In this document: positions 1-64,000 of the stretch, piece after piece | How the letters are laid out: every line of letters starts with the position of its first letter | Position numbering within the stretch: the first letter of the stretch is position 1 | DNA from: an uncultured Pseudomonadota bacterium | GTDB taxonomy: Bacteria; Pseudomonadota; Alphaproteobacteria; Rs-D84 | DNA length: 64,000 nt | Direction of reading: 5' to 3' | Assembly (NCBI GenBank): GCA_902801125.1 | Contig: CADCGT010000001.1 | Span: 16,637-80,636 of the forward strand | Made by a program: the position numbers and the translations under genes | Notes under the pieces: generated by a model | The model's database searches: none | The model's input: only the letters and a program-made list of their open reading frames with translations | Told to the model about the DNA's origin: nothing

Positions 1-507
1 ACCATTGTCCATTATTCGGCCCGATGGCGTTTTTTCCCCACCCATCGTGACCAGGCCGCGCAAAAATGTCCCCGTTGTGAACACCAGGGATTTCGCCGTA
101 TAGACGCCATTTATAACTTTATTTTCTAAATCAATCGATTCAACCGTTTCAAACAGAATTGTTAAATTTTCATATTCATGCAAAATTTTTACCGTGGCAT
201 TATGGTAAAGTTCACGGTCAATTTGCGCCCGCAATGCGCGCGTTGCCGGCCCGTGCGACGCATTCAATGTTCGAAAATGTATGCCCGCACAATCCGCCGC
301 GCGGGGCATTACACCGCCAAAGGCATCCATTTCCGCAACCATTTGTGATTTGCCCGGCCCACCAATGGACGGGTTGCACGACATTGCGCCCAAATCAGAT
401 TCACGCATTGTTAGAAGCAGTGTTTTTGCACCACGGCGTGCCGCGGCCGCGGCGGCCTCGACCCCGGCATGTCCACCACCAATAACAATGACATCAAAGT
501 TTTTCAT
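1..507 (-). CDS. mnmG: tRNA modification enzyme MnmG/GidA, 5' part (runs off window)
   Basis: Manual translation, not in ORF track: MKNFDVIVIGGGHAGVEAA...MSCNPSIGGPGK...RAQIDR...TTGTFLRG; ATG overlaps fabG stop (TAATG). Confidence 0.95.
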   Translation of the reverse strand, partial: MKNFDVIVIGGGHAGVEAAAAAARRGAKTLLLTMRESDLGAMSCNPSIGGPGKSQMVAEMDAFGGVMPRAADCAGIHFRTLNASHGPATRALRAQIDRELYHNATVKILHEYENLTILFETVESIDLENKVINGVYTAKSLVFTTGTFLRGLVTMGGEKTPSGRIMDNG

Positions 508-1247
508 TAAAAACGTCCCAATCCACCGTTGACATGTAATGTTTGACCGTTGATATATGATGCCTCGTCACTTGCCAAGAACACGCACGCGTTCGCAATG
601 TCGGTGGGTTCGCCAAAACGGCCCGCCGGGATTTGCGACAGATACGACTTTTTCAAATCTTCACTTAACACATCGGTCATTGGGGTTTTGATAAATCCCG
701 GCGCGATTGCGTTCGCGGTAATGCCACGGGATGCAACCTCGGCCGCGATGGATTTTGTCATCGCAATCATTCCGCCTTTGCTTGCCGCATAGTTTGCCTG
801 GCCTGGGCCGCCAATAACACCAATAATCGACGCCATGTTTATAATGCGACCGAAACGCTGTTTCATCATTGGCATAATGGCGGCACGGCACATTTTAAAA
901 CAAGACCGCAGGTTCGTATTTATAACATTATCAAATTGTTCGTCCGTCATACGCATAAGCAATGTGTCCGCCGTGATGCCCGCATTGTTTATTAAAACAT
1001 CCAATCGGCCACATTTTTCGATTGCATCCATAACCAATTCAACCGCCGCGCCTTCAGCCGATAAATCCGCCGGAATTTTAATATAAGAATCGTCAAATTC
1101 CGCGTTCATTTTCGCAATATTGCGGCCCGACACAACAACCGTTGCACCGGCTTCCTGCATCTTGTGTGCGATTGCACCACCAATTCCACCGGTTGCCCCG
1201 GTAATTAAAACAACTTTATCTTTCAAATCGAACATTTTTGCCCCCAT
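507..1247 (-). CDS. fabG: 3-oxoacyl-ACP reductase
   Basis: TGATGGIG, NNAGIT, YAASK SDR motifs; start may be 1235. Confidence 0.95.
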   Translation of the reverse strand: MGAKMFDLKDKVVLITGATGGIGGAIAHKMQEAGATVVVSGRNIAKMNAEFDDSYIKIPADLSAEGAAVELVMDAIEKCGRLDVLINNAGITADTLLMRMTDEQFDNVINTNLRSCFKMCRAAIMPMMKQRFGRIINMASIIGVIGGPGQANYAASKGGMIAMTKSIAAEVASRGITANAIAPGFIKTPMTDVLSEDLKKSYLSQIPAGRFGEPTDIANACVFLASDEASYINGQTLHVNGGLGRF

Positions 1248-1250
1248 ATT

Positions 1251-1523
1251 TTATTTGTTCCACCCCAACATTTTGTTACGATATATACTTTGGTTTGCTT
1301 TCATTGGACGCATTCCCAAATTTGCTTGCGACATAGACTTTGAAAAGAATAAATTCACACCATATTCTACCGTTGTTGTTGGCGTCACAGTCATTTTGAA
1401 CCAGTTATTATAAACCATTTCATAATTCTTTTGTGTCGATTTTGCCAATTCTATAACAGATTGAATGGCGATCTTTATATCTGTCCCCCAATCAAATTTA
1501 ATAACAGTATTTTCAGTAGCCAT
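1251..1523 (-). CDS. Orphan hypothetical protein between fabD and fabG
   Basis: 90-aa AT-rich ORF tightly packed in the operon, GAGG upstream. Confidence 0.7.
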   Translation of the reverse strand: MATENTVIKFDWGTDIKIAIQSVIELAKSTQKNYEMVYNNWFKMTVTPTTTVEYGVNLFFSKSMSQANLGMRPMKANQSIYRNKMLGWNK

Positions 1524-1525
1524 TT

Positions 1526-2401
1526 TTATACCTCTAATTTTTTTCCTTCCATGTCGGCACAGATACGTTTAGTAAGACCGGTTAAAACCGCACCTGGGCC
1601 AACCTCGATTGTTTCCGTAATCCCCATATCGTGCATAGCCAAAACACTTTCGCGCCAACGCACACCATGGGTTATTTGATAAACCAATGCGTCACGGATT
1701 TCATCCGGGTCATCTATCGGCGCACAGGTTTTGTTTGATACAAGTTTTGCCGCCGGCTTTTTGATTTCTATTTTTGATAACGCTTCGCGCATCTCAATCG
1801 CCGCGGGGGCCTGGATACGGCAATGAACCGGCACCGACAGCGCAAGTGGCATCGCGCGCCGCGCACCCGCAGATTTTGCGTCTTCTAATGTTTTTTCAAC
1901 AATCTCGCGTGCCCCAGAAATTACAACCTGGCCCGGGGAATTATCGTTTGCAACATCGCAATCGTTTTTTGCACATATTTCACGAACCGTGTCGATATCC
2001 AGTCCCAATATAACCGCGGTCAGGCCCGCACCAATTGGCACCGCGCGTTGCATTGCGTCACCGCGCAGGCGCAAAAGGCGCGCCGTGTCCGCCAACGATA
2101 TTGCACCCGCCGCACACAGTGCCGTATATTCGCCCAACGAATGGCCCGCAACATATTCCGTCAACGGCGCACCGGATGCACGCAACATCGCAATAGATGT
2201 CGCCATAATCGCCGGTTGCACATTTGTCGTCAATGTTAAATCTTCCATTGGACCGTTAAAGATAATGTCGGACAATTTCTGGTTCAACGCATCGTCCACT
2301 TCGTCAAAGACCGCGCGTGCGGCCGCATTATTTTCATACAAATCGCGCCCCATACCAACGCTTTGGGAACCCTGGCCGGGGAATACAAGTATCGATGACA
2401 T
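1526..2401 (-). CDS. fabD: Malonyl-CoA:ACP transacylase
   Basis: FPGQGSQ, GHSLGEY, EVGPG motifs; AGGAG upstream of ATG 2401. Confidence 0.95.
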   Translation of the reverse strand: MSSILVFPGQGSQSVGMGRDLYENNAAARAVFDEVDDALNQKLSDIIFNGPMEDLTLTTNVQPAIMATSIAMLRASGAPLTEYVAGHSLGEYTALCAAGAISLADTARLLRLRGDAMQRAVPIGAGLTAVILGLDIDTVREICAKNDCDVANDNSPGQVVISGAREIVEKTLEDAKSAGARRAMPLALSVPVHCRIQAPAAIEMREALSKIEIKKPAAKLVSNKTCAPIDDPDEIRDALVYQITHGVRWRESVLAMHDMGITETIEVGPGAVLTGLTKRICADMEGKKLEV

Positions 2402-2452
2402 AATCGCCACTCCTTTTTTATGATTATAGCAAGGAAAATCGTGTATGCAAGC

Positions 2453-2558
2453 GTTAGTGGTTAGTGTTAGTGTTAGTGGTTAGTGGCCTCTGGAATTAGT
2501 TCGTAATTAAAAAATTATTCCAGGGTCTACTAACCACTTACACTAATCACTAACCACT
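2453..2558 (+). repeat. Heptamer-armed palindromic element, copy 1 (core 2489-2524)
   Basis: TAGTGGT/TAGTGT arm + TCTGGAATTAGTTCGTAATTAAAAAATTATTCCAGG + CACTAAC arm; contains queH stop. Confidence 0.95.
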
Positions 2559-3091
2559 CTGATACTGAATTCGCAACCGCAATAATTTTGGCGATAAAAA
2601 TCACTTTCACGGTTGATTTGTACGCGTAAATTCTCGTCCCATTTTATGGGCAAATATTCTGTATCGCCGGGCGCAGATTCACCGGCCGCGTCAACCTGAG
2701 CCTGGTCTTTGTGGCGCGACACGCCCAAGACAGATGCCACCGCGTTATACCCGTTTTCACGCGCAAATTTTTTTGCATATTCAAACCGATACGCAAAGCA
2801 AACACTGCACCGCGCACCGCGTTCTGGCTCGGCCTCTAGCCCGCGTACCGCCGCACGCCACGCGTCGTGGTCATATTCGCCGATTTTATATTTCACACCC
2901 AATTTTTCACAATATTTTACTTGTTCTTGCATGCGGCGCATATATTCATCGGCGGGATAAATATTCGGATTAAAAAACAAAACAATAAAATCATCAACAC
3001 CGGGAATTTCCCCGCATGCCAGTTGTTTTATCGCGCCCGCGCTGCACGGCGCACAACAAGATACTAAAACAAGTTTTATTTTATCTAACAT
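2543..3091 (-). CDS. queH: Epoxyqueuosine reductase QueH
   Basis: CCAPC, EPERGARCSVC, FYRQNYCGC motifs. Confidence 0.9.
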   Translation of the reverse strand: MLDKIKLVLVSCCAPCSAGAIKQLACGEIPGVDDFIVLFFNPNIYPADEYMRRMQEQVKYCEKLGVKYKIGEYDHDAWRAAVRGLEAEPERGARCSVCFAYRFEYAKKFARENGYNAVASVLGVSRHKDQAQVDAAGESAPGDTEYLPIKWDENLRVQINRESDFYRQNYCGCEFSIRVVSD

Positions 3092-3525
3092 TATTGTTCT
3101 TTACCGTATATATTGTTAAAAAATTCATAAAGTTTGTTAGGTAATACACCAGCATATTTTGGAAAAACTTGATATCCTTGTCTATTTAGCACCAAAATAT
3201 CTTTATACGGTTTTTGTTCCCTTTTCAAATTTTTCTGTATTTGTGTGATGGTTTCTTTTGCGATTGTCAAATCATTCGGAACAACATAAAATGTTATTTC
3301 CCGTTTTACACTGTGAATAACGGGGTACACATGCGGAACAAACCTGTCATAAAACTCTAATTTATATGATGCAATAACTTGACATGGGTTATTTATTTCC
3401 CGTATGTATCTGTATGGTGCCTCTCCGTTGCCATTCCAACAAAATTCGTTTATATATCTATGACCGGTTATGTCATATGCGGTCAAAGAAAAACCACTAA
3501 ACGAAGTGCCTATTCTATAATTCAT
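3091..3525 (-). CDS. Hypothetical protein, distant paralog of 3972-4562
   Basis: 144-aa ORF; C-terminal QVFPKYAGVLPNKLYEFFN motif; SD supplied by the metG-tail copy. Confidence 0.75.
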   Translation of the reverse strand: MNYRIGTSFSGFSLTAYDITGHRYINEFCWNGNGEAPYRYIREINNPCQVIASYKLEFYDRFVPHVYPVIHSVKREITFYVVPNDLTIAKETITQIQKNLKREQKPYKDILVLNRQGYQVFPKYAGVLPNKLYEFFNNIYGKEQ

Positions 3526-3532
3526 TTTTATT

Positions 3533-3609
3533 TACTCCTTGGTTGTTTCTAATTCAATACGTGTGAACAGATTTTCTGGCACGGTGAATTTTTCGCCTGA
3601 TTCGATTCT
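3533..3609 (-). repeat. Duplicated 3' end of metG (direct repeat of 4568-4644)
   Basis: 73/77 identical by manual alignment. Confidence 0.95.
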
Positions 3610-3622
3610 TTGTCATTTTTAT

Positions 3623-3934
3623 TTATCGACCATTAGATTTACAGGGATAATTTAACCAACCAGACAGACCACGATTATATTCATCCCAAACCACTATCCT
3701 GCGCAACCGGGTCCCGGTTTGTTTTTTGAATCCGTCGTGAAGATTTTTAGTCGTTGTTTCACGCGTTATAATTACTGGACCTAAACATCTTGTATAACAC
3801 AAATAAAGTTCAGATTGTATATAATCCAACATAATATCTTTTTCGATATCTTTAAACACCGCAACACGTTTTTTATTAGGAATATTTGTGTTTGATATAA
3901 TGGTGTATTCGGTATATTTTACATTTTGCGACAT
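3623..3934 (-). CDS. Hypothetical protein
   Basis: 103-aa ORF with AAAGGA SD. Confidence 0.7.
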   Translation of the reverse strand: MSQNVKYTEYTIISNTNIPNKKRVAVFKDIEKDIMLDYIQSELYLCYTRCLGPVIITRETTTKNLHDGFKKQTGTRLRRIVVWDEYNRGLSGWLNYPCKSNGR

Positions 3935-3971
3935 GGTTTATCCTTTGTTTATAAACCTACATCTCTCTCGT

Positions 3972-4562
3972 TTAATGTACTTTTTCTGTGCCACGGTTAA
4001 ACAATTCCAACAAACCGACCGGCAAACTTCCCGTTTTTTCCGGCCAAATTTGATTTAGATGTTCATCCGTCACCGTATCTTTGTCTGACAACGGACGGTA
4101 CGATACCGTTTTCCATTTGATAATTGATGGCGCGCCAGTGGCGAAACTGCGCAAACCGATACTACCTGCGTTATGTACAGAAAATGTCATTGGCGTATTC
4201 ACCGTGCTTTCATCAGGTTTGAAATTTAATATTGAACCGTAATGTTCTAACAGATATTTTTTAATATCGTTTGGATATAATATTTTCGGCATAATAAATT
4301 CAAATGTTTCATCTGTCTCGGTCGCAATAATTGGATGACCATCGATATATTTATGTTGGTCACGCAAAGGAATTTTTTCAAATGTTTTATCCATATCAAC
4401 AACACAATTTTCGCAGCGAACAGTGACACGATATTGAACATCATTTGGCTTTCGTTCGGCAATAATCTTTTGTAAATCATCGACACCCGAAATATAATAT
4501 TCCAGGCTTAAAATCGGATTTTGTACGGATGCCTTAAATCTTGCAAATACATCTGGTTTCAT
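3972..4562 (-). CDS. Hypothetical protein (start MKPDVF)
   Basis: ATG 4562 follows metG stop with AAGGAG SD; C-terminal QIWPEKTGSLPVGLLELFN. Confidence 0.75.
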   Translation of the reverse strand: MKPDVFARFKASVQNPILSLEYYISGVDDLQKIIAERKPNDVQYRVTVRCENCVVDMDKTFEKIPLRDQHKYIDGHPIIATETDETFEFIMPKILYPNDIKKYLLEHYGSILNFKPDESTVNTPMTFSVHNAGSIGLRSFATGAPSIIKWKTVSYRPLSDKDTVTDEHLNQIWPEKTGSLPVGLLELFNRGTEKVH

Positions 4563-4566
4563 CTTG

Positions 4567-6192
4567 CTACTCCTTGGTTGATTCCAATTCAATACGTGTA
4601 AACAGATTTTCCGGCACGGTGAATTTTTCGCCTGATTCGATTCTGTGTTCGTACATTGTCGGCCAAGATAAATCGTGCGCACCGGCAAATATGTTTTGAA
4701 TTTTTTCCGCCGCATCCGGAATAATCGGTGCAGACACGCGCGCGAACAAATCTATCAATTGGAAACATTCGTTCAACACCGCCGCCGCGCCCGCCGTATC
4801 GCCGTTTTTAACCAATGTCCACGGTTCGCGTGCGGTCATATATTCATTTGCAATTCCATAAATATCACGCAGCGCAACAATCGATTTCCGGAATTCGCAC
4901 GCGTCCAGGCAACCGGTCAATTCCGCCAATTTTTCATTTATGCGGTGCGCCAAATCTTCATCCATCGCGCGGCCGGCCGGTACAGTGTCCCCAAAGTTTT
5001 TGTTCGACAGTTTACACACGCGCGACACAAAGTTGCCAAGCAATCCATTCAAATCTTTGTTCACAATTTCGGCAAATCGCGTCATTGTAAAATCTGTATC
5101 GTCCGTTTCCGGTGCCGAAGCGAGCAGGGCATACCGCCAACAATCCGATGGTGCAATATTTAATGCTTCGTCCAAGAATATTCCGTTGCCGGTTGATTTT
5201 GAAATTTTTGCACCATTAAAGTTCAAGAAATTTTGCCCCTTTAATACATCAACGGTTTTCCAATTATCATCCATTGCCAATTCTTGGGCCGGGAAAAATA
5301 CAGAATGAAAAGACACATTGTCCTTTGCCATAAATTCTGTGTAATGACAATCCGGATTCTTCCACCATGACGCCCAATCCGGGGTCGCAATTTGCGAAAT
5401 AGAAACATAGCCCCACGGCGCATCAAACCATACATAAAATACTTTATTTTCATATCCAGGTTTATTTACCGGAATACCCCATTTCAAATCGCGCGTAATC
5501 GGGTTATCACGCAGGCCTTCGTCCAACCATTTATTTGCGATTTTAATCGCGGTTTTTGGCCAACCAACGCGCGAATTTATCCACGCGCGCAATTTGTCTT
5601 GCATTTTACTCAATTTAAAATACAGGTGTTTTGTTTCGCGCATTTCAACCGGGGAAGATGGGTCAATCGCACTGTGCGGGTTTATCAAATCCGCCGGGTC
5701 AAGGGACGCACCACATTTTTCACATTCGTTGCCATAGGCCCGTTCATAACCACAATGTGGACATGTGCCAACAACATAACGGTCGGCCAAGAATTTTTCT
5801 TCGGCAACGGAATAGGGTTGCATAGATGATTTTTCTTCTATCATGCCCAACGAATCAAGGCGATTAAACAATTCATGTATAAGTTTTTCATGCTGGGCGG
5901 TGTGCGTGCGACCATATAAATCAAAAGACAATTTAAAATCGCGCACCGCATCAAGGTGTTTCGCACGATATTTTTCAACATATTCTTCAACGGGCATATT
6001 TTCGCGGGCGGCCCCAATTTCAGATGTCGTTCCATGTTCATCCGAACCACCAATATACAGGACATCGCGACCACGCGCACGACAGAAACGCGCATAAACA
6101 TCACTTGGCAACAGGCAACCAATCAAATGCCCGATATGCAGTTGGTTATTCACATACGGTAATGCCGAAGTTATAAGATATTTTTCACTCAT
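4567..6192 (-). CDS. metG: Methionyl-tRNA synthetase
   Basis: ITSALPYVN, HIGH, Zn knuckles CPHC/CEKC, YVWFDA, KISKS. Confidence 0.97.
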   Translation of the reverse strand: MSEKYLITSALPYVNNQLHIGHLIGCLLPSDVYARFCRARGRDVLYIGGSDEHGTTSEIGAARENMPVEEYVEKYRAKHLDAVRDFKLSFDLYGRTHTAQHEKLIHELFNRLDSLGMIEEKSSMQPYSVAEEKFLADRYVVGTCPHCGYERAYGNECEKCGASLDPADLINPHSAIDPSSPVEMRETKHLYFKLSKMQDKLRAWINSRVGWPKTAIKIANKWLDEGLRDNPITRDLKWGIPVNKPGYENKVFYVWFDAPWGYVSISQIATPDWASWWKNPDCHYTEFMAKDNVSFHSVFFPAQELAMDDNWKTVDVLKGQNFLNFNGAKISKSTGNGIFLDEALNIAPSDCWRYALLASAPETDDTDFTMTRFAEIVNKDLNGLLGNFVSRVCKLSNKNFGDTVPAGRAMDEDLAHRINEKLAELTGCLDACEFRKSIVALRDIYGIANEYMTAREPWTLVKNGDTAGAAAVLNECFQLIDLFARVSAPIIPDAAEKIQNIFAGAHDLSWPTMYEHRIESGEKFTVPENLFTRIELESTKE

Positions 6193-6218
6193 TTATGCGC
6201 CCCTTTGATTTTTTTATG

Positions 6219-6294
6219 AAAATGGGACGCAAACGGGGCGTCCCATGGAATCCCGTTTAATATTTTATAAAGATTATATTTGCATTCGTTTCAT
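6219..6294 (-). promoter_or_regulatory. Putative metG attenuator (leader MKRMQI, terminator/antiterminator)
   Basis: uORF 6294-6274; hairpin ATGGGACGC-CCCGTTT-GCGTCCCAT-TTT; upstream AAACGGG complementary to the loop. Confidence 0.6.
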
Positions 6295-6348
6295 TTTTTT
6301 ATTCTCTGGAACTTCGTCCGCCACACGAAGCATCACAAATGCGAAGTG

Positions 6349-6425
6349 TGGTGGGTGGTATTGGACTCGAACCAACGACCTTTACGATGTCAACGTAACG
6401 CTCTAACCAACTGAGCTAACCACCC
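6349..6425 (-). tRNA. tRNA-Val(GAC)
   Basis: GGGTGGTTAGCTCAG...TTACG-TTGACAT-CGTAA...GGTTCGAGTCC...ACCACCCACCA. Confidence 0.97.
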
Positions 6426-6451
6426 ATGTTCTTCAAGTGTTCTCGGACCGG

Positions 6452-6508
6452 GAACCAACGACCTTTACGATGTCAACGTACGCGGCTTCCCAACCGAACT
6501 AACCACCC
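6452..6508 (-). pseudogene. Degenerate upstream copy of tRNA-Val(GAC)
   Basis: 29-nt perfect match over anticodon arm to T-stem, decayed D-arm, no 3' acceptor strand. Confidence 0.8.
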
Positions 6509-6576
6509 AAACTCTTAGGCACCATTACACCCAAGGCAACGCGAATTATAACAAAGAATTTTTCAATTGCAAGTGT

Positions 6577-7224
6577 TTAGTGGTTATTGTATTCACACAA
6601 TTCCCGCAATGGGCAATTCGCACATTTTGGGCGCAGCGCCGTACATGTGTATCGCCCAAACAAGACCATTACGTGATTTACTATGTCGTGATATTTTTTT
6701 GGAATTTTTTTTAATAATTCGGCTTCGACTTTTTCGGGCGTATTCGCCGACGCGTCAACCCAACCATACCGATGGGCCAGGCGGAATACATGCGTATCAA
6801 CCCCGATATTCGGCGCCCCCCATAAAACATTTGTTATAACATTTGCGGTCTTTTGCCCAACGCCCGGCAATTTCATAAGTTCGGCGCGATTATGATATTT
6901 TGCCGGAAATGCCCATTTGTCGGAACTTTCATATTTCGAAAGTTCACCGGCCAGGGCGATTATATTCTTGGCCTTGTTATTAAAGAAAGATATTACGCGT
7001 ATGTGTTGTTTTAACCCGTCAAGACCCAATTCCAGCATTTTTTGCGGCGTTCCGGCCACACGGAACAGGGCGGGGGTCACCTCGTTGACTTTCTTGTCGG
7101 TGGCTTGGGCCGATAAAATTACCGCCACGGCAAATGTGAAATCGTTTGTGGAATAAAGTTCCGACCGAATATCCATATTAAGGTTATTTGGCACGATTTC
7201 AAAAAATTGCCGTGGTGTTATCAT
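6577..7224 (-). CDS. nth: Endonuclease III
   Basis: LSAQATD, LPGVGQKTA, VDTHVFR, C-x6-C-x2-C-x5-C. Confidence 0.95.
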   Translation of the reverse strand: MITPRQFFEIVPNNLNMDIRSELYSTNDFTFAVAVILSAQATDKKVNEVTPALFRVAGTPQKMLELGLDGLKQHIRVISFFNNKAKNIIALAGELSKYESSDKWAFPAKYHNRAELMKLPGVGQKTANVITNVLWGAPNIGVDTHVFRLAHRYGWVDASANTPEKVEAELLKKIPKKYHDIVNHVMVLFGRYTCTALRPKCANCPLRELCEYNNH

Positions 7225-10200
7225 TTACTGTTTCACCCGTTCGATTGATATACCAAAATTATACCCTTCGATGTCGGTAAAATTACCATCCGATTCAACC
7301 GGACCCGCCGACATTTCACGAACAAGGGCATCCGCCATTATGCGTTTGCGATGTTGTTCAATCGCGCCCGATAGCGCCAAATCCGCCGTATAGGTCAATT
7401 TGATTCGGTCCGATACATCCAGACCCAATGCCTTACGCGTGTCTTGGATAAAGCGCAATGCGTCATTTGCCAAACCTTCGGCAATCAATTCGGAATTTAA
7501 TTCTGTATCCAAAATGATGACCGCGGTGTTATCTGGCAATGCCATGCCGGTCACGCCATCACGTATGGTAAGGCGTTTTTCAAATTCATCGGAATTTAAT
7601 GTGTATTCGCCAACCAACAATTTATCGCCATCCAATTCATAATCACCACGTTTTACCATTGGGATGATTTCACGCAACGCGGCCCCAAGGCGCGCACCAA
7701 TCTTTGGTGTGACCAGGTATATGAAACCGTCGGCGACCTTGGATGCGCTGTCCATCCATTCAACCGATTTCACATTTAATTCATCACGGATGATATTCGT
7801 GTATGCGTCCATTGGCACACCACCCGCCACCGTCAATTTAGACAGCGGCAAACGATTACGCAATTTATATTGTTCGCGCAATTGTTTTCCCGTGGACACT
7901 ATTTCTTGGACACGGCGCATATCGGCGACGATTTTTTCATCCGTGTCAACCGCGGTCGGCCAATCTGTCAAATGCACAGATTCCGCCCCAGTCAGGTTTT
8001 TATAAATGTATTCCGATACAAATGGCGCAAACGGCGCAAGGACGCGGCACACCATAACCAATACGGTATAAAGTGTATTAAACGCATCGGTGTCTTCGTC
8101 CCAGAAACGCGCACGCGAACGGCGCACATACCAATTGTTCAATACATCCAAGAATCGAACAAATTCTTTGACGGCCACATCAGGTTTGTATTCCGCCAGT
8201 GCGGCATCAACCGTTTTTACCAACATATTTGTTTCCGCCAAGATATATTCATCCAATCTGTTGCGGGTGGACGCACCCCATACATCGCGCGCGGTGATGT
8301 TTCCGGCATTCGCATACAATGTAAAGAAATGATATGCGTTCCAAAGTGGCGTAAGGATTGTTTTTATCGGTTCATTAAATACTTTGCCCGCTTTGTCAAC
8401 GGGTACCGGTTCGGCCTTTAAGAAATTACTGCCCAAAATAAACAGACGAACCGCATCCGCACCGTATGCATCAAGTTGTTGTTCCGGATTTTCGAAATTG
8501 CCCAAAGATTTTGAAAACTTGCGTTTATTTTCATCAACAATCATTCCGTTCGCAGACACAACACGAAATGCCGGTTTATCAAATAATATCGCCGCCACAA
8601 CCATCAGTGAATAAAACCATCCACGTGTTTGGTCTTGACCTTCGATAATATAATCCGCCGGGAAAGTTTTTTCGAACAAATCTTTGTTTTCAAACGGATA
8701 GTGCAGGGACGCAAACGGCATAGACCCCGATTCAAACCAACAATCCAAAACATCGGGTATGCGTTTCCAACCGTCACGCGTCAACGCGTCCAATGTCGGG
8801 CGATGCAAATCGTCAACCTTGGTGCCAAAGAATTCTTCCATTTCGGCAATTGAACCAAAGATTTTATATTCGCCGTTCCGTTCCCAAATAGGTAATGGCA
8901 CGCCCCAGAAACGATTACGCGATATACCCCATGGGCGCGCGTTTTCAATCCAGGACAAGAATCGGTTGCCCGCCGATGTCCATGTCGTTTCATTCTTGGT
9001 TATTTCAACAAGGCGTTCGCGGATTTTTGGAACATCGATATACCACGCGTCCGTCGCACGATATATCAGTTTTTCTTTACTGCGCGGGCCGAACGGATAA
9101 CTGTGTTTGTGCTGGTCTTTTTTAACAAGGCGGCCATTGGCACGCAACCAATCGATTATCTTTGGATTCGCAACAAATATATTTTCACCCGCCCAATCGG
9201 CAACGGTTGAATCAAAATTACCATAATCATCGACATTCAATATTACCGGGAACATCGGGTCGATTGCCTTGGCCGCGATATAGTCGTCTTCACCGTACGC
9301 GGGCGCAATATGAACGATACCCGTACCGTCACCATCCGACACATAGTCCGCGGAAATCACCGTATACAGCCCATGACCACCCTTTGCCAAATCGGCGTAA
9401 TACGGGAAAATCGGCGTATAGCACATTCCAACCAAGTCGGCACCCATTACCGTGCCAAGGTTTTCAGAATTCGCAAATATTTTTTCGTATGCGGATACGC
9501 GTGATTCCGCCAAAACATATACATGGCCATCATCGTGACGCATACGAACATATTTCATATTTGGATTTACCGCCAATGCAGAATTCGCCGGCAGCGTCCA
9601 CGGCGTTGTTGTCCATGCAATCGCGCGGTCGCCGTTCGAAAGTTCAAACCAAACCGTCACGGTGTCATCAACAATATCTTGGTATTCGGATGAAGCCTCG
9701 GAATTAGAAAGGACGGTACCCAATTTCCAATCGTATGGATTGACCTTGAAATCTTTATACAACAACCCGCGATTGTGCATTTCTTTGATTGCCCAAATCA
9801 CAGATTCCATAAAGTTTTTATCCATTGTGCGGTAACCATATTCATCGCCACCATCAACCCAACGACCAACGCGTTCAATAAACTTTAACCATTCATTGGA
9901 ATATGTCATAACATCCGCCCGACACATATCACAGAACGCCGCCATACCATCGGTTGCAACAATATCTTTGGCGATGCGTTTTTGTTTCTTTTCAACCGAT
10001 GCCTCTGCCGGAAGGCCGTGACAATCCCACCCAAGGGCGCGTTCCACATAACGCCCCTTCATTGTTTGATAGCGGGATACCATATCTTTGACCGCAGATA
10101 CCCCAAGGTGTCCCCAATGTGGCAAACCGTTTGCAAAGGGCGGTCCATCATAAAACGAAAACGGGTGTCCCAATTTTGTTTTGTTCAAAGATTTATGAAA

Positions 10201-10284
10201 TGTGTCGTCACCGCGCCAGAATTCCATTATACCGTGTTCCAACGATACAAAATCTGCCTTGGGTTCTGTTTTTGGGTATGCCAT
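7225..10284 (-). CDS. ileS: Isoleucyl-tRNA synthetase, type 2-like
   Basis: DGPPFANGLPHWGH, GWDCHGLP, WTTTPWTLP, ISRNRFWG, EGQDQTRGWF, KFSKS; no C-terminal Zn finger. Confidence 0.97.
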   Translation of the reverse strand: MAYPKTEPKADFVSLEHGIMEFWRGDDTFHKSLNKTKLGHPFSFYDGPPFANGLPHWGHLGVSAVKDMVSRYQTMKGRYVERALGWDCHGLPAEASVEKKQKRIAKDIVATDGMAAFCDMCRADVMTYSNEWLKFIERVGRWVDGGDEYGYRTMDKNFMESVIWAIKEMHNRGLLYKDFKVNPYDWKLGTVLSNSEASSEYQDIVDDTVTVWFELSNGDRAIAWTTTPWTLPANSALAVNPNMKYVRMRHDDGHVYVLAESRVSAYEKIFANSENLGTVMGADLVGMCYTPIFPYYADLAKGGHGLYTVISADYVSDGDGTGIVHIAPAYGEDDYIAAKAIDPMFPVILNVDDYGNFDSTVADWAGENIFVANPKIIDWLRANGRLVKKDQHKHSYPFGPRSKEKLIYRATDAWYIDVPKIRERLVEITKNETTWTSAGNRFLSWIENARPWGISRNRFWGVPLPIWERNGEYKIFGSIAEMEEFFGTKVDDLHRPTLDALTRDGWKRIPDVLDCWFESGSMPFASLHYPFENKDLFEKTFPADYIIEGQDQTRGWFYSLMVVAAILFDKPAFRVVSANGMIVDENKRKFSKSLGNFENPEQQLDAYGADAVRLFILGSNFLKAEPVPVDKAGKVFNEPIKTILTPLWNAYHFFTLYANAGNITARDVWGASTRNRLDEYILAETNMLVKTVDAALAEYKPDVAVKEFVRFLDVLNNWYVRRSRARFWDEDTDAFNTLYTVLVMVCRVLAPFAPFVSEYIYKNLTGAESVHLTDWPTAVDTDEKIVADMRRVQEIVSTGKQLREQYKLRNRLPLSKLTVAGGVPMDAYTNIIRDELNVKSVEWMDSASKVADGFIYLVTPKIGARLGAALREIIPMVKRGDYELDGDKLLVGEYTLNSDEFEKRLTIRDGVTGMALPDNTAVIILDTELNSELIAEGLANDALRFIQDTRKALGLDVSDRIKLTYTADLALSGAIEQHRKRIMADALVREMSAGPVESDGNFTDIEGYNFGISIERVKQ

Positions 10285-10309
10285 ATTTTTTACTCCGTGT
10301 TTTTATTAT

Positions 10310-10392
10310 AAAAAACGGGCGCATTCGCGCCCCAGCCAACGCCAAAGCGCGTCGCCGGTTTATCTTATAATAATGATAGTTTTTTTGTTCAT
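10310..10392 (-). promoter_or_regulatory. ileS leader-peptide attenuator (MNKKTIIIIR)
   Basis: uORF 10392-10360 with four consecutive Ile codons, then GGGCGC-GAAT-GCGCCC-GTTTTTT terminator. Confidence 0.88.
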
Positions 10393-10507
10393 GTCGAACA
10401 CTTTAATATATAAATTTTCAAATTTCCAGTATTTTATTACCATATTATAAAATTATTGACTGATGCGGTTTTTATGGAATAGTAAAGAAGAATAAAGGAA
10501 TATAAAA

Positions 10508-11059
10508 ATGAAAAAAATATTAAATACAAGACTTGGTTATGCCGCGTGGTTTGGTGATTATGCCATTGCGGCTGCAACGGGTATTTTTGTGGCGGGACAC
10601 AAACTTCGTGACGATATGACAGATTTAGATAATCTGAATAAATGGGTTCCCGTATTCAAAACATATAAAAAACACTTTATTGAACATGTAAAAAAACACA
10701 ATAATGACCGACTGTCTTGCCGGGCATTTGCACGATATATCACAAAAAGGGGTTATTATCCAACTTCGGAAATTGAAGCGAAAAAACTTGGTGATGTTGT
10801 TGAAAAAATAAAAACTGCCGATTGGATATCTGTGGTGTTTTTTGAAGAAACAGAACACCAACGTCGTATGCCACAGTTTTGCCGTGTTGGCGATTATACA
10901 ATAAACTTTGCATCCGATGGAACGATTTGGTGTGGCGGAATACGCGGAAAAGGGTACATCAACATAACTGATGTCCACGGCAAAAACAGACCTATTGCCA
11001 CAATTTCACCAGAACTGTCCGATTATTTAGCAAAAACAATTATGCAAAAACAAAAATAA
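10508..11059 (+). CDS. Hypothetical protein
   Basis: 183-aa ORF, AAAGGA SD, terminator downstream. Confidence 0.8.
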   Translation: MKKILNTRLGYAAWFGDYAIAAATGIFVAGHKLRDDMTDLDNLNKWVPVFKTYKKHFIEHVKKHNNDRLSCRAFARYITKRGYYPTSEIEAKKLGDVVEKIKTADWISVVFFEETEHQRRMPQFCRVGDYTINFASDGTIWCGGIRGKGYINITDVHGKNRPIATISPELSDYLAKTIMQKQK

Positions 11060-11084
11060 AAAACCGCCAAATGGCGGTTTTTTA
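11057..11084. terminator. Bidirectional intrinsic terminator
   Basis: AAAAAACCGCCA-AA-TGGCGGTTTTTT between convergent ORF and tRNA. Confidence 0.85.
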
Positions 11085-11097
11085 TTAACTAAATACA

Positions 11098-11173
11098 TGG
11101 TGCCGGTGATAAGACTCGAACTTACGACCTCCTCATTACGAATGAGATGCTCTACCAACTGAGCTACACCGGC
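11098..11173 (-). tRNA. tRNA-Thr(CGT)
   Basis: GCCGGTGTAGCTCAG...TCTCA-TTCGTAA-TGAGG...CACCGGCACCA. Confidence 0.97.
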
Positions 11174-11188
11174 ATTGTGACACATACT

Positions 11189-11602
11189 TTACATAACAAT
11201 ATTTCCTTTTTCAAGTGTTTTGATGTTCGTTTTGCGAATTTTTTCCCACACATCACCAATTTTACCAACACGCACCCCCAGGTATACCGGCGTTTCATCG
11301 GTGACATCAAACACACGACGAAAATCAGGCACGGTTTTTATAACCGTGGCCATTTGTTCCGCCCTTATTTCCCATACCGCACCCGGTGTCATATTGTGAC
11401 CGGTATATATGCATAATTCCCCGTTCATAAAGTATCCACGCGGAAAATTATCCATTGCATACCTTATACGCGGATAATGCAAATTTATTAGCATTTCCAT
11501 ATGTCCGCCGGGAAACCCGTTTGGTGCAACGGTAAGCCCCGTGCCCGGCATTATTATAAATGCGCGACGCGTTGTATGAAAATCTGTGGCGGAATTTGGC
11601 AC
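11189..11602 (-). CDS. Hypothetical protein
   Basis: 137-aa ORF, GTG overlapping thyX stop. Confidence 0.65.
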   Translation of the reverse strand: MPNSATDFHTTRRAFIIMPGTGLTVAPNGFPGGHMEMLINLHYPRIRYAMDNFPRGYFMNGELCIYTGHNMTPGAVWEIRAEQMATVIKTVPDFRRVFDVTDETPVYLGVRVGKIGDVWEKIRKTNIKTLEKGNIVM

Positions 11603-12987
11603 TATATCTGTCTTTGTTTGAAATATCCGTTGATTTTGTCATTGATAATATCACGGCCACAGCAACGCGGGCCTTCGGGACATTTACCCATAGACAAACA
11701 GGGCGGTGTCAGATATTTCATAAGTTTCGCATTTTCGCCAATGCATTGCGCCAAATCACGACGCAGGTCGCAAGAAATATGATATATCGCCTCTTGCGCA
11801 CACCAACATGTGCGTTTACCTTGTTCGTGCATAAGTGCGTTCAGGTTTGCGTGTTTATTGTATTCAACCATCGCACCGTACGGCGCAACCGCCAATATCA
11901 TACCGCGTGAAAATGTATCCGCCATTAACGAGTAATACATATTCATAAATTTATCAGCGTCTTTCTCTAATCCCGCCGCGTTCAATAACGGGGGCAGGTA
12001 AAAATAACCGGTAAATTGCGGTTCTGAACGCTGTATACTGCGGTGGCGTTGGTCTTGACCCATTGTTGCACCGGCATCGATGTGGATTTTACTGTCCACA
12101 TACATCAAAGAATTATTCATATATCGCGGATGAAACTGCAAGGTATCCGCCATATCAGGCGATTTGTTTTCTACAAACATTTTATCATCATATTTATAGT
12201 CCAGTAATGTAAATTCTGGACGTGTTTTTATTCCACGATAATTTTCAGCAGATGCAAAAAATTTCGATACATAGTTATGTACAGGTGCCTGTTTGGCCGA
12301 ATCAAACATATATTTAATTTTTGGGTCATCCCGCATTGCCAATTCGGCCATTTGATTCACCGCGTCACGCATTTCCGTTGTCCATGCCGTCCGGTATAAT
12401 GTAAACAGCGTGGCAAGGTCAATCGTGTAATCCAACGCCGTTGGCGCAATCATTGACACAAACATACGCAATTGTTCCTGGGCAAATTTTGGGGCATTTT
12501 GTTCAACATATTTTTCAGATGCGTACGGCCGTTCACGGTGAATTGCATCACGCGCAAGTTCGGTCACACGATTTTTGTTTTTTGCATAAACATCCAAACC
12601 GTGTTCAATAAAATCGCATGCCGCATTTATATTATAATCAGATACTTCCGGGTGATATGTTTTTAATGTATTCTTGATTGCGGCCATATCGGGGTTATCG
12701 TACATTTTTGAAAAACGACCTGAACGTTGGTCTGTATTGTAAAATGGCGCGGTTAGGTGCAAACCAAAAACAACACTGGACACCGGGATACCGTCAATAT
12801 TGAATGTGTAATAATTATGTTCCAATGTGGTGTGATGACCGGTCTTAAACAGGCGGTTTTCAACATCAATTGTTTCACCCAATTCCGGAACATCCGCCGC
12901 ATAACATGTGCGTGCCGCGTGTGATGCCAGAATAGTTGGTTCAACATCTGTGCCGGCGATTTTTTTAACTTTGATAATGTCTGACAT
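11602..12987 (-). CDS. thyX: FAD-dependent thymidylate synthase, tandem-domain type
   Basis: GHHTTLEH, QRSGRF and QDQRHRS motifs in 461 aa. Confidence 0.8.
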   Translation of the reverse strand: MSDIIKVKKIAGTDVEPTILASHAARTCYAADVPELGETIDVENRLFKTGHHTTLEHNYYTFNIDGIPVSSVVFGLHLTAPFYNTDQRSGRFSKMYDNPDMAAIKNTLKTYHPEVSDYNINAACDFIEHGLDVYAKNKNRVTELARDAIHRERPYASEKYVEQNAPKFAQEQLRMFVSMIAPTALDYTIDLATLFTLYRTAWTTEMRDAVNQMAELAMRDDPKIKYMFDSAKQAPVHNYVSKFFASAENYRGIKTRPEFTLLDYKYDDKMFVENKSPDMADTLQFHPRYMNNSLMYVDSKIHIDAGATMGQDQRHRSIQRSEPQFTGYFYLPPLLNAAGLEKDADKFMNMYYSLMADTFSRGMILAVAPYGAMVEYNKHANLNALMHEQGKRTCWCAQEAIYHISCDLRRDLAQCIGENAKLMKYLTPPCLSMGKCPEGPRCCGRDIINDKINGYFKQRQI

Positions 12988-13105
12988 ATTTAAACCCTTT
13001 CTTTAATTTCAGTTTATTTTTTCATTTTATATTTCAAATTCAACCAAAAAAAACAATTCAGGCAAAATAAATGTCTGTTTTCCGGTCTTTTCGTAAAAAA
13101 GTATC

Positions 13106-13128
13106 AAAAAGGCCGGCAATGCCGGCCG
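13106..13128 (-). terminator. Intrinsic terminator after pheT
   Basis: GGCCGGC-ATT-GCCGGCC-TTTTT on minus strand. Confidence 0.8.
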
Positions 13129-13158
13129 AAATGATAAAACCGTTCAAAAATGCCGGTA

Positions 13159-15465
13159 TTATTTATCACGCACATGTGCGGGACACTTTTTCTCCACCGC
13201 CGCGATTATATCGGCATGTAATTTTCCAAGGTCTTGTTCCGACATTTTTTCACGCGGTGTAAATGTAATTGTGAATGCGACGGATTTTTTACCGTCCGGC
13301 ATTTCAAACGAATCAAATACAACCGCGCTTGATATCGGGTTTGTGGCATAGCGCGCCGCCGCAACAAGATTCTCTGCCGGATAATCATTTGGAACAATAA
13401 AGGCAAAGTCGCGTGTTATTGGTTGAAATTCACTCATCACAATCGGACCACGCGGTAAAACCCTGTGCGGCAGGTTTTCTATGTTTTCAACAATTCCAAT
13501 GCATACATTTGTTTTTATCTTTAATTTTTTCGCAACCGATGGATGCAATTCGCCGAATTCCGCCAAAACCTTTTTACCCTGCATTATTCGACCATAACGG
13601 TACGGATGCGCCCAAAGTGGCGGGTTTTCCGTATCGATTGTAAAGTTTCGACCATTTAATAGTGATACTATGTCCGCCTTGACATCATATATGTCCACCG
13701 GACGATTGCGTTTTTGCCAATGTTTCGGGGCCGTCACGCCGGTGCGAACAATACAAATTTCGGTATGTTGTTCATTCGGCATATCGCCATCAAACACGGT
13801 TCCCACCTCGAACAGATTCAAATCTGGGTACCCGCGTTTTTCATTATTTGCAACCGCATTCAGCAATATACCAAGCAATGAATTTCGCGCCGTATCAAAA
13901 TCAGATATAATTGGATTTGCCACGCGAATAATCGGTTTATCTGATAATATTTCTTCTGTACGCGAATTACCAAATCCGTACGAACGACATTCGTTTAATC
14001 CGCGTGCCGCCAAAGATTTCTTTACTATCAAATCAAAATCATCACTGTGACGCGCATCACCCGTTGTATGCGCATCGTTTTGGGCAATTCTGTCATATCC
14101 ATATATGCGAATCAAATCTGCCACAACTGTTTCAGGTATCACAACATCGACACGCGCGGACGGCGCCGTTATTTCCCATATTTTACCGGTGAATTTTCCG
14201 GTGTACCCCAAACGCGTCAAGATATCACGCATATCATCATCAGACATTTCAAGGCCCGTCCGTTTAACAAACGCATTCGGCGAATATTTAATTACTGGGT
14301 TTATTGGTTTATCTGTTCCCGCGGCCGAAAATCCAACGATTTTTCCACCACATGCATCGGTTATAATTTTTACCGCGCACATCAACGCCGGACCCGTTAT
14401 TGTTGGGTCTATACCGCGTTCATATCGGTATGACGCATCGGTTGATATCGACAGGCGTTTAGATGTTTTACGAACACACACCGGGTCAAAATATGCGCTT
14501 TCCAAAATAATGTTTTTTGTTTTATCACCGGTCATACCGCGCGCACCACCAATCACACCCGCCAGCGCAAGGATTCCACCATCGTCCGCAATAACAATAT
14601 CGGTATTTTTTAATTCGTGTTTATTTCCAAATAAATCCGTAAATTCTTCGCCATCGTTTGCCGTACGCACAGTTATATCGCCATGGATTTCATCAGCATC
14701 AAAGCAATGCATCGGTTGTGCCATATCAAAGCAAATATAATTTGTTGCGTCAATTGGTGCGTTCTTGGGGTTTATACCAATTGCACGCAACCGATTTGCG
14801 ATTTTTGAATTACTGGGGCCTATTTTTATATCGTGAATTTCCGCCAATTTATATGCACGACATTTGTCGGTTTTTATATTGACGCCGCGCGCAGCCCCAC
14901 GCACCACAAATTTTTCATCCGTCGCCACAATATATTCGCCCGCACCGGCCGCGGCCAGGTCGCGCGCCACACCGCGCACCGCCAAATAATCCGGACGGTT
15001 TGGCGTAATACCCGCATCAAATACGGTGGGACAATCAACAACCGGCGTTCCAATTTTTGTGTTTTCGGGTAATTCTATAATACCACTGTGGTCATCATTT
15101 ATGCCAAGTTCGCGGCCACTGCACATCATACCATTGGATACAACACCACGCAGTTTTCCGCTTTCGATTTTGTGTCCTTCGATAACACAACCGGGGGTGG
15201 CCAACGCAGATATTAAACCCACGCGCGCGTTTGGGGCGCCACATACAACCTGGCGCAATGTTCCTGTCCCATCATCAACCATTAACACGTGCAGATGGTC
15301 ACTGTTTTCATGGGGACGACATTCCACAATCCGCGCCGCAATCGGTGGCACCGGCACGGTCAGTTCTTCAACCTCTAGCCCCGTCCGCGTAAGCGTATCC
15401 GCAATTTGTTCCGCGGATAAATCTGTTTTCAAATAATCACGCAACCAATCAAATGTCCATTTCAT
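13159..15465 (-). CDS. pheT: Phenylalanyl-tRNA synthetase beta subunit
   Basis: VVCGAPN, SNGMMCS, ITPNRPD, QPMHCFDAD, RYERGID, RDFAF. Confidence 0.97.
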   Translation of the reverse strand: MKWTFDWLRDYLKTDLSAEQIADTLTRTGLEVEELTVPVPPIAARIVECRPHENSDHLHVLMVDDGTGTLRQVVCGAPNARVGLISALATPGCVIEGHKIESGKLRGVVSNGMMCSGRELGINDDHSGIIELPENTKIGTPVVDCPTVFDAGITPNRPDYLAVRGVARDLAAAGAGEYIVATDEKFVVRGAARGVNIKTDKCRAYKLAEIHDIKIGPSNSKIANRLRAIGINPKNAPIDATNYICFDMAQPMHCFDADEIHGDITVRTANDGEEFTDLFGNKHELKNTDIVIADDGGILALAGVIGGARGMTGDKTKNIILESAYFDPVCVRKTSKRLSISTDASYRYERGIDPTITGPALMCAVKIITDACGGKIVGFSAAGTDKPINPVIKYSPNAFVKRTGLEMSDDDMRDILTRLGYTGKFTGKIWEITAPSARVDVVIPETVVADLIRIYGYDRIAQNDAHTTGDARHSDDFDLIVKKSLAARGLNECRSYGFGNSRTEEILSDKPIIRVANPIISDFDTARNSLLGILLNAVANNEKRGYPDLNLFEVGTVFDGDMPNEQHTEICIVRTGVTAPKHWQKRNRPVDIYDVKADIVSLLNGRNFTIDTENPPLWAHPYRYGRIMQGKKVLAEFGELHPSVAKKLKIKTNVCIGIVENIENLPHRVLPRGPIVMSEFQPITRDFAFIVPNDYPAENLVAAARYATNPISSAVVFDSFEMPDGKKSVAFTITFTPREKMSEQDLGKLHADIIAAVEKKCPAHVRDK

Positions 15466-15480
15466 ATCAACACCCCTGTA

Positions 15481-16431
15481 TTAAAAGCCACACGATTTTA
15501 ACCACCGAACATCATTGCCATATAAATCACGCAAATCCGGCAGGTTATATTTTAACATTGCAAGTCTGTCCCAACCAAACCCAAATGCAAAACCCTGGTA
15601 TTTATCTGGGTCAATACCACAATTACGCAGAACATTTGGATGAACCATACCCGCACCCATCATTTCCAACCATCTGTCGCCGTTCCATTTCATATCAACC
15701 TCGATAGACGGGTCTGTGAACGGAAAGTACGATGGACGGATACGCAATTCAACATTATCCAATTCAAAGAATCGTTTAAAAAACGCGCGTATATCGCCAA
15801 TCAAATCGGCCAATGTCACATTTTTATCTATATACAAACCTTCTATTTGCCCGAACATAGGACCATGTGTCGCATCCATTTCTTTACGATATGTCGAACC
15901 AATGGCGAACATCTTAATCGGTACACCGTCGGATTCCATCGCACGAATTTGCACCGCCGATGTCTGGGTGCGCATAACATTGCCATTTGGCAAAAAGAAT
16001 GTATCCTGCATATCACGCGCCGGATGATATGCTGGGGTATTCAATGCGGTAAAATTATGCCAATCGTCTTCGATTTCCGGCCCGGTATGACGCGTGTACC
16101 CGAATGATTCCAATATTTTTGATATTTCGTCCAGGCTTTGCGTCAACGGATGAATTGTTCCGCGGTTTTCCGGTTCGGCGTTTAATGATACATCCAATTT
16201 TTCACCCGCCAAGGCCGCGTTCAACGCCGCATTTTCTAATTCGGCCTGGCGATTTTTGAACAATTCACGCAGTTCCGCGTTTTCGCGATTTAATTCTGCA
16301 CGGGCATCGTTATCAAGTTCCTTCATCTGTTTCAATCGCGCCGTCATTGTGCCGTTTTTACCGAACACCGATGTATATAATTCCTGTAATTCGGTCAATG
16401 ATTGTGTCTGTATTATTTTTTCATTTAACAT
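15481..16431 (-). CDS. pheS: Phenylalanyl-tRNA synthetase alpha subunit
   Basis: HPARDMQDTF, RTQTS, RPSYFPFTDPS, GFAFGFGWDRL. Confidence 0.97.
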   Translation of the reverse strand: MLNEKIIQTQSLTELQELYTSVFGKNGTMTARLKQMKELDNDARAELNRENAELRELFKNRQAELENAALNAALAGEKLDVSLNAEPENRGTIHPLTQSLDEISKILESFGYTRHTGPEIEDDWHNFTALNTPAYHPARDMQDTFFLPNGNVMRTQTSAVQIRAMESDGVPIKMFAIGSTYRKEMDATHGPMFGQIEGLYIDKNVTLADLIGDIRAFFKRFFELDNVELRIRPSYFPFTDPSIEVDMKWNGDRWLEMMGAGMVHPNVLRNCGIDPDKYQGFAFGFGWDRLAMLKYNLPDLRDLYGNDVRWLKSCGF

Positions 16432-16510
16432 AACTTTACCTTCTTTAATAGATATGGGGTCGCATTCGCGGCCCCATAATCATAAACAAAAAACAATTTG
16501 CCGCCAAGGG

Positions 16511-16876
16511 TTATTTTTCACCCTTGATAAATCGTTTTGCCGTTTCAACCAATGTGGCGAAGTTTTTATCGCCGACATAGGCCATTTCCGCCAAAACCTT
16601 GCGGTCTAATTCAACACCCGCCTTGCGCAGGCCATTCATGAATTGGCTGTATGTGATACCAGATGGGCGCACCGCCGCATTGATACGAACAATCCACAAA
16701 GACCGAAAATCACGTTTTTTGGCGCGACGGTCGCGATATGCATACTGACCCGCCTTTTCAGATTTTTCGCGCGCGGCACGATATGTGCTGCTGTGGCGGC
16801 CAAGATAACCCTTGGCGCGTTCCAGAATTTTATTGTGTTTTTGACGAACCGTTGTTCCACGTTTTACCCTTGCCAT
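16511..16876 (-). CDS. rplT: 50S ribosomal protein L20
   Basis: MARVKRG...[24 protein letters not shown]. Confidence 0.98.
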
Positions 16877-16888
16877 TTTGCGCCCCCT

Positions 16889-17092
16889 TTATTTCAAACC
16901 ATACGGTGCCAAGATTTTAGCCTGGGCCACCATGTTTTCATTCAGATATTGCGGTTTCGAACCGGCGTTATTTGCACGCGCGGATTTTTTACGCAACAGT
17001 TTCTTGTGGGCGTTTCTGCGAACGTTGATTTTCCCGGTCGCAGTCATTCTTGCACGCTTTTTCAAGTATGACTTTGTTTTTAATTTTGGCAT
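16889..17092 (-). CDS. rpmI: 50S ribosomal protein L35
   Basis: MPKLKTKS..KKR..TATGK; directly upstream of rplT. Confidence 0.95.
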   Translation of the reverse strand: MPKLKTKSYLKKRARMTATGKINVRRNAHKKLLRKKSARANNAGSKPQYLNENMVAQAKILAPYGLK

Positions 17093-17233
17093 TTTTAACC
17101 TCTTGTTTTTACTGTATCCTTATGGCAATGCCTTTGCCATTTCGGATGTTTAACGCCAATATTCTGACACAAATAAAAGAAAAATCAAGTTTTTATTGAA
17201 TAATGATTTTTTTATGTTTAAAGTAAATCACAA

Positions 17234-18058
17234 ATGAATCCGAAAAAAGTATCTTCCAGATTGCATACAATTATAAAATCCGCCATTGTCGCGGCCATTT
17301 TGCCTTTTATTTTTGTATATATCGTTGTTGCAAAACCGGACTATCGTGTTATAAATGCCGTGGCACATATTGCTATGCCGGTGGTGGACGGAATTGGCGA
17401 TTTAATAACCTGGCCGGTGCGGGCGGGTGGAAATATTGTTAAACGCGTGCATGATATTTCAAATTTGGAACAAGAAAACGAAGAATTGCGCGCCCGCCTT
17501 GATATGGCGTTGGCCGACAAAAATAATTGCGATATTGCGTTGTTGGAAAACCAAAAATTGGAACGCGAATTAGATATAGTTAAAAATACCCCGTATGCCG
17601 CGGTTGTCGCAGATGTTATTTTCGATAATTCCGCGTTGCACCATGGAACATTTATGATAAATCGTGGGTCGCGTGATGGCGTTGCGCCGGGTATGGTCGT
17701 TGTGTCTTTTGATAACACATTGGCGGGAATTGTCATAGATACGGCCGCACATTTTGCGCGCGTTCGGTCATTGATTGATTCGAATACAAATATCGCGGTT
17801 CGTATTGCCGGGTCCGAAGTTTATGGATTTTTGGCCGGAAACGGTTCAAATACACCAAGCATTGGGTTCCTTAGTGACCATAAATTTCAAACCGCGCGCG
17901 GTGTTAAATTGGTAACCAGTGGTATAAGTGGCGTTTTGCCGCCCGATATTTTCGTCGGAACAATGAAAGATGATTCAGATGTTGATGTGTTGACACCACG
18001 CGAACTGTCACGCGTTATGGTGTTAAAATTTAATTCAGACCAAGATAATTATAAATGA
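17234..18058 (+). CDS. mreC: Rod shape-determining protein MreC
   Basis: TM helix, coiled coil, INRGSRDGV, VTSGISGVLP. Confidence 0.9.
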   Translation: MNPKKVSSRLHTIIKSAIVAAILPFIFVYIVVAKPDYRVINAVAHIAMPVVDGIGDLITWPVRAGGNIVKRVHDISNLEQENEELRARLDMALADKNNCDIALLENQKLERELDIVKNTPYAAVVADVIFDNSALHHGTFMINRGSRDGVAPGMVVVSFDNTLAGIVIDTAAHFARVRSLIDSNTNIAVRIAGSEVYGFLAGNGSNTPSIGFLSDHKFQTARGVKLVTSGISGVLPPDIFVGTMKDDSDVDVLTPRELSRVMVLKFNSDQDNYK

Positions 18059-18510
18059 AAGAACTGGTTGTAAAATATTTAAGATTGCTTTTTCCATTTA
18101 TCATAACAATCGCGTTATGGCGGATTTCTGTGCCATGGATAAATCCGGCGGGAATTTTGGCAATTATACCGATATTTTATTGTTCTTTTATACGGCCGGT
18201 ATCGTATTTTACGCCGTTTGCGATACTGATTTGTTTTTTAATAGATTACAAGTTTAATACCGTTTTAATGTGGACAACATGTTATTGCGCGTTCTATGCG
18301 GTGATGAATATTCAAACATTCATAGATTTAACGCATACGAATAAATCCGGTGTATACGCATTTATGGGATTTGTCGGCGCGGTCATATTTTTGATGACCG
18401 CCACGAATTTAAGTCTTATGAATTTTTTATCGGGCGCGATTATGTTCGCCGTTTTAACAATAATGTATATTCCGGTAATAACAACTGTCCAGGTGGTGCA
18501 AAATGATTGA
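18055..18510 (+). CDS. mreD: Membrane protein, probable MreD
   Basis: Hydrophobic 151-aa ORF between mreC and mrdA. Confidence 0.7.
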   Translation: MKELVVKYLRLLFPFIITIALWRISVPWINPAGILAIIPIFYCSFIRPVSYFTPFAILICFLIDYKFNTVLMWTTCYCAFYAVMNIQTFIDLTHTNKSGVYAFMGFVGAVIFLMTATNLSLMNFLSGAIMFAVLTIMYIPVITTVQVVQND

Positions 18511-20275
18511 TACAGAAATATCAAAACAATTTGACCGCCGAAGCGCACTGTTTTTAACAATGGGGGCGATTCTTACATCCGGCCTTATTATGCGAATGTT
18601 GCAAATGCAATTATTCGGATATCATGATTATAAAAAGAAAAGCGAAAATAATTCATTTCGTATCCAGGTTGATATGCCTGAACGCGGTAAAATACTGGCG
18701 CGGGGTGGGGCGGCAATATCACATGATGCGCCTATATATCGCATATATATTATTCCCGAAGAAACCGATGATTTGGAAAATTTGGTAAATATTGTCGCAA
18801 ATGATTTAAACATTGCGAAAAAACGCGTCGACAGAATTTGGCGACACATAAAAAAACAACAAAAATTTCAACCAGTATTGGTTAGTGAAAATACCGATTG
18901 GAATACATTGGCAAAAATCCAGGCAAAAAATCTGCCTGGGTTGCATGTCCAGGGTGGATATGGTCGCGTATATGAACTGGGGCCGGCGGGCGCACAATTT
19001 TTTGGTTATGTTGGCGCACCGGAAAAACCGGTTGCGAACGCGCCTTTCTTTACCAACGGTATAACCGGAATTGAAAAGACATTTAATAAAACACTGGCCG
19101 GGATTCCGGGGCAAACCGTTATGATAACAAACGCCGTTGGACGCATTACCGGCGAAGATAAAACACAATTTCGCCAACCAATTACCGGAAATGATATTAG
19201 AACAACCATAAATGATTCTGCCCAGCGCGTTTTGTATGATTCACTTACCCTGTACAAGGCCGGATGTGGTGTCGCACTGGATATAGAAACAGGCGATATT
19301 TTGGCAATGGCATCCACGCCCAGTTTTGACCCAAATAATTTTTCGGGTGATGATGCAGAAGAATATATAGAAGACCTGCGCCAGAATTTTGCAAAACCGT
19401 TTATGAATAAAGTCTTTGAAGGGTTGTATCCGCCGGGTTCAACATTCAAAATTATTGTTGCCTTGGCCGCATTAGAGGCCGGCGCCGTCACATTAAAAGA
19501 AACCGTATATTGCCCGGGACATTGGGATTATGGTGACCGGCGATATCATTGCTGGGAACACAAGGGGCATGGTAAAGTAAACCTTGTCGGGGCATTGAAA
19601 CATTCGTGCGATATTTATTTCTATCAATTGGCGTTACGCATTGGAATCGATGCAATTAAACGCATGGCAATAAGACTTGGGATGACCGAAAAATTTATCG
19701 AAGATATTATTTCTAAACAAATGCCCGGGATTATCCCAGACAGAAAATGGAAAGAAAAAAATGTCGGTTCAAAATGGGTGCATGGTGACACGGTTATTTC
19801 CGGCATAGGCCAGGGATTTATACTGGTCAACTGTATGCAATTGGCGGTTATGATGGCGCGTGTTGCGTCAAACCGACGCGTTGTGCCGCGGTTGATTTAC
19901 GATGAAAAAAAACCAGAATTTCCATCTATGGGATTACAGGAAAAAAATATTCGCCATGTGTTGGATGGATTGGAAGAAGTCCTTAAAAAGGGTGGGACCG
20001 CATTCGGCAGTGCAATAAATGTAAATGGTGCGAAAATGGGCGGAAAAACCGGCACTTCCCAGGTGCGCAGTATTTCACGCGCCGAACGAATAAGTGGCGT
20101 TTTGACAAACGAACAATTAAAATGGAATATGCGTAATCACGGGTTGTTTGTTGGATACGCGCCGACAAATGCCCCAAAATACGCCGTATGCGTCATTACC
20201 GAACATTCCGGCGGCAGTGGCAGTGCCGCAAGAACCGCCGCCGCAACAATGAAAAAACTGTTAGAAAAAGAATAA
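18503..20275 (+). CDS. mrdA: Penicillin-binding protein 2
   Basis: PGSTFK (SxxK), SCD, KTGT motifs. Confidence 0.95.
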   Translation: MIDTEISKQFDRRSALFLTMGAILTSGLIMRMLQMQLFGYHDYKKKSENNSFRIQVDMPERGKILARGGAAISHDAPIYRIYIIPEETDDLENLVNIVANDLNIAKKRVDRIWRHIKKQQKFQPVLVSENTDWNTLAKIQAKNLPGLHVQGGYGRVYELGPAGAQFFGYVGAPEKPVANAPFFTNGITGIEKTFNKTLAGIPGQTVMITNAVGRITGEDKTQFRQPITGNDIRTTINDSAQRVLYDSLTLYKAGCGVALDIETGDILAMASTPSFDPNNFSGDDAEEYIEDLRQNFAKPFMNKVFEGLYPPGSTFKIIVALAALEAGAVTLKETVYCPGHWDYGDRRYHCWEHKGHGKVNLVGALKHSCDIYFYQLALRIGIDAIKRMAIRLGMTEKFIEDIISKQMPGIIPDRKWKEKNVGSKWVHGDTVISGIGQGFILVNCMQLAVMMARVASNRRVVPRLIYDEKKPEFPSMGLQEKNIRHVLDGLEEVLKKGGTAFGSAINVNGAKMGGKTGTSQVRSISRAERISGVLTNEQLKWNMRNHGLFVGYAPTNAPKYAVCVITEHSGGSGSAARTAAATMKKLLEKE

Positions 20276-20281
20276 AAAACT

Positions 20282-21427
20282 ATGAGCAAACAAACACGTG
20301 TTTCTAATGCAAATATGATGAGTTTTTCCGAAAGACTGTCGCGTTTTTCGTGGGGATTGTTTGTGCCAATGTGTTTGGTTTTGATTATATCAGAAGTAAT
20401 GCTTTATTCTGCGGGTGGTGGGTCATGGAACCCATTTGCATTGTCACAGTTGTTAAAGATTATTGTTGGGTTTGGTGTATTTTTTGTTGCCGCGTTTACA
20501 AATATAAAACTTTGGATTAAATCGGCAAATGTGATTTATGTTATCGCGCTGATTTTAATTATTTTGGTGACATTTGTTGGACATACCGGCATGGGCGCAC
20601 AACGATGGTTAAACCTTGGGTTTATACACATTCAACCATCAGAAATGTTCAAAATGGCGTTGGTTTTGGCATTGGCGCGATATTTCGCATGGATGAATTC
20701 GGTGGATTTAAATAAATTCAAAAACTATATTGTGCCGGCAATGATGATGTTGGTGCCATTCGGACTTATTGTATTACAGCCAGACCTTGGTACGGCATTA
20801 TCTATTGCGATGATTACAATTGGAATGTTCTATATTGTTGGTGCAAATAAAAAGTGGTTTATTATTGGTGCGATACTTGCGGTTATGGCTGCGCCTGTGG
20901 TGTGGTATGGTGGAATGCACCAATATCAACGCGAAAGAATTATTACTTTTTTGGACCCAGACCATGATGCGCGCGGTGCCGGGTACCAGATAAACCAGGC
21001 AAAAATCGCATTCGGCAGTGGTGGCGTCTTTGGCAAAGGATATATGAATGGGTCACAATCGCAACAATCGTTCTTGCCCGAAAAACAGACCGATTTTATA
21101 TTCACTATGCTTGGCGAAGAATTCGGATTTTTTGGTGCATTTTTATTATTGGCACTGTATACATTCATTGTTGCGGTGTTGTTCTGGGCCGCAAAAACAT
21201 GCCGAAACAGGTTTGGACAATTGGTGTGTTTTGGTTTTATGTTGAACTTTTTCATTTATTATTTTATAAATATATCTATGGTTTTGGGTCTTGTCCCAAC
21301 CGTGGGTGTTCCATTACCACTTATGTCCTTTGGCGGCAGCAGTCTTTTATCACTGATGTTCGGATTTGGACTTTGTGAAAATGCGCACATACATAAAGAC
21401 CAACAATTATCTGCCAAAGGAAGTTAG
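20282..21427 (+). CDS. rodA: SEDS peptidoglycan glycosyltransferase RodA
   Basis: GAQRWL, QPSE, QPDLGT, LPEKQTDFIF, GVPLPLMSFGGS. Confidence 0.95.
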   Translation: MSKQTRVSNANMMSFSERLSRFSWGLFVPMCLVLIISEVMLYSAGGGSWNPFALSQLLKIIVGFGVFFVAAFTNIKLWIKSANVIYVIALILIILVTFVGHTGMGAQRWLNLGFIHIQPSEMFKMALVLALARYFAWMNSVDLNKFKNYIVPAMMMLVPFGLIVLQPDLGTALSIAMITIGMFYIVGANKKWFIIGAILAVMAAPVVWYGGMHQYQRERIITFLDPDHDARGAGYQINQAKIAFGSGGVFGKGYMNGSQSQQSFLPEKQTDFIFTMLGEEFGFFGAFLLLALYTFIVAVLFWAAKTCRNRFGQLVCFGFMLNFFIYYFINISMVLGLVPTVGVPLPLMSFGGSSLLSLMFGFGLCENAHIHKDQQLSAKGS

Positions 21428-21429
21428 AA

Positions 21430-23664
21430 ATGAATTTACTTATCGTAGAATCTCCGTCAAAGGCCAAGACAATTGAAAAATACCTTGGTGCCGGGTGGCA
21501 TGTTATCGCATCGGTCGGACATGTGCGGGATTTAGTTCCAGAAAATGGCAGTGTTGATACCGAACATGATTTTGCAATGCGTTGGCAAATTATGCCCGGT
21601 AAAGAAAAACAAATAAAATTGATTACTGATAATGTTAAACGGGCCGATGCAGTATACCTTGCGTCCGATCCGGACCGCGAAGGTGAAGCCATTGCATGGC
21701 ATATTCTTGATATATTAAATTCAAAAAAATTACTTGGTAAAACACCGGTTTATCGTGTCGCGTTCCATGAAATTACAAAGCGCGCGGTTATGGACGCAAT
21801 TGCGCACCCGCGTGAAATAGATTCTGATTTGGTCGATGCATATTTGGTACGGCGCGCGTTGGATTACCTTATTGGATTTGAAATATCGCCACTGCTTTGG
21901 CGGCGGAACCTTGGGAAATCGGCGGGACGCGTGCAATCGGTTGCGGTTAAATTGGTGGTTGACCGTGAACGCGAAATCGAAGATTTTACGGCGGTTGAAT
22001 ATTGGTCTGTGACGGCAAAATGCGATGCAAATAAAAAATATTTTGATGCAAATTTAATATCGTTTGATGGCGAAAAAATCGACAAGATGACATTGAAAAA
22101 CCGTGCCGATGTCGATAATGTTTTATCAAAGTTAAAAACGCCTGTATGCGCCGCGGTTTCCCGTATAGAACGGAAAAAGGTTTCAAACAAACCGTATGCA
22201 CCATTCACGACAAGTACATTACAACAAGAAGCCGCACGCAAATTATATTTTTCATCAAAACGCACTATGTCCGTTGCCCAGAAATTATACGAAAACGGGT
22301 TTATCACATATATGCGAACCGATGCAACAAACCTGTCCATGGATGCGGTAAACGAAATTCGCGGATTTATTGCAAAAAACTATGGCGATAAATTCTTGCC
22401 CGCGTCGCCAAATGTGTATGTCACAAAATCAAAAAATGCCCAGGAAGCACACGAAGCAATTCGTCCAACACACTTTGATTCCGCGGAAAACAACCTTGCG
22501 GGGGATGAAAAGAAACTTTATGATTTGATATGGAAACGAACAATTGCATGTCAAATGACGAATGCAGAATTTGATTCGGTGGCGGCGGATATTTTAACCG
22601 ATGATAAAATCGCAACATTTCATACCGTCGGACGAACACGCACATTTGACGGGTTTATGAAGGTTTATATCGAAGACCGTGACGACGACGAAGAAGAATC
22701 TGATAAAAAATTACCGGCAATGAATGTTGGTGATAAAATTGAAATATCTGAAATAAAACCAGAACAACATTTTACCCAGCCGCCCGCACGATATACCGAG
22801 GCATCATTGGTTAAAAAATTGGAAGAATTGGGAATAGGGCGTCCGTCAACATACGCAACAATTATGTCTACGATTGTTGACCGGCAATATGTTGAACAGG
22901 ATAAACAACGCCGTTTTCATCCAACGCCCGGTGGATGGGTGATTGCCGCATATTTGTCTAAATATTTTACAGATTTGGTCGATGTGAACTTTACCGCAAA
23001 AACCGAAGATACATTGGATGATGTTTCAAATGGCAAGACGGCAAAATTGAACGCGCTGAATGAATTTTGGGGTGATACAAAAAATATGATTGCCGGTGCG
23101 CGTGATATTAAAACAGCCGATATTATCGATAATATAAATAAATTTATGAATAAACATTTGTTCCCGGCGGGTGAAAATAAATGTCCAAAATGTGGTGGCG
23201 CATTGGGAATAAAACTTTCAAAATTTGGACCGTTTATTGGTTGCGAAAATTACCCAACATGTGATTATACAAAACGGCTGTATACGGCGGAAACCACGAC
23301 AGGCGAACAAAATAAAAATGACACCAAAGAATTGGGTGATGGTATTATTTTCCGCGTTGGAAAATTCGGCCCGTATGTGACCGATGGGGTAAAAAATGTG
23401 TCTGCGAAAAAATATAATGCCGATACAATTACACTGGATATCGCGCGCGAATTGTTGGCCGGCGAAAAAAAGAAAGTCGAACCGATTGAAATTGGAAAAA
23501 ATCCGGCAACCGATAAAATGATTTATTTCTATCCAACCGGTCGATATGGCGCGTATATTTCAAGCAACAAGGTAAATGTCAGTGTCAAAGAACAACCCGA
23601 TTTAGACACCGCAATAGATTTGATAAATAATAAAAAACCAAATAAAAGATTTTCGAAAAAATAA
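21430..23664 (+). CDS. topA: DNA topoisomerase I
   Basis: IVESPSKAKTI, DPDREGEAI, SAGRVQS, ITYMRTD, GIGRPSTY. Confidence 0.97.
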   Translation: MNLLIVESPSKAKTIEKYLGAGWHVIASVGHVRDLVPENGSVDTEHDFAMRWQIMPGKEKQIKLITDNVKRADAVYLASDPDREGEAIAWHILDILNSKKLLGKTPVYRVAFHEITKRAVMDAIAHPREIDSDLVDAYLVRRALDYLIGFEISPLLWRRNLGKSAGRVQSVAVKLVVDREREIEDFTAVEYWSVTAKCDANKKYFDANLISFDGEKIDKMTLKNRADVDNVLSKLKTPVCAAVSRIERKKVSNKPYAPFTTSTLQQEAARKLYFSSKRTMSVAQKLYENGFITYMRTDATNLSMDAVNEIRGFIAKNYGDKFLPASPNVYVTKSKNAQEAHEAIRPTHFDSAENNLAGDEKKLYDLIWKRTIACQMTNAEFDSVAADILTDDKIATFHTVGRTRTFDGFMKVYIEDRDDDEEESDKKLPAMNVGDKIEISEIKPEQHFTQPPARYTEASLVKKLEELGIGRPSTYATIMSTIVDRQYVEQDKQRRFHPTPGGWVIAAYLSKYFTDLVDVNFTAKTEDTLDDVSNGKTAKLNALNEFWGDTKNMIAGARDIKTADIIDNINKFMNKHLFPAGENKCPKCGGALGIKLSKFGPFIGCENYPTCDYTKRLYTAETTTGEQNKNDTKELGDGIIFRVGKFGPYVTDGVKNVSAKKYNADTITLDIARELLAGEKKKVEPIEIGKNPATDKMIYFYPTGRYGAYISSNKVNVSVKEQPDLDTAIDLINNKKPNKRFSKK

Positions 23665-25277
23665 TGGCAAAATACGACAATAATTTTACAGACCAATTAC
23701 GCCAAAGGTTATCTGTGGTTGATGTTGTGTCGCGGCGTGTGCCATTGGTTAAACGCGGTCAAAATTATTGGGGATGTTGTCCGTTTCATAATGAAAAAAC
23801 ACCGTCTTTTTCGGTCAGTGAAGATAAAGGTTTTTATCACTGTTTCGGGTGCGGAAAACATGGCGACATTATTTCTTTTACAATGGAATCTGAACATGTT
23901 GATTTTAAAACCGCAATTGCCGAATTGGCCGATATGGCGGGATTAAAATTGCCGACATATAAACCAAAAACAAAACAACAAATTGAATCCGAAGAATCGT
24001 ATATAACCATAACGGCGGCCGCGGCCAAGATTTACGCCGAAAAATTATTTTCACCCGATGGTGCGCATGCGTTGGAATACGTGCGTCGCCGCGGTTTTAG
24101 TGATGAAATGATAAAAAAATATGGCATCGGGTATGCACCAAAAAATAATATTATTTCAAATAAATTTGCGAATATTAAACAAGAAAAAGTTATTGCGACG
24201 GGACTTGTCCGGCGCGGTGATTACGGGTTGTATGATTTCTTTCGTGATAAATTGATGTTTCCTATTTTTAATGCACACGGTCAAATTGTTGCATTTTCCG
24301 GGCGTTCATTGGATGGGTCCGAACCAAAATATATAAATACAACCGATACAGAAATGTTTCATAAACGGCAAACTCTGTTCGGGTTTAATTTTGCACGCGA
24401 ATCTATTCATCGTGCAAACCGCGCAATTATTGTCGAAGGTCAAATTGACGCAATTCAAATGCAATGTCATGGTTTTGGTGAAACGGTTGCGCCACTTGGC
24501 ACCGCATTGACCGAAGACCACATTGCAATTCTGTGCAAGGCAAACAGAAATATTATTTTCTGTTTTGATGGTGATGGGGCGGGGCAAAAGGCCGCCGCGC
24601 GTGCATGTGGTATTATTTTACCATTCTTGCGTGATAATTCTGATGTGCGTTTTGCGTTTGTGACGGGCGGCAAAGACCCAGATGAAGTATTGAAAAATGG
24701 TGGCCCGGGCGAGATGAAAAAAATTATAGATTCGGCGACGCCATTGGTTGATTTTTTATGGAATATTACAAATAAAAACTATTTAATAAATACACCGGCC
24801 GGTCGGGTCCAGGCGGAAAAATTTATCAAAACAAATACCGATAAAATAACCGATAAAATGTTGCGCGCAGAATATGAACGCGAATATAATAATCGTAAAT
24901 TTAATGAATGGCATAAATGGAAAAAAAATTCGGATACGGTAAATATTGATGTCCCGGAAATAGATAACATTATTAAAAACACACTTGTTTATATTGTAAA
25001 TAAATTTCCATCGGTTGCCGAACGATACGGTGATTTTATATCAAAATTTAATCTTGATTTAGATTCAGATGTCAAAGTTGATTTTGATATGGATTTAAAA
25101 TCTGCGGAAAAATATATAATCACTTTAAAGATACAAAAATATATGGAAAGTTTAGAAAAACAAAAACATGATTTAATGGTGCGCGGACTTTCGGGCGAAA
25201 GTGATGTAAGCCAAGAAATCCGCCGTATAGACGATGAAATAAACCGCATGAGAGAGAAGTTCGATTTGTTAGTGTAA
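23664..25277 (+). CDS. dnaG: DNA primase
   Basis: CPFHNEKTPSF Zn finger, PKYIN, VEGQID, FDGDGAG. Confidence 0.97.
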   Translation: MAKYDNNFTDQLRQRLSVVDVVSRRVPLVKRGQNYWGCCPFHNEKTPSFSVSEDKGFYHCFGCGKHGDIISFTMESEHVDFKTAIAELADMAGLKLPTYKPKTKQQIESEESYITITAAAAKIYAEKLFSPDGAHALEYVRRRGFSDEMIKKYGIGYAPKNNIISNKFANIKQEKVIATGLVRRGDYGLYDFFRDKLMFPIFNAHGQIVAFSGRSLDGSEPKYINTTDTEMFHKRQTLFGFNFARESIHRANRAIIVEGQIDAIQMQCHGFGETVAPLGTALTEDHIAILCKANRNIIFCFDGDGAGQKAAARACGIILPFLRDNSDVRFAFVTGGKDPDEVLKNGGPGEMKKIIDSATPLVDFLWNITNKNYLINTPAGRVQAEKFIKTNTDKITDKMLRAEYEREYNNRKFNEWHKWKKNSDTVNIDVPEIDNIIKNTLVYIVNKFPSVAERYGDFISKFNLDLDSDVKVDFDMDLKSAEKYIITLKIQKYMESLEKQKHDLMVRGLSGESDVSQEIRRIDDEINRMREKFDLLV

Positions 25278-25397
25278 GTGGTTATAGTGTTAGTGGTTAG
25301 TGGATAGTGGTTAGTGATTGGTGGCCTCTGGAATAAATTCAGAATTGCAAAATTATTCCAGATTCTACTAACCACTTACACTAGCCACTAACCACTA
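25268..25397 (+). repeat. Heptamer-armed palindromic element, copy 2 (core 25327-25362)
   Basis: Same architecture; holds stops of both convergent genes. Confidence 0.95.
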
Positions 25398-26000
25398 TAA
25401 ACACAATTTTAATTCGTGGTTGTCTTCGTTTTGGTCGATGCGTTTGTTACGAATTTCCATTGCCGCATTTATTTTTTGCTTCATTAAAATACTTTCAGAA
25501 TGTTCAGACATTTTTTGATTTATATCGCCAATCGCAAATTCTATTTCATCGCGCGAAGATACAAATATTGGCATTACAGAATTTGCAGAATTAAATACAG
25601 AATTCTTTATATCGGTTTCTAAATCGTCTATGACCGATAAATATGCATCTATGTGTTTTTTTTCGTGATTTAATATCGCATTATATTCACATGAATTTGG
25701 TTGATGCGAACCATCTATCTTTATCGAAAAATCATTATAACCAATCAATGCGTCCACAGATTTTAATACAACACAAAATCCGCCGTCGGATGAAAATATA
25801 TCAACGGCAATATCATAATCTTCGACCAATGTTGCGACAACATTTGCATGAAATTTATCCATTGGTTCGTTTGATGACGCAACCGATGTTTTATACACCG
25901 GTTTTAATATATTTATTTCCGGTATTTTTTTATATTCAACGCAATTATTTGCATATGCGCAAAATGGAATAAATAAAAAACAGATTATTTTTTTTAACAT
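25395..26000 (-). CDS. Secreted protein with HExxH motif, possible Zn peptidase
   Basis: Signal peptide MLKKIICFLFIPFCAYA; ILNHEKKH; directly follows virB4. Confidence 0.7.
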   Translation of the reverse strand: MLKKIICFLFIPFCAYANNCVEYKKIPEINILKPVYKTSVASSNEPMDKFHANVVATLVEDYDIAVDIFSSDGGFCVVLKSVDALIGYNDFSIKIDGSHQPNSCEYNAILNHEKKHIDAYLSVIDDLETDIKNSVFNSANSVMPIFVSSRDEIEFAIGDINQKMSEHSESILMKQKINAAMEIRNKRIDQNEDNHELKLCL

Positions 26001-26001
26001 G

Positions 26002-28419
26002 TTAAAAATCACCTGCACCTTGCTTTCTAAGGTATTCCGCAACAAACGCCGAACCAAATTGGTTATATAATTCTTCGGCCAATAATACCGATGAACGGCC
26101 TGATTCAAATAAACGCAATAAATTCCCAAGTCCACCAAGTTCAGTATTCAAAATTACCGATTCATTATTTACAGGTCGCGACAATAACACCGCGCGTTTA
26201 AGGTTCGGATAGGCCTTGCCCTGGATAAATGCCATTTCCAATGGATTCAAATTCCAATGTTCATAATCCGACGCGTCCGCCGCCGGGTTACGGAAAAACA
26301 TAATTGTTTGCGCCTGGCCACGGACAACATCACCGATGCCAAGTTTATCAAGAACATTCGCGCGTTGAAACGCAACCATATATGCCTGGCGATTTTTTCT
26401 TCCTTCTTGCAGGCCGGTTATAAAATTATCACGGAACATTTTGTTTTCCAACATTGGCGCGGTTTCGTCAATCATAATCAATGACGGATTTCCACCCGAC
26501 ACCGTCGTATTATTTATTCGATGTAAAATATATGAAATGACCGCCGGCGCAAGGACCGCATCAGCCAATATATCGGTAAAATCAAATGTGGTAAGGCGTG
26601 ATTGTAAATCCAATGTATCGGTTTCTTCATTAAATATATCGCCATATTGTAATGGGTCAATCCACTTTTTAAGTGCAGGGCGCATTTTCCCACTGGAAGA
26701 AAAACAACTTTCATACAAATTTTTCAACATACGGTCTTTATCAGACAGATAATCAAAATTCACCGATACCGCACGCGCAATTTCGTCGGCAGACATTGCA
26801 TCGTTTTGTTCCGATATCATTGCAAACCAACGCCGCAAAAATGCCCGGTTTGCCGCCGTATCCGGCATTTTTAATGGGTTCAAGTGTGTTAAAAACGTAT
26901 CGTTATTTTTTTCTTTGCCGTTCATGGTTATATATTTTCCACCGGTCGCAAGTGTGAATATTTCAGCACCTTTGTTGCGGTCAAAGAAAAACGCCTTTAA
27001 TTTTTTATGACGCAAAGATTGTGCGATTAAAAACGAAAATAATGTTGTTTTACCACCACCCGTCGGACCGATTGTCAATGTATGACCCACCGCCGCCGGT
27101 TTATCGGACACATGAAATTGAAATTGATACGGGGTTCCCTGGGCCGTGGGGAATACAACCAATGGCCCCGGACCCCAATCAGAATTTGTAATACCGCGCG
27201 GAACACTTGACATAGGAATCGATATTGCCGCCGCACGCGATAACATTTTAAATGTGCGCGGGAATGTATCAAAACCCGGAATAATTGAAAAAAGTGATAC
27301 CTTGGACGCAAAGTTTTCTTGGATTGGCGAAACACCGAACGATGCGGATATTTTTTTAAATTCATCAACATATTCTTTTAATTCTTCGGTCGTTTTCGCA
27401 AATATTATAAACAACGGATAATAATTCACCATTGTTTGATTTCCGGATACATTTTCATCCATAACCGATTCCGCACTTGCGATTTGCTCTTCGGTTGAAC
27501 CGTTTTCTTTTTCGGCGGTATTGCGCCGTTGGCGAATTGTTGCTTCGACCGCGGCGGCGTCCATTATCTTGAAACCATTCATACAAATCATTTCTGTTTG
27601 AATTGTATTCACAGAATCATAAAAATCTTCGTCCAAATAATCCGGTGCCGCGCGGAAAGATAATAACGCCGCGTAATATTCACGATTACCACTTATATAT
27701 TTAACAAGTCCGTTGCGCATAAATTCAACATCATCAACAGTGGTAAGTTCGGTTATCTTTTCATCACATGTGGCCGGCGCAGGCTTTGTTATCGGTGAAA
27801 ATATTCGCCCAAAGAAACGCGCCATATTATCACGGGAATTATTTTTCAACATACGCGGTTTGTATGCCGCAAGTATAGATTCAATATAATTTCCATACTG
27901 GTTTAATTTATCACGCGCACCGGTTCCACGAACAGACAACACTATATAATAATTATTAAGGAATATGCGCAAACCCTGGGACCGCCATTTATCATATATA
28001 CGTTGTAAAACCGGTTGGTCAAATTCATAATCTGTGTTTTCACCCGCCGCATCGCGCACAGTAAAAAACCGCATAATAACATTTGGGTCATGAATCTGGT
28101 TAAACAATTGCGCACGCAATTCCAAGAATTTTGCACGATTTTCTTCGGTCTGCATACCCGTTTGCACCCCCGACACCGAATACACACGGACAAGGCATCC
28201 ATCGTTTAATTCCAATGAATCGTCCGTATAGACCGTTTTGAATGGTATATATTCAGAATAATGTTTATAACCAAATTTTGGGAAAATATTCTTGATAATT
28301 GTCGGTATAAACATCATTAAAATAATAAATACCAATATAACCGCAACAACCATAACCGTCAAAGTCATGGTTTCTGAAAGTCCACCACCGGCAAAAAATC
28401 TAAAAAAATCTTGTATCAT
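26002..28419 (-). CDS. virB4: VirB4-family type IV secretion ATPase
   Basis: YQFQFH, GHTLTIGPTGGGKTT, FFDRNKGAE, IMIDE, RKNR; extra N-terminal TM segment. Confidence 0.88.
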   Translation of the reverse strand: MIQDFFRFFAGGGLSETMTLTVMVVAVILVFIILMMFIPTIIKNIFPKFGYKHYSEYIPFKTVYTDDSLELNDGCLVRVYSVSGVQTGMQTEENRAKFLELRAQLFNQIHDPNVIMRFFTVRDAAGENTDYEFDQPVLQRIYDKWRSQGLRIFLNNYYIVLSVRGTGARDKLNQYGNYIESILAAYKPRMLKNNSRDNMARFFGRIFSPITKPAPATCDEKITELTTVDDVEFMRNGLVKYISGNREYYAALLSFRAAPDYLDEDFYDSVNTIQTEMICMNGFKIMDAAAVEATIRQRRNTAEKENGSTEEQIASAESVMDENVSGNQTMVNYYPLFIIFAKTTEELKEYVDEFKKISASFGVSPIQENFASKVSLFSIIPGFDTFPRTFKMLSRAAAISIPMSSVPRGITNSDWGPGPLVVFPTAQGTPYQFQFHVSDKPAAVGHTLTIGPTGGGKTTLFSFLIAQSLRHKKLKAFFFDRNKGAEIFTLATGGKYITMNGKEKNNDTFLTHLNPLKMPDTAANRAFLRRWFAMISEQNDAMSADEIARAVSVNFDYLSDKDRMLKNLYESCFSSSGKMRPALKKWIDPLQYGDIFNEETDTLDLQSRLTTFDFTDILADAVLAPAVISYILHRINNTTVSGGNPSLIMIDETAPMLENKMFRDNFITGLQEGRKNRQAYMVAFQRANVLDKLGIGDVVRGQAQTIMFFRNPAADASDYEHWNLNPLEMAFIQGKAYPNLKRAVLLSRPVNNESVILNTELGGLGNLLRLFESGRSSVLLAEELYNQFGSAFVAEYLRKQGAGDF

Positions 28420-28721
28420 GCCGGTATCCTTTTTGGAATTTTTTCTTTAAACAGTTTTATTTTCGCAACCAAAATTTGCCCCAATTGCGCATCGCGCTTT
28501 GAAAAAGACGCCAAAAACAAATGAACAACAATTACCGAACCCAAAAAATATAATGGGTTAAGGTAAGTATTTACTTTGTCGGTCCCCAAAACAAATATAC
28601 CGATAATATAAAGGGTAGTAAAAATACCAAACTGAACCATAAAATTCAGAATCGCCAAAGTATATGGCACATAGAACAAATGCGACGGATTCGCCAAAGC
28701 TTTCAAGACTTGTTGTCTCAT
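28416..28721 (-). CDS. virB3: VirB3-like membrane protein
   Basis: KALANPSHLFYVP, two TM helices, overlaps virB4 start. Confidence 0.75.
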   Translation of the reverse strand: MRQQVLKALANPSHLFYVPYTLAILNFMVQFGIFTTLYIIGIFVLGTDKVNTYLNPLYFLGSVIVVHLFLASFSKRDAQLGQILVAKIKLFKEKIPKRIPA

Positions 28722-28759
28722 TTTACCGGTATGTCCCCCCTTTACATATTTTTATTATA

Positions 28760-29000
28760 ACAATTTCAACAATTTTCAACAAGCATAAAAAACAAAAACT
28801 TAAAATTGTTGAAATTGTTGAAAACTTGGATTTTTTTCAACCGGTTTTCAACATACCCACTTTTTCAACAGAAACCGCCAAAAACGCATAAAATATGGAA
28901 AAAATTGTTAAAAACTTTGTTAAAAACCAATTTTCAACAATTTCAACAGCCCCAACAACAACAAAATAAATATAATATATTATTTGATTTTTGTTAAAAA
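28760..29000. other. Probable replication origin oriC
   Basis: About 12 WTTTYAACA-type 9-mers on both strands, then GCCCC-(AAC)n-AT-rich tract. Confidence 0.75.
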
Positions 29001-29034
29001 GTGTTTATAATGCCATGGCAAAAAGGATTTTGAT

Positions 29035-29169
29035 ATGAAATTTTTGAGTTCTTTAAAGGCATGGAAAAAACGCGGGAATATTAAACAGGTTCGTCGTGGT
29101 AAACAAATTGTCCTGATTGACCCAGATAACCCAAAGTTCAAGGCTAAACAGGGTTTTAAAAGAAAATAA
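29035..29169 (+). CDS. rpmJ: 50S ribosomal protein L36, type B (Zn-free)
   Basis: Manual translation MKFLSSLKAWKKRGNIKQVRRGKQIVLIDPDNPKFKAKQGFKRK; AAGGA SD. Confidence 0.9.
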   Translation: MKFLSSLKAWKKRGNIKQVRRGKQIVLIDPDNPKFKAKQGFKRK

Positions 29170-29192
29170 CCCTGGGCGGTTGTGCCAATTCT

Positions 29193-29226
29193 TTACGGTA
29201 TTCATTACTGGATGCCGTATTTTTTA
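29193..29226 (+). terminator. Intrinsic terminator after rpmJ
   Basis: TACGGTATTCA-TTAC-TGGATGCCGTA-TTTTTT. Confidence 0.75.
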
Positions 29227-29242
29227 TACTGTTTTTTCCATG

Positions 29243-29929
29243 TTAAAACAGGTTAAAATCGTTTTTAAATGATTCTTGCATAATTTCATGAACCTCGGCC
29301 CCGGACAGACCAGATTCACGCAAATATAATTCCACCGTTGGTTTTGGTTGAAATATATATGCACCATGTTCGGCGTATTCAGGAACAGATTTTATACCCT
29401 GGACCGGTGTAAGGCGAAATTTTGCACTTTTGTCGGTGGCAAGTGCGCCGATGCGAATATCAGACTTTGCATTTTTTACATTTTGACCGATTTTTGCCAA
29501 GGCGTGTATTTTTGAAAAACTGGCCTTGGTACCAATGATTTTTGTTTGTAATAAAATACCTGTGTCGTCGGCACCGTGTTCGGCCAAAATTTTTACATCC
29601 AAATCAGACGAATTTTTTAACATAATATGACCACGAATTTCAGAATTTTTCCCGGTGTTTTTGATAAAAATGTTCAAAAAAGCCGGGAAATTATTTTCTG
29701 AATTTATTGTCAAAAATACCGGTTGGTTATGCGATGATAAATTTATATTTAATGTATTTTCGCCACGTAATTTTCCGACATATATAATATGTACCGGTAA
29801 ATCAAAACGGCGTGATATTATTTCCATATTGTCCAATGTTGATAATTCTGGGCAATATACCCCATCGCGGTAGACAATTGTTTCCGCGGGAAAAGTTTTT
29901 ATATTGAATTCGTTCCACATGTATGACAT
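29243..29929 (-). CDS. SufD/SufB-like beta-helix protein
   Basis: C-terminal AEHGA...ELYLRESGLSGAEV; start MSYMW inferred. Confidence 0.65.
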   Translation of the reverse strand: MSYMWNEFNIKTFPAETIVYRDGVYCPELSTLDNMEIISRRFDLPVHIIYVGKLRGENTLNINLSSHNQPVFLTINSENNFPAFLNIFIKNTGKNSEIRGHIMLKNSSDLDVKILAEHGADDTGILLQTKIIGTKASFSKIHALAKIGQNVKNAKSDIRIGALATDKSAKFRLTPVQGIKSVPEYAEHGAYIFQPKPTVELYLRESGLSGAEVHEIMQESFKNDFNLF

Positions 29930-29956
29930 ATTACATATATTATAAAGGATTTTATT

Positions 29957-31036
29957 ATGGGTTTCAATTGTGGAATTGTTGGTTTGCCAAATGTAGGAAA
30001 ATCGACACTGTTTAATGCCTTGACGCAAAGTGCCGCGGCGGATGCGCAAAATTATCCGTTTTGTACCATTGAACCGAATACCGGGCGTGTGGTTGTACCG
30101 GATGAAACACTGCATAAATTGGCGGCGGTTGACAATTCGGCCAAGATTATACCGACACAATTGGAAATTGTTGATATTGCGGGACTTGTGCGCGGGGCAT
30201 CGACCGGTGAAGGTTTGGGTAATAAATTTTTGGGTAATATTTTGGAAACCGACGCAATTATTCATGTGGTAAGGTGTTTTGAAAACGATGATATTGTCCA
30301 TGTTGACGGCCGTATAGACCCAATTAGTGATATCGAAACAATCGAAACAGAACTTATGTTGGCGGATTTGGAAAGTTTAGCAAAACAGATTAAAAACCTT
30401 GAAAAAAAAGCACATGGTTTGGACAAAGTTGCTATAAAATTATTGGCCGATGCAAATGTAATCAAAGAAAACCTTGAAAAATCGGTGCCGGCACGGGATT
30501 CGGGTGTTGATACAAAACCGTTTAATTTATTGACCGCAAAACCGGTTATATATGTATGTAATGTGGACGAGGCCGCGGCCGCCAACGGAAACAAATTTTC
30601 ACAAATGGTTGTTGATAAATTTGCTGGTAAAAGTCCGGTTTTAATTATATCCGGAAAAATAGAGATGGAAATTGCGCAAATTATTGACCCGGCGGAACGC
30701 AAAATGTTCTTGGATGATTTAGGGTTGAAACAATCGGGGTTAGAGCAGGTTATCAAGACCGGGTATGAAACATTGGGACTGCAAACATTTTATACTGTTG
30801 GCCCGAAAGAGGCGCACGCCTGGACAATTTTGCGCGGTATGACCGCACCCCAGGCGGCCGGTAAAATTCATACAGATTTTGAACGTGGTTTTATTCGTGC
30901 AGAAGTTATTTCCCCAGATGATTATATAAAATATGGTGGCGAAGTTGCGGTAAAAGAGGCGGGTAAAATGCGCCTTGTTGGACGCGATTATGTTATGCAG
31001 GAAGGCGACATTTGCCATTTCTTGTTTAATAATTAG
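29957..31036 (+). CDS. ychF: Ribosome-binding ATPase YchF
   Basis: GIVGLPNVGKSTLFNALT, NYPFCTIEPN, IHTDFERGFIRAE. Confidence 0.98.
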   Translation: MGFNCGIVGLPNVGKSTLFNALTQSAAADAQNYPFCTIEPNTGRVVVPDETLHKLAAVDNSAKIIPTQLEIVDIAGLVRGASTGEGLGNKFLGNILETDAIIHVVRCFENDDIVHVDGRIDPISDIETIETELMLADLESLAKQIKNLEKKAHGLDKVAIKLLADANVIKENLEKSVPARDSGVDTKPFNLLTAKPVIYVCNVDEAAAANGNKFSQMVVDKFAGKSPVLIISGKIEMEIAQIIDPAERKMFLDDLGLKQSGLEQVIKTGYETLGLQTFYTVGPKEAHAWTILRGMTAPQAAGKIHTDFERGFIRAEVISPDDYIKYGGEVAVKEAGKMRLVGRDYVMQEGDICHFLFNN

Positions 31037-31153
31037 TGGTTAGTGTTAGTGGATAGTGGTTAGTGATTGGTGGCCTCTGGAATAAATTCAGAATTGCAAA
31101 ATTATTCCAGAATCTACTAACCACTAACACTAACCACTAACACTCGTCACTAA
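31033..31153 (+). repeat. Heptamer-armed palindromic element, copy 3 (core 31076-31111)
   Basis: Starts at ychF TAG; nearly identical to copy 2. Confidence 0.95.
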
Positions 31154-31195
31154 TTTGTGATATAATATATACAACAAAATAAAAGAGAATGTAAA

Positions 31196-32671
31196 ATGGC
31201 ACGCAAAAAAGTATTTTGTTGTTCGTATATTCCTGTGACAAAAGATGATGGTGAATGGTTGCCGATTGGCGAATATGATATATTGGATTTGCCATACGAT
31301 ATAATAACCGATAAAACGCCATTACTTATAATCGAAGATGTTGATTTGCGTAAATATCGGCCCAATGTTGGCGATAAAATTCCGTCTTTGGAAAATATTT
31401 TTGTGCGTGGAAATTTTTATTGCTCGAAACATGTCAAGGTTTTTCCAAGTATGGTTGCGGGTGGTGTTTTTGATTGCAGTCATTGTGGCAAAGATTATAT
31501 AGACCAAGATACAAAATTGCCACGGGCAATGAGTAAAATGGATTGTTCTTTTAGTATCATGGGTCTTGATGTTTTAATCGGAAAATTACCAAAACAATTA
31601 AAAATTTTATATGTTGAAAAAAATCTTGTTGATAAAAAAAGTTTATTAAAAGACCCAAAAAAACTGGATGCGGCGCGCCGGTTTGTTTTGCAATATCAGG
31701 ATGTTAGTGTTTTTGATACCGCCGGGCGCGTGAATTTGTGGGATGTTTTATATGATATTGATATGGGGCTTGATGATAAAAAACAAAAAGAATCCGGTGT
31801 AAATATTCCACAACCCAAGGATGTAAATAAATATCCACAAAAAACAGATATAGATATTGATATAAATACACTGGTATCTATGGTTCGTAATAATATTGAT
31901 TTTAATAAATATGAACTTACCGATGATGAAATAAAACGATATATCAAGGCTGTGTTATCAGACCTGCGATTGAATGGTATTACAAAATATTATCGTATGC
32001 GTGGAAATGATATTGTCACATGTATAAATGTTTCTGTATTGGATACGGTTTATCAAGATTTAATAAGTGTCATAGAAGATTCGCAACGCGTCAAAGAGAT
32101 TAAGAAAAATTCAGATACAAAAACAACCAGTGGCGCACAACAACAAATTGTTGTGGCGGAAAAGCCAAAACCAATAAAGATAAAAAAATATATATCTTAT
32201 TCAGATTATAAGAAAATTTGTACTTTTTCAAACGAAGCCGCCGCGATTTCTGTATTTGAAAATATAGATAAAATCAATCTTGACCCGACGGTTGATATAA
32301 ATTATCAAGGTTCAGTCCAGATATTAAAAAACGATAAAGTTGTAATGTTATCATCTGTGAAAAAAGAGGCCGGATGTACCCTTGTTCAACCAATAGACGG
32401 TAATTTTAATAATGACAGAAAACGCGTTGTTTGGACCGTTGGATATGACGCGGATGGTTCGGTGGTAATTGTATGTGTTGGGGTACTTGATAAACATTTT
32501 GAAACCAAAAAAGAATACAATGCATATAAACAATTACTTGATGCCGCAAAAGACAGACGCAAATTTTCAAAACAAGATTTAGAAAAATATCTTGATATAT
32601 CCAGTGTATTAGAGGCAAATAAAAAATTTGTAAAACCCTTTGGCAATCCGGGCGACGCGTATGGAATATAA
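31196..32671 (+). CDS. Hypothetical 491-aa protein
   Basis: Long AT-rich ORF; LRR-like VRGNFYCS/VAGGVFDCS near N terminus. Confidence 0.85.
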   Translation: MARKKVFCCSYIPVTKDDGEWLPIGEYDILDLPYDIITDKTPLLIIEDVDLRKYRPNVGDKIPSLENIFVRGNFYCSKHVKVFPSMVAGGVFDCSHCGKDYIDQDTKLPRAMSKMDCSFSIMGLDVLIGKLPKQLKILYVEKNLVDKKSLLKDPKKLDAARRFVLQYQDVSVFDTAGRVNLWDVLYDIDMGLDDKKQKESGVNIPQPKDVNKYPQKTDIDIDINTLVSMVRNNIDFNKYELTDDEIKRYIKAVLSDLRLNGITKYYRMRGNDIVTCINVSVLDTVYQDLISVIEDSQRVKEIKKNSDTKTTSGAQQQIVVAEKPKPIKIKKYISYSDYKKICTFSNEAAAISVFENIDKINLDPTVDINYQGSVQILKNDKVVMLSSVKKEAGCTLVQPIDGNFNNDRKRVVWTVGYDADGSVVIVCVGVLDKHFETKKEYNAYKQLLDAAKDRRKFSKQDLEKYLDISSVLEANKKFVKPFGNPGDAYGI

Positions 32672-32718
32672 ATAAATTTTTTTATAAAACGGTTGTTATA
32701 TTAAATAAGATTTTTATT

Positions 32719-33888
32719 TTAATCTGCACCAACAAGGTGATATGTTCGCCCGTCGGTATGTTTAAAATTAAACCCACTTGATGCCCCGGGTTTCGAAAAC
32801 ACATAGCATTCTGTGTTGCCAAGTTTTATGTGCATAGATGGATTTCCCGATGGTTCCGGTTCACCAAATACATCATAACTAAGCCCCGTTGAAACCATAA
32901 ACTTTTTACCAAACGAGCAAAGTCGATAACATTGTGCATTGTATGCCGCATAACCCGTAGAGCACGATACATCCGGTTCACAGGAAACACGATTGTTAAA
33001 ATAACTTTCGAACCCGGTTGTATATTTTTTGTAATTTGTTGGGCATGATGTTAGCATGTTTGTTGTATTAGAAAAAATATCGGACATCATATTTGATGCG
33101 GTTGGTGTTGTGTTTATACCAGCAAATAATTCTGGGGGGATAAATCCAGTTAGACCTGAACATCCGGAAAATGTATATCTAAACATTGCTGTTGCTGGAT
33201 TTCCTTTAATTCCTGCAAAAAGTCCACCTGGTATAGAACCTGTAAGTCCACTGCAACCATTAAATGTTGAATAAAACATATCTGTGATAGGTGTTCCTTC
33301 AAGGCCAGAAAATAAATCTTCTGGGATGGAACCAGTTAATTTACTGCATTCATAAAATAAAGACCTGAACATTTCTGCACGTGGTTGTCCAGTTATACCA
33401 TCAAATAATTCCGCCGGAATTTCTCCCCCAAGATTAGAATTTGCGGCAAATGTCGCACGAAAAAGTGGTTGTGAACCATTGGCAAGTGTTGGAAATATTC
33501 GGCCCAATGACCCGGAAATACTATATATAGTTGTCATATCAGCAAAACTTATAGATGCGTTCGTTTCTGCTGTTCCAGTATTGTATCCGGTGGCAAGTCC
33601 ACCAAGTTTTACGGTTTTTCTCCCTGTTGAAGTATAACGATGTGAAATTGTTTGTTGATTTGTTGATGTTGAGTTTATTGTTCCGGTTGACCCATCACCA
33701 TAGTCAATATAAAAGGTTCCAGTTGACGCTAATTTGAATAATGTTGTGTTGTTTCGTGTACTTGTGACATTTACGGTAAATGTGAATTTTGCTTCGAAAT
33801 TATTTTCATCTTCGGCCACAGCGGGCAGGCGGAATAAAATTCCGACGGCAAAAACAACGGCAAAAATTATCCGTTTTAATACCTGCAT
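32719..33888 (-). CDS. Secreted/surface protein with LRR-like repeats
   Basis: Signal peptide; IDYGDG; about four TF.GCSGLTG.IP..LF.GI repeats; Cys-containing C-terminal domain. Confidence 0.85.
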   Translation of the reverse strand: MQVLKRIIFAVVFAVGILFRLPAVAEDENNFEAKFTFTVNVTSTRNNTTLFKLASTGTFYIDYGDGSTGTINSTSTNQQTISHRYTSTGRKTVKLGGLATGYNTGTAETNASISFADMTTIYSISGSLGRIFPTLANGSQPLFRATFAANSNLGGEIPAELFDGITGQPRAEMFRSLFYECSKLTGSIPEDLFSGLEGTPITDMFYSTFNGCSGLTGSIPGGLFAGIKGNPATAMFRYTFSGCSGLTGFIPPELFAGINTTPTASNMMSDIFSNTTNMLTSCPTNYKKYTTGFESYFNNRVSCEPDVSCSTGYAAYNAQCYRLCSFGKKFMVSTGLSYDVFGEPEPSGNPSMHIKLGNTECYVFSKPGASSGFNFKHTDGRTYHLVGAD

Positions 33889-34459
33889 AGACCCCCAATT
33901 TATATAATTTTTATATGAACCAGAAATAAAAAATAACATATTGAAATAACAGTAAAAAATATAATTTTTTTATGTTAAATATTTTATATTCTGTGATACC
34001 TAGCATTCATATATGAAAAAGTCTAGCAAAATAGAAAAAATCAACGCAAGCGTAAAATATATTTATATATAAATATATTTGATTTTTTTGTTTCGGCGGG
34101 GTGGGGGATGGATTTATTTCGCTTTGCTTCATTGGCTGCGGATTTTTGCGCAACGCGCAAACCGGCGCTTTCCAATCGCCTAATCCTTGCACTGAACCAC
34201 CTTTATTCGGTGGTTCAAGAAAATATTGTTTTTAAGGATGGATTTCCCTTGTATGGCGTGATACCGTGCCGATACTGCGGGGAAACCGTGACGATTTGAT
34301 TGCGTTTCACTTATCAAATCTACTTGTTTTCGCTCGACACCTGTTGGTGTCTGCGCGCAAATTTGTAGTTATTCGAACTTCGCGTTGCTTGTTCTCATAT
34401 ACAAATTTTGAACCGGCAACTGCGTTGCGGGTCACAAACCACAGACCACAACAAGATTT

Positions 34460-34493
34460 AAACAAAAAATACACCATGTTGGTGTATTTTTTA
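34460..34493 (-). terminator. Terminator after tRNA-fMet
   Basis: AAAAAATACACCA-ACA-TGGTGTATTTTTT (minus strand). Confidence 0.85.
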
Positions 34494-34500
34494 TTTAAAC

Positions 34501-34577
<77 letters not shown>

Positions 34578-34840
34578 ATGACGGGCGTATTATAGATTAT
34601 AAATTTCATATGTCAAATAAAAATCAATTTTTTTGCGTTTTTTTACATGTTTTTTTTATTAAATTTTTTTATATTTTTTATTTGATTTATACAAATTTTT
34701 ATACTGAAACCCCAATATTTCCGCCGTATAAAGCCATTTTTTATAATTTATATTTTTTATTTATTTTACCCTTGTTTTAATAGTCGATTTTTGGTAAAAT
34801 ATCACAACGAAGGGACATAGTTAGAAGGGACAAACAAATA

Positions 34841-35221
34841 ATGAAATACAAATTTATAGCATTTGCTTTGATGTTTATGCCGATGTGTGCGTTTGCGGTG
34901 GGCGATAATACCGTTACATCAAAGTCTTATGTTGATGCGGAACTTGCAAAAAAACAGAATTTGATTGGTGGTGGAACCGCGGATACGGTGATTACAAATA
35001 CCGGGACGGCCGGGACGGTTGGGTCCAAAGGGGTCTATAAAACAACCACCGCGTACAGTTCGCAAACCGGTTCGTTGATAGAGGCAAACCATGCAAACAG
35101 CGCGATTCAAAATGGCCTTAACGCGCATGTGACATGTGCGGAACCCGTTGGCGGTTCGGCAAGTGAATGTATTTTATGGAGTATAAATCAATTGTCGGGA
35201 ACATATTTACCACAACCGTAA
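34841..35221 (+). CDS. Secreted protein, TSKSYVD family
   Basis: Signal peptide; TSKSYVD..L..KQ..I, TNTGTAG. Confidence 0.85.
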   Translation: MKYKFIAFALMFMPMCAFAVGDNTVTSKSYVDAELAKKQNLIGGGTADTVITNTGTAGTVGSKGVYKTTTAYSSQTGSLIEANHANSAIQNGLNAHVTCAEPVGGSASECILWSINQLSGTYLPQP

Positions 35222-35239
35222 TATAATAGGGCCGGGCGC

Positions 35240-35962
35240 ATGAAAAAGTTTATGGCTTTTTTATTTTTTGTTTTGTTTGTCGGGGGCGCGTTTGCCGCCG
35301 GTGAAAATGTTCCAACCAGTAAATCCTATGTCGATTCAAAATTAGGCGAAAAACAAGATATTATTCCGGCAAATGACGGCGCGGCGCGGGTTTTAACAAA
35401 CACCGGCACCGCGGGCGAATATGGAACCCGGGGGATTTATGATGCAAATGGCGCGTATGCGACGCAACAAAATAACCTTGTTGATGCGGCGAGTATGAAT
35501 GCCGCGGTTCAAAACGCAATAGACAGTGAATTTGAATGCGTGGATGATAATTGTACTTTATTTAGTGTTGATACAAATGCATCAAATGGTGTTTTTTCTG
35601 GGGAAAAATTTACAACAAATAATCAACAAGAAGGTCGTATTTTGTCTGTGGCAAATGCGATAAGTGATAATGTAAATTATAATGTGACAGATTATATATT
35701 TTTAAAGGCCGGTGATTATACAATTACATTTCAAGATACAGCTTCATCTACAGGTCGCATATTTAGAATTTTGCGTTATGATTTAGATAAAAATTTTATA
35801 GATGCGTGGTTGGTTGCATCATCAAAGACCAGTTTGCAAACATTTAATAAGATTCTTGATAGGGATTCTTATGTAAGGGTGGCATACAGAAAAACAGATT
35901 TTAATATTTCTTTGGCGCCAACAGAACCGATTAAAAACAACTATATGCCCGTTGGACAATAA
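35240..35962 (+). CDS. Secreted protein, paralog of upstream gene with inserted domain
   Basis: Same TSKSYVD/TNTGTAG/AVQNA stalk; similar C-terminal YMP motif. Confidence 0.85.
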   Translation: MKKFMAFLFFVLFVGGAFAAGENVPTSKSYVDSKLGEKQDIIPANDGAARVLTNTGTAGEYGTRGIYDANGAYATQQNNLVDAASMNAAVQNAIDSEFECVDDNCTLFSVDTNASNGVFSGEKFTTNNQQEGRILSVANAISDNVNYNVTDYIFLKAGDYTITFQDTASSTGRIFRILRYDLDKNFIDAWLVASSKTSLQTFNKILDRDSYVRVAYRKTDFNISLAPTEPIKNNYMPVGQ

Positions 35963-36013
35963 TCCCATTACATACTTGAAATATGCGAATTTTGTTGTTA
36001 GAATTTAATCACT

Positions 36014-36793
36014 ATGTTTAGAAAATTGTGGAAAAAATTTTGGGAACCGATTTTGGGTTTTTCGGGGTTTCAATGGATAATTGCCGGCATTATGGCCGCA
36101 ATCATTTGGTTTATATACTTTACATGTCGCAAGAAGATTATAAATTACCAAACATTCAAGAAATTTCATAATAAGCCCGCGATTTTTGTGTTCTGGCACG
36201 GGCGCAGTTTGATGCTGTCGCCGATTGTGTGTTTGGGTGGAATGAAATCATATGCCATTGCGTCGCGTCACAAAGATGGTAAAATGATGGCAAAATTACA
36301 ACACTTGTTCGGCCTGCGCGCCATTTACGGCAGTTCGCATAACGGTGGCCTGTCGGTGTTGCGCGAAGGTGTGCGCGTTCTGCGTCGGGGGGATCATTCG
36401 TTGTGCATTTCACCCGATGGGCCGGGGGGACCGTCACTGCGTGTCCAAGAAGGTGCGCTGTATTTCGCAAAAATGACCGGCGCGCCGATTATTCCGGTGT
36501 GCTTTTCCGCGCGACATGTGTGGTTGCAAAATCGGTGGGACCGATATATGTTGGTTTATCCCTTTACCAAAATAAAGTGCGTCGTCGGGGAACCAATGTA
36601 TATAGATTCAAAAATATCGGATGAAGATTTCGAATCAAAACGCGCAAAATTAGAAGATATTATGGTCGGACAACTGCGCGATTTGGATGCGGAATTTAAT
36701 CACTTTGTCGTTGAACAAGACCTTAAGACCGCAGAATTTAAAAAGGCAAAGCGCGAAGGAAACGAACCAAAATTGACCAAAAGGTACAGATAG
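36014..36793 (+). CDS. DUF374/lysophospholipid acyltransferase-family protein
   Basis: FWHGR, SRHKDG, SPDGPGGP, WDR motifs; next to lpxK. Confidence 0.85.
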   Translation: MFRKLWKKFWEPILGFSGFQWIIAGIMAAIIWFIYFTCRKKIINYQTFKKFHNKPAIFVFWHGRSLMLSPIVCLGGMKSYAIASRHKDGKMMAKLQHLFGLRAIYGSSHNGGLSVLREGVRVLRRGDHSLCISPDGPGGPSLRVQEGALYFAKMTGAPIIPVCFSARHVWLQNRWDRYMLVYPFTKIKCVVGEPMYIDSKISDEDFESKRAKLEDIMVGQLRDLDAEFNHFVVEQDLKTAEFKKAKREGNEPKLTKRYR

Positions 36794-36795
36794 AT

Positions 36796-37716
36796 ATGAA
36801 AACACCGTGGTGGTTTTTACATAAAACGCCGTTGGCATTTATCTTGTTGCCGATTGCCGGTGTTTACTATATTTTTTCGCGTATGGTTTATGGTTGGCGT
36901 AAAATGTTCGCGTATCGGTCGCGTCGGAAAATTATCTGTATCGGTGGAATGTTGGCGGGCGGTGTTGGCAAAACGCCAATTGTGCGCGAAATTGCAAATC
37001 GGTTTGATTTGCCCGTCGTTATGCGCGGTTATCGGCGCAGTGCCAAGACCGGAAACATAGGGGACGAGGCCACAATGATGATGAACGACGGTATCGCCGT
37101 GCATGTGGGACACCGGAAAAGCAATATAATGCTGTTAAATCGGCAAAGTGATAATGGGCCGATTTTAATGGATGATGGTTTGCAAAATCCATCAATCAAG
37201 AAAGATATTTCAATTGTTGTAATGGATGAATCTTTGGGGTTTGGAAATGGTTTCTTGTTGCCGGCGGGCCCATTGCGCGAACCGGCAAAACACATTGCCC
37301 GGGCGGACGCGATAATTGTTATTAAAAAAGATAAAAAACGAAAAATGAAGTTGCCAGAAAATGTGCCGGTCTTTTATGCAACAAATAAGAATATTATGCC
37401 GGCCGGACGATACAATCGCGTTGTTGCGTTTGCCGGGATTGGGTATCCGAAAAAATTCTTTCGTGCGGTGCCTAATGTTGTTGCACGGCGCGCGTTTGGT
37501 GACCATTACCAATACACCGATAAAGATATAGAAAGTTTATTCAAATTGGCAACGAAAAAAAACGCAAAGTTGTTGACCACCGAAAAAGACTGGGTTCGGT
37601 TGCCGGAAAATGTGCGCGATAATATTAAATTTGTAAAATTGGAAACGGTTATAGAAGAAAAATTCTTTGATTGGTTAAAGGAGAAATTAAATGTCGACAT
37701 TAAAAAAGACAGTTAA
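36796..37716 (+). CDS. lpxK: Tetraacyldisaccharide 4'-kinase
   Basis: GGVGKTP, RGY, GDEA, DDGLQ, LPAGPLRE, TTEKDWVR. Confidence 0.95.
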   Translation: MKTPWWFLHKTPLAFILLPIAGVYYIFSRMVYGWRKMFAYRSRRKIICIGGMLAGGVGKTPIVREIANRFDLPVVMRGYRRSAKTGNIGDEATMMMNDGIAVHVGHRKSNIMLLNRQSDNGPILMDDGLQNPSIKKDISIVVMDESLGFGNGFLLPAGPLREPAKHIARADAIIVIKKDKKRKMKLPENVPVFYATNKNIMPAGRYNRVVAFAGIGYPKKFFRAVPNVVARRAFGDHYQYTDKDIESLFKLATKKNAKLLTTEKDWVRLPENVRDNIKFVKLETVIEEKFFDWLKEKLNVDIKKDS

Positions 37717-38626
37717 ATTTTCTGGGGTGGGAATTCATTCGGGTGCGCCGGTGCATATGGTTGTGCGGCCGTCTAAAAACCCGGGTATATTTTTTCGGCG
37801 GACCGATTTGGGGTCTGGTTTAATTCCGGCGCGGTTTGATAATGTTGGTGATACAACAATGCGGAATACAACCGTTGGTGATATAAATGCGGCACATGTT
37901 AAAACAATTGAACACTTTATGGCGGCAATGTTTATGAATGGCGTGGACAGCGCCGTTGTTGAAATAGACGGCCCGGAAACACCAATCTTGGACGGCAGTG
38001 CGATTGAATTTTTTAACGCGATTGCAAACGCCGGGGCACATGGCGAAAAACTTAAACGCATTATTGTGCGGCGGCCCGTATATGTCGGGGCACGCGAAGT
38101 TTTGCGGACTTTGCCGTTTATGACGCGGGTAAAGATTTGGTTTATGAATTTGTTGTCCGGCCGGCGGGTTGATGGGTTTGTAAAATTGGCACCATCAGAT
38201 GATGATTCTTTGGAAATAAATGCAACATTGGTGTATCGCGAAAAAATTATTGGGTATCAAAGTTTTTCTTATAAATATAATGGCACAAAAAAATCGGTGA
38301 ACGAATTTGTTAAAAATATTGCGCGCGCGCGGACATTTGGAAAATATTCTGAATGGGAATACCTTAAGAAACACAATATGGCGCGGGGGGCAAACGAAAA
38401 AAATGTTATCGCATTAAATGACGCGGGCGATGGAACATTGAATAAAACTTTTTGGCCCGATGAATTTGTGCGACATAAAATCATAGACGCAATTGGTGAT
38501 ATGTTCACATCTGGGGGATTTGTTGTCGGAAAATTAGAGTCTTATAAGGGAAGTCATGCCATGAATAATATGGTTATTAAAAAACTGTTTAGTAATCCTG
38601 ATAATTATGATATAATAGACGCGTAA
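37691..38626 (+). CDS. lpxC: UDP-3-O-acyl-GlcNAc deacetylase
   Basis: GVGIHSG, TIEHFMAA, PILDGSA, ARARTFG, EFVRHKIIDAIGD. Confidence 0.95.
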   Translation: MSTLKKTVKFSGVGIHSGAPVHMVVRPSKNPGIFFRRTDLGSGLIPARFDNVGDTTMRNTTVGDINAAHVKTIEHFMAAMFMNGVDSAVVEIDGPETPILDGSAIEFFNAIANAGAHGEKLKRIIVRRPVYVGAREVLRTLPFMTRVKIWFMNLLSGRRVDGFVKLAPSDDDSLEINATLVYREKIIGYQSFSYKYNGTKKSVNEFVKNIARARTFGKYSEWEYLKKHNMARGANEKNVIALNDAGDGTLNKTFWPDEFVRHKIIDAIGDMFTSGGFVVGKLESYKGSHAMNNMVIKKLFSNPDNYDIIDA

Positions 38627-38649
38627 ATAAACAAACAAAGGAAAGGAAT

Positions 38650-39081
38650 ATGAAAAAATATTTGGTTATGATTTTGTCGGCGGTCACACTTTGGGGTTGT
38701 GGCGGGTATATCCAGAATGAAAACGGCAGTGAATATATTAAACAATTGGATGGTGAACCAATCGGTTGCACATTTTTGTATAAATTAGAATCCGAGGTTT
38801 CAGTATATGACCAAGATGATGCGCGCCGGTACCTTGAAAATCGTATCGCAGACCAAGCCCGGCCCGGAAATGCGTATTGGATTGTTAGTGAACGCACCCG
38901 TCCAAATGAATGGGTGATATTCGGGCCGGAGCGCGCATTTGTTTTGGCGGCAAATGTGTATGATTGTCCAAATGTTCGGACTGTGCGGACCGCGCGTTCG
39001 GATAAACCGATGCCGGAATATGATATAAAACCATGTCGCGGTGTGTTTAATGGTGTCGATGATGGACGATGCTTTCAATAA
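38650..39081 (+). CDS. Lipoprotein of unknown function
   Basis: Lipobox LWGC. Confidence 0.8.
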   Translation: MKKYLVMILSAVTLWGCGGYIQNENGSEYIKQLDGEPIGCTFLYKLESEVSVYDQDDARRYLENRIADQARPGNAYWIVSERTRPNEWVIFGPERAFVLAANVYDCPNVRTVRTARSDKPMPEYDIKPCRGVFNGVDDGRCFQ

Positions 39082-39107
39082 AAAAACAGGTATAAAATAA
39101 AAAAAAT

Positions 39108-39136
39108 TAAACCGTTATGAAAATAACGGTTTTTTA
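39108..39136 (+). terminator. Intrinsic terminator
   Basis: AAACCGTTAT-GAAA-ATAACGGTTTTTT. Confidence 0.8.
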
Positions 39137-39198
39137 CACTGGAATTGAATGGGCGATTTGTGTTATAATCTGGACACAGGCAGAACGGAAGAGAGAAT

Positions 39199-40461
39199 TT
39201 GTCGGGACAATACATACAAATTAAACGGAAAAAATATGCGGCGGGTTTGCTTTGGCAACCGTTGGTTGCGGGGTTTACACCGCGCGCGTATGCGTATAAA
39301 TTGGCGCGTGGAATTGACCACCGTTTGAATCGATATATTTCTTATCATGGTATGGTTGGTTTGGGTGCGCGTGTGAATGGACACCGGTCGGGTATGCCGT
39401 CAATCGCGGTTGAAATTGTTGATGCGTTGCCTGGATATACTTCTATGCTGTGCGCGTTTGAAATTGGCGGCAAATTTGTAATCGTTGTTGTTCGAAATGG
39501 TGTTATTTTGGACGATTTGATTTTTGATAATGAATCGGATGCGCGCGCGAAATATTCTGAATTTGCCGAAATACCGGATTGGAATGCCGTGTTTGCACCC
39601 GCCGCGTGGGGTATGCCACGTGCGGTTGAACGCGATTTGACCGAATTGTTGTCGGGGAATACACATGGGGTTCTGCGCCCGATAAGTCGTTTTGGTGCCG
39701 GTGTCATGTCTTTGATATTGTTGGCATTGTTTGGATTTTTATTCCTTTATATTTTTCGCGAACCAATAAACGAAATTTTTGCCCCAAAGCCCCAGGTGGC
39801 AAAACAAAACCCAGAATTGGCCGCGGAATATCATCGTCAAATAGAAGAAAAAAATAAAGAATTAGATAAAGAATTTAATATGCGACAACCGGCGCCGATT
39901 GAACCATTGGTTATGCCGTATGAATTATTGCCAGATAAAATGGAACGCGCGTCTTTGTGTTATCGCGGAATTGGATTTTTAATGCAACCGGTTACCGGGT
40001 GGAATCAAACCGTTGCAGAATGTGGCGAAACACATGTGTTTGCAACATTCCGGCGTGCGTTTGGAACACTGGACGATTTTTATAATGTTGCGGCAACAAC
40101 TATGCCGGGCGTGTTCGTCCAAGAAATAAATGATAATGAAATACTGGTGCGGGCAAAATTGCCGGAACGCGTTGCGGTGCCATCGCAAGATACGCGTGAT
40201 GCCGATACAATCGTTCGCGAATTGACAAGTCGTTTCCAGGCAATAAATACAGATGTAAATATGACGATTGTTGTTGATGCGGTTTCAAATCAAACACAAT
40301 CTGCGGAATTATATGTTGTCGAAGTGGCGGCGGAATCAAAACTGGTGCCGGAACAATTTATGTTGATATTTGAAGACTTTGGCGGCGTATATATGACCAA
40401 GGCGGCCTGGAACGTGGCCAGAAGAACATGGAACTATGAGGTGATAATCTATGCAAAATAA
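39199..40461 (+). CDS. Type IVb pilus PilO-like accessory protein
   Basis: YAAGLLWQ N-terminal motif, central TM helix, PVTGW; heads the pilus operon. Confidence 0.65.
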   Translation: MSGQYIQIKRKKYAAGLLWQPLVAGFTPRAYAYKLARGIDHRLNRYISYHGMVGLGARVNGHRSGMPSIAVEIVDALPGYTSMLCAFEIGGKFVIVVVRNGVILDDLIFDNESDARAKYSEFAEIPDWNAVFAPAAWGMPRAVERDLTELLSGNTHGVLRPISRFGAGVMSLILLALFGFLFLYIFREPINEIFAPKPQVAKQNPELAAEYHRQIEEKNKELDKEFNMRQPAPIEPLVMPYELLPDKMERASLCYRGIGFLMQPVTGWNQTVAECGETHVFATFRRAFGTLDDFYNVAATTMPGVFVQEINDNEILVRAKLPERVAVPSQDTRDADTIVRELTSRFQAINTDVNMTIVVDAVSNQTQSAELYVVEVAAESKLVPEQFMLIFEDFGGVYMTKAAWNVARRTWNYEVIIYAK

Positions 40462-41164
40462 AATTAAAACATTTTTTATGTCTTTGTGTGTTATGTTTGG
40501 TGTCGTTGCGGTGTGCCATGCCGATGATACTGTGTTCGAAAATACGGTTGATATTATCGAAGAAGTAAATGCAGATAACAGTATCGCCGCAAATGAAGAA
40601 TTTTCCGCAGATGCAATCGAAGACTATAATGTCGAAGGTTCACTGTTTCAACAGATTACAGATTTGGAGCAGGAAAAAGTCCTTATGCAATTGGAAAAAG
40701 AACGCGCGCAATTGAATTTGGACCTTGACCGATTGGCCGCAGAAAAAATTAAACTGCATATGGAAATAGATACTCTGTCGGGGCGCGCAGAACAGCAACA
40801 GCAAGAATTTGAAACCGAACGCGCACGGTTAGAGGCCGAGGCAAAACGTATCGAGATGGAAAAAGAAGCCATGGCAAATAAACAATTTGATGACGCGCAA
40901 AAACCGGCACAGAAACAACAATCTTTTGTTGCCGAACAACCAAAAGATGTTGATATAGAAAAAAATTATAAATTGTTAAATGTGTTTGGTGCCGGCGCAC
41001 AATTACAGGCAACCGTGCAAGATTTATCAAACGGACAAAATAAACGTTTAAGTGTTGGTAAAGATTTAGATGGTTGGAATGTTAAATCTATATCTTTGGA
41101 TGATGGCGTTGTTTTCATCAAAGACGGTAATGTGCAAACATTGAATGTTGGAAATAAAAGTTAG
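40451..41164 (+). CDS. Type IVb pilus PilP-like protein
   Basis: Signal peptide, coiled coil, C-terminal VFGAGAQLQA...VGKDLDGWNVKSI. Confidence 0.6.
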   Translation: MQNKIKTFFMSLCVMFGVVAVCHADDTVFENTVDIIEEVNADNSIAANEEFSADAIEDYNVEGSLFQQITDLEQEKVLMQLEKERAQLNLDLDRLAAEKIKLHMEIDTLSGRAEQQQQEFETERARLEAEAKRIEMEKEAMANKQFDDAQKPAQKQQSFVAEQPKDVDIEKNYKLLNVFGAGAQLQATVQDLSNGQNKRLSVGKDLDGWNVKSISLDDGVVFIKDGNVQTLNVGNKS

Positions 41165-41166
41165 TT

Positions 41167-42816
41167 GTGGCGCAAAAAATGAAAAGTGCAAGTAAAAAAA
41201 TCTTGGACGAAGTGGTGTATTCTAAACAACCGTCTGTGCCGGCGGGATTGGAACATGCCGATAACAAAGAAATTGTTGAATATTTGTTTTCGGAAAACAA
41301 TCATTTGTTGACAGCGGTCGGTGGTGAATTTGAATTACCAAAAGAAACGCAAGGCCTGTTGGCGTATTTTTCGGGTGGATGTTTGATTGTTTCGCGCACA
41401 CATCGATATGATGGACGCGTGTTGGCGTTTATGGATTTGCTGCGTAAAAAAAATCGGCCTATGCGGATTCCGTTTTATTCAGATTTGGGTTTGGTGTCGG
41501 CGATATATAAATACTATGAAAATAATTTGGGTGATGGAAATCGGTCGCGTCTTGATTACAACAACCAAATGCAGAAAGATTTTGTCGATATTGTCGCGCG
41601 TGCCGCCGCACAAAAAGTGTCGGATATTCATATCGAAGTTGCAGATCAAACAACAATATATTTCCGTATAGACGGCAGTATGCAACCAGTATTGGAATTT
41701 AATTCGGGTTGGGGTGAATCTTTTGTTCGTGCCGCGTTCGCGTCCGCCGATATCTCAAATGCAAACTATGCGCAAAACGAATACCAATCGGCCCAGAAAG
41801 ATGGGCGAACGCCACTGCGTGGAACCAAAGATTTATACTTGCCCCAGGGTGTGTTGAGTATTCGTATGCAATTTAATCCAATTGCGTTCGGGTCGCGATA
41901 TGTGGTTATGCGATTGCTTTATGATAACCCGTCGGAAAGTATTACAACCGAACAAGAATTTGGAAAATATGAACAAATATTGCTGCGCCGGTTGCGTTCG
42001 TTTCCAACGGGATTGGTTGTGGTCGCCGGTCCAACAAGTTCGGGTAAATCAACAACATTGGTTCGTAATATGGTGTTGATGTTAAAAGAACATAATTATG
42101 AAATAAACCTTATTACGGTGGAAGACCCGGTCGAACAAAAAATATTTGGTGCACACCAGATTCCAGTTATAAATACCACAAACGAAGAACAACGCGAAAA
42201 TGAATATACCGAGGCATTGGCCGCCGCATTGCGCAGTGACCCCGACACACTTATGGTTGGGGAAATTCGAACATTGGCCGCCGCCCAATTGACCGTCAAA
42301 GGTGCGTTGTCGGGGCATAATGTTTGGACGACATTGCACGCAAATTCTGCGATGGCGGCACTGGTGCGATTGTTGGATATGGGGGTCGAAGCATTCAAGT
42401 TAAAAGAAGAAACAATGATGCGTGGTTTGGTGTCTATGCGTTTGTTTAAAAGGCTTTGTCCACATTGCCGGGAAAAATTGTCGGCGCACCCGGAATACCC
42501 GGAATATGCGCGTGTGATGGACGCGTTTGGGGAATTGGGATTAAATCAGGTTTATGTTCGTGGACATGGGTGTGAACACTGTAATGAAACCGGAACATTT
42601 GGTCGTATCAAGGCCGGTGAAATTATTATAACTAACAGTGAATTTTTAAATCTGGCGTTGGCGGGAAATACCGATGCCGCCGTTAAATACTGGTTGGAAG
42701 AAATGGATGGGCGCACATTAAAAGAATCTGCGTGTGAATTGATGTTGCGCGGTATAATCGGTGTTGATGAATTGGAACGTTGGGTTGGACTTTTGGACCG
42801 GCCGGGGGTGTATTGA
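41167..42816 (+). CDS. Type IV pilus/T2SS assembly ATPase (PilQ/GspE family)
   Basis: SDIHIE, GPTSSGKSTT, TVEDPVE, LRSDPD..VGEIR, TTLHANSA, CxxC pairs. Confidence 0.92.
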   Translation: MAQKMKSASKKILDEVVYSKQPSVPAGLEHADNKEIVEYLFSENNHLLTAVGGEFELPKETQGLLAYFSGGCLIVSRTHRYDGRVLAFMDLLRKKNRPMRIPFYSDLGLVSAIYKYYENNLGDGNRSRLDYNNQMQKDFVDIVARAAAQKVSDIHIEVADQTTIYFRIDGSMQPVLEFNSGWGESFVRAAFASADISNANYAQNEYQSAQKDGRTPLRGTKDLYLPQGVLSIRMQFNPIAFGSRYVVMRLLYDNPSESITTEQEFGKYEQILLRRLRSFPTGLVVVAGPTSSGKSTTLVRNMVLMLKEHNYEINLITVEDPVEQKIFGAHQIPVINTTNEEQRENEYTEALAAALRSDPDTLMVGEIRTLAAAQLTVKGALSGHNVWTTLHANSAMAALVRLLDMGVEAFKLKEETMMRGLVSMRLFKRLCPHCREKLSAHPEYPEYARVMDAFGELGLNQVYVRGHGCEHCNETGTFGRIKAGEIIITNSEFLNLALAGNTDAAVKYWLEEMDGRTLKESACELMLRGIIGVDELERWVGLLDRPGVY

Positions 42817-42817
42817 T

Positions 42818-43888
42818 ATGACACGTTTGGAAATTTTTTATGCCAAAATGGTTTGCAGGTTTAGCAACGACAAACGTATTGCGATTTGGCGTAAATTGGT
42901 GTCTTTGTTGAAAAATGATTTTACATTGGTAAATGCACTAAATCGATTACAGATGATTGAATCGCACGGTGGTGCAAAACCAAATGAACCATTTGCAATT
43001 TGCCTGCGCGAATGGGAAAAAAACCTTGAACGCGGGATGAGTTTTTCCGAAGCCACACGCGGTTGGGTCCCCGCCGAAGAAACATTACTGTTGACAAGTG
43101 GAAATATGTCCAGTTTGATTGTAGCGTTGGAAAATGTTGGACGAATAATCGTCGCAAATAAAAGAATAGGGGGCGCGGTATTCAGTGCAATTGCATATCC
43201 GACATTGTTGTTGGTATTGGTGTTCGCAATTATAATTATGGTTGGACTTTATTTGGTGCCACCGCTTTCCGCCGTTGCCGGTGAAAATATGGTTTGGTCG
43301 GGTGGGGCATCATCATTGATATGGTTGTCAAATTTGGCGGGAAATTATTGGAAACCATTTATGGTTGCACTTGTGATTTTTGGTGTTTTTGTGTGGTGGT
43401 CTTTGCCGCGCCTGGCGGGGCGGGTGCGCGCGGTTATTGATAAATTGCCACCATGGAATATATATAAAATTCGTATGTCGGTTGGTTGGATGATGTCGTT
43501 GTCCGCCATGGTTGCGTCGGGTGTTGCGATACCGGATGCGATGCGTATGTTGGCCGATAATTCAAATCGGTATTTGCGACGGATATTAGAAGAAACATTG
43601 CATTATATCGCGAATGGTGATAATTTGGGTGACGCGTTGCAAAATACAGGTATGGATTTTCCAAACCAAGAATTGATAGGCGATTTAACAATCTATGCCG
43701 ATATGAATGATTTCGATACGAACCTGGGGCAGATTTCAAATGACTATTTGGAAAATTCCGTCAAGAAAATAGAGGCACTTGCCGAAACATTGAATACTGT
43801 TGGAATATTACTTATATCCGCGGTGATTGCGTGGATTGTCCTTGGCACATTCCAGATGCAAGACCAGATAACGGCGTTTTTGAGTTAG
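42818..43888 (+). CDS. Pilus inner-membrane platform protein (PilR/GspF family)
   Basis: AIAYP, three TM regions, LPPWNIYK; follows the ATPase. Confidence 0.85.
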   Translation: MTRLEIFYAKMVCRFSNDKRIAIWRKLVSLLKNDFTLVNALNRLQMIESHGGAKPNEPFAICLREWEKNLERGMSFSEATRGWVPAEETLLLTSGNMSSLIVALENVGRIIVANKRIGGAVFSAIAYPTLLLVLVFAIIIMVGLYLVPPLSAVAGENMVWSGGASSLIWLSNLAGNYWKPFMVALVIFGVFVWWSLPRLAGRVRAVIDKLPPWNIYKIRMSVGWMMSLSAMVASGVAIPDAMRMLADNSNRYLRRILEETLHYIANGDNLGDALQNTGMDFPNQELIGDLTIYADMNDFDTNLGQISNDYLENSVKKIEALAETLNTVGILLISAVIAWIVLGTFQMQDQITAFLS

Positions 43889-43986
43889 TGGTGAGTGTTA
43901 GTGGTTAGTAGATTCTGGAATAATTTTTTAATTACGAAATAATTCCAGACACCACTATCCACTAACCACTTGCACTAACCACTCTA
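43884..43986 (-). repeat. Heptamer-armed palindromic element, copy 4 (core 43914-43949, reverse orientation)
   Basis: Reverse complement matches copies 1 and 7; TAG stops of both convergent genes at its ends. Confidence 0.95.
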
Positions 43987-44556
43987 TACCATAAACGGCA
44001 GGTTTTCCAATGTGCCTTCGGCGACACGGACATTTACATCTATCATCATAAATACACAATCCGGACTTGCCGTCGCCAATTCTTGGTCAAATATGTGATT
44101 TGATAACAAGTGACTTGTATTCACGGAAATTTTTGTTATTAAATGGTCGTCGTCCAACAGAGTATAAATTGGCCCGATGTCGCGTGGAACATTTTGACCG
44201 ATTTCATGTTCGTTTTGTGGACAACGCAGGCCGTCAAATAATGTCTTGATGCGATTGTCAATGTCGGAACGCGGAACACCAATAATTTCTGGGTGCAACA
44301 TTTGGATGTCCAATTCTGCAATCAATTTAAGTTTTGGTGTAATAATCGGATTCCAATCTATACCGCCGATATGGCGTGTGGTAATCGGACTTTTGTTCGC
44401 ATTCGGTGCCATATACTGGGTAAGGTTATTCCACGGTTGATGTTCAACCAGTTTCTTTAATTGTGGGTGAAATTGCATACGGATGTCTGATATATGCTGG
44501 GCCCGCTTTTTGGGGTTGATTAAAATTTCACCAAAATACAGCAATTTGAATTTCAT
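43984..44556 (-). CDS. Hypothetical protein with RusA-like nuclease motif
   Basis: SDIDNRIKTLFDGL...LLDDDHLI. Confidence 0.7.
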   Translation of the reverse strand: MKFKLLYFGEILINPKKRAQHISDIRMQFHPQLKKLVEHQPWNNLTQYMAPNANKSPITTRHIGGIDWNPIITPKLKLIAELDIQMLHPEIIGVPRSDIDNRIKTLFDGLRCPQNEHEIGQNVPRDIGPIYTLLDDDHLITKISVNTSHLLSNHIFDQELATASPDCVFMMIDVNVRVAEGTLENLPFMV

Positions 44557-44558
44557 TT

Positions 44559-44828
44559 TTATTTCCCTTGGCTTTTTAATGATTCAACTTTGGCAAGAAC
44601 AATTTCGTCGGCACCAAAGTTTACTTTTGGGTTACCATTTTTTTTACCGGTCGTGACGATAACTGGAACCTTGGTGTGGCGGCGTGAATCTTTTGGTGGG
44701 TCCATCATTACGCCGCGCAATTTTTCGATTGCCAATTTAACATTTTCAAGATCTTCTTTGTTTAATCCGTGTTTTTTTGCAAACTGGGTTGCCGTCAACA
44801 GGTCTTCTTTGGTGTATGCTTCTGCCAT
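44559..44828 (-). CDS. Small hypothetical protein, possibly DNA-binding
   Basis: AAGGA SD; LLTATQFAKKHGL HTH-like start. Confidence 0.7.
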   Translation of the reverse strand: MAEAYTKEDLLTATQFAKKHGLNKEDLENVKLAIEKLRGVMMDPPKDSRRHTKVPVIVTTGKKNGNPKVNFGADEIVLAKVESLKSQGK

Positions 44829-44858
44829 AATTTTTTCCTTTATTTTTTGCCTTTTTCT

Positions 44859-44887
44859 TTGACAATTATATCATAATTTGCTATGTT
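44859..44887 (+). promoter_or_regulatory. Sigma70-type promoter for gyrB
   Basis: TTGACA-17 bp-TATGTT. Confidence 0.55.
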
Positions 44888-44916
44888 TTTGATACAAAAA
44901 AAGAAAGGATTTTTAA

Positions 44917-47315
<2,399 letters not shown>

Positions 47316-47316
<1 letters not shown>

Positions 47317-47969
47317 TGTTTGATGCAAAATGGTTTTTTGATTTAGAACGCAAAATAAAAGATTTGGGCGCGGACAGTGACGCCCAATCTTTTGATGAAA
47401 TTCGTGAAATGTTGGCACATCCGCGCAGACTTGCACCAGACGCGTTCGCAGAAATGTGCGCCTATGTAATCTTGGCGGGTGGGTTTTCACAAAAAACCGC
47501 AAAGCGGATTCATAAAAATATTATGGATTACATTTATAAAAATGGTGCGGATTTTGATGCGATTTTTCAAATGTTTCATAATAAAAATAAAGTATCTGCA
47601 ATTTGTAAAATATGGAACGAACGGTGCGCGTTGTGCGATGGGTTCTATAAATGTGAAAACGATGATGACCGGGTTGCGTACCTTGCAACATTGCCACATA
47701 TTGGAAAAATAACCGCGAATCATTTGGCGCGAAATTTGGGTGTAAATATCGTTAAATATGATGTTTGGATTCGGCGTTTGGGCGCGCAATACGCCGGAAT
47801 CCGCCGTATAGACGAAAATGGTAAATTGACGCCGGATGTAAAACGGGCGTGTGATGATATGTTCGCGCATATGGTTGCGGCGACCGGGCTTCCGCGGGGC
47901 TATATTGATGTTGTGTTATGGAAAGCATTACAAATTGGTTTGATAAAAGTGGATAGTGTTAGTGGTTAG
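47316..47969 (+). CDS. Helix-hairpin-helix glycosylase-like protein
   Basis: LATLPHIGKITANHLARNLG...KYDVWIRR; coupled to gyrB by TAATG. Confidence 0.75.
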
Positions 47970-48066
47970 TGCAAGTGGTTAGTGGTATCTGGAATTATTT
48001 TGTAATTATGAAATTATGCCAGATTCTACTAACCACTATCCACTAACACTACCCACTTACCACTAA
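47948..48066 (+). repeat. Heptamer-armed palindromic element, copy 5 (core 47988-48023)
   Basis: Encodes the last residues VDSVSG and stop of the upstream gene. Confidence 0.95.
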
Positions 48067-48084
48067 TTGAACGGAGTGAACGAT

Positions 48085-48750
48085 ATGGATGTGAAAATAG
48101 AAGAATCTTGGAAATCTGTTTTGGCGGATGAATTTGATAAAGATTATTTTATTAAATTGACCGATTTTGTGCGCGGCCAATATTTGGCGGGCAAAAAAAT
48201 TTACCCGGCGGCAAAAAATATCTTTAATGCGTTTAACCTGTGTCCGTTTGATTCTGTGCGTGTTGTGATTATCGGTCAAGACCCGTACCATGAACCAGGC
48301 CAGGCGATGGGCCTGTGCTTTTCGGTGCCTGACGGAATCACGCCACCGCCGTCGTTGGTAAATATTTATAAAGAAATTGAAAATGATTTGGGGCGCGCAT
48401 CGCAAACGCATGGTGATTTAACCAATTGGGCACGTCAGGGCGTTTTATTATTAAATTCTACGCTTACGGTTGCGGCGCATTTGGCGGCATCGCACGCGGG
48501 GCGCGGTTGGGAACAATTTACCGACGCGGTAATTCGGGCGTTGGCAACCCGGCGCGATGGTGTGGTTTATATGCTCTGGGGCAGTTATGCCCAGCGCAAG
48601 GCGGAATTTGTGGACGCGTCGCGTAATTTGATTTTGAAAAGCGTACACCCGTCACCACTGTCGGCACACCGCGGTTTTTTTGGTAATCATCATTTTAGTC
48701 GCGCTAATGAATACATAATCGCCCACGGCGGAAAACCAATAGAATGGTAG
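48085..48750 (+). CDS. ung: Uracil-DNA glycosylase
   Basis: GQDPYH, GVLLLN, HPSPLS. Confidence 0.97.
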   Translation: MDVKIEESWKSVLADEFDKDYFIKLTDFVRGQYLAGKKIYPAAKNIFNAFNLCPFDSVRVVIIGQDPYHEPGQAMGLCFSVPDGITPPPSLVNIYKEIENDLGRASQTHGDLTNWARQGVLLLNSTLTVAAHLAASHAGRGWEQFTDAVIRALATRRDGVVYMLWGSYAQRKAEFVDASRNLILKSVHPSPLSAHRGFFGNHHFSRANEYIIAHGGKPIEW

Positions 48751-48870
48751 ATAGTGGGAAGTGTTAGTGGATAGTGTTAGTGGTTAGTGGTTTCTGGAAT
48801 TATTTCACAATTACAAAATTATTCCAGAATCTACTAACCACTATCCACTTACACTAACCACTAACACTAA
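48748..48870 (+). repeat. Heptamer-armed palindromic element, copy 6 (core 48793-48828)
   Basis: Between convergent TAG stops. Confidence 0.95.
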
Positions 48871-49961
48871 ATCACACAATTTTTATAATCTGATTTATCG
48901 GTTTTCATCCAACAATCAACGCCCGAATATCGTTCCATTCGTGATTTGTTTATTTCCATGGCTGGGCTGCAAAAATCGGATGCGTTTTTATTGTAATATT
49001 CGCCTTTTTCGCATGTCACACATGTGCCGCCCGATGTTATGCCAGACCGAATATCAGACCCGCATGATATACATTTTGTTGAATCATCTGGGTCGACACC
49101 AAGCCCATCGCGACATTCAAAATATGTGCATGTTTCGGACCCATGACATATGTTGATAAATCCTGTATTGGTGCAATTTATCCCTTGTTTCTTGGTTTTA
49201 AGTACGTGAATTGTCGCATCATACTTATTCATATCATACCCGTCACACGCATTATAGTTTGTGGTATTTTGTGATTGGGTTGAACAATTTCCTGATTTTA
49301 CACATTTGTTGTCATTGACAATGTATCCGGTGGCGCACAGAATTATTGGATTTGACGATGCGCGTGCGCTTGCACCAAGGTTTGATACAGAAAACCGAAT
49401 CGGGGCAACGACAACACCATTTTCAACAAAATCTATGATACCAAGGGTGTCGGTATAATATGTTTGACCGTTTTGAATCGATGTACCGTATGTTGACCCA
49501 GAACCAAAAATATTTATACTGTATGTGATTGTTCGATTGAATCCAGTGAGTGTTTTAATGTTGCTTTGAAAAAATGATGTATAATCTGTGTCGTCACACG
49601 TGGTGTTGGTTGTTGTGGGGGTGTTGCAATCTGTGCCCTGATAGCCCGGTTTGCATATTGTTTTGCAATCGGATGTATCGCGTGCGTAATATACAAAATT
49701 GTCGTTTCCAAAAGAATAAGAATTTGTGTCATGTGATATGCGTATTGGGCAAAAATATCCACCGTTTTTATAAATGTTGATTGCAACAACGCCATTTATA
49801 TAACCACCAGTCGTGAAAAAAATAACATTGCTGTTTATTTGGCTGGAATACAGACCAGATACGTTCCATTCGGATTTATAGTCACTTCGTATCACACATA
49901 ATGCCTGTGATATAAATGAAAATGATACAAAAACACCAACAAAAAATTTTTTCAACAACAT
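48867..49961 (-). CDS. Cysteine-rich secreted protein
   Basis: Signal peptide; many Cys in C..GY motifs. Confidence 0.85.
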   Translation of the reverse strand: MLLKKFFVGVFVSFSFISQALCVIRSDYKSEWNVSGLYSSQINSNVIFFTTGGYINGVVAINIYKNGGYFCPIRISHDTNSYSFGNDNFVYYARDTSDCKTICKPGYQGTDCNTPTTTNTTCDDTDYTSFFQSNIKTLTGFNRTITYSINIFGSGSTYGTSIQNGQTYYTDTLGIIDFVENGVVVAPIRFSVSNLGASARASSNPIILCATGYIVNDNKCVKSGNCSTQSQNTTNYNACDGYDMNKYDATIHVLKTKKQGINCTNTGFINICHGSETCTYFECRDGLGVDPDDSTKCISCGSDIRSGITSGGTCVTCEKGEYYNKNASDFCSPAMEINKSRMERYSGVDCWMKTDKSDYKNCVI

Positions 49962-50016
49962 TCCCTTTTGATGTTATGATTATATCATTTTTACAACTGT
50001 GTGGCAAAGGGCATTT

Positions 50017-50583
50017 TTAAAAATTATATGTCACGCCCAGGCCGTAAAACGCATACGAATAATTTTCATCTGCGGTGTTTGCGTTTGAAAAATGATGCAT
50101 AAATACTTCCAGTCCCCATTTATCGTTTATGTGCCATCCCGCAATAATCTTGAATTGGAACAATAATTTCGCACCCAATCGTTCGTTCTGTTGCGCCTGG
50201 AGGCCGATTCCCGCACCCGATGCAACATATATATTTTTATATTCTGATAATCGCACATCGCCCGATAACATAACCATCGGTATTGTATAGTCCCGCCAAT
50301 GCCAACCGTATTTGTTCCCATAACCAATGGTCTGGTTCACATTTATAGATTGCCGCGCCGGCAGACCAAAAAAGGTTGTCGGTTGTGAATATTGAATGTT
50401 TAACAGGTTAAATGGAACAAACTGGTCCGGTGGGGGAATGATAAAACCACTGTTTATACCCTGGCCAACATGAAGGGCGATTTGGTTTTTATAGTGACCC
50501 GTGAATGTGTTTCGACCGTCCGCCGCCAAAGCATTGGACGCAATTAAAAATGTTGTCGATAAAATGAAAAAGACATTCCTCAT
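50017..50583 (-). CDS. Outer-membrane acyloxyacyl hydrolase/PagL-like lipid A deacylase
   Basis: Signal peptide, HHFSNA motif, terminal YNF. Confidence 0.75.
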   Translation of the reverse strand: MRNVFFILSTTFLIASNALAADGRNTFTGHYKNQIALHVGQGINSGFIIPPPDQFVPFNLLNIQYSQPTTFFGLPARQSINVNQTIGYGNKYGWHWRDYTIPMVMLSGDVRLSEYKNIYVASGAGIGLQAQQNERLGAKLLFQFKIIAGWHINDKWGLEVFMHHFSNANTADENYSYAFYGLGVTYNF

Positions 50584-50738
50584 CGGGGATATATTATACA
50601 CCATTTTTGGCAAATATTCAAATTATTATATTATGAAAAATAATCATTAAAAATCAGAATGAAATCAAAGGATATTTTATATGCGATAAATTCTTGCATT
50701 TAGAAAATTGTCTGTTATAATCGGTTCAGTTTTCGTAT

Positions 50739-50813
50739 GGCGGCGTAGCTCAGTGGTAGAGCAGAGGAATCATAATCCTTTGGTCAGGGGTCCGAATCCC
50801 TTCGCCGCTACCA
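50739..50813 (+). tRNA. tRNA-Met(CAT), elongator
   Basis: GGCGGCGTAGCTCAG...GAGGA-ATCATAA-TCCTT...CGCCGCTACCA. Confidence 0.93.
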
Positions 50814-50994
50814 AAATAACAAACGACCCTTGTGGTCGTTTTTTATTTTGGTATATGGGATTTGGACCCCGGCACAGGGGTCCGAACCGCGGCAAAAAGG
50901 CGGAATAACGCCGGTCCACCGTAGCCCTTGGCGAAGGTGGATTTTGCAAGGTGGCGAAGCAATCCCGAGCCGTATAGTCGCGAGTGGATAAATG

Positions 50995-51786
50995 TTATTC
51001 CCTGACTTTGCTAGGGATTATATGTTGTTGGTTTTGTGGCAATAGTTTATATATTTTTGCACCGGGTTTTGATATGATTTCTGACAGTGTTTGCACATTG
51101 TTATCATCCGTTTGAACCATAATTGCCGCGCCTTCGTCAACACCGTAACCAAACTTTGATTCCCGGGCCAACATGCGTTGCACGGCATTTTTGGATACAG
51201 ATTCTTTGTCAATGCCATCTTGGGATTTGGTGTTCCAGTGCGGTTCAAAATATCCACGCAATAACCCCAATGCCTTTTTGGTTTTTAGGGTATCGATTGT
51301 GCCATCAAAATCTTCGTCTTCATCGTTGCCATAATATTCAAACCACACGCAACCGCCGGCACTGTTTCCCGCCATTATAATCCCGCGATTGTATGCCTGA
51401 ATTAGCAGGTTATCGACACCGGTTTTTTTCAGTGTGTTCATAAGTTGTGTGACATTTCCACCACCAACATAAACAATATCGGCACCAAAAATAATTTTTT
51501 TGATTTTATCGGCATCGGGTCTTTTTGAATCGTCAACCAAATGCAAGTTTTCAACTTCGCAACCAAAATCTTCGCTAAAATATTTCTGGATTACCAAAAA
51601 TCGGCTTTCGTCATCACCGTGCGCGGCACCAATAAACACAATTTTTGGATGTTCTTTGCCGGTAAGTTTTATCATTTTTTTGTCTATTTCTATCGAATCT
51701 TTGGTTTTTTGAACACGCCGACCATCCGGATAGGTTTTTATTTGACCGTATGAACCACCACCAATTGCTATTATTGTTTTTGTCAT
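50995..51786 (-). CDS. Peptidase E (S51) family protein
   Basis: IIAIGGG, YVGGGN, GNSAGG, EPHW, GVDE. Confidence 0.85.
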   Translation of the reverse strand: MTKTIIAIGGGSYGQIKTYPDGRRVQKTKDSIEIDKKMIKLTGKEHPKIVFIGAAHGDDESRFLVIQKYFSEDFGCEVENLHLVDDSKRPDADKIKKIIFGADIVYVGGGNVTQLMNTLKKTGVDNLLIQAYNRGIIMAGNSAGGCVWFEYYGNDEDEDFDGTIDTLKTKKALGLLRGYFEPHWNTKSQDGIDKESVSKNAVQRMLARESKFGYGVDEGAAIMVQTDDNNVQTLSEIISKPGAKIYKLLPQNQQHIIPSKVRE

Positions 51787-51934
51787 TCATAACCCTTTTA
51801 ATTTAAAAATATTCTTATGAATTCACCACTATGTTAGTATGATGAATTAAAAAAATCTATAATTTTTTATTGGCCGTGGGTCAACGAAATGTTATACTGT
51901 GTTCAGTTTTTTGTATACAAGCAAGGAGAGAAAA

Positions 51935-52483
51935 ATGAAACATTTATTTTTAACTTGTGCGGTTGTGGGTGCAGTTTGCCTTGGGGGTGTGGCGGACGCG
52001 AAAAATTTAACAGTATATTTTTCTGTGTCTGGAAATACCGAACGCGTGGCAAATGCGATTCATGATGTGGCGGGTGGCGATATTGTGAAAATAAATCCGG
52101 TAAACGCGTATCCGGTGGATGACTATCATAATCAAGAATTTACCGATTTGGCACAACGCGAAAAAAATGAAAACGCGCGCCCGGAAATTCAAGATATGAA
52201 TATAAATATGGATGAATATGATACTGTGTTTGTTGGGTATCCGATTTGGTGGGGGTCTATGCCGATGGCGGTTTATACTTTTTTTGATAAATATGATTTA
52301 TCGGGAAAAACGGTTGCGCCGTTTAATACGCACGAAGGTTCGGGTGCCGGTGATTCACATTCGGAAATTGCGCGGTTGGAACCAGATGCAAATGTGGTTG
52401 ATGGATTGACTGTGCGTGGCGGTGATACAACAAACGATTTAAATGATACGGTAAAATCGTGGCTAAACAGAGAAAGTAAATAA
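51935..52483 (+). CDS. Flavodoxin with signal peptide
   Basis: YFSVSGNT, GYPIWWG, FNTHEGSG; N-terminal signal. Confidence 0.9.
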   Translation: MKHLFLTCAVVGAVCLGGVADAKNLTVYFSVSGNTERVANAIHDVAGGDIVKINPVNAYPVDDYHNQEFTDLAQREKNENARPEIQDMNINMDEYDTVFVGYPIWWGSMPMAVYTFFDKYDLSGKTVAPFNTHEGSGAGDSHSEIARLEPDANVVDGLTVRGGDTTNDLNDTVKSWLNRESK

Positions 52484-52484
52484 A

Positions 52485-53027
52485 ATGACAATTTATGATT
52501 ATAATATTCCGATGCCAAATGGTGGTGAATTAAAACTTTCGGATTATCGCGGGCGGGTGTTGTTGATTGTAAATACTGCGACGGGTTGCGGGTTCACACC
52601 ACAATATGAACAATTAGAACAAATTTATGAAAAATATCACGATTCTGGGTTGGAAATAATTGATATTCCGTGTGACCAATTCGGACACCAGGCCCCAGGT
52701 ACAGACGATGAAATCCACGAATTTTGCCAATTGAATTACGATACAAAATTTCCGCAAATGAAAAAGTCTGATGTGAATGGGGAACATGAATTGCCGGTTT
52801 ATACTTTTTTGAAATCAAGGCGCGGTTTCGCCGGTTTTGGTGACCATAAATTGGGTGCGGTGTTGGCGGAAATGTTGAAAAAATCTGATAAAGATTGGGA
52901 TAAAAATCCGGATATAAAATGGAATTTTACAAAATTCTTGGTAAACAGAAATGGTGATGTGGTCGCGCGTTTTGAACCAACCGACGACATGAAAAAACTT
53001 GAAGCAAAAATATCAGAATTGATTTAA
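52485..53027 (+). CDS. Glutathione peroxidase family protein
   Basis: VNTATGCGFTPQY, PCDQFG.Q, IKWNFTKFL. Confidence 0.95.
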   Translation: MTIYDYNIPMPNGGELKLSDYRGRVLLIVNTATGCGFTPQYEQLEQIYEKYHDSGLEIIDIPCDQFGHQAPGTDDEIHEFCQLNYDTKFPQMKKSDVNGEHELPVYTFLKSRRGFAGFGDHKLGAVLAEMLKKSDKDWDKNPDIKWNFTKFLVNRNGDVVARFEPTDDMKKLEAKISELI

Positions 53028-53055
53028 TATAATGGAACGAACAAAAGGGGAAAAA

Positions 53056-53574
53056 ATGAAAGCGTTGGTTGTTTATTTTTCACATACTGGGGAAAACTGG
53101 GTCGGGGGCGGAATTGCAAACCTGGTTCGGGGTAATACCGCCGTTGTCGCAGAATATGTTCGCGATATTGTCGGGGCGGATTTGTTTGAAATTAAAACAG
53201 AAAAATCCTATCCGACAAAATACGATGAATGTACAAATGTCGCCAAAGATGAAATGAAACAAGATGTGCGCCCGCGGTTAAAGTCTTGGCCAAAAGGCGA
53301 TTTGACCGAATATGATGTCATATTTGTTGGTGGACCGGTTTGGTGGGGAACATACCCAATGGCGGTCTTTACATTTTTGGAACGTTTCGATTTGGCGGGT
53401 CGGACAATTATGCCGTTTACAACACATGAAGGTTCCGGCCTTGGTGAATGCGTGCGTGATGTTAAACGCGCGGCGCGCGGGGCAAATGTTAAACCGGGAT
53501 TGGCAATATATGGTTCAAATGCCGCCGATTCGCGTGACGCGGTTGAAAAATGGATAAAAGAAAACCTGGAATAA
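53056..53574 (+). CDS. Flavodoxin
   Basis: VVYFSHTGEN, GNT, PVWWG, FTTHEGSG. Confidence 0.9.
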   Translation: MKALVVYFSHTGENWVGGGIANLVRGNTAVVAEYVRDIVGADLFEIKTEKSYPTKYDECTNVAKDEMKQDVRPRLKSWPKGDLTEYDVIFVGGPVWWGTYPMAVFTFLERFDLAGRTIMPFTTHEGSGLGECVRDVKRAARGANVKPGLAIYGSNAADSRDAVEKWIKENLE

Positions 53575-53591
53575 AAAAGGGGGAAAATAAT

Positions 53592-54548
53592 ATGGACAAG
53601 AAAAAAATAATTGCCGCCGCCGCAATCGGCGCGGTTGTCGGGGCGGGTGGTGCGATTGTTCACAATGTGGTTGCGGAAAGTGAACCGATTGTTTATTTTA
53701 CGCGTGATATTTCGCCGGCGGGGTTGCAACGCGCATATAAAGCCTTGGATTGGACGCCAAAAGGCAAGGTTGGTGTTAAAATGAGTACCGGCGAATCATC
53801 AAAAAGTAATTATCTGCGCCCGGAACTTATCAAAGATTTAATTGGCGAAATTGATGGAACAATCGTCGAATGTAATACCGCATACGGCGGAAATCGGTCG
53901 GACAGTGAATCGCACTGGGCCGCAATACGCGAACGCGGTTTTTTAGATGTCGCGCCGGTTGATATTATGGACGAAGAAGGTTCGATGACATTGCCGGTTG
54001 ATGGCGGAAATGTTTTGAATGAAAACTATGTGGGGACACATTTTGCAAATTATCCGTCGTATGTGGTGCTGTCCCATTTCAAGGGGCATGCGATGGCGGG
54101 ATTCGGTGGCGCAATTAAAAATATATCAATCGGATTTGCAAGTTCCATGGGTAAAAAATGGATTCACAGTGGTGGAAAATCCAAAGAATCTATGTGGGGT
54201 GGCGAACAAAACGCGTTCTTGGAATCTATGGCGGACGCCGCCAAGGCCGTGACAAATTATGTCGGCCGGGACAATATGGTTTATATAAATGTATTGAATC
54301 GCATAAGTATCGATTGTGATTGCGATGGTGACCCCGCCGAACCAGATATTCATGATATTGGTATCTTGGTTTCGCGTGACCCGGTTGCCATTGACCAGGC
54401 CGGTATAGATATGGTATCCAAGGCCGATGGTAATGAAAGCCTTATGCAAAGAATCGCCGAAAAAAACGGCCTGCACACGTTAGAGGCCGCAGAAAAAATC
54501 GGCGTTGGTTCGCGTAAATATAAATTGGTTGATTTAGACAAGGAGTAA
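53592..54548 (+). CDS. DUF362 domain protein
   Basis: VKMSTGE, ECNTAYGG, SHFKGH..GFGGAIKN, CDC, DPVAID. Confidence 0.85.
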   Translation: MDKKKIIAAAAIGAVVGAGGAIVHNVVAESEPIVYFTRDISPAGLQRAYKALDWTPKGKVGVKMSTGESSKSNYLRPELIKDLIGEIDGTIVECNTAYGGNRSDSESHWAAIRERGFLDVAPVDIMDEEGSMTLPVDGGNVLNENYVGTHFANYPSYVVLSHFKGHAMAGFGGAIKNISIGFASSMGKKWIHSGGKSKESMWGGEQNAFLESMADAAKAVTNYVGRDNMVYINVLNRISIDCDCDGDPAEPDIHDIGILVSRDPVAIDQAGIDMVSKADGNESLMQRIAEKNGLHTLEAAEKIGVGSRKYKLVDLDKE

Positions 54549-54552
54549 AATT

Positions 54553-55572
54553 ATGAAGTGGTTGGTTTTGATAATATGTGCGTGTGTTTTGGTGGGGGTG
54601 GTGATTTGGCGTCAATCCAATTCATGGGATAAAGTTTTCCCGCGTGATGAAAATGTCACCGTCCAGAAAGTGCATTTCAAAAATCGCTATGGCATAGATT
54701 TAACCGGCGATTTATATATGCCAAAAAATAAACCGGATGCAAAATTGCCGGCAATCGCGGTGGCGGGGCCGTTCGGCGCGGTCAAAGAACAATCAAGTGG
54801 CCTGTATGCCACCGAGATGGCGCGTCGCGGTTTTATCGCGTTGGCGTTTGACCCGTCCTTTACCGGGGAAAGCGGGGGCGCCGTGCGATATGTGGCGTCG
54901 CCCGATATAAACACCGAAGATTTTTCCGCCGCGGTGGATTATTTGGCAAATCGGGTGGATGTTGATGCCGACAAAATCGGAATTATCGGAATCTGTGGTT
55001 GGGGTGGTATGGCAATAAATGCCGCCGCAATGGATACACGCATTCGGGCGACCGTTGCGTCAACTATGTATGATATGACGCGTGTGACCGCAAATGGATA
55101 CTTTGACGCCGATGATAATGCCGATGCACGGTTTGCCACAAAATCGGCACTGAATGCGCAAAGAACACAAGATTATAAAAACGGTCGGTATGAATTGGCG
55201 GGCGGGGTGGTTGACCCATTGCCAGACGATGCACCAAACTTTGTCAAAGATTACTATGCGTATTATAAAACCCCGCGCGGATATCATAAACGTTCGTTGA
55301 ATTCTAATGGCGGATGGAATAAAACCAGTGCTTTGTCGTTTATGAATATGCCGTTGTTGCAATATGCCGATGAAATTCGCAGCGCGGTATTGCTTGTTCA
55401 CGGTGAAAACGCGCACAGCCGGTATTTTAGTGAAGACGCGTTCAAAAAATTAAAAGGCGATAATAAAGAATTACTGATTGTGCCGAATGCGTCGCATGTT
55501 GACCTGTATGACAATATGGAAAAAATACCGTTTGATAAAATAGAATCTTTTATGCGGGAAAATATGAAATAA
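54553..55572 (+). CDS. Alpha/beta hydrolase
   Basis: GPFGAVKEQ, FDPSFTGESGG, GICGWGG, HVDLYD. Confidence 0.9.
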   Translation: MKWLVLIICACVLVGVVIWRQSNSWDKVFPRDENVTVQKVHFKNRYGIDLTGDLYMPKNKPDAKLPAIAVAGPFGAVKEQSSGLYATEMARRGFIALAFDPSFTGESGGAVRYVASPDINTEDFSAAVDYLANRVDVDADKIGIIGICGWGGMAINAAAMDTRIRATVASTMYDMTRVTANGYFDADDNADARFATKSALNAQRTQDYKNGRYELAGGVVDPLPDDAPNFVKDYYAYYKTPRGYHKRSLNSNGGWNKTSALSFMNMPLLQYADEIRSAVLLVHGENAHSRYFSEDAFKKLKGDNKELLIVPNASHVDLYDNMEKIPFDKIESFMRENMK

Positions 55573-56258
55573 TGTATGATGAAAATGAAATTAGAAATTC
55601 TCTGTATGCGGCGGCGGACGCCGTATACAGGGATTTTAATTCGTCTTTGATTACAACGGTTGATAAAAATTGTGTCATTGGTGTGCGGACACCGCGGTTG
55701 CGCGCAATGGCGAAAAATATGATAAAATCAGAAACAGACAAAGATTTTATTCAAAATTTGCCACATAAATTTTTTGAAGAAAATCAATTGCACGCCTTTG
55801 TTATATCGGAATACCGCGATTTTGATGCGGCGGTGCGGGCGGTTGATAATTTTTTGCCGTATATTGATAACTGGGCAACATGTGACCAAACATCGCCAAA
55901 GGTGTTTGTGAAAAACGCCGAAAAATTATTGCCGTATATCAAAAGATGGATTAAATCAAAACATGCCTATACGGTGCGTTTTGCGGTATTATGCCTTATG
56001 CGATATTTTTTAGACAATGATTTTGATACAAAATATGCCGATATGGTTTTAAATATAAATTCAGATGAATACTATGTAAATATGATGCGGGCATGGTATT
56101 TTGCAACCGCATGCGCAAAGCAATTCGATAAAATTGAACCATATTTTTCAAAACTGGACGGTTGGACGCGTGCGCGTGCGATTCAAAAATCGATTGAATC
56201 ACGGCGCGTGTCGGCGGAACACAAAGAAAAATTAAAAAATTTAAAAAAACTATTCTAG
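55572..56258 (+). CDS. DNA alkylation repair protein (AlkD-like)
   Basis: GVRTP.LR, IDNWATCD, YYVNMMRAW. Confidence 0.85.
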   Translation: MYDENEIRNSLYAAADAVYRDFNSSLITTVDKNCVIGVRTPRLRAMAKNMIKSETDKDFIQNLPHKFFEENQLHAFVISEYRDFDAAVRAVDNFLPYIDNWATCDQTSPKVFVKNAEKLLPYIKRWIKSKHAYTVRFAVLCLMRYFLDNDFDTKYADMVLNINSDEYYVNMMRAWYFATACAKQFDKIEPYFSKLDGWTRARAIQKSIESRRVSAEHKEKLKNLKKLF

Positions 56259-56612
56259 AAATATAATGCCAATCCAAAGTGCGCATACGCAAATTATGGT
56301 TATCATAACAATTGCACTGCCTATATCTTTGGCCTTTTTTGACAAGGGGTGTATTTCCGGACCGATTCTGTCTATTATGGTTTCGATTGCGGTGTTAATC
56401 ATTTCCGCAATAATTATGAACACCAAAGAAAACAACATTATTATGCGCGACAACCCCGATACATCAAGAAAACACAATAACACAGTGGCCAAAACACATA
56501 AAAATATATCTTGGCGAAATGCAGATTCTGATTTATATGTGGCAATTATGCCATCGATTGAATGCATAAATGCATGAAATATTCTGCGCAGCCCCGTTTC
56601 GTTCGATTTCAT
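56250..56612 (-). CDS. dgkA: Diacylglycerol kinase
   Basis: ESAFR, EMINTAIE..ID, KKAKDIGSA. Confidence 0.93.
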   Translation of the reverse strand: MKSNETGLRRIFHAFMHSIDGIIATYKSESAFRQDIFLCVLATVLLCFLDVSGLSRIIMLFSLVFIIIAEMINTAIETIIDRIGPEIHPLSKKAKDIGSAIVMITIICVCALWIGIIFLE

Positions 56613-58009
56613 TTTTTATCCTTTCCCGTGGCAAGTTGATAATACAGGTCGTTTTTTTGTTCCATCATGGATTGTAATTCTTGGTCGGAAAATCGTTCGC
56701 GTAAAGTTTTTGTTCCTTGGCAAGCGGTATCCAATGACACCCCAAGGGCCATTTTGCATCCATCAATCTTGGCACCGGCGGCCGACAACATCGTTGGGAA
56801 AAAATCCATTGCGGATACGGGTCGATGTAAATCTGCGCCTTGGAAAATAGGGGTGTTTATAAATACATTGGCCAATGGTCTGTTTGATATGGTATTTAAT
56901 TTTTTCATCAACGGCCCAGAATGTTGTTTGTGGTCATTCAACAGGATTATAACCGCGGTCGGGTCCGCCGCGCGAAACCATTTTACAAAATCATAGATAA
57001 TTTTATCATCGCATTTTGTGATGTCTTGCGTGGTTTCTTGTTTGAAACCCATATTACGACAGTAATCTGTAAAGAACCCTTCCAAATGGGTGTTGATTGT
57101 TTCCATGAATATAAAATACGGTTGTTTGGATTTAATTATATCTGATAATACGGGTTTGGACCATTCAAATAAAACCCCATCATCGACACCATGAAATGGT
57201 TTTTGTTTTGGTGGGTTTTTTAATTGGGCGTATATTTTTTCGCCGTCAATTACATGGTCAAAACCCATGTGATACATAAAGGATTCTTTTTTGGAAAAAT
57301 TGCCACTTGCCGGGAAAATAGACCATGTTTGATACCCGGCGCGATTTAATATTTTGCCAATGCCGTATGCACCTGTCATTTTATCGGTGTTGCGATAACT
57401 GGTATAGAATAATGGTAATCCGGACACGAACCCGGTAATTGCCGCAATGGTGTGCGACAGGCCGGGTATAGAGTGATAATTTTCAAATGATATATTTTTT
57501 TGCTCCAATTCGGTTATGTATGGGGTCAAGACTTCGCCAAATTTTTCTTGGTCGCCATATACTTTTTCGATGCTTTCAAGTGCGATGATTAAAACATTTC
57601 TTTTTTGTGGCCATTGTATATTCACACTTTGGGGGTCGACATATTCCGTTTCATAAAAGTTTGATTTGGTAAAGTTAAAAAAACTGCCAAATTGGACATT
57701 GCGTATGGCAATCTGGATAATCATAAACGCCGTATAGCACCCAAATACAAGTAATAAAACATTGCGTCTGTATTTGAACCAATGACAAATAAACGCGCCC
57801 AATCCCGCATAAAACAGGGAACGCAAAAGAACCTTGCGAACAAAGGCCCATAAAATTTGGGAATCTGTACCACCAATGCCAGAATTTAATACTATAGCGA
57901 TTTCATCAAAATTTATTCGTCCAAATTGGCCGTATATCCATTTAACCAACCATGCAAAAAATACGATTATAAATAAAGAGATAAAAATTTTGATGAATTT
58001 TTTGTTCAT
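56609..58009 (-). CDS. Phosphoglycerol transferase/LTA-synthase family sulfatase
   Basis: N-terminal TM helices, ALESIE, HTIAA, ETINTH, LNDH, MDFFPT. Confidence 0.85.
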   Translation of the reverse strand: MNKKFIKIFISLFIIVFFAWLVKWIYGQFGRINFDEIAIVLNSGIGGTDSQILWAFVRKVLLRSLFYAGLGAFICHWFKYRRNVLLLVFGCYTAFMIIQIAIRNVQFGSFFNFTKSNFYETEYVDPQSVNIQWPQKRNVLIIALESIEKVYGDQEKFGEVLTPYITELEQKNISFENYHSIPGLSHTIAAITGFVSGLPLFYTSYRNTDKMTGAYGIGKILNRAGYQTWSIFPASGNFSKKESFMYHMGFDHVIDGEKIYAQLKNPPKQKPFHGVDDGVLFEWSKPVLSDIIKSKQPYFIFMETINTHLEGFFTDYCRNMGFKQETTQDITKCDDKIIYDFVKWFRAADPTAVIILLNDHKQHSGPLMKKLNTISNRPLANVFINTPIFQGADLHRPVSAMDFFPTMLSAAGAKIDGCKMALGVSLDTACQGTKTLRERFSDQELQSMMEQKNDLYYQLATGKDKK

Positions 58010-58173
58010 GGTGATTCCTTGGTAAATACAATAGGATTTTAATCGTAATATACTATATATTCAATAAATTTATGTCAATTATCGTTAAAAGTAAGTCCTA
58101 AAACAGGTCAGGGCGGTTTTTTACTTGATTTTTTTCCATATGTTCGTATAATTCGCCCGTGATTTTACGAATT

Positions 58174-58247
58174 GCCCTAATAGTCTAGTGGTAAAACACG
58201 TCCTTGGTAAGGACGAGTCGCAAGTCCGATTCTTGCTTAGGGCACCA
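58174..58247 (+). tRNA. tRNA-Thr(GGT)
   Basis: GCCCTAA...CGTCC-TTGGTAA-GGACG...TTAGGGCACCA. Confidence 0.95.
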
Positions 58248-58472
58248 GAAATATCCCATCTGATTTGCGTTTGTTGATTTTTGTTCGGGTCGTGTATGTC
58301 TAATACACTCCCGTCACAAGAATTGCACAATACGCATCATCTGGAACATTTCTGGCGCCCTGCGGGCACCACCCTTCGCGTCTTTGAGGCTTCATAAATG
58401 GTGTATATCGTGATACAGTTTTGTTTTCTAAATTGAAATCAGAATATGGGGCGAAATAAAAAATTATAGTGC

Positions 58473-58501
58473 TTGAAAATAATAAAATCTTGGTCTAGAA
58501 T
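58473..58501 (+). promoter_or_regulatory. Sigma70-type promoter for the aspS leader
   Basis: TTGAAA-17 bp-TAGAAT. Confidence 0.7.
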
Positions 58502-58509
58502 ACCGGAAA

Positions 58510-58684
58510 GTTTTGGCGGTTATGATGATGTGCCCAACAACCACGGAGTAATCGGCAAAACATTAAAAAAGTGATAAATTCGGGTGGCACCGCGCATAGC
58601 CAATATGCGCCCCGAAAGAGCATTAAAATAACATGGGTGCCAAAATTTCCTGGTTTTGTCGCCCAAAAAGTAAAAGGCGAAAAA
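58510..58684 (+). promoter_or_regulatory. T-box riboswitch, ultrashort stem I, translational type
   Basis: Antiterminator TTCGGG-TGGCACC-GCGCATA/TATGCGC-CCCGAA; K-turn stem I; alternative SD-sequestering helices. Confidence 0.85.
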
Positions 58685-60454
58685 ATGTTATCACTGAAAT
58701 CAAAATACAGAACACATACATGTGGTGAACTGTCGGCCAAAAATGTTGGTGAAACCGTGACACTTTCGGGCTGGGTCCATCGTAAACGCGACCATGGGTC
58801 GTTGCTGTTTATCGACCTGCGCGATAATTATGGAATTACACAGATTGTTATTGATGGCGGAAACGAGGATTTAGAACGCGTGCGCCCGGAATCTGTATTA
58901 CAGGTTGTCGGCAAGGTTGTCGCGCGTGACGCGTCCCAGGTAAATGATAAAATCCCAACCGGGGAAATTGAAATCCAGGTTGAATCTTGGAATGTTTTGA
59001 CATCAGCCGAGGTTTTGCCTTTCCAGGTTTTCGGCGATGAAGATACCAGTGAAGAATTACGGTACAAATATCGGTTCTTGGATTTGCGCCGTGAAAAATT
59101 GCATCACAATATTTTGATGCGCAACAAAATGATAAAATGGTTGCGCGATAAAATGTGGGATTTGGGATTTTCGGAATTTCAGACGCCGTTGCTTACCGCC
59201 GATTCACCCGAAGGTGCGCGCAGTTTCTTGGTTCCATCGCGTTTGCATCATGGTAAATTCTATGCGTTGCCCCAGGCCCCCCAGATGTTCAAACAATTAT
59301 TACAGGTGTCGGGTTTCGACCGGTATTTCCAAATTGCACCGTGTTTTCGTGATGAAGATTTGCGTGCAGACCGTTTGTTAGAATTCTATCAATTAGATTT
59401 AGAAATGTCTTTTGTTGATTTGCCGGATATTCAGGCCGTAGGCGAGGCGGTAATGCCGGAATTTGTGCGGACTTTTTTGCCGACGGCAAATGTATATCCG
59501 GAAATTCCACATATTTCTTTTGATGACGCGATGTTAAAATATGGGTCCGATAAGCCAGATTTGCGTAACCCGATTTTGATTTCTGATGTGACGGAAATTT
59601 TCCGTGGTTCGGATTTTGGAATCTTTGCGAACGCAATTGAAAATGGCGCCGTTGTGCGTGCAATTCCGGCCCCGAACAGCGCGGACAAACCACGTTCGTG
59701 GTTTGATAAACTTGGCGAATATGCCGTGAAAGAATTGGGGCTTGGGGGACTTGCCTATATCGTGTTTGGCGAAGAAGCCAAAGGTCCGGTTGCCAAGAAA
59801 TTGGACGAGGCAAGAATTGCGAAACTGCGCAATGTGGCCGGTGATAATTCTTCGTTGTTCTTTGTGTGCGACGCACAAGAATCGGCGGCCAAGGCGGCGG
59901 GCAGGCTGCGCAACAAATTGGGGGCAGATTTGGGTTTAATCAATGAAAACGATTTTGCGTTTTGTTGGGTTGATAATTTCCCGTTCTTTGAACCCGATGA
60001 AGAACGCGGTGGCGCACCGGCCTTTACACATAACCCATTTTCATACCCGATGGCAACATTGGAAGAATTGTCCACGCGTGACCCGTTCACGATTAAGGCG
60101 GCACAATTTGATATGGTGTTGAATGGTATGGAAATTTGCAGTGGGGGATTGCGCAACTATAACCCGGATGTTATGAAAAAATGTTTCGAAATCGCCGGTT
60201 ATCCAATAGAGGCGGTCGAAAAGAACTTTTCGGGCCTGTATACATCGTTCCAATATGGTGCGCCACCACACGGCGGGTGCGCGTTTGGTATCGAAAGACT
60301 TATTTCAGAAATTTTGGGTAATGGTGACAGTTTGCGTGAAATTGTCGCGTTCCCGGCGAACCAACGCGGACAAGATTTGCTTATGGGGTCACCAAACGAA
60401 GTTACCGAACAGCAACTGCGCGATGTGCATATTCAGGTAAGAAAGAAGAATTAG
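58685..60454 (+). CDS. aspS: Aspartyl-tRNA synthetase, probably non-discriminating
   Basis: YRTHTCG, RDHG, YALPQAPQ, FRDEDLRADR, GAPPHGG.AFG; true start MLSLK. Confidence 0.97.
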   Translation: MLSLKSKYRTHTCGELSAKNVGETVTLSGWVHRKRDHGSLLFIDLRDNYGITQIVIDGGNEDLERVRPESVLQVVGKVVARDASQVNDKIPTGEIEIQVESWNVLTSAEVLPFQVFGDEDTSEELRYKYRFLDLRREKLHHNILMRNKMIKWLRDKMWDLGFSEFQTPLLTADSPEGARSFLVPSRLHHGKFYALPQAPQMFKQLLQVSGFDRYFQIAPCFRDEDLRADRLLEFYQLDLEMSFVDLPDIQAVGEAVMPEFVRTFLPTANVYPEIPHISFDDAMLKYGSDKPDLRNPILISDVTEIFRGSDFGIFANAIENGAVVRAIPAPNSADKPRSWFDKLGEYAVKELGLGGLAYIVFGEEAKGPVAKKLDEARIAKLRNVAGDNSSLFFVCDAQESAAKAAGRLRNKLGADLGLINENDFAFCWVDNFPFFEPDEERGGAPAFTHNPFSYPMATLEELSTRDPFTIKAAQFDMVLNGMEICSGGLRNYNPDVMKKCFEIAGYPIEAVEKNFSGLYTSFQYGAPPHGGCAFGIERLISEILGNGDSLREIVAFPANQRGQDLLMGSPNEVTEQQLRDVHIQVRKKN

Positions 60455-60564
60455 GGTAGAGTGGTTAGTGTAAGTGGTTAGTGGCTAGTGGTGTCTGGAA
60501 TTATTTCGTAATTATGAAATTATGCCAGATTCTACTAACCACTAACACTCGCCACTAACACTAA
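60452..60564 (+). repeat. Heptamer-armed palindromic element, copy 7 (core 60494-60529)
   Basis: Between convergent TAG stops of aspS and the asmA-like gene. Confidence 0.95.
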
Positions 60565-63038
60565 AATTTATCATGTGTTTTTATAAATTCGCGCATAAAT
60601 GCCGGGTCAAAATATCGAAGCAATTCCGATAATGAATATTTCCGTTGGCCATTTGGCAATACGTGCAATGATACCGTCACCGGGTCAGGCGAAACCGCAC
60701 GCATGGTTATGTCAAATTTTGCATTCATCATATTGTTTGTAATATCCATAGTGCCAGTTGCGTTTGTGTGATGCATGCTAATTTCAATCGGTGATGTTGT
60801 CGTAAAATTGTTGTTTTCATATTTTCCGATAACACGCATATTCTTTAATCGGGTTGTGCCGGATTCAAGTGCGGTTATAATATTGTCTTCTAGATTGGCG
60901 CGCGTTAAATCTTGGACATTTGCGTAAAATCTATCTAGGCCAAGGCCGGTGATATACCCGCCATCAAATGTGAAATCAAGTTCGCCAATCATATTATATC
61001 GTATGTCGTGTGCGATATGACCGTGGGTCTTTAATTTTATTTCCGCCGTCATTGTTGTGTCGGATACATTTAGTGGCCAATCGCCAGATAACAATTTGCC
61101 ATTTATAACAAATTTATTTAATTGGACAAATATTTCGTATTTGGATTGTTCTTTGATAATTGTTGCCAATAAATTTCCGCGGTCATTGTCCGCAATTGAA
61201 AATGTCTGGGTACCGGATTTAAGTGAATATACAAAATTCCGGTATGCGTTTTCACCATATATCAATGTGCCCGCCGTAAGATAAATGCTGCGTGAAAAAT
61301 CAAATGGTATAAATATTGGCGAATTTGCCAAAAATTCCATTTCTTCGTATCGTTCAAAAAATTCGGGGGTGATAAATTCATCAAGGTAAAATACATCTGT
61401 CTTTAATGTGATGGAATGTGTATTCGCGGTGCCGGTAAAGGTTTGACCCGCAATTTTTATTGTTAAATCGGATATATCGCCACGGTCGTTGTAAAAACCG
61501 GTTATTATATATTCCATTTCGTTTATTGCGCGCAGGTCAATGTTCGGAAACCATTTCTTGATGTTTTTGCCGGTTATGTAAAAGAAATTATCCCGCAATG
61601 TCAAAGACCAATCGTTTGAATTTGGAATAAATGAAAATGTTTCCCCAGACCATATCATGTTCCCAACAGAATCAAGCATAAATTTGGGTAATAGTTTGCT
61701 GTGCGGTTTTATCCAAGACAATTTTTCACCGTATACATAATCGTATGTAATAGATGAATCGTTTGCGGTCTTTTTAAATACACCGCCCATGTTCGCAAAT
61801 TTAAATCTGATGGTCGCGCGCCGCGCCCCAAGGCGGGAAATGTATGATTCAAGTTCAGCCAGGTCCAAATTGCGATTCGATGAAATTGTTGCATCAAGTG
61901 TTTTTTTGTGCATTTTCAAATTTCCGGATATATCGCCGTATGTAAATTCTTGACATTCCCAATTTGAACCGCTCATGCTAAACAAACATTCGGCATTTTT
62001 ATTGTCAATTGTCGTTTTGAACATGACTTCGTGTATGCCGTCGTGGTCAATTGTGCCACCGGTGAATATCATGTTATCAGCGATGGCCTTGGTAATTTGG
62101 ATATAGTCTTTTGTTGATACCGCGTCTATCATTACATGTTCAAATCTGTGATTATTGAATGTTAAATCGCCATAGAAATCAATTTTTAATGTTGTGTCTT
62201 GCATAATTTGGTTTGGATGCGATAAAAACGAAAAATCAAACGATATATTGTCCGAAGAAAGGTTTATTGTGTGCCAACCGTTTGATTCAAGTGTAACAAA
62301 TCCCCGGACACTGTTTGCGACAATGTTTGTAAATTTGAATCCGTATCCACCATCCCAATAAAAATCTGTGGTTAGATTTACATTGTGCGTTATGCGTGGT
62401 TCAGAAAACCCAAACCAATCGTTTATTTTGTTTGTGTTTATTTCTAAAACACCCGCCGCACCGCCGGATGGAAAATATTCGCCGGTAATGTTTAATTTAA
62501 GGTTTTTGTTTTTGACGGTAAAATCGTTACCCTGGAACGCGATATCGTATTTATGTTCACTGGTTCGAACCTGGCCATCAAATGTGCCATGACTAAACAG
62601 ACCACGAATTATTCTATAATCTTTACCCATAAAGGTCATGATTGCATTTTTTACATATAATTGATATTTCACATGCAACAAGGATAGAGAATCCACATTT
62701 ATGTGTGGTTCGTATGCGGTTATAATATCGGTTATTTCGGTGTTTTCCAAATCAAACAGACCCGAAAAAGGCACTTTTATGGCCAACATTTTTGTAAATC
62801 CGTGTTCGGTTTCTACACCGTGGGCGATTAAATGTGGCGAACCCAAAATACCAAAATTTACATCGCCGTGAATCTTGGTAAGAACGCCGGTTTGGGTGAA
62901 CACCACGGATTCAAAGTGGGGACGCAATTTATTCAATGTTATAAAATTTGGCGCAAGCAACAGCCCGATGATAATAACACCCACGGTCATAATGATAATC
63001 CAAAGTGTCCGATGTGTGCGACGCGGTTTTATAATCAT
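60561..63038 (-). CDS. AsmA-like envelope protein
   Basis: N-terminal TM helix, long beta-rich body, DGGYITGLGLD near C terminus. Confidence 0.65.
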   Translation of the reverse strand: MIIKPRRTHRTLWIIIMTVGVIIIGLLLAPNFITLNKLRPHFESVVFTQTGVLTKIHGDVNFGILGSPHLIAHGVETEHGFTKMLAIKVPFSGLFDLENTEITDIITAYEPHINVDSLSLLHVKYQLYVKNAIMTFMGKDYRIIRGLFSHGTFDGQVRTSEHKYDIAFQGNDFTVKNKNLKLNITGEYFPSGGAAGVLEINTNKINDWFGFSEPRITHNVNLTTDFYWDGGYGFKFTNIVANSVRGFVTLESNGWHTINLSSDNISFDFSFLSHPNQIMQDTTLKIDFYGDLTFNNHRFEHVMIDAVSTKDYIQITKAIADNMIFTGGTIDHDGIHEVMFKTTIDNKNAECLFSMSGSNWECQEFTYGDISGNLKMHKKTLDATISSNRNLDLAELESYISRLGARRATIRFKFANMGGVFKKTANDSSITYDYVYGEKLSWIKPHSKLLPKFMLDSVGNMIWSGETFSFIPNSNDWSLTLRDNFFYITGKNIKKWFPNIDLRAINEMEYIITGFYNDRGDISDLTIKIAGQTFTGTANTHSITLKTDVFYLDEFITPEFFERYEEMEFLANSPIFIPFDFSRSIYLTAGTLIYGENAYRNFVYSLKSGTQTFSIADNDRGNLLATIIKEQSKYEIFVQLNKFVINGKLLSGDWPLNVSDTTMTAEIKLKTHGHIAHDIRYNMIGELDFTFDGGYITGLGLDRFYANVQDLTRANLEDNIITALESGTTRLKNMRVIGKYENNNFTTTSPIEISMHHTNATGTMDITNNMMNAKFDITMRAVSPDPVTVSLHVLPNGQRKYSLSELLRYFDPAFMREFIKTHDKF

Positions 63039-63090
63039 ATTATTTTGTTCCCCCCTTGTTTTTGTATTATAATAGATTATACTGGCAAAT

Positions 63091-64000
63091 GTGAATAAAA
63101 AAATTTTTAATCTTGAAAGTAATTACAAACCAATGGGCGATCAACCGACCGCCATTGCCGATTTAACCCGCGGAATTATAGATGGCCGCCGGTCCCAAGT
63201 GTTATTGGGGGTGACGGGGTCGGGGAAAACATTCACAATGGCGAATGTTATCGCGGAATTGGGGCGGCCGGCCTTGATTATGGCACCGAACAAGATTTTG
63301 GCGGCGCAACTGTATACGGAAATGAAGTCTTTTTTTCCACACAATCATGTGGAATATTTCGTTTCGTATTATGATTATTACCAACCCGAAGCATACGTTC
63401 CGACAACCGATACATATATTGATAAAGATGCGTCTATAAATGAACAATTGGACCGTATGCGGCACAGCGCAACGCGCGCAATGTTGGAAGAACGCGATGT
63501 TATTGTTGTGTCTTCGGTGTCGTCGATATATGGGCTTGGGACGCCGGAACAATATTCGGAAATGAAATTGGTGTTGCGCGTTGGTGATATGATTGGTGTC
63601 CAAGATATTATGCGCGAATTGGTAAATATTCAATATAAACGAAACGATGTCGCGCCAACCCGTGGTGATTTTCGTGTGCGTGGCGATACATTGGATATAT
63701 TCCCGTCGCACAGTCAGGACCGTGGTTGGAAGATTTCTTTCTGGGGGGACGAAATAGAAGAGATTTGGGAATTTGATACATTGACGGGTGCAAAACTTGC
63801 AAAATTGGACCGGGTGGCGGTGTATCCAAATACACACTATGCGACGCCGATGCCGTCGATTATGGGGGCAATTGGACAAATACGGCGCGATTTGAATGAA
63901 CGGTTGGCATACTTTCACGAAAATATGAAGTATGTCGAAGAACAGCGCCTTCGTGAACGCGTGAATATGGATATCGAAATGATGGAATCAACCGGGACAT
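63091..64000 (+). CDS. uvrB: Excinuclease ABC subunit B, 5' part
   Basis: Manual translation PMGDQPTAI...LLGVTGSGKTFT...APNKILAAQL...FVSYYDYYQPEAY; GTG start inferred. Confidence 0.97.
   Translation, partial: MNKKIFNLESNYKPMGDQPTAIADLTRGIIDGRRSQVLLGVTGSGKTFTMANVIAELGRPALIMAPNKILAAQLYTEMKSFFPHNHVEYFVSYYDYYQPEAYVPTTDTYIDKDASINEQLDRMRHSATRAMLEERDVIVVSSVSSIYGLGTPEQYSEMKLVLRVGDMIGVQDIMRELVNIQYKRNDVAPTRGDFRVRGDTLDIFPSHSQDRGWKISFWGDEIEEIWEFDTLTGAKLAKLDRVAVYPNTHYATPMPSIMGAIGQIRRDLNERLAYFHENMKYVEEQRLRERVNMDIEMMESTGT

Follow-up and report, generated by a model that had tools for sequence, protein, structure and literature searches.

A possible BIME-like mosaic of intergenic palindromic repeats on stop-codon-anchored heptamer arrays in an uncultured gut alphaproteobacterium

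The BIMEs of E. coli and the RIMEs of rhizobia are mosaics in which inverted REP sequences surround other motifs, as in BIME-1/RIP, which carries a central IHF site. Inverted ends also characterize MITEs, such as the Correia elements of Neisseria, and eukaryotic foldback transposons, whose arms are short tandem repeats in variable number. Among REP sequences, Di Nocera et al. (2013; PMC3733652) distinguish GTAG- and CGTC-tagged superfamilies; the CGTC-tagged repeats are mainly alphaproteobacterial, apparently have no transposase dedicated to them, and are found downstream of coding regions, in some cases nested in larger palindromes. Arrays of heptamers, GGGAATC in Xanthomonas and GGGGAYT in Nostoc/Anabaena (cyanobacterial ‘STRR’), are treated by Rehm et al. 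(2015; PMC4692102).

The window analyzed here, a 64,000-nucleotide stretch of the genome G000 (969,765 bp, ~0.97 Mb, 94.9% complete), holds seven copies of an element (E1-E7, Table 1) whose short-unit arrays and palindrome look like the intergenic repeat mosaics of other bacteria, in a new variant with no enzyme of its own. As in BIMEs and RIMEs, inverted arms enclose an AT-rich, protein-site-like center, a few modules occur in mosaic combinations, and the elements lie behind genes, especially convergent or tandem ones, where mRNA 3’-end protection and termination have been proposed as roles. However, the arms are 6/7-nt tandem arrays where those of BIMEs and RIMEs are single 35-bp palindromes, a RAYT is lacking, the arrays are anchored at stop codons, and no IHF consensus was seen in the core by eye. 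Like the present family, MITEs and foldback elements measure 100-140 bp, have inverted ends, give rise to hairpin transcripts, are polymorphic for presence or absence and contain no coding sequence, and foldback elements also share tandem-unit arms whose unit number varies by copy; here, in contrast, the arms are mostly solitary, their structure is copied unfaithfully, and no target-site duplication (at the E5 junction) and no cognate transposase were found. Like the CGTC-tagged REPs, a GC-rich module in the arrays starts with CCGTC and ends with GACGG, but its stem and loop sizes do not match the descriptions of the four CGTC families (stems of 8-9 bp that start with A/T, loops of 4-5), and the AT-rich core and arrays lack such a tag at the hairpin end. 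According to the accessible portion of PMC4692102, the likeness to the Xanthomonas and Nostoc arrays extends to tandem 7-nt units that are degenerate and number about 2-7 or more per array, an intergenic location in about 90% of cases, 70-75 convergent pairs capable of forming stem-loops, gene positions that differ between sister species, and no known enzyme, although that portion describes neither fixed-phase palindromic modules nor a 36-bp core. The present system differs further in a unit too G-poor for a quadruplex, in the alternation of 7- and 6-nt units, in a first unit that very often contains the stop codon, and in its host, an uncultured gut alphaproteobacterium with a ~1-Mb genome.

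Table 1. Composite elements in the window (window positions), with flanking genes as crude longest-ORF calls
Element	Span	Left array	Core	Right array	Flanks
E1	2453-2560	2455-2485	2489-2524, forward	2535-2559	minus-strand genes on both sides; ORF 2543-3091(-) overlaps right arm by 17 nt
E2	25268-25398	25270-25316	25327-25362, forward	25373-25397	dnaG (23664-25277, +), ORF 25395-26138 (-); arms contain both stop codons
E3	31032-31153	31034-31065	31076-31111, forward	31122-31152	follows TAA stop of ychF (29957-31036)
E4	43884-43985	43886-43903	43914-43949, reversed	43953-43984	entire spacer of convergent 42761-43888 (+, PilC/GspF-like) and 43984-44556 (-); outermost array units are TAG stops of both
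E5	47945-48066	47947-47984	47988-48023, forward	48034-48065	tandem 47316-47969 and ung (48067-48750); upstream ORF enters array by 23 nt
E6	48750-48870	48752-48789	48793-48828, forward	48839-48869	fills spacer of convergent ung (+) and ORF 48867-49961 (-)
E7	60457-60564	60459-60490	60494-60529, forward	60540-60563	convergent aspS (58571-60454, +) and ORF 60561-63038 (-)

All seven copies reported by a sequence-only reading of the window were recovered where it had placed them, each with a 36-bp core. A core pattern gave nine strand-matches at seven places, starting at the core coordinates of Table 1 and on the minus strand only at 43914, and no match in 100 dinucleotide-preserving shuffles. 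The left arms comprise 3-7 units of TAGTGG(T), TAGTGT, AAGTGG or GAGTGG, and the right arms their reverse complements. Several copies form near-identical pairs: E2 and E3 share an identical core and left linker, the cores of E5 and E7 are one base apart, and E1 is close to E4. As RNA, the seven elements fold into hairpins of 102-131 nt with energies between -43 and -58 kcal/mol; relative to 30 mononucleotide shuffles, their z-scores range from -7.8 to -13.7. All 14 composites of the genome fold at -39 to -72 kcal/mol. The earlier assignment of six forward copies and one reversed copy stands, but this polarity stems from a 5-nt left-linker variant, GGYNT replacing AGAWT, and of 12 distinct copies listed from G000, 3 carry AGAWT/TTAGTAG flanks left and right. 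Similarly, a constant core length holds for the window but not beyond it, as relatives contain a 16-bp TCTGGAATATTCCAGA form and a 33-nt form, and one form of 27 nt lies within G000, at C6:14479. No match was found in Rfam, plasmids or phages, or for the arm sequence in print.

G000 contains 16 cores, seven of which lie in the window as compared to 1.06 expected (Poisson p = 1e-4). Within a comparison set of 151 genomes of the genus, the AT-rich core, generally 34-36 bp long and fixed in phase after GTTAGT, is restricted to a small subclade (core sites: G000 14, G090 9, G163 6, G055 5, G057 4) and is absent from most. It consists of two 17-nt half-sites, and its spacer positions do not covary; positions 8, 10 and 14 pair in 11, 5 and 6 of 31 cores, respectively. 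This conserved but unpaired layout is not explained by a mere hairpin and points to a protein, and from its sequence the core does look like a putative two-fold protein site. Of the earlier suggestion of a dimeric-protein or tyrosine-recombinase site, the dimeric-protein half may hold; a tyrosine recombinase is unconfirmed, and the integrase of the genome is not co-distributed with the core.

The sequence-only reading had treated the arms as ‘telomere-like’ parts of a discrete element. Nothing was found behind the telomere comparison, G000 being without reverse transcriptase, and the arms proved to belong to a genome-wide set of 72 TTAGTGG/TTAGTG arrays, 44 of which stand alone and 28 of which make up the 14 composites; arrays of identical type also surround quite different interiors in relatives. 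By crude longest-ORF calls, a same-strand gene ends upstream of 52 of the 72 arrays (binomial p = 1e-4), 40 begin within -25..+4 nt of its stop codon, and in 25 the stop codon is the first TAG of the array. Of the 156 TAG stops of G000, 32 lie inside arrays. The remaining 20 arrays, including 13 of the 44 lone ones, have no same-strand gene in front. At 110 loci in other species, anchoring was observed for 67 of 159 arrays (28 exactly) as compared to 13 of 159 in a mirror control (Fisher p = 1e-12). The unit TTAGTGG occurs 208 times in G000, ranking ~1556th among heptamers, with 123 copies in arrays and 49 in coding DNA, which makes up ~91% of the genome. A second dialect, AAGTTCA/AAGTGCA, is present in 54 of the 151 genomes and has no match in G000; AAGTTCA is the unit of other species in the genus, where it is found at sites of this type. 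Indels of 14 bp, equal to two units, distinguish strains at 43951 and 60558, the latter seen as an insertion behind 60558 in E7 in run X2, and these fit slippage of arm units. For templated repeat addition no support was found, G000 being without reverse transcriptase.

The arrays run into a hairpin, which may be an ordinary terminator, the GC-rich module or the AT-rich core. A GC hairpin followed by a T-run lies within 90 nt after 23 of the 44 lone arrays, as compared to a background of 229 of 911 gene ends. About 21 copies of the GC-rich module are present (27 pattern matches), nearly all within arrays; 20 copies directly follow GTTAGT and three follow a one-letter variant of it. The right linker of the core, CTACTAACCACTA, is constant even where a different module serves as left arm. 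Convergent genes flank 8 of the 14 composites but, over the whole genome, 173 of 908 spacers (p = 0.002), with E2 a ninth composite when assigned by hand; four lie between tandem genes and one between divergent genes. No GC hairpin with a T-run was found within 80 nt on either strand at 12 of the 14 composites, including all seven in the window. As no T-run follows the composite hairpins, these are not canonical intrinsic terminators. G000 encodes Rho.

Filled and empty orthologous sites were both found, across species and across strains. The family is dispersed and non-autonomous, as had been proposed. In the closest relative the E1 and E5 sites are empty and E2 is shorter. By site, E1 is missing in G055; E2 is represented by an 82-nt version in G055 and is absent from G094, with the protein end ELLV* unchanged; and E5 is filled in G090 and G057 and empty in G055, G094 and four further aligned relatives. 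At the E4 site a plain terminator, additional genes or arrays built from other units are found in relatives, and at the E7 site G094 has an ordinary bidirectional terminator and G055 two composites around a small ORF; several relatives have a plain bidirectional terminator alone at the E4 and E7 sites. Strain comparisons used contigs assembled from RNA runs of a single study (X2, X6 and X7), in which strand and RNA ends are not readable. E5 (47953-48062) is cleanly missing from a ~99%-identical contig of X6 and also from one in X7, with 110 bp lacking and zero shared letters at the joint, and in X7 2287 different letters replace E4 exactly between 43882 and 43985.

The clean E5 junction resembles an enzymatic cut more than slippage, and it is one reason to consider that the core and its linkers form a non-autonomous mobile module, moved in trans at the GTTAGT junction with the arrays as landing pads. 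The enzyme could be a host Xer-type tyrosine recombinase, the product of a gene missing from the assembly, or that of an unrecognized gene. We regard this explanation as rather unlikely, but as a serious rival to the reading favored below. It would account for a 110-bp presence/absence difference between near-identical strains without microhomology, for near-identical core pairs 6-41 kb apart and the crowding of 7 of 16 cores into 64 kb, for the subclade-confined, uneven counts among genomes, for the constant array phase and right linker, and for half-sites of 17 nt that are conserved around spacers without covariation, a layout expected of a protein site; G000 also encodes two Xer-type recombinases. 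However, the single clean junction shows no target duplication, and the E4 and E7 spacers were replaced whole, terminator included, rather than interrupted. The window contains no transposase, as had been noted, and Y1_Tnp, rve, DDE_Tnp_1, DDE_3 and RVT_1 are all absent from the 94.9%-complete G000; few genomes of the genus have IS200-like genes (Y1_Tnp in 2 of 151), and these are unlinked to arrays. A weak 567-aa integrase of G000 has full-length homologs in six genomes, none of which has the core, and no integrase has a core-like distribution. The ORFs between inverted arrays of relatives are, judged by eye, assorted small genes, among which no recombinase or transposase was recognized, and comparison of the core with a dif sequence, also by eye, gave no convincing likeness.

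The position of the arrays could instead reflect RNA signals in 3’ UTRs, read by a multimeric RNA-binding protein that links translation termination to the fate of the mRNA, with the palindromes a by-product of convergent genes. In array RNA, UAG triplets recur 3-4 nt apart, an arrangement reminiscent of HutP and TRAP sites, and both the sense orientation with exact stop-codon anchoring, in G000 and relatives, and the depletion from coding DNA (49 of 208 TTAGTGG copies) are in line with such a role. We nevertheless consider it improbable, as the HutP and TRAP families are both absent from G000 and no candidate reader was found, the AAGTTCA dialect lacks UAG and would require a reader co-evolving with the unit, and 20 of the 72 arrays have no same-strand gene ahead of them. 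In tandem composites, moreover, the right arm runs antisense.

It is considerably less probable that the arrays serve natural transformation as DNA uptake signals specific to each species. Uptake sequences of Neisseria and Haemophilus often form terminator pairs and have dialects among relatives; known uptake sequences are single rather than tandem and plentiful inside genes. The inverted array pairs behind genes, the species-specific dialects, and the retention of ComEC, DprA and a PilC/ComGB-like protein in a 0.97-Mb genome fit this idea; on the other hand, TTAGTGG is neither over-represented nor common in genes, the known signals are not arrayed, and ComEC and DprA are common bacterial genes, present in 10 and 11 of 14 control genomes. 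Least probable of all is action by sequence content, as three-frame stop-codon traps or as G-quadruplexes of the kind suggested for the G-rich Xanthomonas heptamers: TAGs at offsets 0, 7, 13, 20, ... (read from the window copies) cover all three frames within three units, translation stops at the first in-frame TAG in 25 arrays of G000 and 28 of relatives, and heptamer arrays near stops have been linked to G4 structures (Rehm et al., PMC4692102), but G-runs here are just 2 long, the unit conserves GTGG besides TAG, and AAGTTCA/AAGTGCA has neither regular stops nor G-runs at equivalent sites.

We favor, with about even confidence, the reading that the seven copies are a lineage-specific, BIME-like mosaic of intergenic palindromic repeats, without a transposase of its own, built on heptamer arrays similar to those of Xanthomonas and Nostoc. 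In this reading the mosaic has two layers. In the first, arrays of 7/6-nt units run from a point at or next to the stop codon of the upstream gene, in sense orientation, into a hairpin, genus-wide and in species-specific dialects; in the second, hairpin modules (GC terminators, CCGTC...GACGG and the AT-rich core) are plugged in at a fixed array phase. Where convergent genes each have their own sense array, the arms are inverted and the spacer becomes a 90-140-nt hairpin. The family may be made, copied and lost via unit slippage, palindrome deletion, and gene conversion or template switching between arrays, in which case host processes would suffice without an element-encoded enzyme. The composite, which appears to occupy the sites of relatives’ plain bidirectional terminators, would then form in transcripts a structure that marks the end of a transcription unit and may act in insulation, in 3’-end protection or as a processing site.

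Direct reading of all seven sites in the window agrees with the sequence-only reading, which had described seven copies of a palindrome between inverted arms. Each copy, referred to here as a composite (E1-E7), has a G/T-rich left arm built from 6- and 7-nt units (TAGTGGT, TAGTGT, AAGTGG and others) and a right arm of the complementary units, and the core that they flank is a 36-bp imperfect palindrome, TCTGGAAT...AT(T/G)CCAG(A/G). The core pattern matches only these seven sites in the window, six in forward orientation and one (43914) reversed, and had no match in 100 shuffles. In the source genome, G000 (969,765 bp in 7 contigs, 44% G+C, rated 94.9% complete), a looser pattern gave 18 matches, two of which were dropped as coding DNA without arrays; the 16 genuine cores include eight on contig C1, seven of them inside the window, which spans C1:16637-80636. 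The polarity claimed earlier stands in so far as the split in orientation is real, but it stems from a 5-nt variant of the left linker, and a symmetric form, GTTAGT/AGAWT-CTGGAAT...ATTCCAG-AWTCT/ACTAAC, also occurs, with the array in the same phase as at the GC-rich module discussed below. The right linker, CCAGAWTCTAC, carries GANTC in six of the seven window copies (E1 is the exception). In alphaproteobacteria, GANTC is the motif methylated by CcrM, and its presence here may be coincidence. An 18-nt, GGAG-containing tail lies to the right of E5, for which no second copy was found.

Coordinates of the composites, their right linkers and other features of the source genome (positions without a contig prefix are window positions)
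Feature	Position	Remarks
Composite E1	2453-2560	right linker 2524-2535
Composite E2	25268-25398	right linker 25362-25373
Composite E3	31032-31153	right linker 31111-31122
Composite E4	43884-43985	right linker 43903-43914
Composite E5	47945-48066	right linker 48023-48034
Composite E6	48750-48870	right linker 48828-48839
Composite E7	60457-60564	right linker 60529-60540
GC module, examples	C2:300865, C2:347794, C3:5492, C5:41449, C7:55261	about 16 more
Upstream repeat of ~230 bp	C1:158390-158560	other copies e.g. C1:183008, C2:352313, C2:363123
567-aa ORF	C4:26302-28002 (locus L161:607-2310)	tyrosine-recombinase domain 24 bits, below Pfam's cut-off; 34-38% G+C stretch
PilC/ComGB-like platform protein	42761-43888	
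ComEC, DprA loci	C1:104934-105749; C2:366779-367399	

The 31 distinct cores from G000 and relatives' loci resolve into two inverted 17-nt half-sites, CTGGAAT-WWNTTC-RYAA, in which the outer heptamer and the centre of the core are nearly invariant. The bases at core positions 8, 10 and 14 can pair with their partners in only 11, 5 and 6 of the 31 cores, respectively, and because pairing is so infrequent there, the inner part is unlike a selected stem. Judged by its sequence, the core has more the look of a protein site of two-fold layout, whose halves are not alike, than of a stem. An exact-pattern search of 151 genomes of the genus confines the core to a subclade (14 sites in G000, 9 in G090, 6 in G163, 5 in G055, 4 in G057, 3 in G155, 2-3 in G143 and 2 in G085, and one each in three or so further genomes); the remaining matches are unrelated conserved coding sequence.

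The arms belong to a much larger set of arrays. A scan of G000 for runs of at least three arm units returned 74 runs, of which 72 were kept and two (C2:155508 and C5:83894) were left out as unrelated. Twenty-eight of the arrays form 14 strict left-right pairs, which hold 13 of the 16 cores, and 44 stand alone, although a few of these 'lone' arrays are accompanied by a core and by a second arm that is short or degenerate. The arrays are tied to the ends of genes: according to a crude gene calling (greedy choice of the longest ORFs, minimum 70 aa; 915 ORFs, ~91% coding), 52 of 72 lie directly behind the 3' end of a gene on the same strand (p = 1e-4), the start of 40 falls at -25 to +4 nt relative to that gene's stop codon, and 25 supply this stop codon with their own first TAG. 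TAA is the usual stop in G000 (639 of 911), and 32 of its 156 TAG stops are of the array type. The same anchoring is seen in other species, where 67 of 159 arrays at 110 loci start at -25 to +4 of the stop of a same-strand ORF of at least 80 codons, 28 of them exactly at it, as compared to 13 of 159 in a mirror-image control; the relatives that enter these counts are not independent of each other. TTAGTGG itself is present in 208 copies in G000 (123 in arrays, 49 in coding DNA), which ranks it about 1556th, and heptamers of the same composition have a median of 150 copies.

The array unit differs between species. A 19-mer of the TTAGTGG arm (at most 1 mismatch) occurs 51 times in G000 and 1-11 times in 6 of the 24 other species of the genus first sampled, and in the named genome collection it is almost restricted to animal-gut MAGs titled 'Alphaproteobacteria bacterium' or 'Candidatus Enterousia sp.'; the host is therefore most likely one of these gut alphaproteobacteria with reduced genomes (PMC12306168). 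AAGTTCA/AAGTGCA arrays are found in 54 of the 151 genus genomes (56, 52, 39 and 38 matches in G018, G020, G164 and G097), with no match in G000 and 0-2 per strand in reversed-pattern controls. Both unit types, or dialects, have AGT at the same position. Since the AAGTTCA dialect contains neither a stop codon nor a G-run, explanations of the arrays as three-frame stops or as quadruplexes cannot be general.

What lies between or behind the arrays also varies. A GC-rich module, CCGTC...GACGG, is present in about 21 copies in G000, all outside the window, in two subtypes of 33 and 36 nt (its pattern has 27 matches, those beyond the ~21 copies falling in coding DNA). In nearly all copies the module is preceded by GTTAGT, at times with one letter changed, and the array resumes behind the module, which may be a CGTC-tagged REP. 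A GC hairpin with a T-run lies within 90 nt downstream of 23 of the 44 lone arrays, against a background of 229 of 911 gene ends. In relatives, the interiors between TAGTGG arms comprise other GC hairpins, a CACCCC...AGAGGGGAAC module, terminators with half-cores, and small genes. The picture is of a mosaic architecture in which arrays are the matrix and hairpin modules are plugged in. Four core-bearing IMG/VR contigs (L165-L168) have an array, a GC module, a core and an array behind one gene, and the orthologous place in G000 (C7:15196) has a lone array only; as all four represent one chromosomal locus of relatives, they lend no support to a link with phages, and their viral label looks doubtful.

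Several further sequences adjoin the arrays. A ~230-bp repeat with an inverted repeat of its own (aaaaaaccaaggttt ... aaaccttggttt) occurs at at least 26 places in G000, several of them directly behind an array and a CCCGCGG terminator, and precedes paralogous genes that begin with the signal-peptide-like MSKKTLLFG...; judging by their sequences, these genes appear to make up a multigene family whose products are secreted or sit at the surface. A family of small ORFs (55-57 aa, ...EHEELLI.AILDFY.KHRGYRMTQKE..., with a ~250-nt leader) occurs at L151-L152 of G055 and at L111, L125, L127 and L132, and has no clear homologue in G000; in G055 the ORFs have direct copies of the composite on both sides and form two paralogous cassettes at the sites orthologous to E4 and E7. 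One relative has a 121-aa ORF between inverted arrays (L069:6823-7188), which by eye presumably resembles the four-helix-bundle proteins of 23S rRNA intervening sequences.

Occupancy of orthologous sites, whose comparison the earlier reading had proposed, does differ between relatives, at E1, E2, E4, E5 and E7. This work used 29 loci of genus relatives and ~75 kb from each of the two closest, G055 and G094. The E1 site is empty in G055. At E2, G055 has an 82-nt version and G094 is empty, and the gene ends in GAATTATTGGTTTAA in G094 versus GAATTGTTAGTGTAA in G055; as both encode ELLV*, the array enters the last codons and leaves the protein unchanged. Both flanks of E4 are present in 18 of the 29 loci. 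What stands between them is nothing but a plain bidirectional terminator in three, arrays of the TAGTGG type in seven, extra genes in three, and, in five, a GC hairpin enclosed by inverted arrays built from other units (AAAGTTC, AGAGAGCA, CTATCTATT). The position of the stop codon at this site is constant, and it is TAG at every locus where a TAGTGG array begins, and TAA at the three plain-terminator loci and at all but one of the other loci without such an array. The flanks of E5 abut in 13 of 29 loci (a 16-nt spacer in the six that were aligned), and G090 and G057 have a composite there with the same kind of core. E7 is replaced by a plain terminator in G094 and by two direct composites around a 57-aa ORF in G055. 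For E3 and E6, neither G055 nor G094 yielded the right flank.

Differences extend to strains, as judged from assembled contigs rather than reads. A 4748-nt contig of public run X6, ~99% identical to the window (3 other letters in 368, 33 in about 2900), skips 47953-48062, a stretch of 110 bp within E5 whose joint has no shared letters, and run X7 has the same skip. In X7, the interval between 43882 and 43985, which coincides exactly with E4, holds 2287 other letters, and arms differ by 14 bp, or two units, at 43951 in X6 and behind 60558 in run X2. Chimeric core-to-core joints (43921 to 48833 and 48037 to 60540) are most likely assembly artefacts. Elsewhere in the window, contigs of X1, X2 and X7 skip 770 bp (54556-55327) with 4 shared letters at the joint, so that strains differ by a deletion or an insertion in or at gene 54553-55572.

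A serious rival to the mosaic reading is that the core is mobilized in trans, and it draws on the clean E5 indel, the near-identical pairs of cores and the protein-site look of the core. The earlier observation that the window holds no transposase extends to the genome for the families searched, as Y1_Tnp, rve, DDE_Tnp_1 and DDE_3 are absent from G000 (94.9% complete), and RVT_1 has no match there; the ideas of a RAYT, DDE or reverse transcriptase partner were rejected on these grounds. Y1_Tnp was found in two of the 151 genus genomes, in both as an IS200-like gene without adjoining TAGTGG arrays or cores. A transposase-bearing, full-length insertion sequence sharing the ends, as a MITE would imply, did not appear: by eye, the 13 inverted-array pairs (200-2000 bp apart, at 110 relatives' loci), wherever they enclose an ORF of at least 40 aa, hold only assorted small genes. 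Of the suggestion that the core is the site of a dimeric protein or tyrosine recombinase, the two-fold layout holds and one candidate partner falls. G000 encodes two Xer-size tyrosine recombinases and one weak 567-aa integrase, which is probably that of an integrated element; full-length homologues of the latter are scattered in the genus (G014, G121, G108, G125, G083 and G120), and it was rejected as the core's partner because none of these six genomes has the core. HutP and TRAP were rejected as readers, both families being absent from G000, and loss of mismatch repair was rejected as the cause of slippage, MutS being present together with Rho, ComEC and DprA. A PilC/ComGB-like platform protein, ComEC and DprA are possible DNA-uptake machinery in this 0.97-Mb genome.

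By automatic calls, 8 of the 14 composites lie between convergent genes, as compared to 173 of 908 spacers genome-wide (p = 0.002), with E2 a ninth if the ORF at 25395-26138(-) is accepted; four occupy tandem spacers and one a divergent spacer. Genes that adjoin the window elements are fabD, dnaG, ychF, ung, aspS, a PilC/GspF-like protein and conserved hypotheticals. Both flanking stop codons fall in or at the outermost array units of E2, E4, E6 and E7, so the element is the whole spacer there. Whichever strand is folded, each of the 14 composites gives a long hairpin, with -39 to -72 kcal/mol for the + strand and -26 to -68 for its complement (z of -7 to -15 relative to mononucleotide shuffles), and G-U pairs have no consistent strand bias. 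In twelve of the 14, E1-E7 among them, no GC hairpin with a T-run lies within 80 nt on either strand, and the letters directly after the elements contain no T-run. RNA contigs end in or beside E6 and E7 in runs X1 and X2, which may be assembly breaks at a repeat; these contigs come from poly-A libraries of one study and are silent on RNA ends.

The closest published kin are the heptamer arrays of Xanthomonas and Nostoc (PMC4692102), which are intergenic, on the coding strand and tens of nt from a stop codon or overlapping it, often form convergent pairs, and are not conserved between sister species. The arrays of G000 share with them the degenerate tandem heptamers, the intergenic coding-strand position near or overlapping the upstream stop, the inverted pairs (14 composites from 72 arrays) and the variable occupancy of orthologous sites. 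However, G-tracts of at least three, which would permit a quadruplex in arrays of the Xanthomonas and Nostoc type, are not present, as the units here have GG at most and AAGTTCA has no G-run. The resemblance to REPs and BIMEs lies in the intergenic location behind genes, in convergent and tandem spacers and in mosaic combinations, and the inverted arms around an AT-rich motif recall BIME-1 and RIME. In contrast, REPs are imperfect palindromes of 20-40 bp with a GTAG or CGTC end tag, from which the arrays and AT-rich core differ, and genomes with RAYT-associated REPs or BIMEs contain a RAYT gene, usually flanked by repeats, whereas the G000 arrays occur without any Y1_Tnp. Alphaproteobacterial CGTC-tagged REPs likewise apparently have no dedicated transposase, and the GC module, which starts with CCGTC and ends with GACGG, has stem and loop sizes unlike those of the published CGTC families (PMC3733652). 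Given the likeness to heptamer arrays, BIME-1/RIME and CGTC-REPs, we take the finding to be a variant of these established types.

Other classes were compared as well. The target-site duplication that is the hallmark of MITEs is absent at E5, the one clean filled/empty pair, and at E4 and E7 the entire spacer differs between species. Integron attC sites need IntI, attI and tandem cassettes, and the elements here are dispersed behind fabD, dnaG, ychF, ung and aspS; by eye, CACTAAC and GTTAGTG are each 1-2 positions off the attC inverse core RYYYAAC and core GTTRRRY. Intrinsic terminators consist of a GC-rich hairpin and an immediate U-tract, which is not the form of 12 of the 14 composites, and DUS/USS are in strong genome-wide excess, coding regions included, an excess that TTAGTGG lacks. 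A Xer/dif site has two 11-bp arms and a 6-bp spacer and is bound by XerC and XerD; compared by eye, the core bears no convincing resemblance to a dif sequence. The comparisons extended to Correia elements and to foldback transposons, the latter likewise with arms of tandem units in variable number. A match to a described family, which the earlier reading had named as a check, was not obtained from Rfam, which at gathering thresholds reports only 5 tRNAs over the window, and E7 had no match to plasmids and phages in distant-mode blastn. Searches of the literature for the arm strings returned only unrelated eukaryote papers, those for Rs-D84 with repeats only unrelated papers, and the available part of the Ca. 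Enterousia paper (PMC12306168) lacks the terms 'repeat', 'palindrom' and 'intergenic'.

Returning to the mosaic, arrays anchored at stop codons form, on this reading, the matrix into which hairpin modules are set at a fixed phase, and the composite occupies the place of the relatives' terminator; it may serve as a transcript-end hairpin, and slippage, palindrome deletion and copying between arrays could account for its upkeep. A bolder version, which we consider improbable, is a genus-wide, fast-evolving marking of gene ends, in which a protein recognizes the lineage-specific heptamer (as RNA or ssDNA) and the two-fold core and inserts, copies or excises hairpin modules at GTTAGT. If true, palindromes would propagate without transposases, with stop codons as their seeds, although a genome of 1 Mb otherwise discards dispensable DNA. 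Reduced genomes of ~1 Mb usually lose repeats; in contrast, G000 keeps 72 arrays and no fewer than three palindromic module families, which turn over between species and even strains. The anchoring at stop codons is replicated in other species, and the dialects make this a clean comparative system for the origin of heptamer arrays (Xanthomonas, cyanobacterial STRR) and of REP-like mosaics and for their role at gene ends. The elements also account for broken assemblies and chimeric joins in metagenomes from these bacteria and are usable as strain markers, and if they replace terminators, they would bear on operon prediction in an abundant uncultured lineage of the livestock gut.

Follow-up and report, generated by a model that had tools for sequence, protein, structure and literature searches.

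A previously undescribed family of dispersed palindromes, of the REP/BIME/MITE kind, is present in the window analysed here (the whole stretch of 64,000 nucleotides), each two-armed copy consisting of an array of short tandem units, an AT-rich core with dyad symmetry, and an inverted array. Our preferred interpretation, to which we assign a probability of about 0.55, is that these are non-autonomous palindromes anchored by their arrays in 3′ UTRs, that they have probably spread by recombination between arrays, and that they act as hairpins at 3′ ends. The arrays themselves are a general feature, and the AT-rich core is one among several interchangeable hairpin modules.

Anatomy of the seven copies

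A consensus scan of the 64-kb window matched the 36-bp core at seven sites with 0 mismatches, six on the plus strand and one (at 43914) on the minus strand, and 100 dinucleotide-preserving shuffles gave a chance expectation of 0; all seven copies in the first-pass annotation, each with a core of exactly 36 bp, are accounted for. Read directly, the left arms are built of TAGTGG/TAGTG-type units and the right arms of CCACTAA-type units, and whole copies are imperfect palindromes of 99–128 bp (about 110 bases). Repeat clustering places them in one family (7 copies, 108 nt, 60–93% identity to the reference copy). The neighbouring genes are housekeeping genes by Pfam match, and the copies are arranged as follows.

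Copy 1, 2455..2559, plus strand: left array 2455-2485, core 2489-2524, right array ~2535-2559; between minus-strand fabD-like (1526-2410) and queH (2543-3091) genes (Pfam matches), the queH frame entering the right arm by 17 nt and ending at an array TAG
Copy 2, 25270..25397, plus strand: 7 array units to the left of the core (25327-25362) and 4 to its right; between dnaG (23664-25277, plus), whose TAA stop lies within the array, and a 247-aa ORF (25395-26138, minus)
Copy 3, 31034..31152, plus strand: core 31076-31111; its first TAG is the stop codon of ychF (29957-31036)
Copy 4, 43886..43984, minus strand (reverse polarity): core 43914-43949; between a convergent T2SS-F/PilC-like gene (42761-43888, plus) and 190-aa ORF (43984-44556, minus)
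Copy 5, 47947..48065, plus strand: core 47988-48023; flanked by an OGG-like gene (47316-47969) and by udg (48067-48750), 18 nt ahead of the udg start codon
Copy 6, 48752..48869, plus strand: core 48793-48828; between convergent udg (plus), whose stop is 2 nt before the array, and a 364-aa ORF (48867-49961, minus)
Copy 7, 60459..60563, plus strand: core 60494-60529; between convergent aspS (58571-60454, plus) and an 825-aa ORF (60561-63038, minus)

RNA folding predicts a single long hairpin in 7/7 copies (-43 to -58 kcal/mol), with z-scores of -7.7 to -11.4 and equal stability in 0/200 shuffles. The pairing of left and right arms is not copy-specific (self -55.7 versus chimeric -58.6 kcal/mol), and the arms therefore provide no covariation support for a selected structure. 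The palindrome of the core extends across its centre, where 82–90% complementarity is seen at pairs 16/21, 17/20 and 18/19. Among 40 distinct cores, the outer 8 bp of the half-sites (TCTGGAAT..ATTCCAGA) are 93–100% conserved with no compensatory changes seen, and the inner part is variable. Between copies 2 and 3 the inner 108 nt show 93% identity but the outer arms are different, and copies 4 and 7, in opposite orientation, are 92% complementary over 110 nt.

Arrays at gene ends throughout the genome

The gut bacterium has a very small genome (0.97 Mb, 95% complete), and a profile built from the seven copies finds 21 in it, with a non-random spread: the window holds 7 of the 21 in 6.6% of the genome. 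The proposal that core length never changes holds inside the window but not beyond it, as there are 29-bp and 37-bp cores elsewhere in the genome and a 16-bp core in the nearest relative. Similarly, six copies are forward and one reversed as first described, but the linker asymmetry used to define this polarity is not family-wide; in 45 armed cores taken from the source genome, two relatives and metagenome contigs, a GTTAGTA-type linker is on both sides in 27 and on one side in 18.

Tandem 6/7-nt units (TTAGTGG/TTAGTG) form 72 arrays of at least 3 units at 57 loci genome-wide, and 57 of the 72 come after an open frame of ≥60 codons in the same sense. The stop codon of these frames is the array's first TAG in 31, a later array TAG in 9, and is located ≤9 nt upstream of the array in 10. 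Because one strand of an array reads TAG and the opposite strand TAA, there is a stop in every frame within about three units, and an array may thus abut or overlap a gene end, often supplying the stop codon. The UAGs are regularly spaced, at 7 nt in 134 units and 6 nt in 76, and AGTG is invariant in every unit, single-armed arrays included. Use of the first TAG as the stop is strong in the source genome only (31 first versus 9 later); the counts are 16 versus 16 in related metagenome contigs and 4 versus 3 in the relatives G055 and G057, and in G006 the stop is mostly 10–45 nt upstream of the array. The 57 loci include 20 in convergent, 31 in tandem and 6 in divergent orientation (background 167/543/165), and for the 14 two-armed loci the numbers are 8, 5 and 1.

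Many arrays are single-armed, lack a core, and are positioned just upstream of ordinary terminators. Two GC-rich modules also lie within arrays at a constant unit position (TTAGT, then CCGTC..GACGGG, then TGTTAGTGG). The units do not behave as a DNA uptake sequence (DUS/USS), as they are not over-represented genome-wide: together, TAGTG and CACTA are found 812 times in the 0.97-Mb genome versus about 1,900 expected (5-mer, both strands, equal bases), and a large share of the 812 fall within arrays.

Clade restriction, gain and loss

The family is limited to one subclade of a single genus of ruminant-gut bacteria, Candidatus Enterousia. Across 151 genus genomes, an array 13-mer has 0 matches in 107 and fewer than 5 in 124; the arrays, missing altogether from most of the species, cannot be a core regulatory system. 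The arms are common to the species that have them, whereas the cores are species-specific and interchangeable; a constant core with variable arms, as first put forward, is therefore not supported as the defining anatomy, and many arrays are coreless.

Occupancy of orthologous sites varies among species and among strains, as a search for empty and filled sites revealed, and is thus not identical throughout the lineage. The sites of copies 1, 3 and 5 are empty in G055, and that of copy 5 is filled in G057. The copy 2 site has a shorter version in G055, and GC-rich modules plus ~0.9 kb of other DNA in G057. At copy 4, G055 has two palindromes enclosing a small gene and G057 the small gene only; at copy 7, G055 also has a small gene enclosed by two palindromes. 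The udg stop at the copy 6 site is followed by an ordinary GC hairpin terminator in G055 and by GC-rich modules in G057. At the ychF stop, arrays are present in 2 of 24 genus genomes (the source genome, and G057 with a GC-rich module), and most of the 22 array-free genomes have TAA and an ordinary CCGG-type terminator. The filled ychF site (aataat[TAGTGG..GTCAC]TAATTTG) and the empty one in G055 (aataatTAATTTG) are compatible with a TA duplication, and as TA occurs in every unit the element boundaries are ambiguous. Two orthologous gene ends bear an array-palindrome in one species and an ordinary terminator in another.

Copy 5 is absent from DNA contigs of two other studies (X5 and X7, independent metagenome assemblies). 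The empty joints, 47952->48063 (X5, 110 nt skipped) and 47952->48064 (X7, 111 nt skipped), show neither letters shared by the two sides of the joint nor a duplication; the breakpoints are inside array units, and the empty allele retains AAGTGG..CTAA. Copy 6 is intact and spanned by X5 and X7 contigs. Since copy 5 sits ahead of udg, within a gene pair that is tightly spaced in other strains, its position seems neutral or slightly deleterious rather than functional. Strains also differ by 14-nt (two-unit) arm indels, with a deletion at 43951 (X5) and insertions at 60459 (X5) and 60558 (X19), and by a +G variant at 47970. The indels support the earlier suggestion that arms are rebuilt by slippage; its companion, templated repeat addition, is not supported, as no reverse transcriptase was found.

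At the end of an 817-aa gene, an array separates the stop's TA from the terminator in the source genome, G055 and G057; in array-free relatives such as G002, G010 and G052, TAA runs straight into that same CCGCCC..GGGCGG terminator. At another site, the array has 3 units in the source genome and 7 in G055, with one and the same terminator after it. Both observations suggest that the arrays are the older layer. Arm sequence is also present in RNA-library contigs, which break at the repeat and for which DNA carry-over is possible.

Searches for a mobilizing enzyme

No match to Y1_Tnp (PF01797), DDE_3, rve, DDE_Tnp_1, RVT_1 or TnpB was found in the 95%-complete genome, nor to DDE_3 or DDE_Tnp_1 in five array-rich relatives. 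Y1 transposases occur in 2 of the 151 genus genomes, and the ends of both genes are ordinary IS200-type hairpins with neither TTAGTGG arrays nor the core; with no Y1/RAYT gene found in the genome, a RAYT-mobilised REP/BIME is not supported, although short imperfect palindromes at intergenic 3′ regions, in mosaics, are a trait in common. The only recombinases found in the genome are two of Xer size and a 567-aa phage-type integrase. The dif-like site on contig C2 is unlike the 36-bp core, and neither a Xer/dif-type site nor the tyrosine-recombinase site first suspected is borne out. An integron attC-type site is likewise unsupported, there being no cognate integron integrase among the recombinases found and the copies being dispersed between housekeeping genes.

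Rfam at gathering score matched no described family in the window, only five tRNAs, and in E-value mode gave only sub-threshold miRNA-precursor hairpin matches (noise). Plasmid and phage sequences had no match to the element, and no relevant paper was found with its 12/13-mers, in keeping with the earlier view of a non-autonomous element of no named class. A 20-mer has a single chance-level match, in a Stigonema MAG.

These searches bear on an alternative that we regard as unlikely but the best of the remainder, that of a classical MITE, in which the arms are repeated transposase-binding sites, the core is the remnant of an IS whose interior was deleted, and the transposase is encoded elsewhere (lost from or unassembled in these MAGs). 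The inverted arrays resemble terminal repeats, near-identical copies are locally clustered, a whole copy is present or absent between strains with a joint lacking microhomology, the core is palindromic to its centre as expected of abutted terminal repeats, and the ychF pair would accommodate a TA duplication. Against this, none of the transposase families searched was found in the genome, the rare Y1 genes have unrelated ends, outer units vary from copy to copy such that the ends are undefined, the copy 5 empty/filled pair shows no duplication, and single-armed arrays are left unexplained. The autonomous version envisaged earlier, with the same arms around an ORF, was not found: at 13 metagenome loci with 2–3 cores close together, ordinary genes lie between the cores.

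Possible hairpin function and protein binding

A second alternative, which we consider very unlikely, is that these are protein-binding sites, either the core for a dimeric DNA-binding protein or recombinase, or the array RNA for a ring-shaped RNA-binding protein. HutP and TRAP are ring-shaped proteins that bind UAG/GAG repeats and tune termination. The near-invariant outer 8 bp of the core would fit a protein-binding site, and the invariant AGTG of each unit and the location of arrays directly 5′ of terminator hairpins point the same way. However, no HutP or TRAP family protein (PF09021, PF02081) was matched in the genome, the core differs from the dif-like site, arrays are missing from most genus species, cores are interchangeable between species, and core invariance may reflect the youth of the copies.

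Equally improbable is a lineage-specific motif for termination or attenuation that arose at each site without copying between sites, since identities of 92–93% at unrelated loci are impossible by independent origin, presence varies within species and one copy precedes a start codon, even though the motif is at 3′ ends, is enriched at convergent gene pairs, takes the place of relatives' ordinary terminators, and provides the sole strong hairpin for the genes ending at copies 4–6. Nor is the AT-core palindrome itself an intrinsic terminator: it has no downstream U tract (no T run follows the right arm), and a terminator scan called no canonical terminator-like site at the copies 4–6 gene ends. 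An ordinary GC terminator is directly beside 5 of the 21 core copies, and the AT-core hairpin is thus not needed as a terminator there.

Comparison with known systems

REP/BIME elements of enterobacteria and pseudomonads are likewise short imperfect palindromes in transcribed intergenic 3′ ends, often a few bases from a stop codon, forming mosaics and varying between strains and species, and they are proposed to act as mRNA 3′ hairpins. The present family differs in lacking a single REP stem headed by GTAG, in that no RAYT/Y1 gene was found, and in its arms, which are built of tandem 6/7-nt units whose number varies and of which the first is often the stop codon. Correia elements (NEMIS) of Neisseria are also non-autonomous palindromes of ~100–150 bp, dispersed near gene ends, with inverted ends that pair in RNA, and we know of no cognate transposase in their host. 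Compared by description only, they have constant 26-bp end repeats and a TA duplication, whereas the present elements end in unit arrays without sharp boundaries, show no demonstrable duplication, and have interchangeable cores.

BOX elements of Streptococcus pneumoniae and RIME/RPE-type mosaics of Alphaproteobacteria are similarly modular, variable in internal unit number and lineage-restricted, in small or compact genomes, but with units of tens of bases rather than 6/7 nt; to our knowledge none is described with all-frame stops on both strands or abutting stop codons. Cyanobacterial STRR heptamers are intergenic tandem arrays too, with other unit sequences and in another phylum, and we are aware of no description that gives them a core between paired inverted arms or ties them to stop codons. 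Intrinsic (Rho-independent) terminators occupy the same slot after the stop, with mutual replacement at two orthologous gene ends; the AT-core palindrome differs in its AT-rich centre, ~45-bp stem and lack of a U tract.

A proposed model for spread and function

The reading we prefer, an array-anchored palindrome spread by recombination, would place the element in a slot between stop codon and terminator. The anatomy, the placement, the restriction to one clade, gain and loss, and the slippage of units are observed, whereas the route of copying and any influence on RNA belong to the model. The arrays would be inherited mostly vertically, with length altered by slippage. The core and inner arms may then be copied between array-bearing gene ends, with array homology guiding recombination or template switching and no dedicated transposase. 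Copying within the genome is suggested by the likeness of copies 2 and 3 and of copies 4 and 7 and by the clustering of 7 of the 21, and exchange of modules by the same arms around different cores, the GC modules in arrays, and the swap of terminator and palindrome at two ends. The case for recombinational copying is an argument from absence, made from seven transposase/recombinase families, and MAGs often lose IS elements. Once transcribed, the arms would pair into a ~45-bp hairpin at the 3′ end of one or both convergent genes, where it would act as a 3′-end barrier or processing site, replacing or supplementing an ordinary terminator.

A broader possibility, itself a long shot, is that the arrays are a distinct 3′-end system of one Enterousia subclade, and not merely the arms of a selfish palindrome. 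If so, a site-directed, transposase-free process would place arrays precisely on the TA of stop codons, and the arrays would be landing pads at which the AT core, the two GC modules and terminators are swapped. The array RNA would then combine a multi-frame stop with a UAG-repeat platform for a putative multimeric RNA-binding protein, which would set termination or readthrough at ~8% of gene ends.

Seven palindromes around an AT-rich core

A pattern search with the 36-bp core consensus identified seven sites in the window, six on the plus and one on the minus strand, all of them without a mismatch, where 100 shuffles predict none by chance, bearing out the seven copies claimed in the first-pass annotation. 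In every copy, TAGTGG/TAGTG-type units (left arm) are followed by the core, TCTGGAAT-N20-ATKCCAGR, and then by complementary CCACTAA-type units (right arm), and each is predicted to form, as RNA, a single long hairpin (-43 to -58 kcal/mol, z -7.7 to -11.4). Repeat comparison of the window yields a single family (n=7, 108 nt) in which copies 2 and 3 (93% identical) and copies 4 and 7 (92%, in inverse orientation) are the most alike, and the likeness between near-identical copies stops within the arms. We found no copy-specific complementarity between left and right arms, and no covariation in support of a selected structure was seen.

The seven copies in the source genome and the equivalent sites in its nearest relatives, G055 and G057
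Copy 1, 2455-2559: source genome filled; G055 empty; G057 locus rearranged
Copy 2, 25270-25397: source genome filled; G055 shorter version; G057 GC-rich modules plus ~0.9 kb
Copy 3, 31034-31152: source genome filled; G055 empty; G057 GC-rich module at the same stop
Copy 4, 43886-43984: source genome filled; G055 small gene flanked by two palindromes; G057 small gene only
Copy 5, 47947-48065: source genome filled; G055 empty; G057 filled
Copy 6, 48752-48869: source genome filled; G055 ordinary terminator; G057 GC-rich modules
Copy 7, 60459-60563: source genome filled; G055 small gene flanked by two palindromes; G057 no anchor found

The genes beside these copies are of ordinary housekeeping type (fabD-like, queH, dnaG, ychF, T2SS-F/PilC-like, OGG-like, udg and aspS), together with lineage ORFans; the ORFans adjoining copies 2, 3, 4, 6 and 7 lack a significant match in Pfam and any match in NCBIfam or PADLOC. 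A profile of the seven cores detects 21 copies (E below 1e-4) in the source genome (0.97 Mb, 7 contigs), where an earlier fuzzy-pattern count gave 17; the window is 6.6% of the genome yet holds 7 of the 21. When up to 4 mismatches were allowed in the core, most matches were false, and armed cores only were used instead. Within the window the core is indeed invariably 36 bp (7/7), as first proposed, but this constancy does not extend further, with cores of 29 bp and 37 bp elsewhere in the source genome and of 16 bp in the nearest relative. Nor is polarity from asymmetric linkers a general trait, as 27 of 45 armed cores have the same linker on both sides.

Unit arrays at gene ends are the general feature

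The general feature is the array of units, not the core. Runs of at least three units form 72 arrays at 57 loci in the source genome (79 at 63 by a laxer count), and only 14 loci are two-armed, the majority being single arrays, so that a fixed core can no longer be taken as the defining part. In a single array the stop codon is followed by (TTAGTGG/TTAGTG)n, in many cases by GTTAGTAAAA, and then by a GC-rich hairpin and a T run, and the array thus lies immediately 5' of an ordinary intrinsic terminator. Units of 7 nt (n=134) outnumber those of 6 nt (n=76); AGTG is constant and the 2-3 bases between vary. Besides the AT core there are two GC-rich modules of ~35 nt, whose position within the unit never varies: TTAGT, then CCGTC...GACGGG, then TGTTAGTGG. 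In another genome, G006 (segments L021-L026 and L032), arrays sit inside larger elements with outer inverted repeats of GATAAATAAAAGTTTA type and a GC hairpin core, and many single arrays come after a terminator, not before it.

Stop codon of the upstream frame (an open frame of at least 60 codons) relative to the array
Source genome: frame at 57/72 arrays; stop is the first TAG in 31, lies up to 9 nt upstream in 10, is a later TAG in 9
Related metagenome contigs: frame at 56/71 arrays; first TAG 16; up to 9 nt upstream 15; later TAG 16
G055/G057 segments: frame at 11/16 arrays; first TAG 4; up to 9 nt upstream 4; later TAG 3
G006 loci: frame at 15/27; first TAG 1; up to 9 nt upstream 2; later TAG 1; 10-45 nt upstream 11

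By our own reasoning, random frame entry would place about one third of stops at the first TAG, and the 31 first versus 9 later TAGs of the source genome are well over this. The first-TAG rule is weaker elsewhere, and exact coincidence with the stop codon is therefore a property of the source genome; what holds generally is that arrays lie close to the stop codon. With TAG in TTAGTGG, TAA in its complement, and 7-nt units alternating with 6-nt ones, a stop occurs in all frames of both strands within about three units; an array may therefore touch or replace a stop codon and leave the protein unharmed. On crude ORF picks, convergent gene pairs are enriched at array loci (20/57, against 167/875 in the background) and divergent pairs are rare (6/57 against 165/875); 8 of the 14 two-armed loci lie at convergent pairs.

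Distribution within the order

A 20-mer arm pattern matched at least 113 stretches of DNA records; among the matches listed, almost all (73 of 80) belong to MAGs from ruminant guts under the names Candidatus Enterousia, Alphaproteobacteria or 'proteobacterium', and seven are single matches in unrelated phyla. Enterousia belongs to order Rs-D84 and has genomes of less than ~1 Mb, according to PMC12306168, in which 'repeat', 'palindrom' and 'mobile' do not occur. We counted an exact 13-mer in 201 genomes of the order, 151 of them of the same genus. It occurs 69 times in the source genome and from 0 to about 69 times per genome across the genus, with at least 5 occurrences in 27 of the 151 and none in 107; in other genera and families it occurs only 0-2 times, the same as a reversed-pattern control. 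Other species carry the same arms around different cores. The AT core was seen only in the source genome, G055, G057 and 39 rumen-type metagenome stretches, with 0 matches in a sample of 40 relatives drawn without G055 and G057, which both carry it.

No named class could be assigned, in agreement with the first-pass annotation so far as searched: the plasmid and phage collections have no match to copy 6, and Rfam gives nothing beyond tRNAs at gathering score and sub-threshold generic miRNA-hairpin matches in E-value mode. Among the papers listed, those with the array 7-mers are unrelated, as are the five that contain the 12/13-mers, and neither Rfam nor the portion of the literature covered by sequence words and Enterousia describes the element.

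Turnover between relatives and strains

We compared the window with syntenic regions of G055 (~78-94% nucleotide identity in most blocks) and G057. Empty as well as filled orthologous sites, which had been suggested as something to look for, are present, with copies 1, 3 and 5 empty in G055. Copy 5 is also wholly absent from DNA contigs of two other studies (X5, 6,508 nt, and X7, 3,615 nt), which skip 110 and 111 nt, respectively, with no shared letters at the joint; this empty allele retains the outermost AAGTGG and ..CTAA, and the breakpoints fall within units, without duplication. Copies 6 and 7 are retained in both runs. Elsewhere in the window, 376 nt at 52629-53006 are missing from DNA contigs of two other studies, in which 10 letters are shared at the joint; the deletion fuses adjacent 180-aa ORFs (52485-53027 and 53032-53574) that we take to be paralogous. 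Contigs of other strains differ by two units (14-nt indels) at 43951, 60459 and 60558, and at 47970 an added G converts a 6-mer to a 7-mer, which supports the proposal that arms change by slippage.

The element occupies the terminator slot, and swaps between an ordinary terminator and an array palindrome are seen at orthologous gene ends. The ychF stop has no array in 22 of 24 genus genomes examined, most having TAA and an ordinary terminator. At 39081-39199 the source genome and G055 keep an ordinary terminator, and the G057 equivalent reads array, AT core, array, GC hairpin, array, and then the same downstream sequence. After an 817-aa gene, the source genome, G055 and G057 have an array in common, placed identically after the TA of the stop and before a retained terminator, and differing in unit make-up alone; array-free relatives have TAA directly and then the same terminator. 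Set against the turnover of palindromes, this shared array suggests that arrays are the older, mostly vertical layer, and the AT-core palindromes look like a younger, mobile one.

The paired palindromes of G055 (L064:5965-6620 and L063:14611-15342) enclose a 55-57-aa ORF preceded by a conserved ~250-nt leader, in which two hairpins occur, CCAACC-N4-GGTTGG and the terminator-like AACCGTT..AACGGTTTTTG. We rejected a transposon here and read the arrangement as a small gene that has an end hairpin of its own. The two ORFs have no Pfam match and the L064 segment no Rfam family; a 40-aa homologue stands alone in G057, where, at another place, a similar leader also precedes what is by eye a ~135-aa ORF. 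Leader and ORF could constitute a small RNA, or else a small gene under leader control.

The region adjoining ychF looks like a variable island: just after ychF the source genome has ~1.7 kb more than G055 (copy 3 and a 491-aa ORFan), and G057 has ~20 kb of other DNA starting with a Bro-N/antirepressor-like gene, as read from its sequence. Window positions 28000-36000 have a GC content of 0.36 versus about 0.43, and contain ORFans and a tRNA gene (34504-34577). Another tRNA gene (6352-6425) has a partial second copy of one end 83 nt away (6452-6516 versus 6369-6433, 82% identical), which may be an old integration scar, and an 81-nt direct repeat (3533-3613 and 4568-4648, 94% identical, 1,035 nt apart) lies among neighboring minus-strand ORFs.

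What moves the element

No mover was identified in the genomes and families searched. The source genome (95%-complete) has no match for Y1_Tnp/RAYT, DDE_3, rve, DDE_Tnp_1, RVT_1 or TnpB domains, and the five array-richest relatives have none for DDE_3 or DDE_Tnp_1; the lack of an RVT_1 match in the source genome leaves the templated repeat addition put forward at first unsupported. Two of the 151 genomes of the genus (G179, G044) have Y1 transposases, whose ends are unrelated to the element; we rejected them as movers. An autonomous version, with arms around an enzyme ORF, was looked for at 13 metagenome loci with 2-3 cores 0.1-2.7 kb apart and not found; ordinary genes lie between (ychF, fabD/fabG, smpB, an outer-membrane protein or surface ORFans), and we rejected the paired cores as an autonomous element. 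The source genome encodes two Xer-size tyrosine recombinases, one 567-aa phage-type integrase and three serine recombinases. Its best dif-like site (contig C2 near 135406), which has one mismatch to what we take to be the consensus and is a lead only, is unlike the core, which we therefore discarded as a dif-like site; the tyrosine-recombinase site of the first-pass annotation is not supported.

One of the serine recombinase genes (C6:7276-7701) adjoins an inverted-repeat pair of another kind. Outside the window (C1:138312, C1:158394, C2:148339 and C6:7032-7059, for example), ~25 loci have a ~110-nt segment between inverted repeats GCGTAAAAAAACCAAGGTTT and AAACCTTGGTTTTTTTACGC, which resemble Hin-type hix sites; AAACCWWGGTTT has 50 matches in the genome and none in the window. 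The segments have opposite orientations at different loci, each directly 5' of paralogous signal-peptide proteins, and look like invertible promoters of phase-variable surface proteins.

The best overall explanation, to which we assign a probability of about 0.55, is that of an array-anchored, non-autonomous 3'-UTR palindrome. Arrays are already present at many gene ends, similarity between near-identical copies ends in the arms, and the copy 5 breakpoints lie inside units; from these observations we infer, tentatively, that AT-core copies might spread through homology between arrays, by recombination or template switching, a step that we prefer within this explanation while holding it to be somewhat doubtful. 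A conventional MITE whose transposase is present but unassembled is a serious rival; the element fell outside transposase-linked MITEs when tested for membership, and we regard this rival as unlikely.

A hairpin in the terminator slot

The swaps at orthologous gene ends suggest that the element can take the place of a terminator; at copies 4-6 it is the sole strong hairpin at the gene end, and it is enriched at convergent gene pairs. Three observations argue against its being needed as a terminator: the AT-core hairpin has no U tract, an ordinary terminator adjoins 5 of 21 copies, and copy 5 lies 18 nt 5' of a start codon. REP and Correia elements are reported to form 3' hairpins that block exonucleases, are cut by RNases or act as insulators. 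The array-anchored palindrome would most likely act similarly, as a 3'-end hairpin that blocks exonucleases, serves as a substrate for double-strand RNases or insulates convergent genes. The boldest reading, of arrays directed to stop codons and served by a binding protein of their own, seems to us improbable, and HutP/TRAP-site and DNA-uptake-sequence readings were rejected on membership tests. Contigs of two RNA-library runs (X18, X19), which may include DNA, contain arm sequence and end or cross-join at the repeats (43921 to 48833 and 48037 to 60540, for example), and are uninformative on transcript ends.

Relation to known repeats and significance

The element works like REP/BIME, Correia and BOX-type intergenic palindromes. 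Those membership tests that were run placed it outside REP/RAYT, and the AT-core form outside intrinsic terminators. Its distinctive features are the 6/7-nt stop-bearing arm units, anchoring at stop codons, single-armed forms before ordinary terminators, and interchangeable hairpin modules.

Genomes of this uncultured gut lineage are ~1 Mb in size and, on crude ORF picks, ~90% of their length is open reading frame; these compact genomes nonetheless keep ~60 loci of fast-turning gene-end repeats. The family is an example of repeat tolerance in a compact genome, in which the repeat also substitutes for terminators. Arrays can serve as strain markers because unit number varies, and they probably account for contig breaks and cross-joins in assemblies of rumen metagenomes. 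Any cognate enzyme or binding protein that exists should be revealed by phyletic comparison over the ~150 genomes of the genus. Strains that have or lack copy 5, and gene ends that bear different modules, are natural experiments, and these could serve to measure the effects of such hairpins on termination and mRNA stability.

Follow-up and report, generated by a model that had tools for sequence, protein, structure and literature searches.

Lineage-specific palindromic mosaic repeats, probably non-autonomous, at gene ends in a small-genome gut alphaproteobacterium

Examination of a 64,000-nt stretch of DNA (hereinafter the window) reveals seven copies of a repeat unit that, at one site and within one species, is either present or precisely absent, and that behaves as a discrete unit of gain and loss. 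Complete units, including both arms, are also duplicated at unrelated loci. The window belongs to G000, a 970 kb genome (94.9% complete) of a Candidatus Enterousia-like alphaproteobacterium from the ruminant gut. The units probably make up a family of palindromic mosaic repeats that is non-autonomous, specific to this lineage, and REP/BIME-, BOX/SPRITE- or MITE-like in kind. Such repeats are gained and lost between strains of a gut bacterium with a tiny genome, even though no transposase gene was found in it.

Each unit spans ~100-130 nt (about 110) and presents inverted TAGTGGT/TAGTGT arrays on both sides of a core. The arm arrays are built of TTAG-TGG and TTAG-TG units, inverted about an AT-rich pseudo-palindrome of 34/36 nt with consistently unlike halves. 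All seven copies claimed by the original prediction were located, as follows:

E1, 2454..2559, plus strand: left array, core CTGG..CCAG at 2490-2523, right array
E2, 25268..25397, plus strand: core at 25328-25361, flanked by the convergent dnaG (23664-25277) and an ORF at 25395-26138 (minus strand)
E3, 31033..31153, plus strand: core at 31077-31110, first base at the TAG stop of ychF (29957-31036)
E4, 43885..43984, minus strand: the sole reversed copy of the window, core at 43915-43948
E5, 47947..48066, plus strand: core at 47989-48022, between an ORF at 47316-47969 and a uracil-DNA-glycosylase (UDG)-family gene (48106-48750)
E6, 48748..48869, plus strand: core at 48794-48827, between the convergent UDG-family gene and an ORF at 48867-49961 (minus strand)
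E7, 60452..60564, plus strand: core at 60495-60528, between the convergent aspS (58571-60454) and an ORF at 60561-63038 (minus strand)

In the window, the pattern CTGGAAT-N20-ATKCCAG has 7 sites (12 strand matches), whereas 100 dinucleotide-preserving shuffles predict 0.00, and TAGTGGTTAGTG, with at most one mismatch, gives 34 matches against 0.04 expected, 32 of them inside the seven elements. Strand scores agree with the predicted polarity of six forward copies and one reversed (43885-43984). A queH-like gene (2543-3091, minus strand) terminates within the right arm of E1, with a fabD-like gene (1526-2410, minus strand) downstream of the element, and the opening array unit of E2 is the conserved C-terminal TTAGTGTAA of dnaG. 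E4 is flanked by a convergent T2SS-F/PilC-like gene (42761-43888) and ORF (43984-44556, minus strand).

Scanning the whole of G000 with nhmmer, as the original prediction had suggested, recovered 21 core loci in total, 7 of which fall in the window, which makes up 6.6% of the genome (binomial P = 2.8e-4). In addition, the genome contains roughly 40 solo arrays, most of them preceded by a stop codon and followed by an intrinsic terminator; 46 of its 71 arrays of at least 3 units do not adjoin a strict core. Arrays measure just about 20-40 nt, their complementary strand is nearly free of G, and further small hairpin modules are nested within them. A GC-rich module of this kind is preceded by [TAC]TAGT in 19/20 copies and followed by TG[TC][TA]A in 19/20. 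Among 66 matches, taken from one genome per species, 53 bear arms, and all 53 come from Enterousia, Alphaproteobacteria or proteobacterium gut MAGs; within the genus, element-like cores were seen in 13 of 200 other genomes. Rfam, run over the whole window at the gathering score, returned 5 tRNAs and no match to the elements; two elements of one relative gave miRNA-hairpin matches only, all of them sub-threshold. This agrees with the original prediction, which recognized no named class in this dispersed family. A CRISPR array was rejected, as the units follow one another directly with no spacers in between, and one arm is inverted relative to the other.

The original prediction had suggested looking for empty and filled versions of orthologous sites, and these were found. 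In contigs of runs X4, X6 and X12, from three studies, positions 47953-48062/48063 of E5 are precisely absent: position 47952 is joined to 48063/48064, the flanks are about 98-99% identical, and the shorter flank at each junction measures 150-255 nt. The empty allele reads AAAAGTGG-[C/G]-TAATTGAACGG. No target-site duplication is apparent at the aligner's junction of this empty/filled pair; a TA duplication requires reading one adjacent base as a substitution, and every array unit starts with TA. At the same site in 19 relatives, 11 are empty, 5 are filled, 2 retain remnants and 1 (G163) holds a different small inverted-repeat element. The original prediction had named identical occupancy in relatives as evidence against itself; occupancy is non-uniform at each of the six orthologous sites examined, so that the prediction is not refuted on this count. 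Neighborhoods vary as well: G055 lacks the gene following E3 (31196-32671), and what lies downstream of E3 differs in each of the 5 relatives examined.

The direction of change at E5 can be read in more than one way. G184 bears an identical core (34/34 nt) at this site, which makes precise deletion in the other strains as likely as insertion. Across E5, G000 is 0.95-1.00 identical to G184, whereas the adjoining 3' part of the upstream gene is merely 0.53-0.78 identical to it; this upstream gene is instead 0.93-0.98 identical to those of G055 and G210, both of which are without the element. Such a mosaic points to import of the allele by homologous recombination and not to transposition.

The original prediction further held that the arms looked rebuilt rather than copied, and comparison of whole elements does not support this in the form proposed. 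E4 and the reverse complement of E7 are 93% identical over 100 nt without a gap, the sister copies E2 and E3 are 90% identical over 121 nt, arms included, and a copy at a non-orthologous site of G175 matches E7 at 95% over 109 nt, with flanking genes at about 70-87%. Gene conversion among older resident elements could be an alternative origin of the sister copies. The arms are altered afterwards by slippage within the species, in whole units of 7 or 14 nt: one strain is 14 nt shorter in the right arm of E4 (at 43951), one is 14 nt longer in the left arm of E7 (at 60459), and E6 is present in the other strains compared, where the X6 and X12 contig pieces crossing it total 7 gap letters. The likeness of the arms to telomeres proved superficial, and no reverse transcriptase was found in G000.

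The core was originally claimed to be invariant in length. This is borne out by 14 of 14 strict copies of the genome, in which CTGG through CCAG spans 34 nt (36 if the flanking T and A/G are counted). It does not extend beyond them: a 27-nt core lies near 14498 of contig C6 of G000, G057 has one of 33 nt, and in G055 the core has shrunk to 14 nt (CTGGAATATTCCAG). The half-sites are unlike each other, while the outer 7-mers and an AATT center are conserved, and the core-proximal arm unit is TAGTGG-NN on one side and TAGTAGA on the other. Across 59 distinct cores, complementary bases stand at mirror positions 8 and 10 in just 17% and 15%, and compensatory covariation is absent from the inner core (3.80 own pairs versus 4.08 +/- 0.11 with shuffled partners). 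Nor do the two arms of an element complement each other (0.50) better than they complement the arms of other elements (0.575 +/- 0.023). Given the conserved asymmetry and the lack of inner-core covariation, a protein site fits better than a selected stem. The core is therefore a plausible candidate, judged from its sequence, for a site recognized by a protein; its partner protein was not found.

A six-frame search of the whole of G000 for six families extended to the genome the earlier claim that the window lacks a transposase. Y1/RAYT (PF01797) gave 0 matches at E <= 0.01, with the control positive in 6/14 known genomes, and rve, DDE_Tnp_1, TnpB, IS110 and RVT_1 gave no matches. Together with the discrete gain and loss at E5, this accords with the non-autonomous mobile or structural element originally proposed. 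A MITE with its parent insertion sequence in G000 is not supported, none of these six transposase/RT families having been found there. Plasmid and phage sequences gave no blastn match to the element. Integron attC sites, which are recognized by conserved RYYYAAC/GTTRRRY ends, were also rejected: these motifs were not found in the seven window elements, the copies are dispersed behind housekeeping genes with no integron integrase context or cassette array, and the relevant integrase content is limited to two Xer-like recombinases and one weak integrase-like ORF.

Counts of arrays and intergenic regions, which rest on crude longest-ORF gene calls, place the family at gene ends. Of 71 arrays, 24 open with the TAG stop of the upstream ORF, 11 lie within 10 nt past a stop and 3 are entered by the ORF, and cores are enriched between convergent genes, where 8 of 160 intergenic regions have one, compared with 6 of 700 elsewhere (odds ratio 6.1, P = 0.0013). 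Terminators consisting of a GC hairpin and a T-run are tightly tied to the solo arrays (28/43 array-only intergenic regions versus 194/803 array-free ones; odds ratio 5.9, P = 4e-8), and only 3 of 14 core-bearing intergenic regions have a further terminator-like hairpin, the other 11 being without one. Behind aspS, an array together with a GC terminator is present in G184 and G175, and another module with the same terminator in G208 and G090; G000 has E7 alone, in place of the GC-rich intrinsic terminator found in these four relatives. All seven elements fold as RNA into one long hairpin each (-43.3 to -58.5 kcal/mol, z -7.2 to -11.6, with E1 at -58.5 kcal/mol and z -11.6); as DNA, the 4 elements folded give z -5.8 to -11.2. 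Furthermore, the elements contain stop codons in every frame on both strands.

These features would suit a host 3'-end module, in which TAG stops in all three frames of either strand are combined with a long hairpin that terminates or pauses transcription both ways or protects mRNA, species differences being ordinary terminator turnover and copies spreading by gene conversion. We regard this account as possible, if rather unlikely. The absence of compensatory covariation, and arms that pair no better with each other than with those of other elements, argue against it, as does the viability of strains without E5. In addition, 3 of the 7 window copies have tandem genes on either side, in one case with the next start codon 40 nt downstream, 19 of 71 arrays follow no co-oriented ORF, and some are located between a promoter-like site and a start codon. 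An intrinsic (Rho-independent) terminator in the strict sense was rejected: the core is rich in AT, the stem exceeds 40 pairs in most copies, and the right arm is not followed by a T-run.

The core could alternatively be an att/dif/res-like site of a tyrosine or serine recombinase, with the elements bordering small gene cassettes that integrate and excise, an explanation that we find doubtful. Its unlike half-sites, conserved outer 7-mers and AATT center are compatible with such a site, and G000 has two Xer-like tyrosine, two small serine and one large serine recombinase. At the E4 and E7 sites, G055 has two direct copies around ~400-500 nt with a small ORF, against one copy and no segment in G000; in G184 and G175, additional genes amounting to 600-1500 nt lie at the element or within it (E2, E4 and E7 sites), and in G175 a half-core adjoins foreign DNA. 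However, RecA could equally delete between two direct copies, the aspS site of G208 holds a similar inserted segment without array or core, and there is neither an integron integrase context nor a cassette array. Moreover, just 1 of 13 core-bearing relatives encodes a full-length homologue of a 567-aa integrase-like protein, and the small serine recombinase family is far wider (147/200 genomes of the genus) than the cores (13), so the recombinases present do not track the element. The original suggestion of a dimeric protein or recombinase site is plausible, and asymmetry without covariation suits a protein site better than a selected stem. It is very improbable that an RNA- or DNA-binding factor uses the arrays as its platform (a multimeric UAG/UGG reader, or a C-rich antisense Rho loading site acting against antisense transcription), with the palindromic form a by-product at convergent genes: 52/71 arrays share the orientation of the upstream gene, the complementary strand is almost devoid of G and a Rho gene is present, but the arrays are short at about 20-40 nt, paired arms of full elements would conceal any single-stranded site, and whole-unit copying and indels would be left unexplained.

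Returning to the mosaic repeat family, the arrays, or TTAG/TAG-like sequences, might provide landing and homology tracts, with a protein binding at the core. Spread could proceed via host recombination and replication, namely gene conversion, template switching and allele import by homologous recombination, or else via an enzyme that is unrecognizable or encoded outside the assembly. The cell might tolerate or exploit the element as an all-frame translational stop and a 3'-end hairpin or terminator. A bolder reading, which we offer tentatively and hold to be improbable as it stands, is a self-spreading gene-end cassette without its own transposase, in which TTAG-TGG arrays are portable landing or homology tracts by which interchangeable hairpin modules are exchanged and seeded at stop codons. 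The modules swapped would comprise the asymmetric AT core, two GC-rich hairpins and even intrinsic terminators, and the agent could be host recombination/replication or an unrecognized single-strand nuclease cutting 3' of TTAG with no target duplication. If this were true, mobile parts would be the means by which a reduced genome replenishes its terminators and all-frame stops. For the mosaic repeat family as a whole, a function selected by the host alone would equally account for cores being enriched where genes converge and for other terminators being scarce there.

Among known systems, REP/BIME and REPIN-RAYT elements of Enterobacteria and Pseudomonas, REPINs being treated in PMC3116915, are likewise extragenic palindromes at gene 3' ends and between convergent genes, and likewise mosaics of a few hairpin-forming modules duplicated within a genome. 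The elements here are also extragenic imperfect palindromes at gene 3' ends, but their palindrome is far longer and built of arrays. Unlike REPIN-RAYT, they have no Y1/RAYT gene in G000, and in contrast to the single 20-40-nt GC-rich stem of REP their arms are arrays of 6/7-nt units, the unit is about 110 nt and the 34/36-nt core is AT-rich and asymmetric. BOX elements have a variable count of internal subunits. Pneumococcal BOX, RUP and SPRITE are described as small intergenic repeats without their own enzyme that bunch and insert into each other, SPRITE resembling Rho-independent terminators (PMC10969869). The present family differs from them in sequence and phylum, in having its variable 6/7-mers inverted on both sides, and in arrays that also occur solo between stop codon and terminator. 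Correia elements have fixed terminal inverted repeats and a TA duplication. Correia/CREE of Neisseria are described as palindromic intergenic repeats of about 100-200 nt with strain-variable presence, a transcript hairpin cut by RNase III and an internal IHF site (PMC10969869). They carry promoters and lie mostly upstream of genes, whereas the present family lies at 3' ends with array arms and no duplication apparent at the aligner's junction of E5. For Nostoc, Elhai et al. are said to have described in 2008 tiny hairpin modules that interrupt tandem heptamers always in the same register, and the GC-rich module, with its fixed flanks (19/20 on each side), follows this pattern; the phylum and unit sequence differ, and inverted arms around a fixed core are not known from the Nostoc repeats. 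Rickettsia palindromic elements (RPEs) persist in reduced alphaproteobacterial genomes and are known to insert in-frame into coding sequences, unlike the present elements, which have all-frame stops on both strands and are confined to gene ends. Compared with MITEs, each arm is an array drawn from a single unit family, set in inverted orientation and ragged at its outer end, and the arms within an element resemble each other no more than arms of different elements do. Our best reading is that this is a previously undescribed repeat family, without an Rfam match and set apart from REP, BOX, Correia and RPE by their descriptions.

Examination of the window recovers all seven elements of the original prediction, each composed of inverted TAGTGGT/TAGTGT arrays (the arms) around a core of fixed length:

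Elements in the window (approximate positions)
E1: 2454, forward
E2: 25268, forward
E3: 31033, forward
E4: 43885, reversed
E5: 47947, forward
E6: 48748, forward
E7: 60452, forward

The strict core pattern, CTGGAAT-N20-ATKCCAG, occurs at 7 window sites against 0.00 expected from 100 shuffles, and the unit pair TAGTGGTTAGTG (at most one mismatch) gives 34 matches against 0.04 expected, 32 of the 34 falling inside E1-E7. The predicted constancy of core length holds for the strict cores of the whole genome (G000; 969,765 bases in 7 contigs, C1-C7, 94.9% complete), with 34 nt from CTGG to CCAG in 14 of 14. An nhmmer profile built from these 14 cores retrieves 21 core loci in G000, the remaining 7 being degenerate or shortened; the window is 6.6% of the genome yet holds 7 of the 21 (binomial P = 2.8e-4). 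Neighbors of the window copies are housekeeping genes: queH, a fabD-like gene, dnaG, ychF, a T2SS-F/PilC-like gene, a UDG-family gene and aspS. The cluster of seven lies around a change in the sign of the GC skew at about 16400-17250, where gene orientation also flips from pheT-pheS-rplT on the minus strand to mreC-mrdA-rodA-topA-dnaG on the plus strand; the site could be a replication origin, or simply a place where the genes change strand.

The near relatives of this genome are Candidatus Enterousia or Alphaproteobacteria MAGs from rumen, omasum and faeces. A 2025 paper (PMC12306168) describes Enterousia (order Rs-D84) as inhabitants of the gut whose genomes are smaller than about 1 Mb. A 20-mer from the arrays (at most one mismatch) is found 46 times in G000; of 24 other genus genomes, 6 contain it (1-10 times each), and of 16 genomes from five further families of the order, none does. 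Matches to the core pattern are present in 28 of 200 other genus genomes; 15 of the 28 hold unrelated strings, and 13 genomes (G055, G057, G062, G085, G090, G143, G155, G158, G163, G175, G183, G184 and G208) carry element-like cores of 33-34 nt with a central AATT-type motif, 1-9 per genome. As these 13 are mostly among the genomes closest to G000 in DNA, the family marks a subclade. Across prokaryotes, with one genome per species and a core pattern of 19 specified bases, 66 loci were recovered. Arms are present at 53, all of them in gut MAGs labelled Enterousia, Alphaproteobacteria or proteobacterium, and the 13 armless loci comprise 12 singletons in unrelated taxa and one in a related MAG. 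Arms and core of the relatives' elements are the same as in G000, and this is a real, clade-limited family.

Comparison of the copies shows that whole units have been duplicated, arms included. E4 matches the reverse complement of E7 at 93% over 100 nt without gaps and E2 matches E3 at 90% over 121 nt, in both cases through the arms; E5 and E7 are 81% identical, with gaps of unit size. Over 109 nt, E7 of G000 also shares 95% identity with the element that G175 carries at the E4 site. Arms within an element are no closer to mirror images (0.50) than arms taken from different elements (0.575 +/- 0.023; 22 elements passing the arm filter). Where E4 and E7 differ, the changes are concentrated in a single core half, which E7 has in common with E5, suggesting patchy conversion between copies.

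Variation is also seen within the species. The stretch is contained in 20 public runs from 12 studies of bovine, sheep or other gut samples, and contigs from three DNA runs of three studies (X4, X6 and X12), with flanks about 98-99% identical to the window, were compared. In X4 position 47952 is joined directly to 48063, and in X6 and X12 it is joined to 48064 with one G between (shorter side of these joints, 150-255 nt); E5 is therefore precisely absent there, and the species contains both states, by gain or by loss. E4, E6 and E7 are present in these strains, and arms of E4 and E7 show unit slippage: X4 has 14 nt fewer in the E4 right arm and 14 nt extra in the E7 left arm. The X6 and X12 contig pieces across E6 contain 7 gap letters in total, at unspecified places. 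The empty E5 allele, AAAAGTGG-[C/G]-TAATTG, resembles one and a half array units; read on the opposite strand in X4, its break falls right after TTAG. Three further short-sided joints (43910-48760, 47985-48778 and 48037-60540) link arms of different elements and were set aside as repeat-induced. Elsewhere in the window, 376 nt (52630-53005) between tandem 180-aa paralogues (52485-53027 and 53032-53574) are missing in all three runs, with a shared stretch of 10 nt where the ends join, and beside a tRNA (58174-58244) an X6 contig has about 900 nt replacing about 150 nt (58239-58391).

Comparison of six sites (E2-E7) with relatives, at about 70-95% identity in the flanking genes, reveals both empty and filled states, with occupancy varying at all six:

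Occupancy of orthologous sites
E2 site: full, smaller element in G055; a GC-rich hairpin module (GC module) between two mini-arms in G208; empty in G210; additional genes, 600-950 nt, at the element or within it in G184 and G175
E3 site: array starting exactly at the conserved stop in G000, G184 and G208 (all TAG); empty in G055, G210 (TAA stop) and G175 (TAG stop)
E4 site: one copy and no ORF in G000; two direct copies around a small ORF in G055, the second core collapsed to 14 nt; ORF without array in G208 (TAA stop)
E5 site: 11 of 19 relatives empty (spacer of 15-18 nt), among them the two most similar at this site, G055 and G210; 5 of 19 filled (G184, G175, G057, G183 and G090); remnants in G158 and G155; a different small inverted-repeat element in G163
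E6 site: plain terminator in G055; empty in G208; filled in G090; remnants in G184 and G175
E7 site: element alone in G000; solo array (an array without core) and GC terminator in G184 and G175; another module with that same terminator in G208 and G090; two direct copies around about 500 nt in G055

Elements and terminators interchange at orthologous sites. At the E5 site G184 has an identical 34-nt core, and its identity to G000, 0.95-1.00 across the element, drops to 0.53-0.78 where the upstream gene ends beside it; the G000 copy of this gene is 0.93-0.98 identical to those of G055 and G210, both empty. The E5 locus is a recombinational mosaic with a breakpoint at the element edge. Two further small elements were encountered in the relatives. 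A mini-element of about 100 nt with inverted repeats (TTAAAAATTATTTCTATGGAT...AAATAATTTTTAA; L096, L097, L099, L100 and L105) occupies the E5-orthologous site (window 47940-48070) in G057, G183, G090, G163 and G155, whether or not the TAGTGGT element is there too, and a module of about 45 nt (CCACACCCCGGCC...GGGGAACTT plus complement; L012, L016, L097, L099, L130, L132, L150 and L152) lies between arm and core or before a terminator.

The unit originally proposed, arms plus core, describes the seven full elements; it does not cover the whole family, as arrays also stand alone and host other modules. G000 has 71 arrays of at least 3 units, 46 of them without an adjoining strict core (a few of the 46 flank degenerate cores). 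Positions were scored on our crude ORF calls (867 ORFs, 90% coding): 24 of the 71 begin with the TAG stop of the upstream ORF, 11 lie within 10 nt after a stop, 12 at 11-80 nt and 2 farther away, 3 are run into by an ORF, and 19 do not follow a co-oriented ORF, some of these last lying between a promoter-like site and a start codon. Arrays mostly occupy gene ends and often supply the stop codon, a typical solo array starting at or just past the stop and ending at a GC-rich hairpin with a T-run; the first unit of E2 is itself the conserved C-terminus of dnaG. The GC module (TCCGTC...GACGGG, 30-37 nt, two main variants) has 20 copies in G000, with examples outside the window at C1 ~146959 and ~147023, C2 ~230754 and ~300864, and C3 ~5491, among others. 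It sits in a fixed register inside TAGTGGT arrays with a duplication of at most 1 nt. [TAC]TAGT stands on the 5' side of 19 of the 20 copies and TG[TC][TA]A on the 3' side of 19, such that its removal restores the array to within one T. Often directly 3' of an array with a CCGCGG hairpin is a conserved segment of about 160 nt (AAAAAACCAAGGTTTAAA...CCTTGGTTT), present at 23-28 places in G000 (e.g. C1:158399, C1:183068, C2:6261 and C7:25308, outside the window); it is located ahead of a large family of paralogous proteins with signal peptides (MIKKSFLLGAIAS...TSKSYVD...KQDKI) and has the look of a promoter and 5'UTR held in common by a family of variable surface proteins.

These positions bear on the possibility, which we consider improbable, that the family is primarily a terminator module of the host. 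Terminator-like hairpins are found in 28 of 43 array-only intergenic regions versus 194 of 803 array-free ones (odds ratio 5.9, P = 4e-8), and in just 3 of 14 core-bearing regions. Cores occur in 8 of 160 convergent intergenic regions versus 6 of 700 others (odds ratio 6.1, P = 0.0013). The elements do have hairpin potential: each of E1-E7 is predicted to fold as RNA into one long hairpin (-43.3 to -58.5 kcal/mol, z -7.2 to -11.6; none of 200 shuffles did as well), and the four folded as DNA give z of -5.8 to -11.2. Contigs of the RNA run X17 cover genes and break at the repeats, and are uninformative on 3' ends or read-through.

Less probable still is that the core serves as a recombination site for cassettes, a reading on which the extra genes at the E2, E4 and E7 sites, the paired direct copies at the E4 and E7 sites and the enzymes of the genome bear. 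G000 encodes Rho, two Xer-like tyrosine recombinases and the following further recombinase candidates:

Recombinase candidates in G000
C4:26302-28005: weak 567-aa integrase-like ORF
C4:32010-32594: small serine recombinase
C6:7075-7875: small serine recombinase
C3:134-1696: large serine recombinase

The 567-aa ORF was rejected as the element enzyme; it scores 24.2-26.4 bits against PF00589, below the cut-off, and is matched in 31 of 200 genus genomes, at full length in only G175 of the 13 core-bearing relatives. The small serine recombinase, found in 147 of 200 genus genomes, was likewise rejected as a specific partner; neither tracks where the element occurs. An integrated element may be present on C4, the contig with the lowest G+C (0.413). 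Scanning G000 for its own dif site with a loose motif was uninformative, yielding hundreds of matches by chance. The lack of a transposase, first noted for the window, holds genome-wide for six families: six-frame searches of G000 found no Y1/RAYT, rve, DDE_Tnp_1, TnpB, RVT_1 or IS110 domain, each search being positive in 3-9 of 14 known genomes used as controls. Nor did the element match any Rfam family, or any plasmid or phage by blastn. Viral contigs gave 3 core matches (two Enterousia-like fragments with arms and one chance match) and 0 for an array 19-mer, with no autonomous version seen among them. In the searchable literature the unit strings appear just as primers and unrelated sequences, and the accessible portion of the Enterousia genome paper does not contain the word 'repeat'. 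Among the genes beside elements in relatives is a family of 50-60-aa ORFs (...GYRMTQKE[FY][IV]GLI.AI.QQAM.D[IF]*) ending right at the array in G055, G175 and G208 (L128:924-1644; L133/L123; L142; L137), in G055 between two direct element copies at two sites, and with no homologue in G000. A leader-like structured motif (GGTTGGAGG ... CCTCCAACC-N4-6-GGTTGGA) precedes genes for small secreted proteins or lipoproteins, at C3:24350-24443, C5:86143-86233 and C6:27114-27207 and in the inserted segments of L128, L111 and L112; one copy (L128) was searched against Rfam and had no match.

A set of 59 distinct cores from G000 and relatives showed that mirror positions 1-7 (CTGGAAT/ATTCCAG) and 16-17 (AA/TT) are nearly always complementary. 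Positions 8-15 form 3.80 pairs within an element versus 4.08 +/- 0.11 between the left half of one element and the right half of another, so the inner core is not being preserved as a stem; pairing at positions 8 and 10 occurs in just 17% and 15% of cores, indicating that the two halves are kept different. The polarity described originally corresponds to the CTGGAAT-AA half adjoining the TAGTAGA linker, as in E1, E4, E5 and E7, the window copies with unlike halves; in E2 and E3 both halves begin with A. Such asymmetry is the pattern expected of a site read by a protein, which the core may be. We regard it as very improbable that the arrays are a factor-binding platform. A 58-aa ORF beside elements in G055, G175 and G208 was dismissed as a core-binding partner, since it has no homologue in G000 (best tblastn E = 0.49).

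In light of these observations, we favor as the probable reading a lineage-specific family of mosaic repeats. We propose that the arrays, or TTAG-like sequence, could guide the landing of modules, that propagation would proceed via host recombination or replication or an unseen enzyme, and that the host might benefit from, or at least tolerate, the stops and hairpin. One would expect a genome smaller than 1 Mb to have lost its repeats and mobile DNA. This one, at 970 kb and with no transposase that can be recognised, still has 21 palindromic elements together with several tens of solo arrays and nested hairpin modules of at least two types, and at least one unit differs between strains 98-99% identical. 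It thus offers 1) a tractable system in which to ask how orphan palindromic repeats of the REP, BOX and Correia-like sort spread when they encode no enzyme of their own; 2) strain-level markers, in unit number and presence or absence, for an uncultured and widespread ruminant gut lineage; and 3) a possible instance in which mobile DNA has come to occupy the place of the stop codon and terminator in core genes.

The nested GC module is closest to the small dispersed repeats reported from heptamer arrays of cyanobacteria. For the element itself, the closest known kinds are REP/BIME-REPIN, the pneumococcal BOX, RUP and SPRITE, and Correia. REPINs have a RAYT, whereas G000 has no RAYT gene; classical MITEs have a parent IS and a duplication, whereas here no parent IS was found and no duplication shown. 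These differences set the element apart as a new form within a general kind, and the family is a member of a familiar general class.
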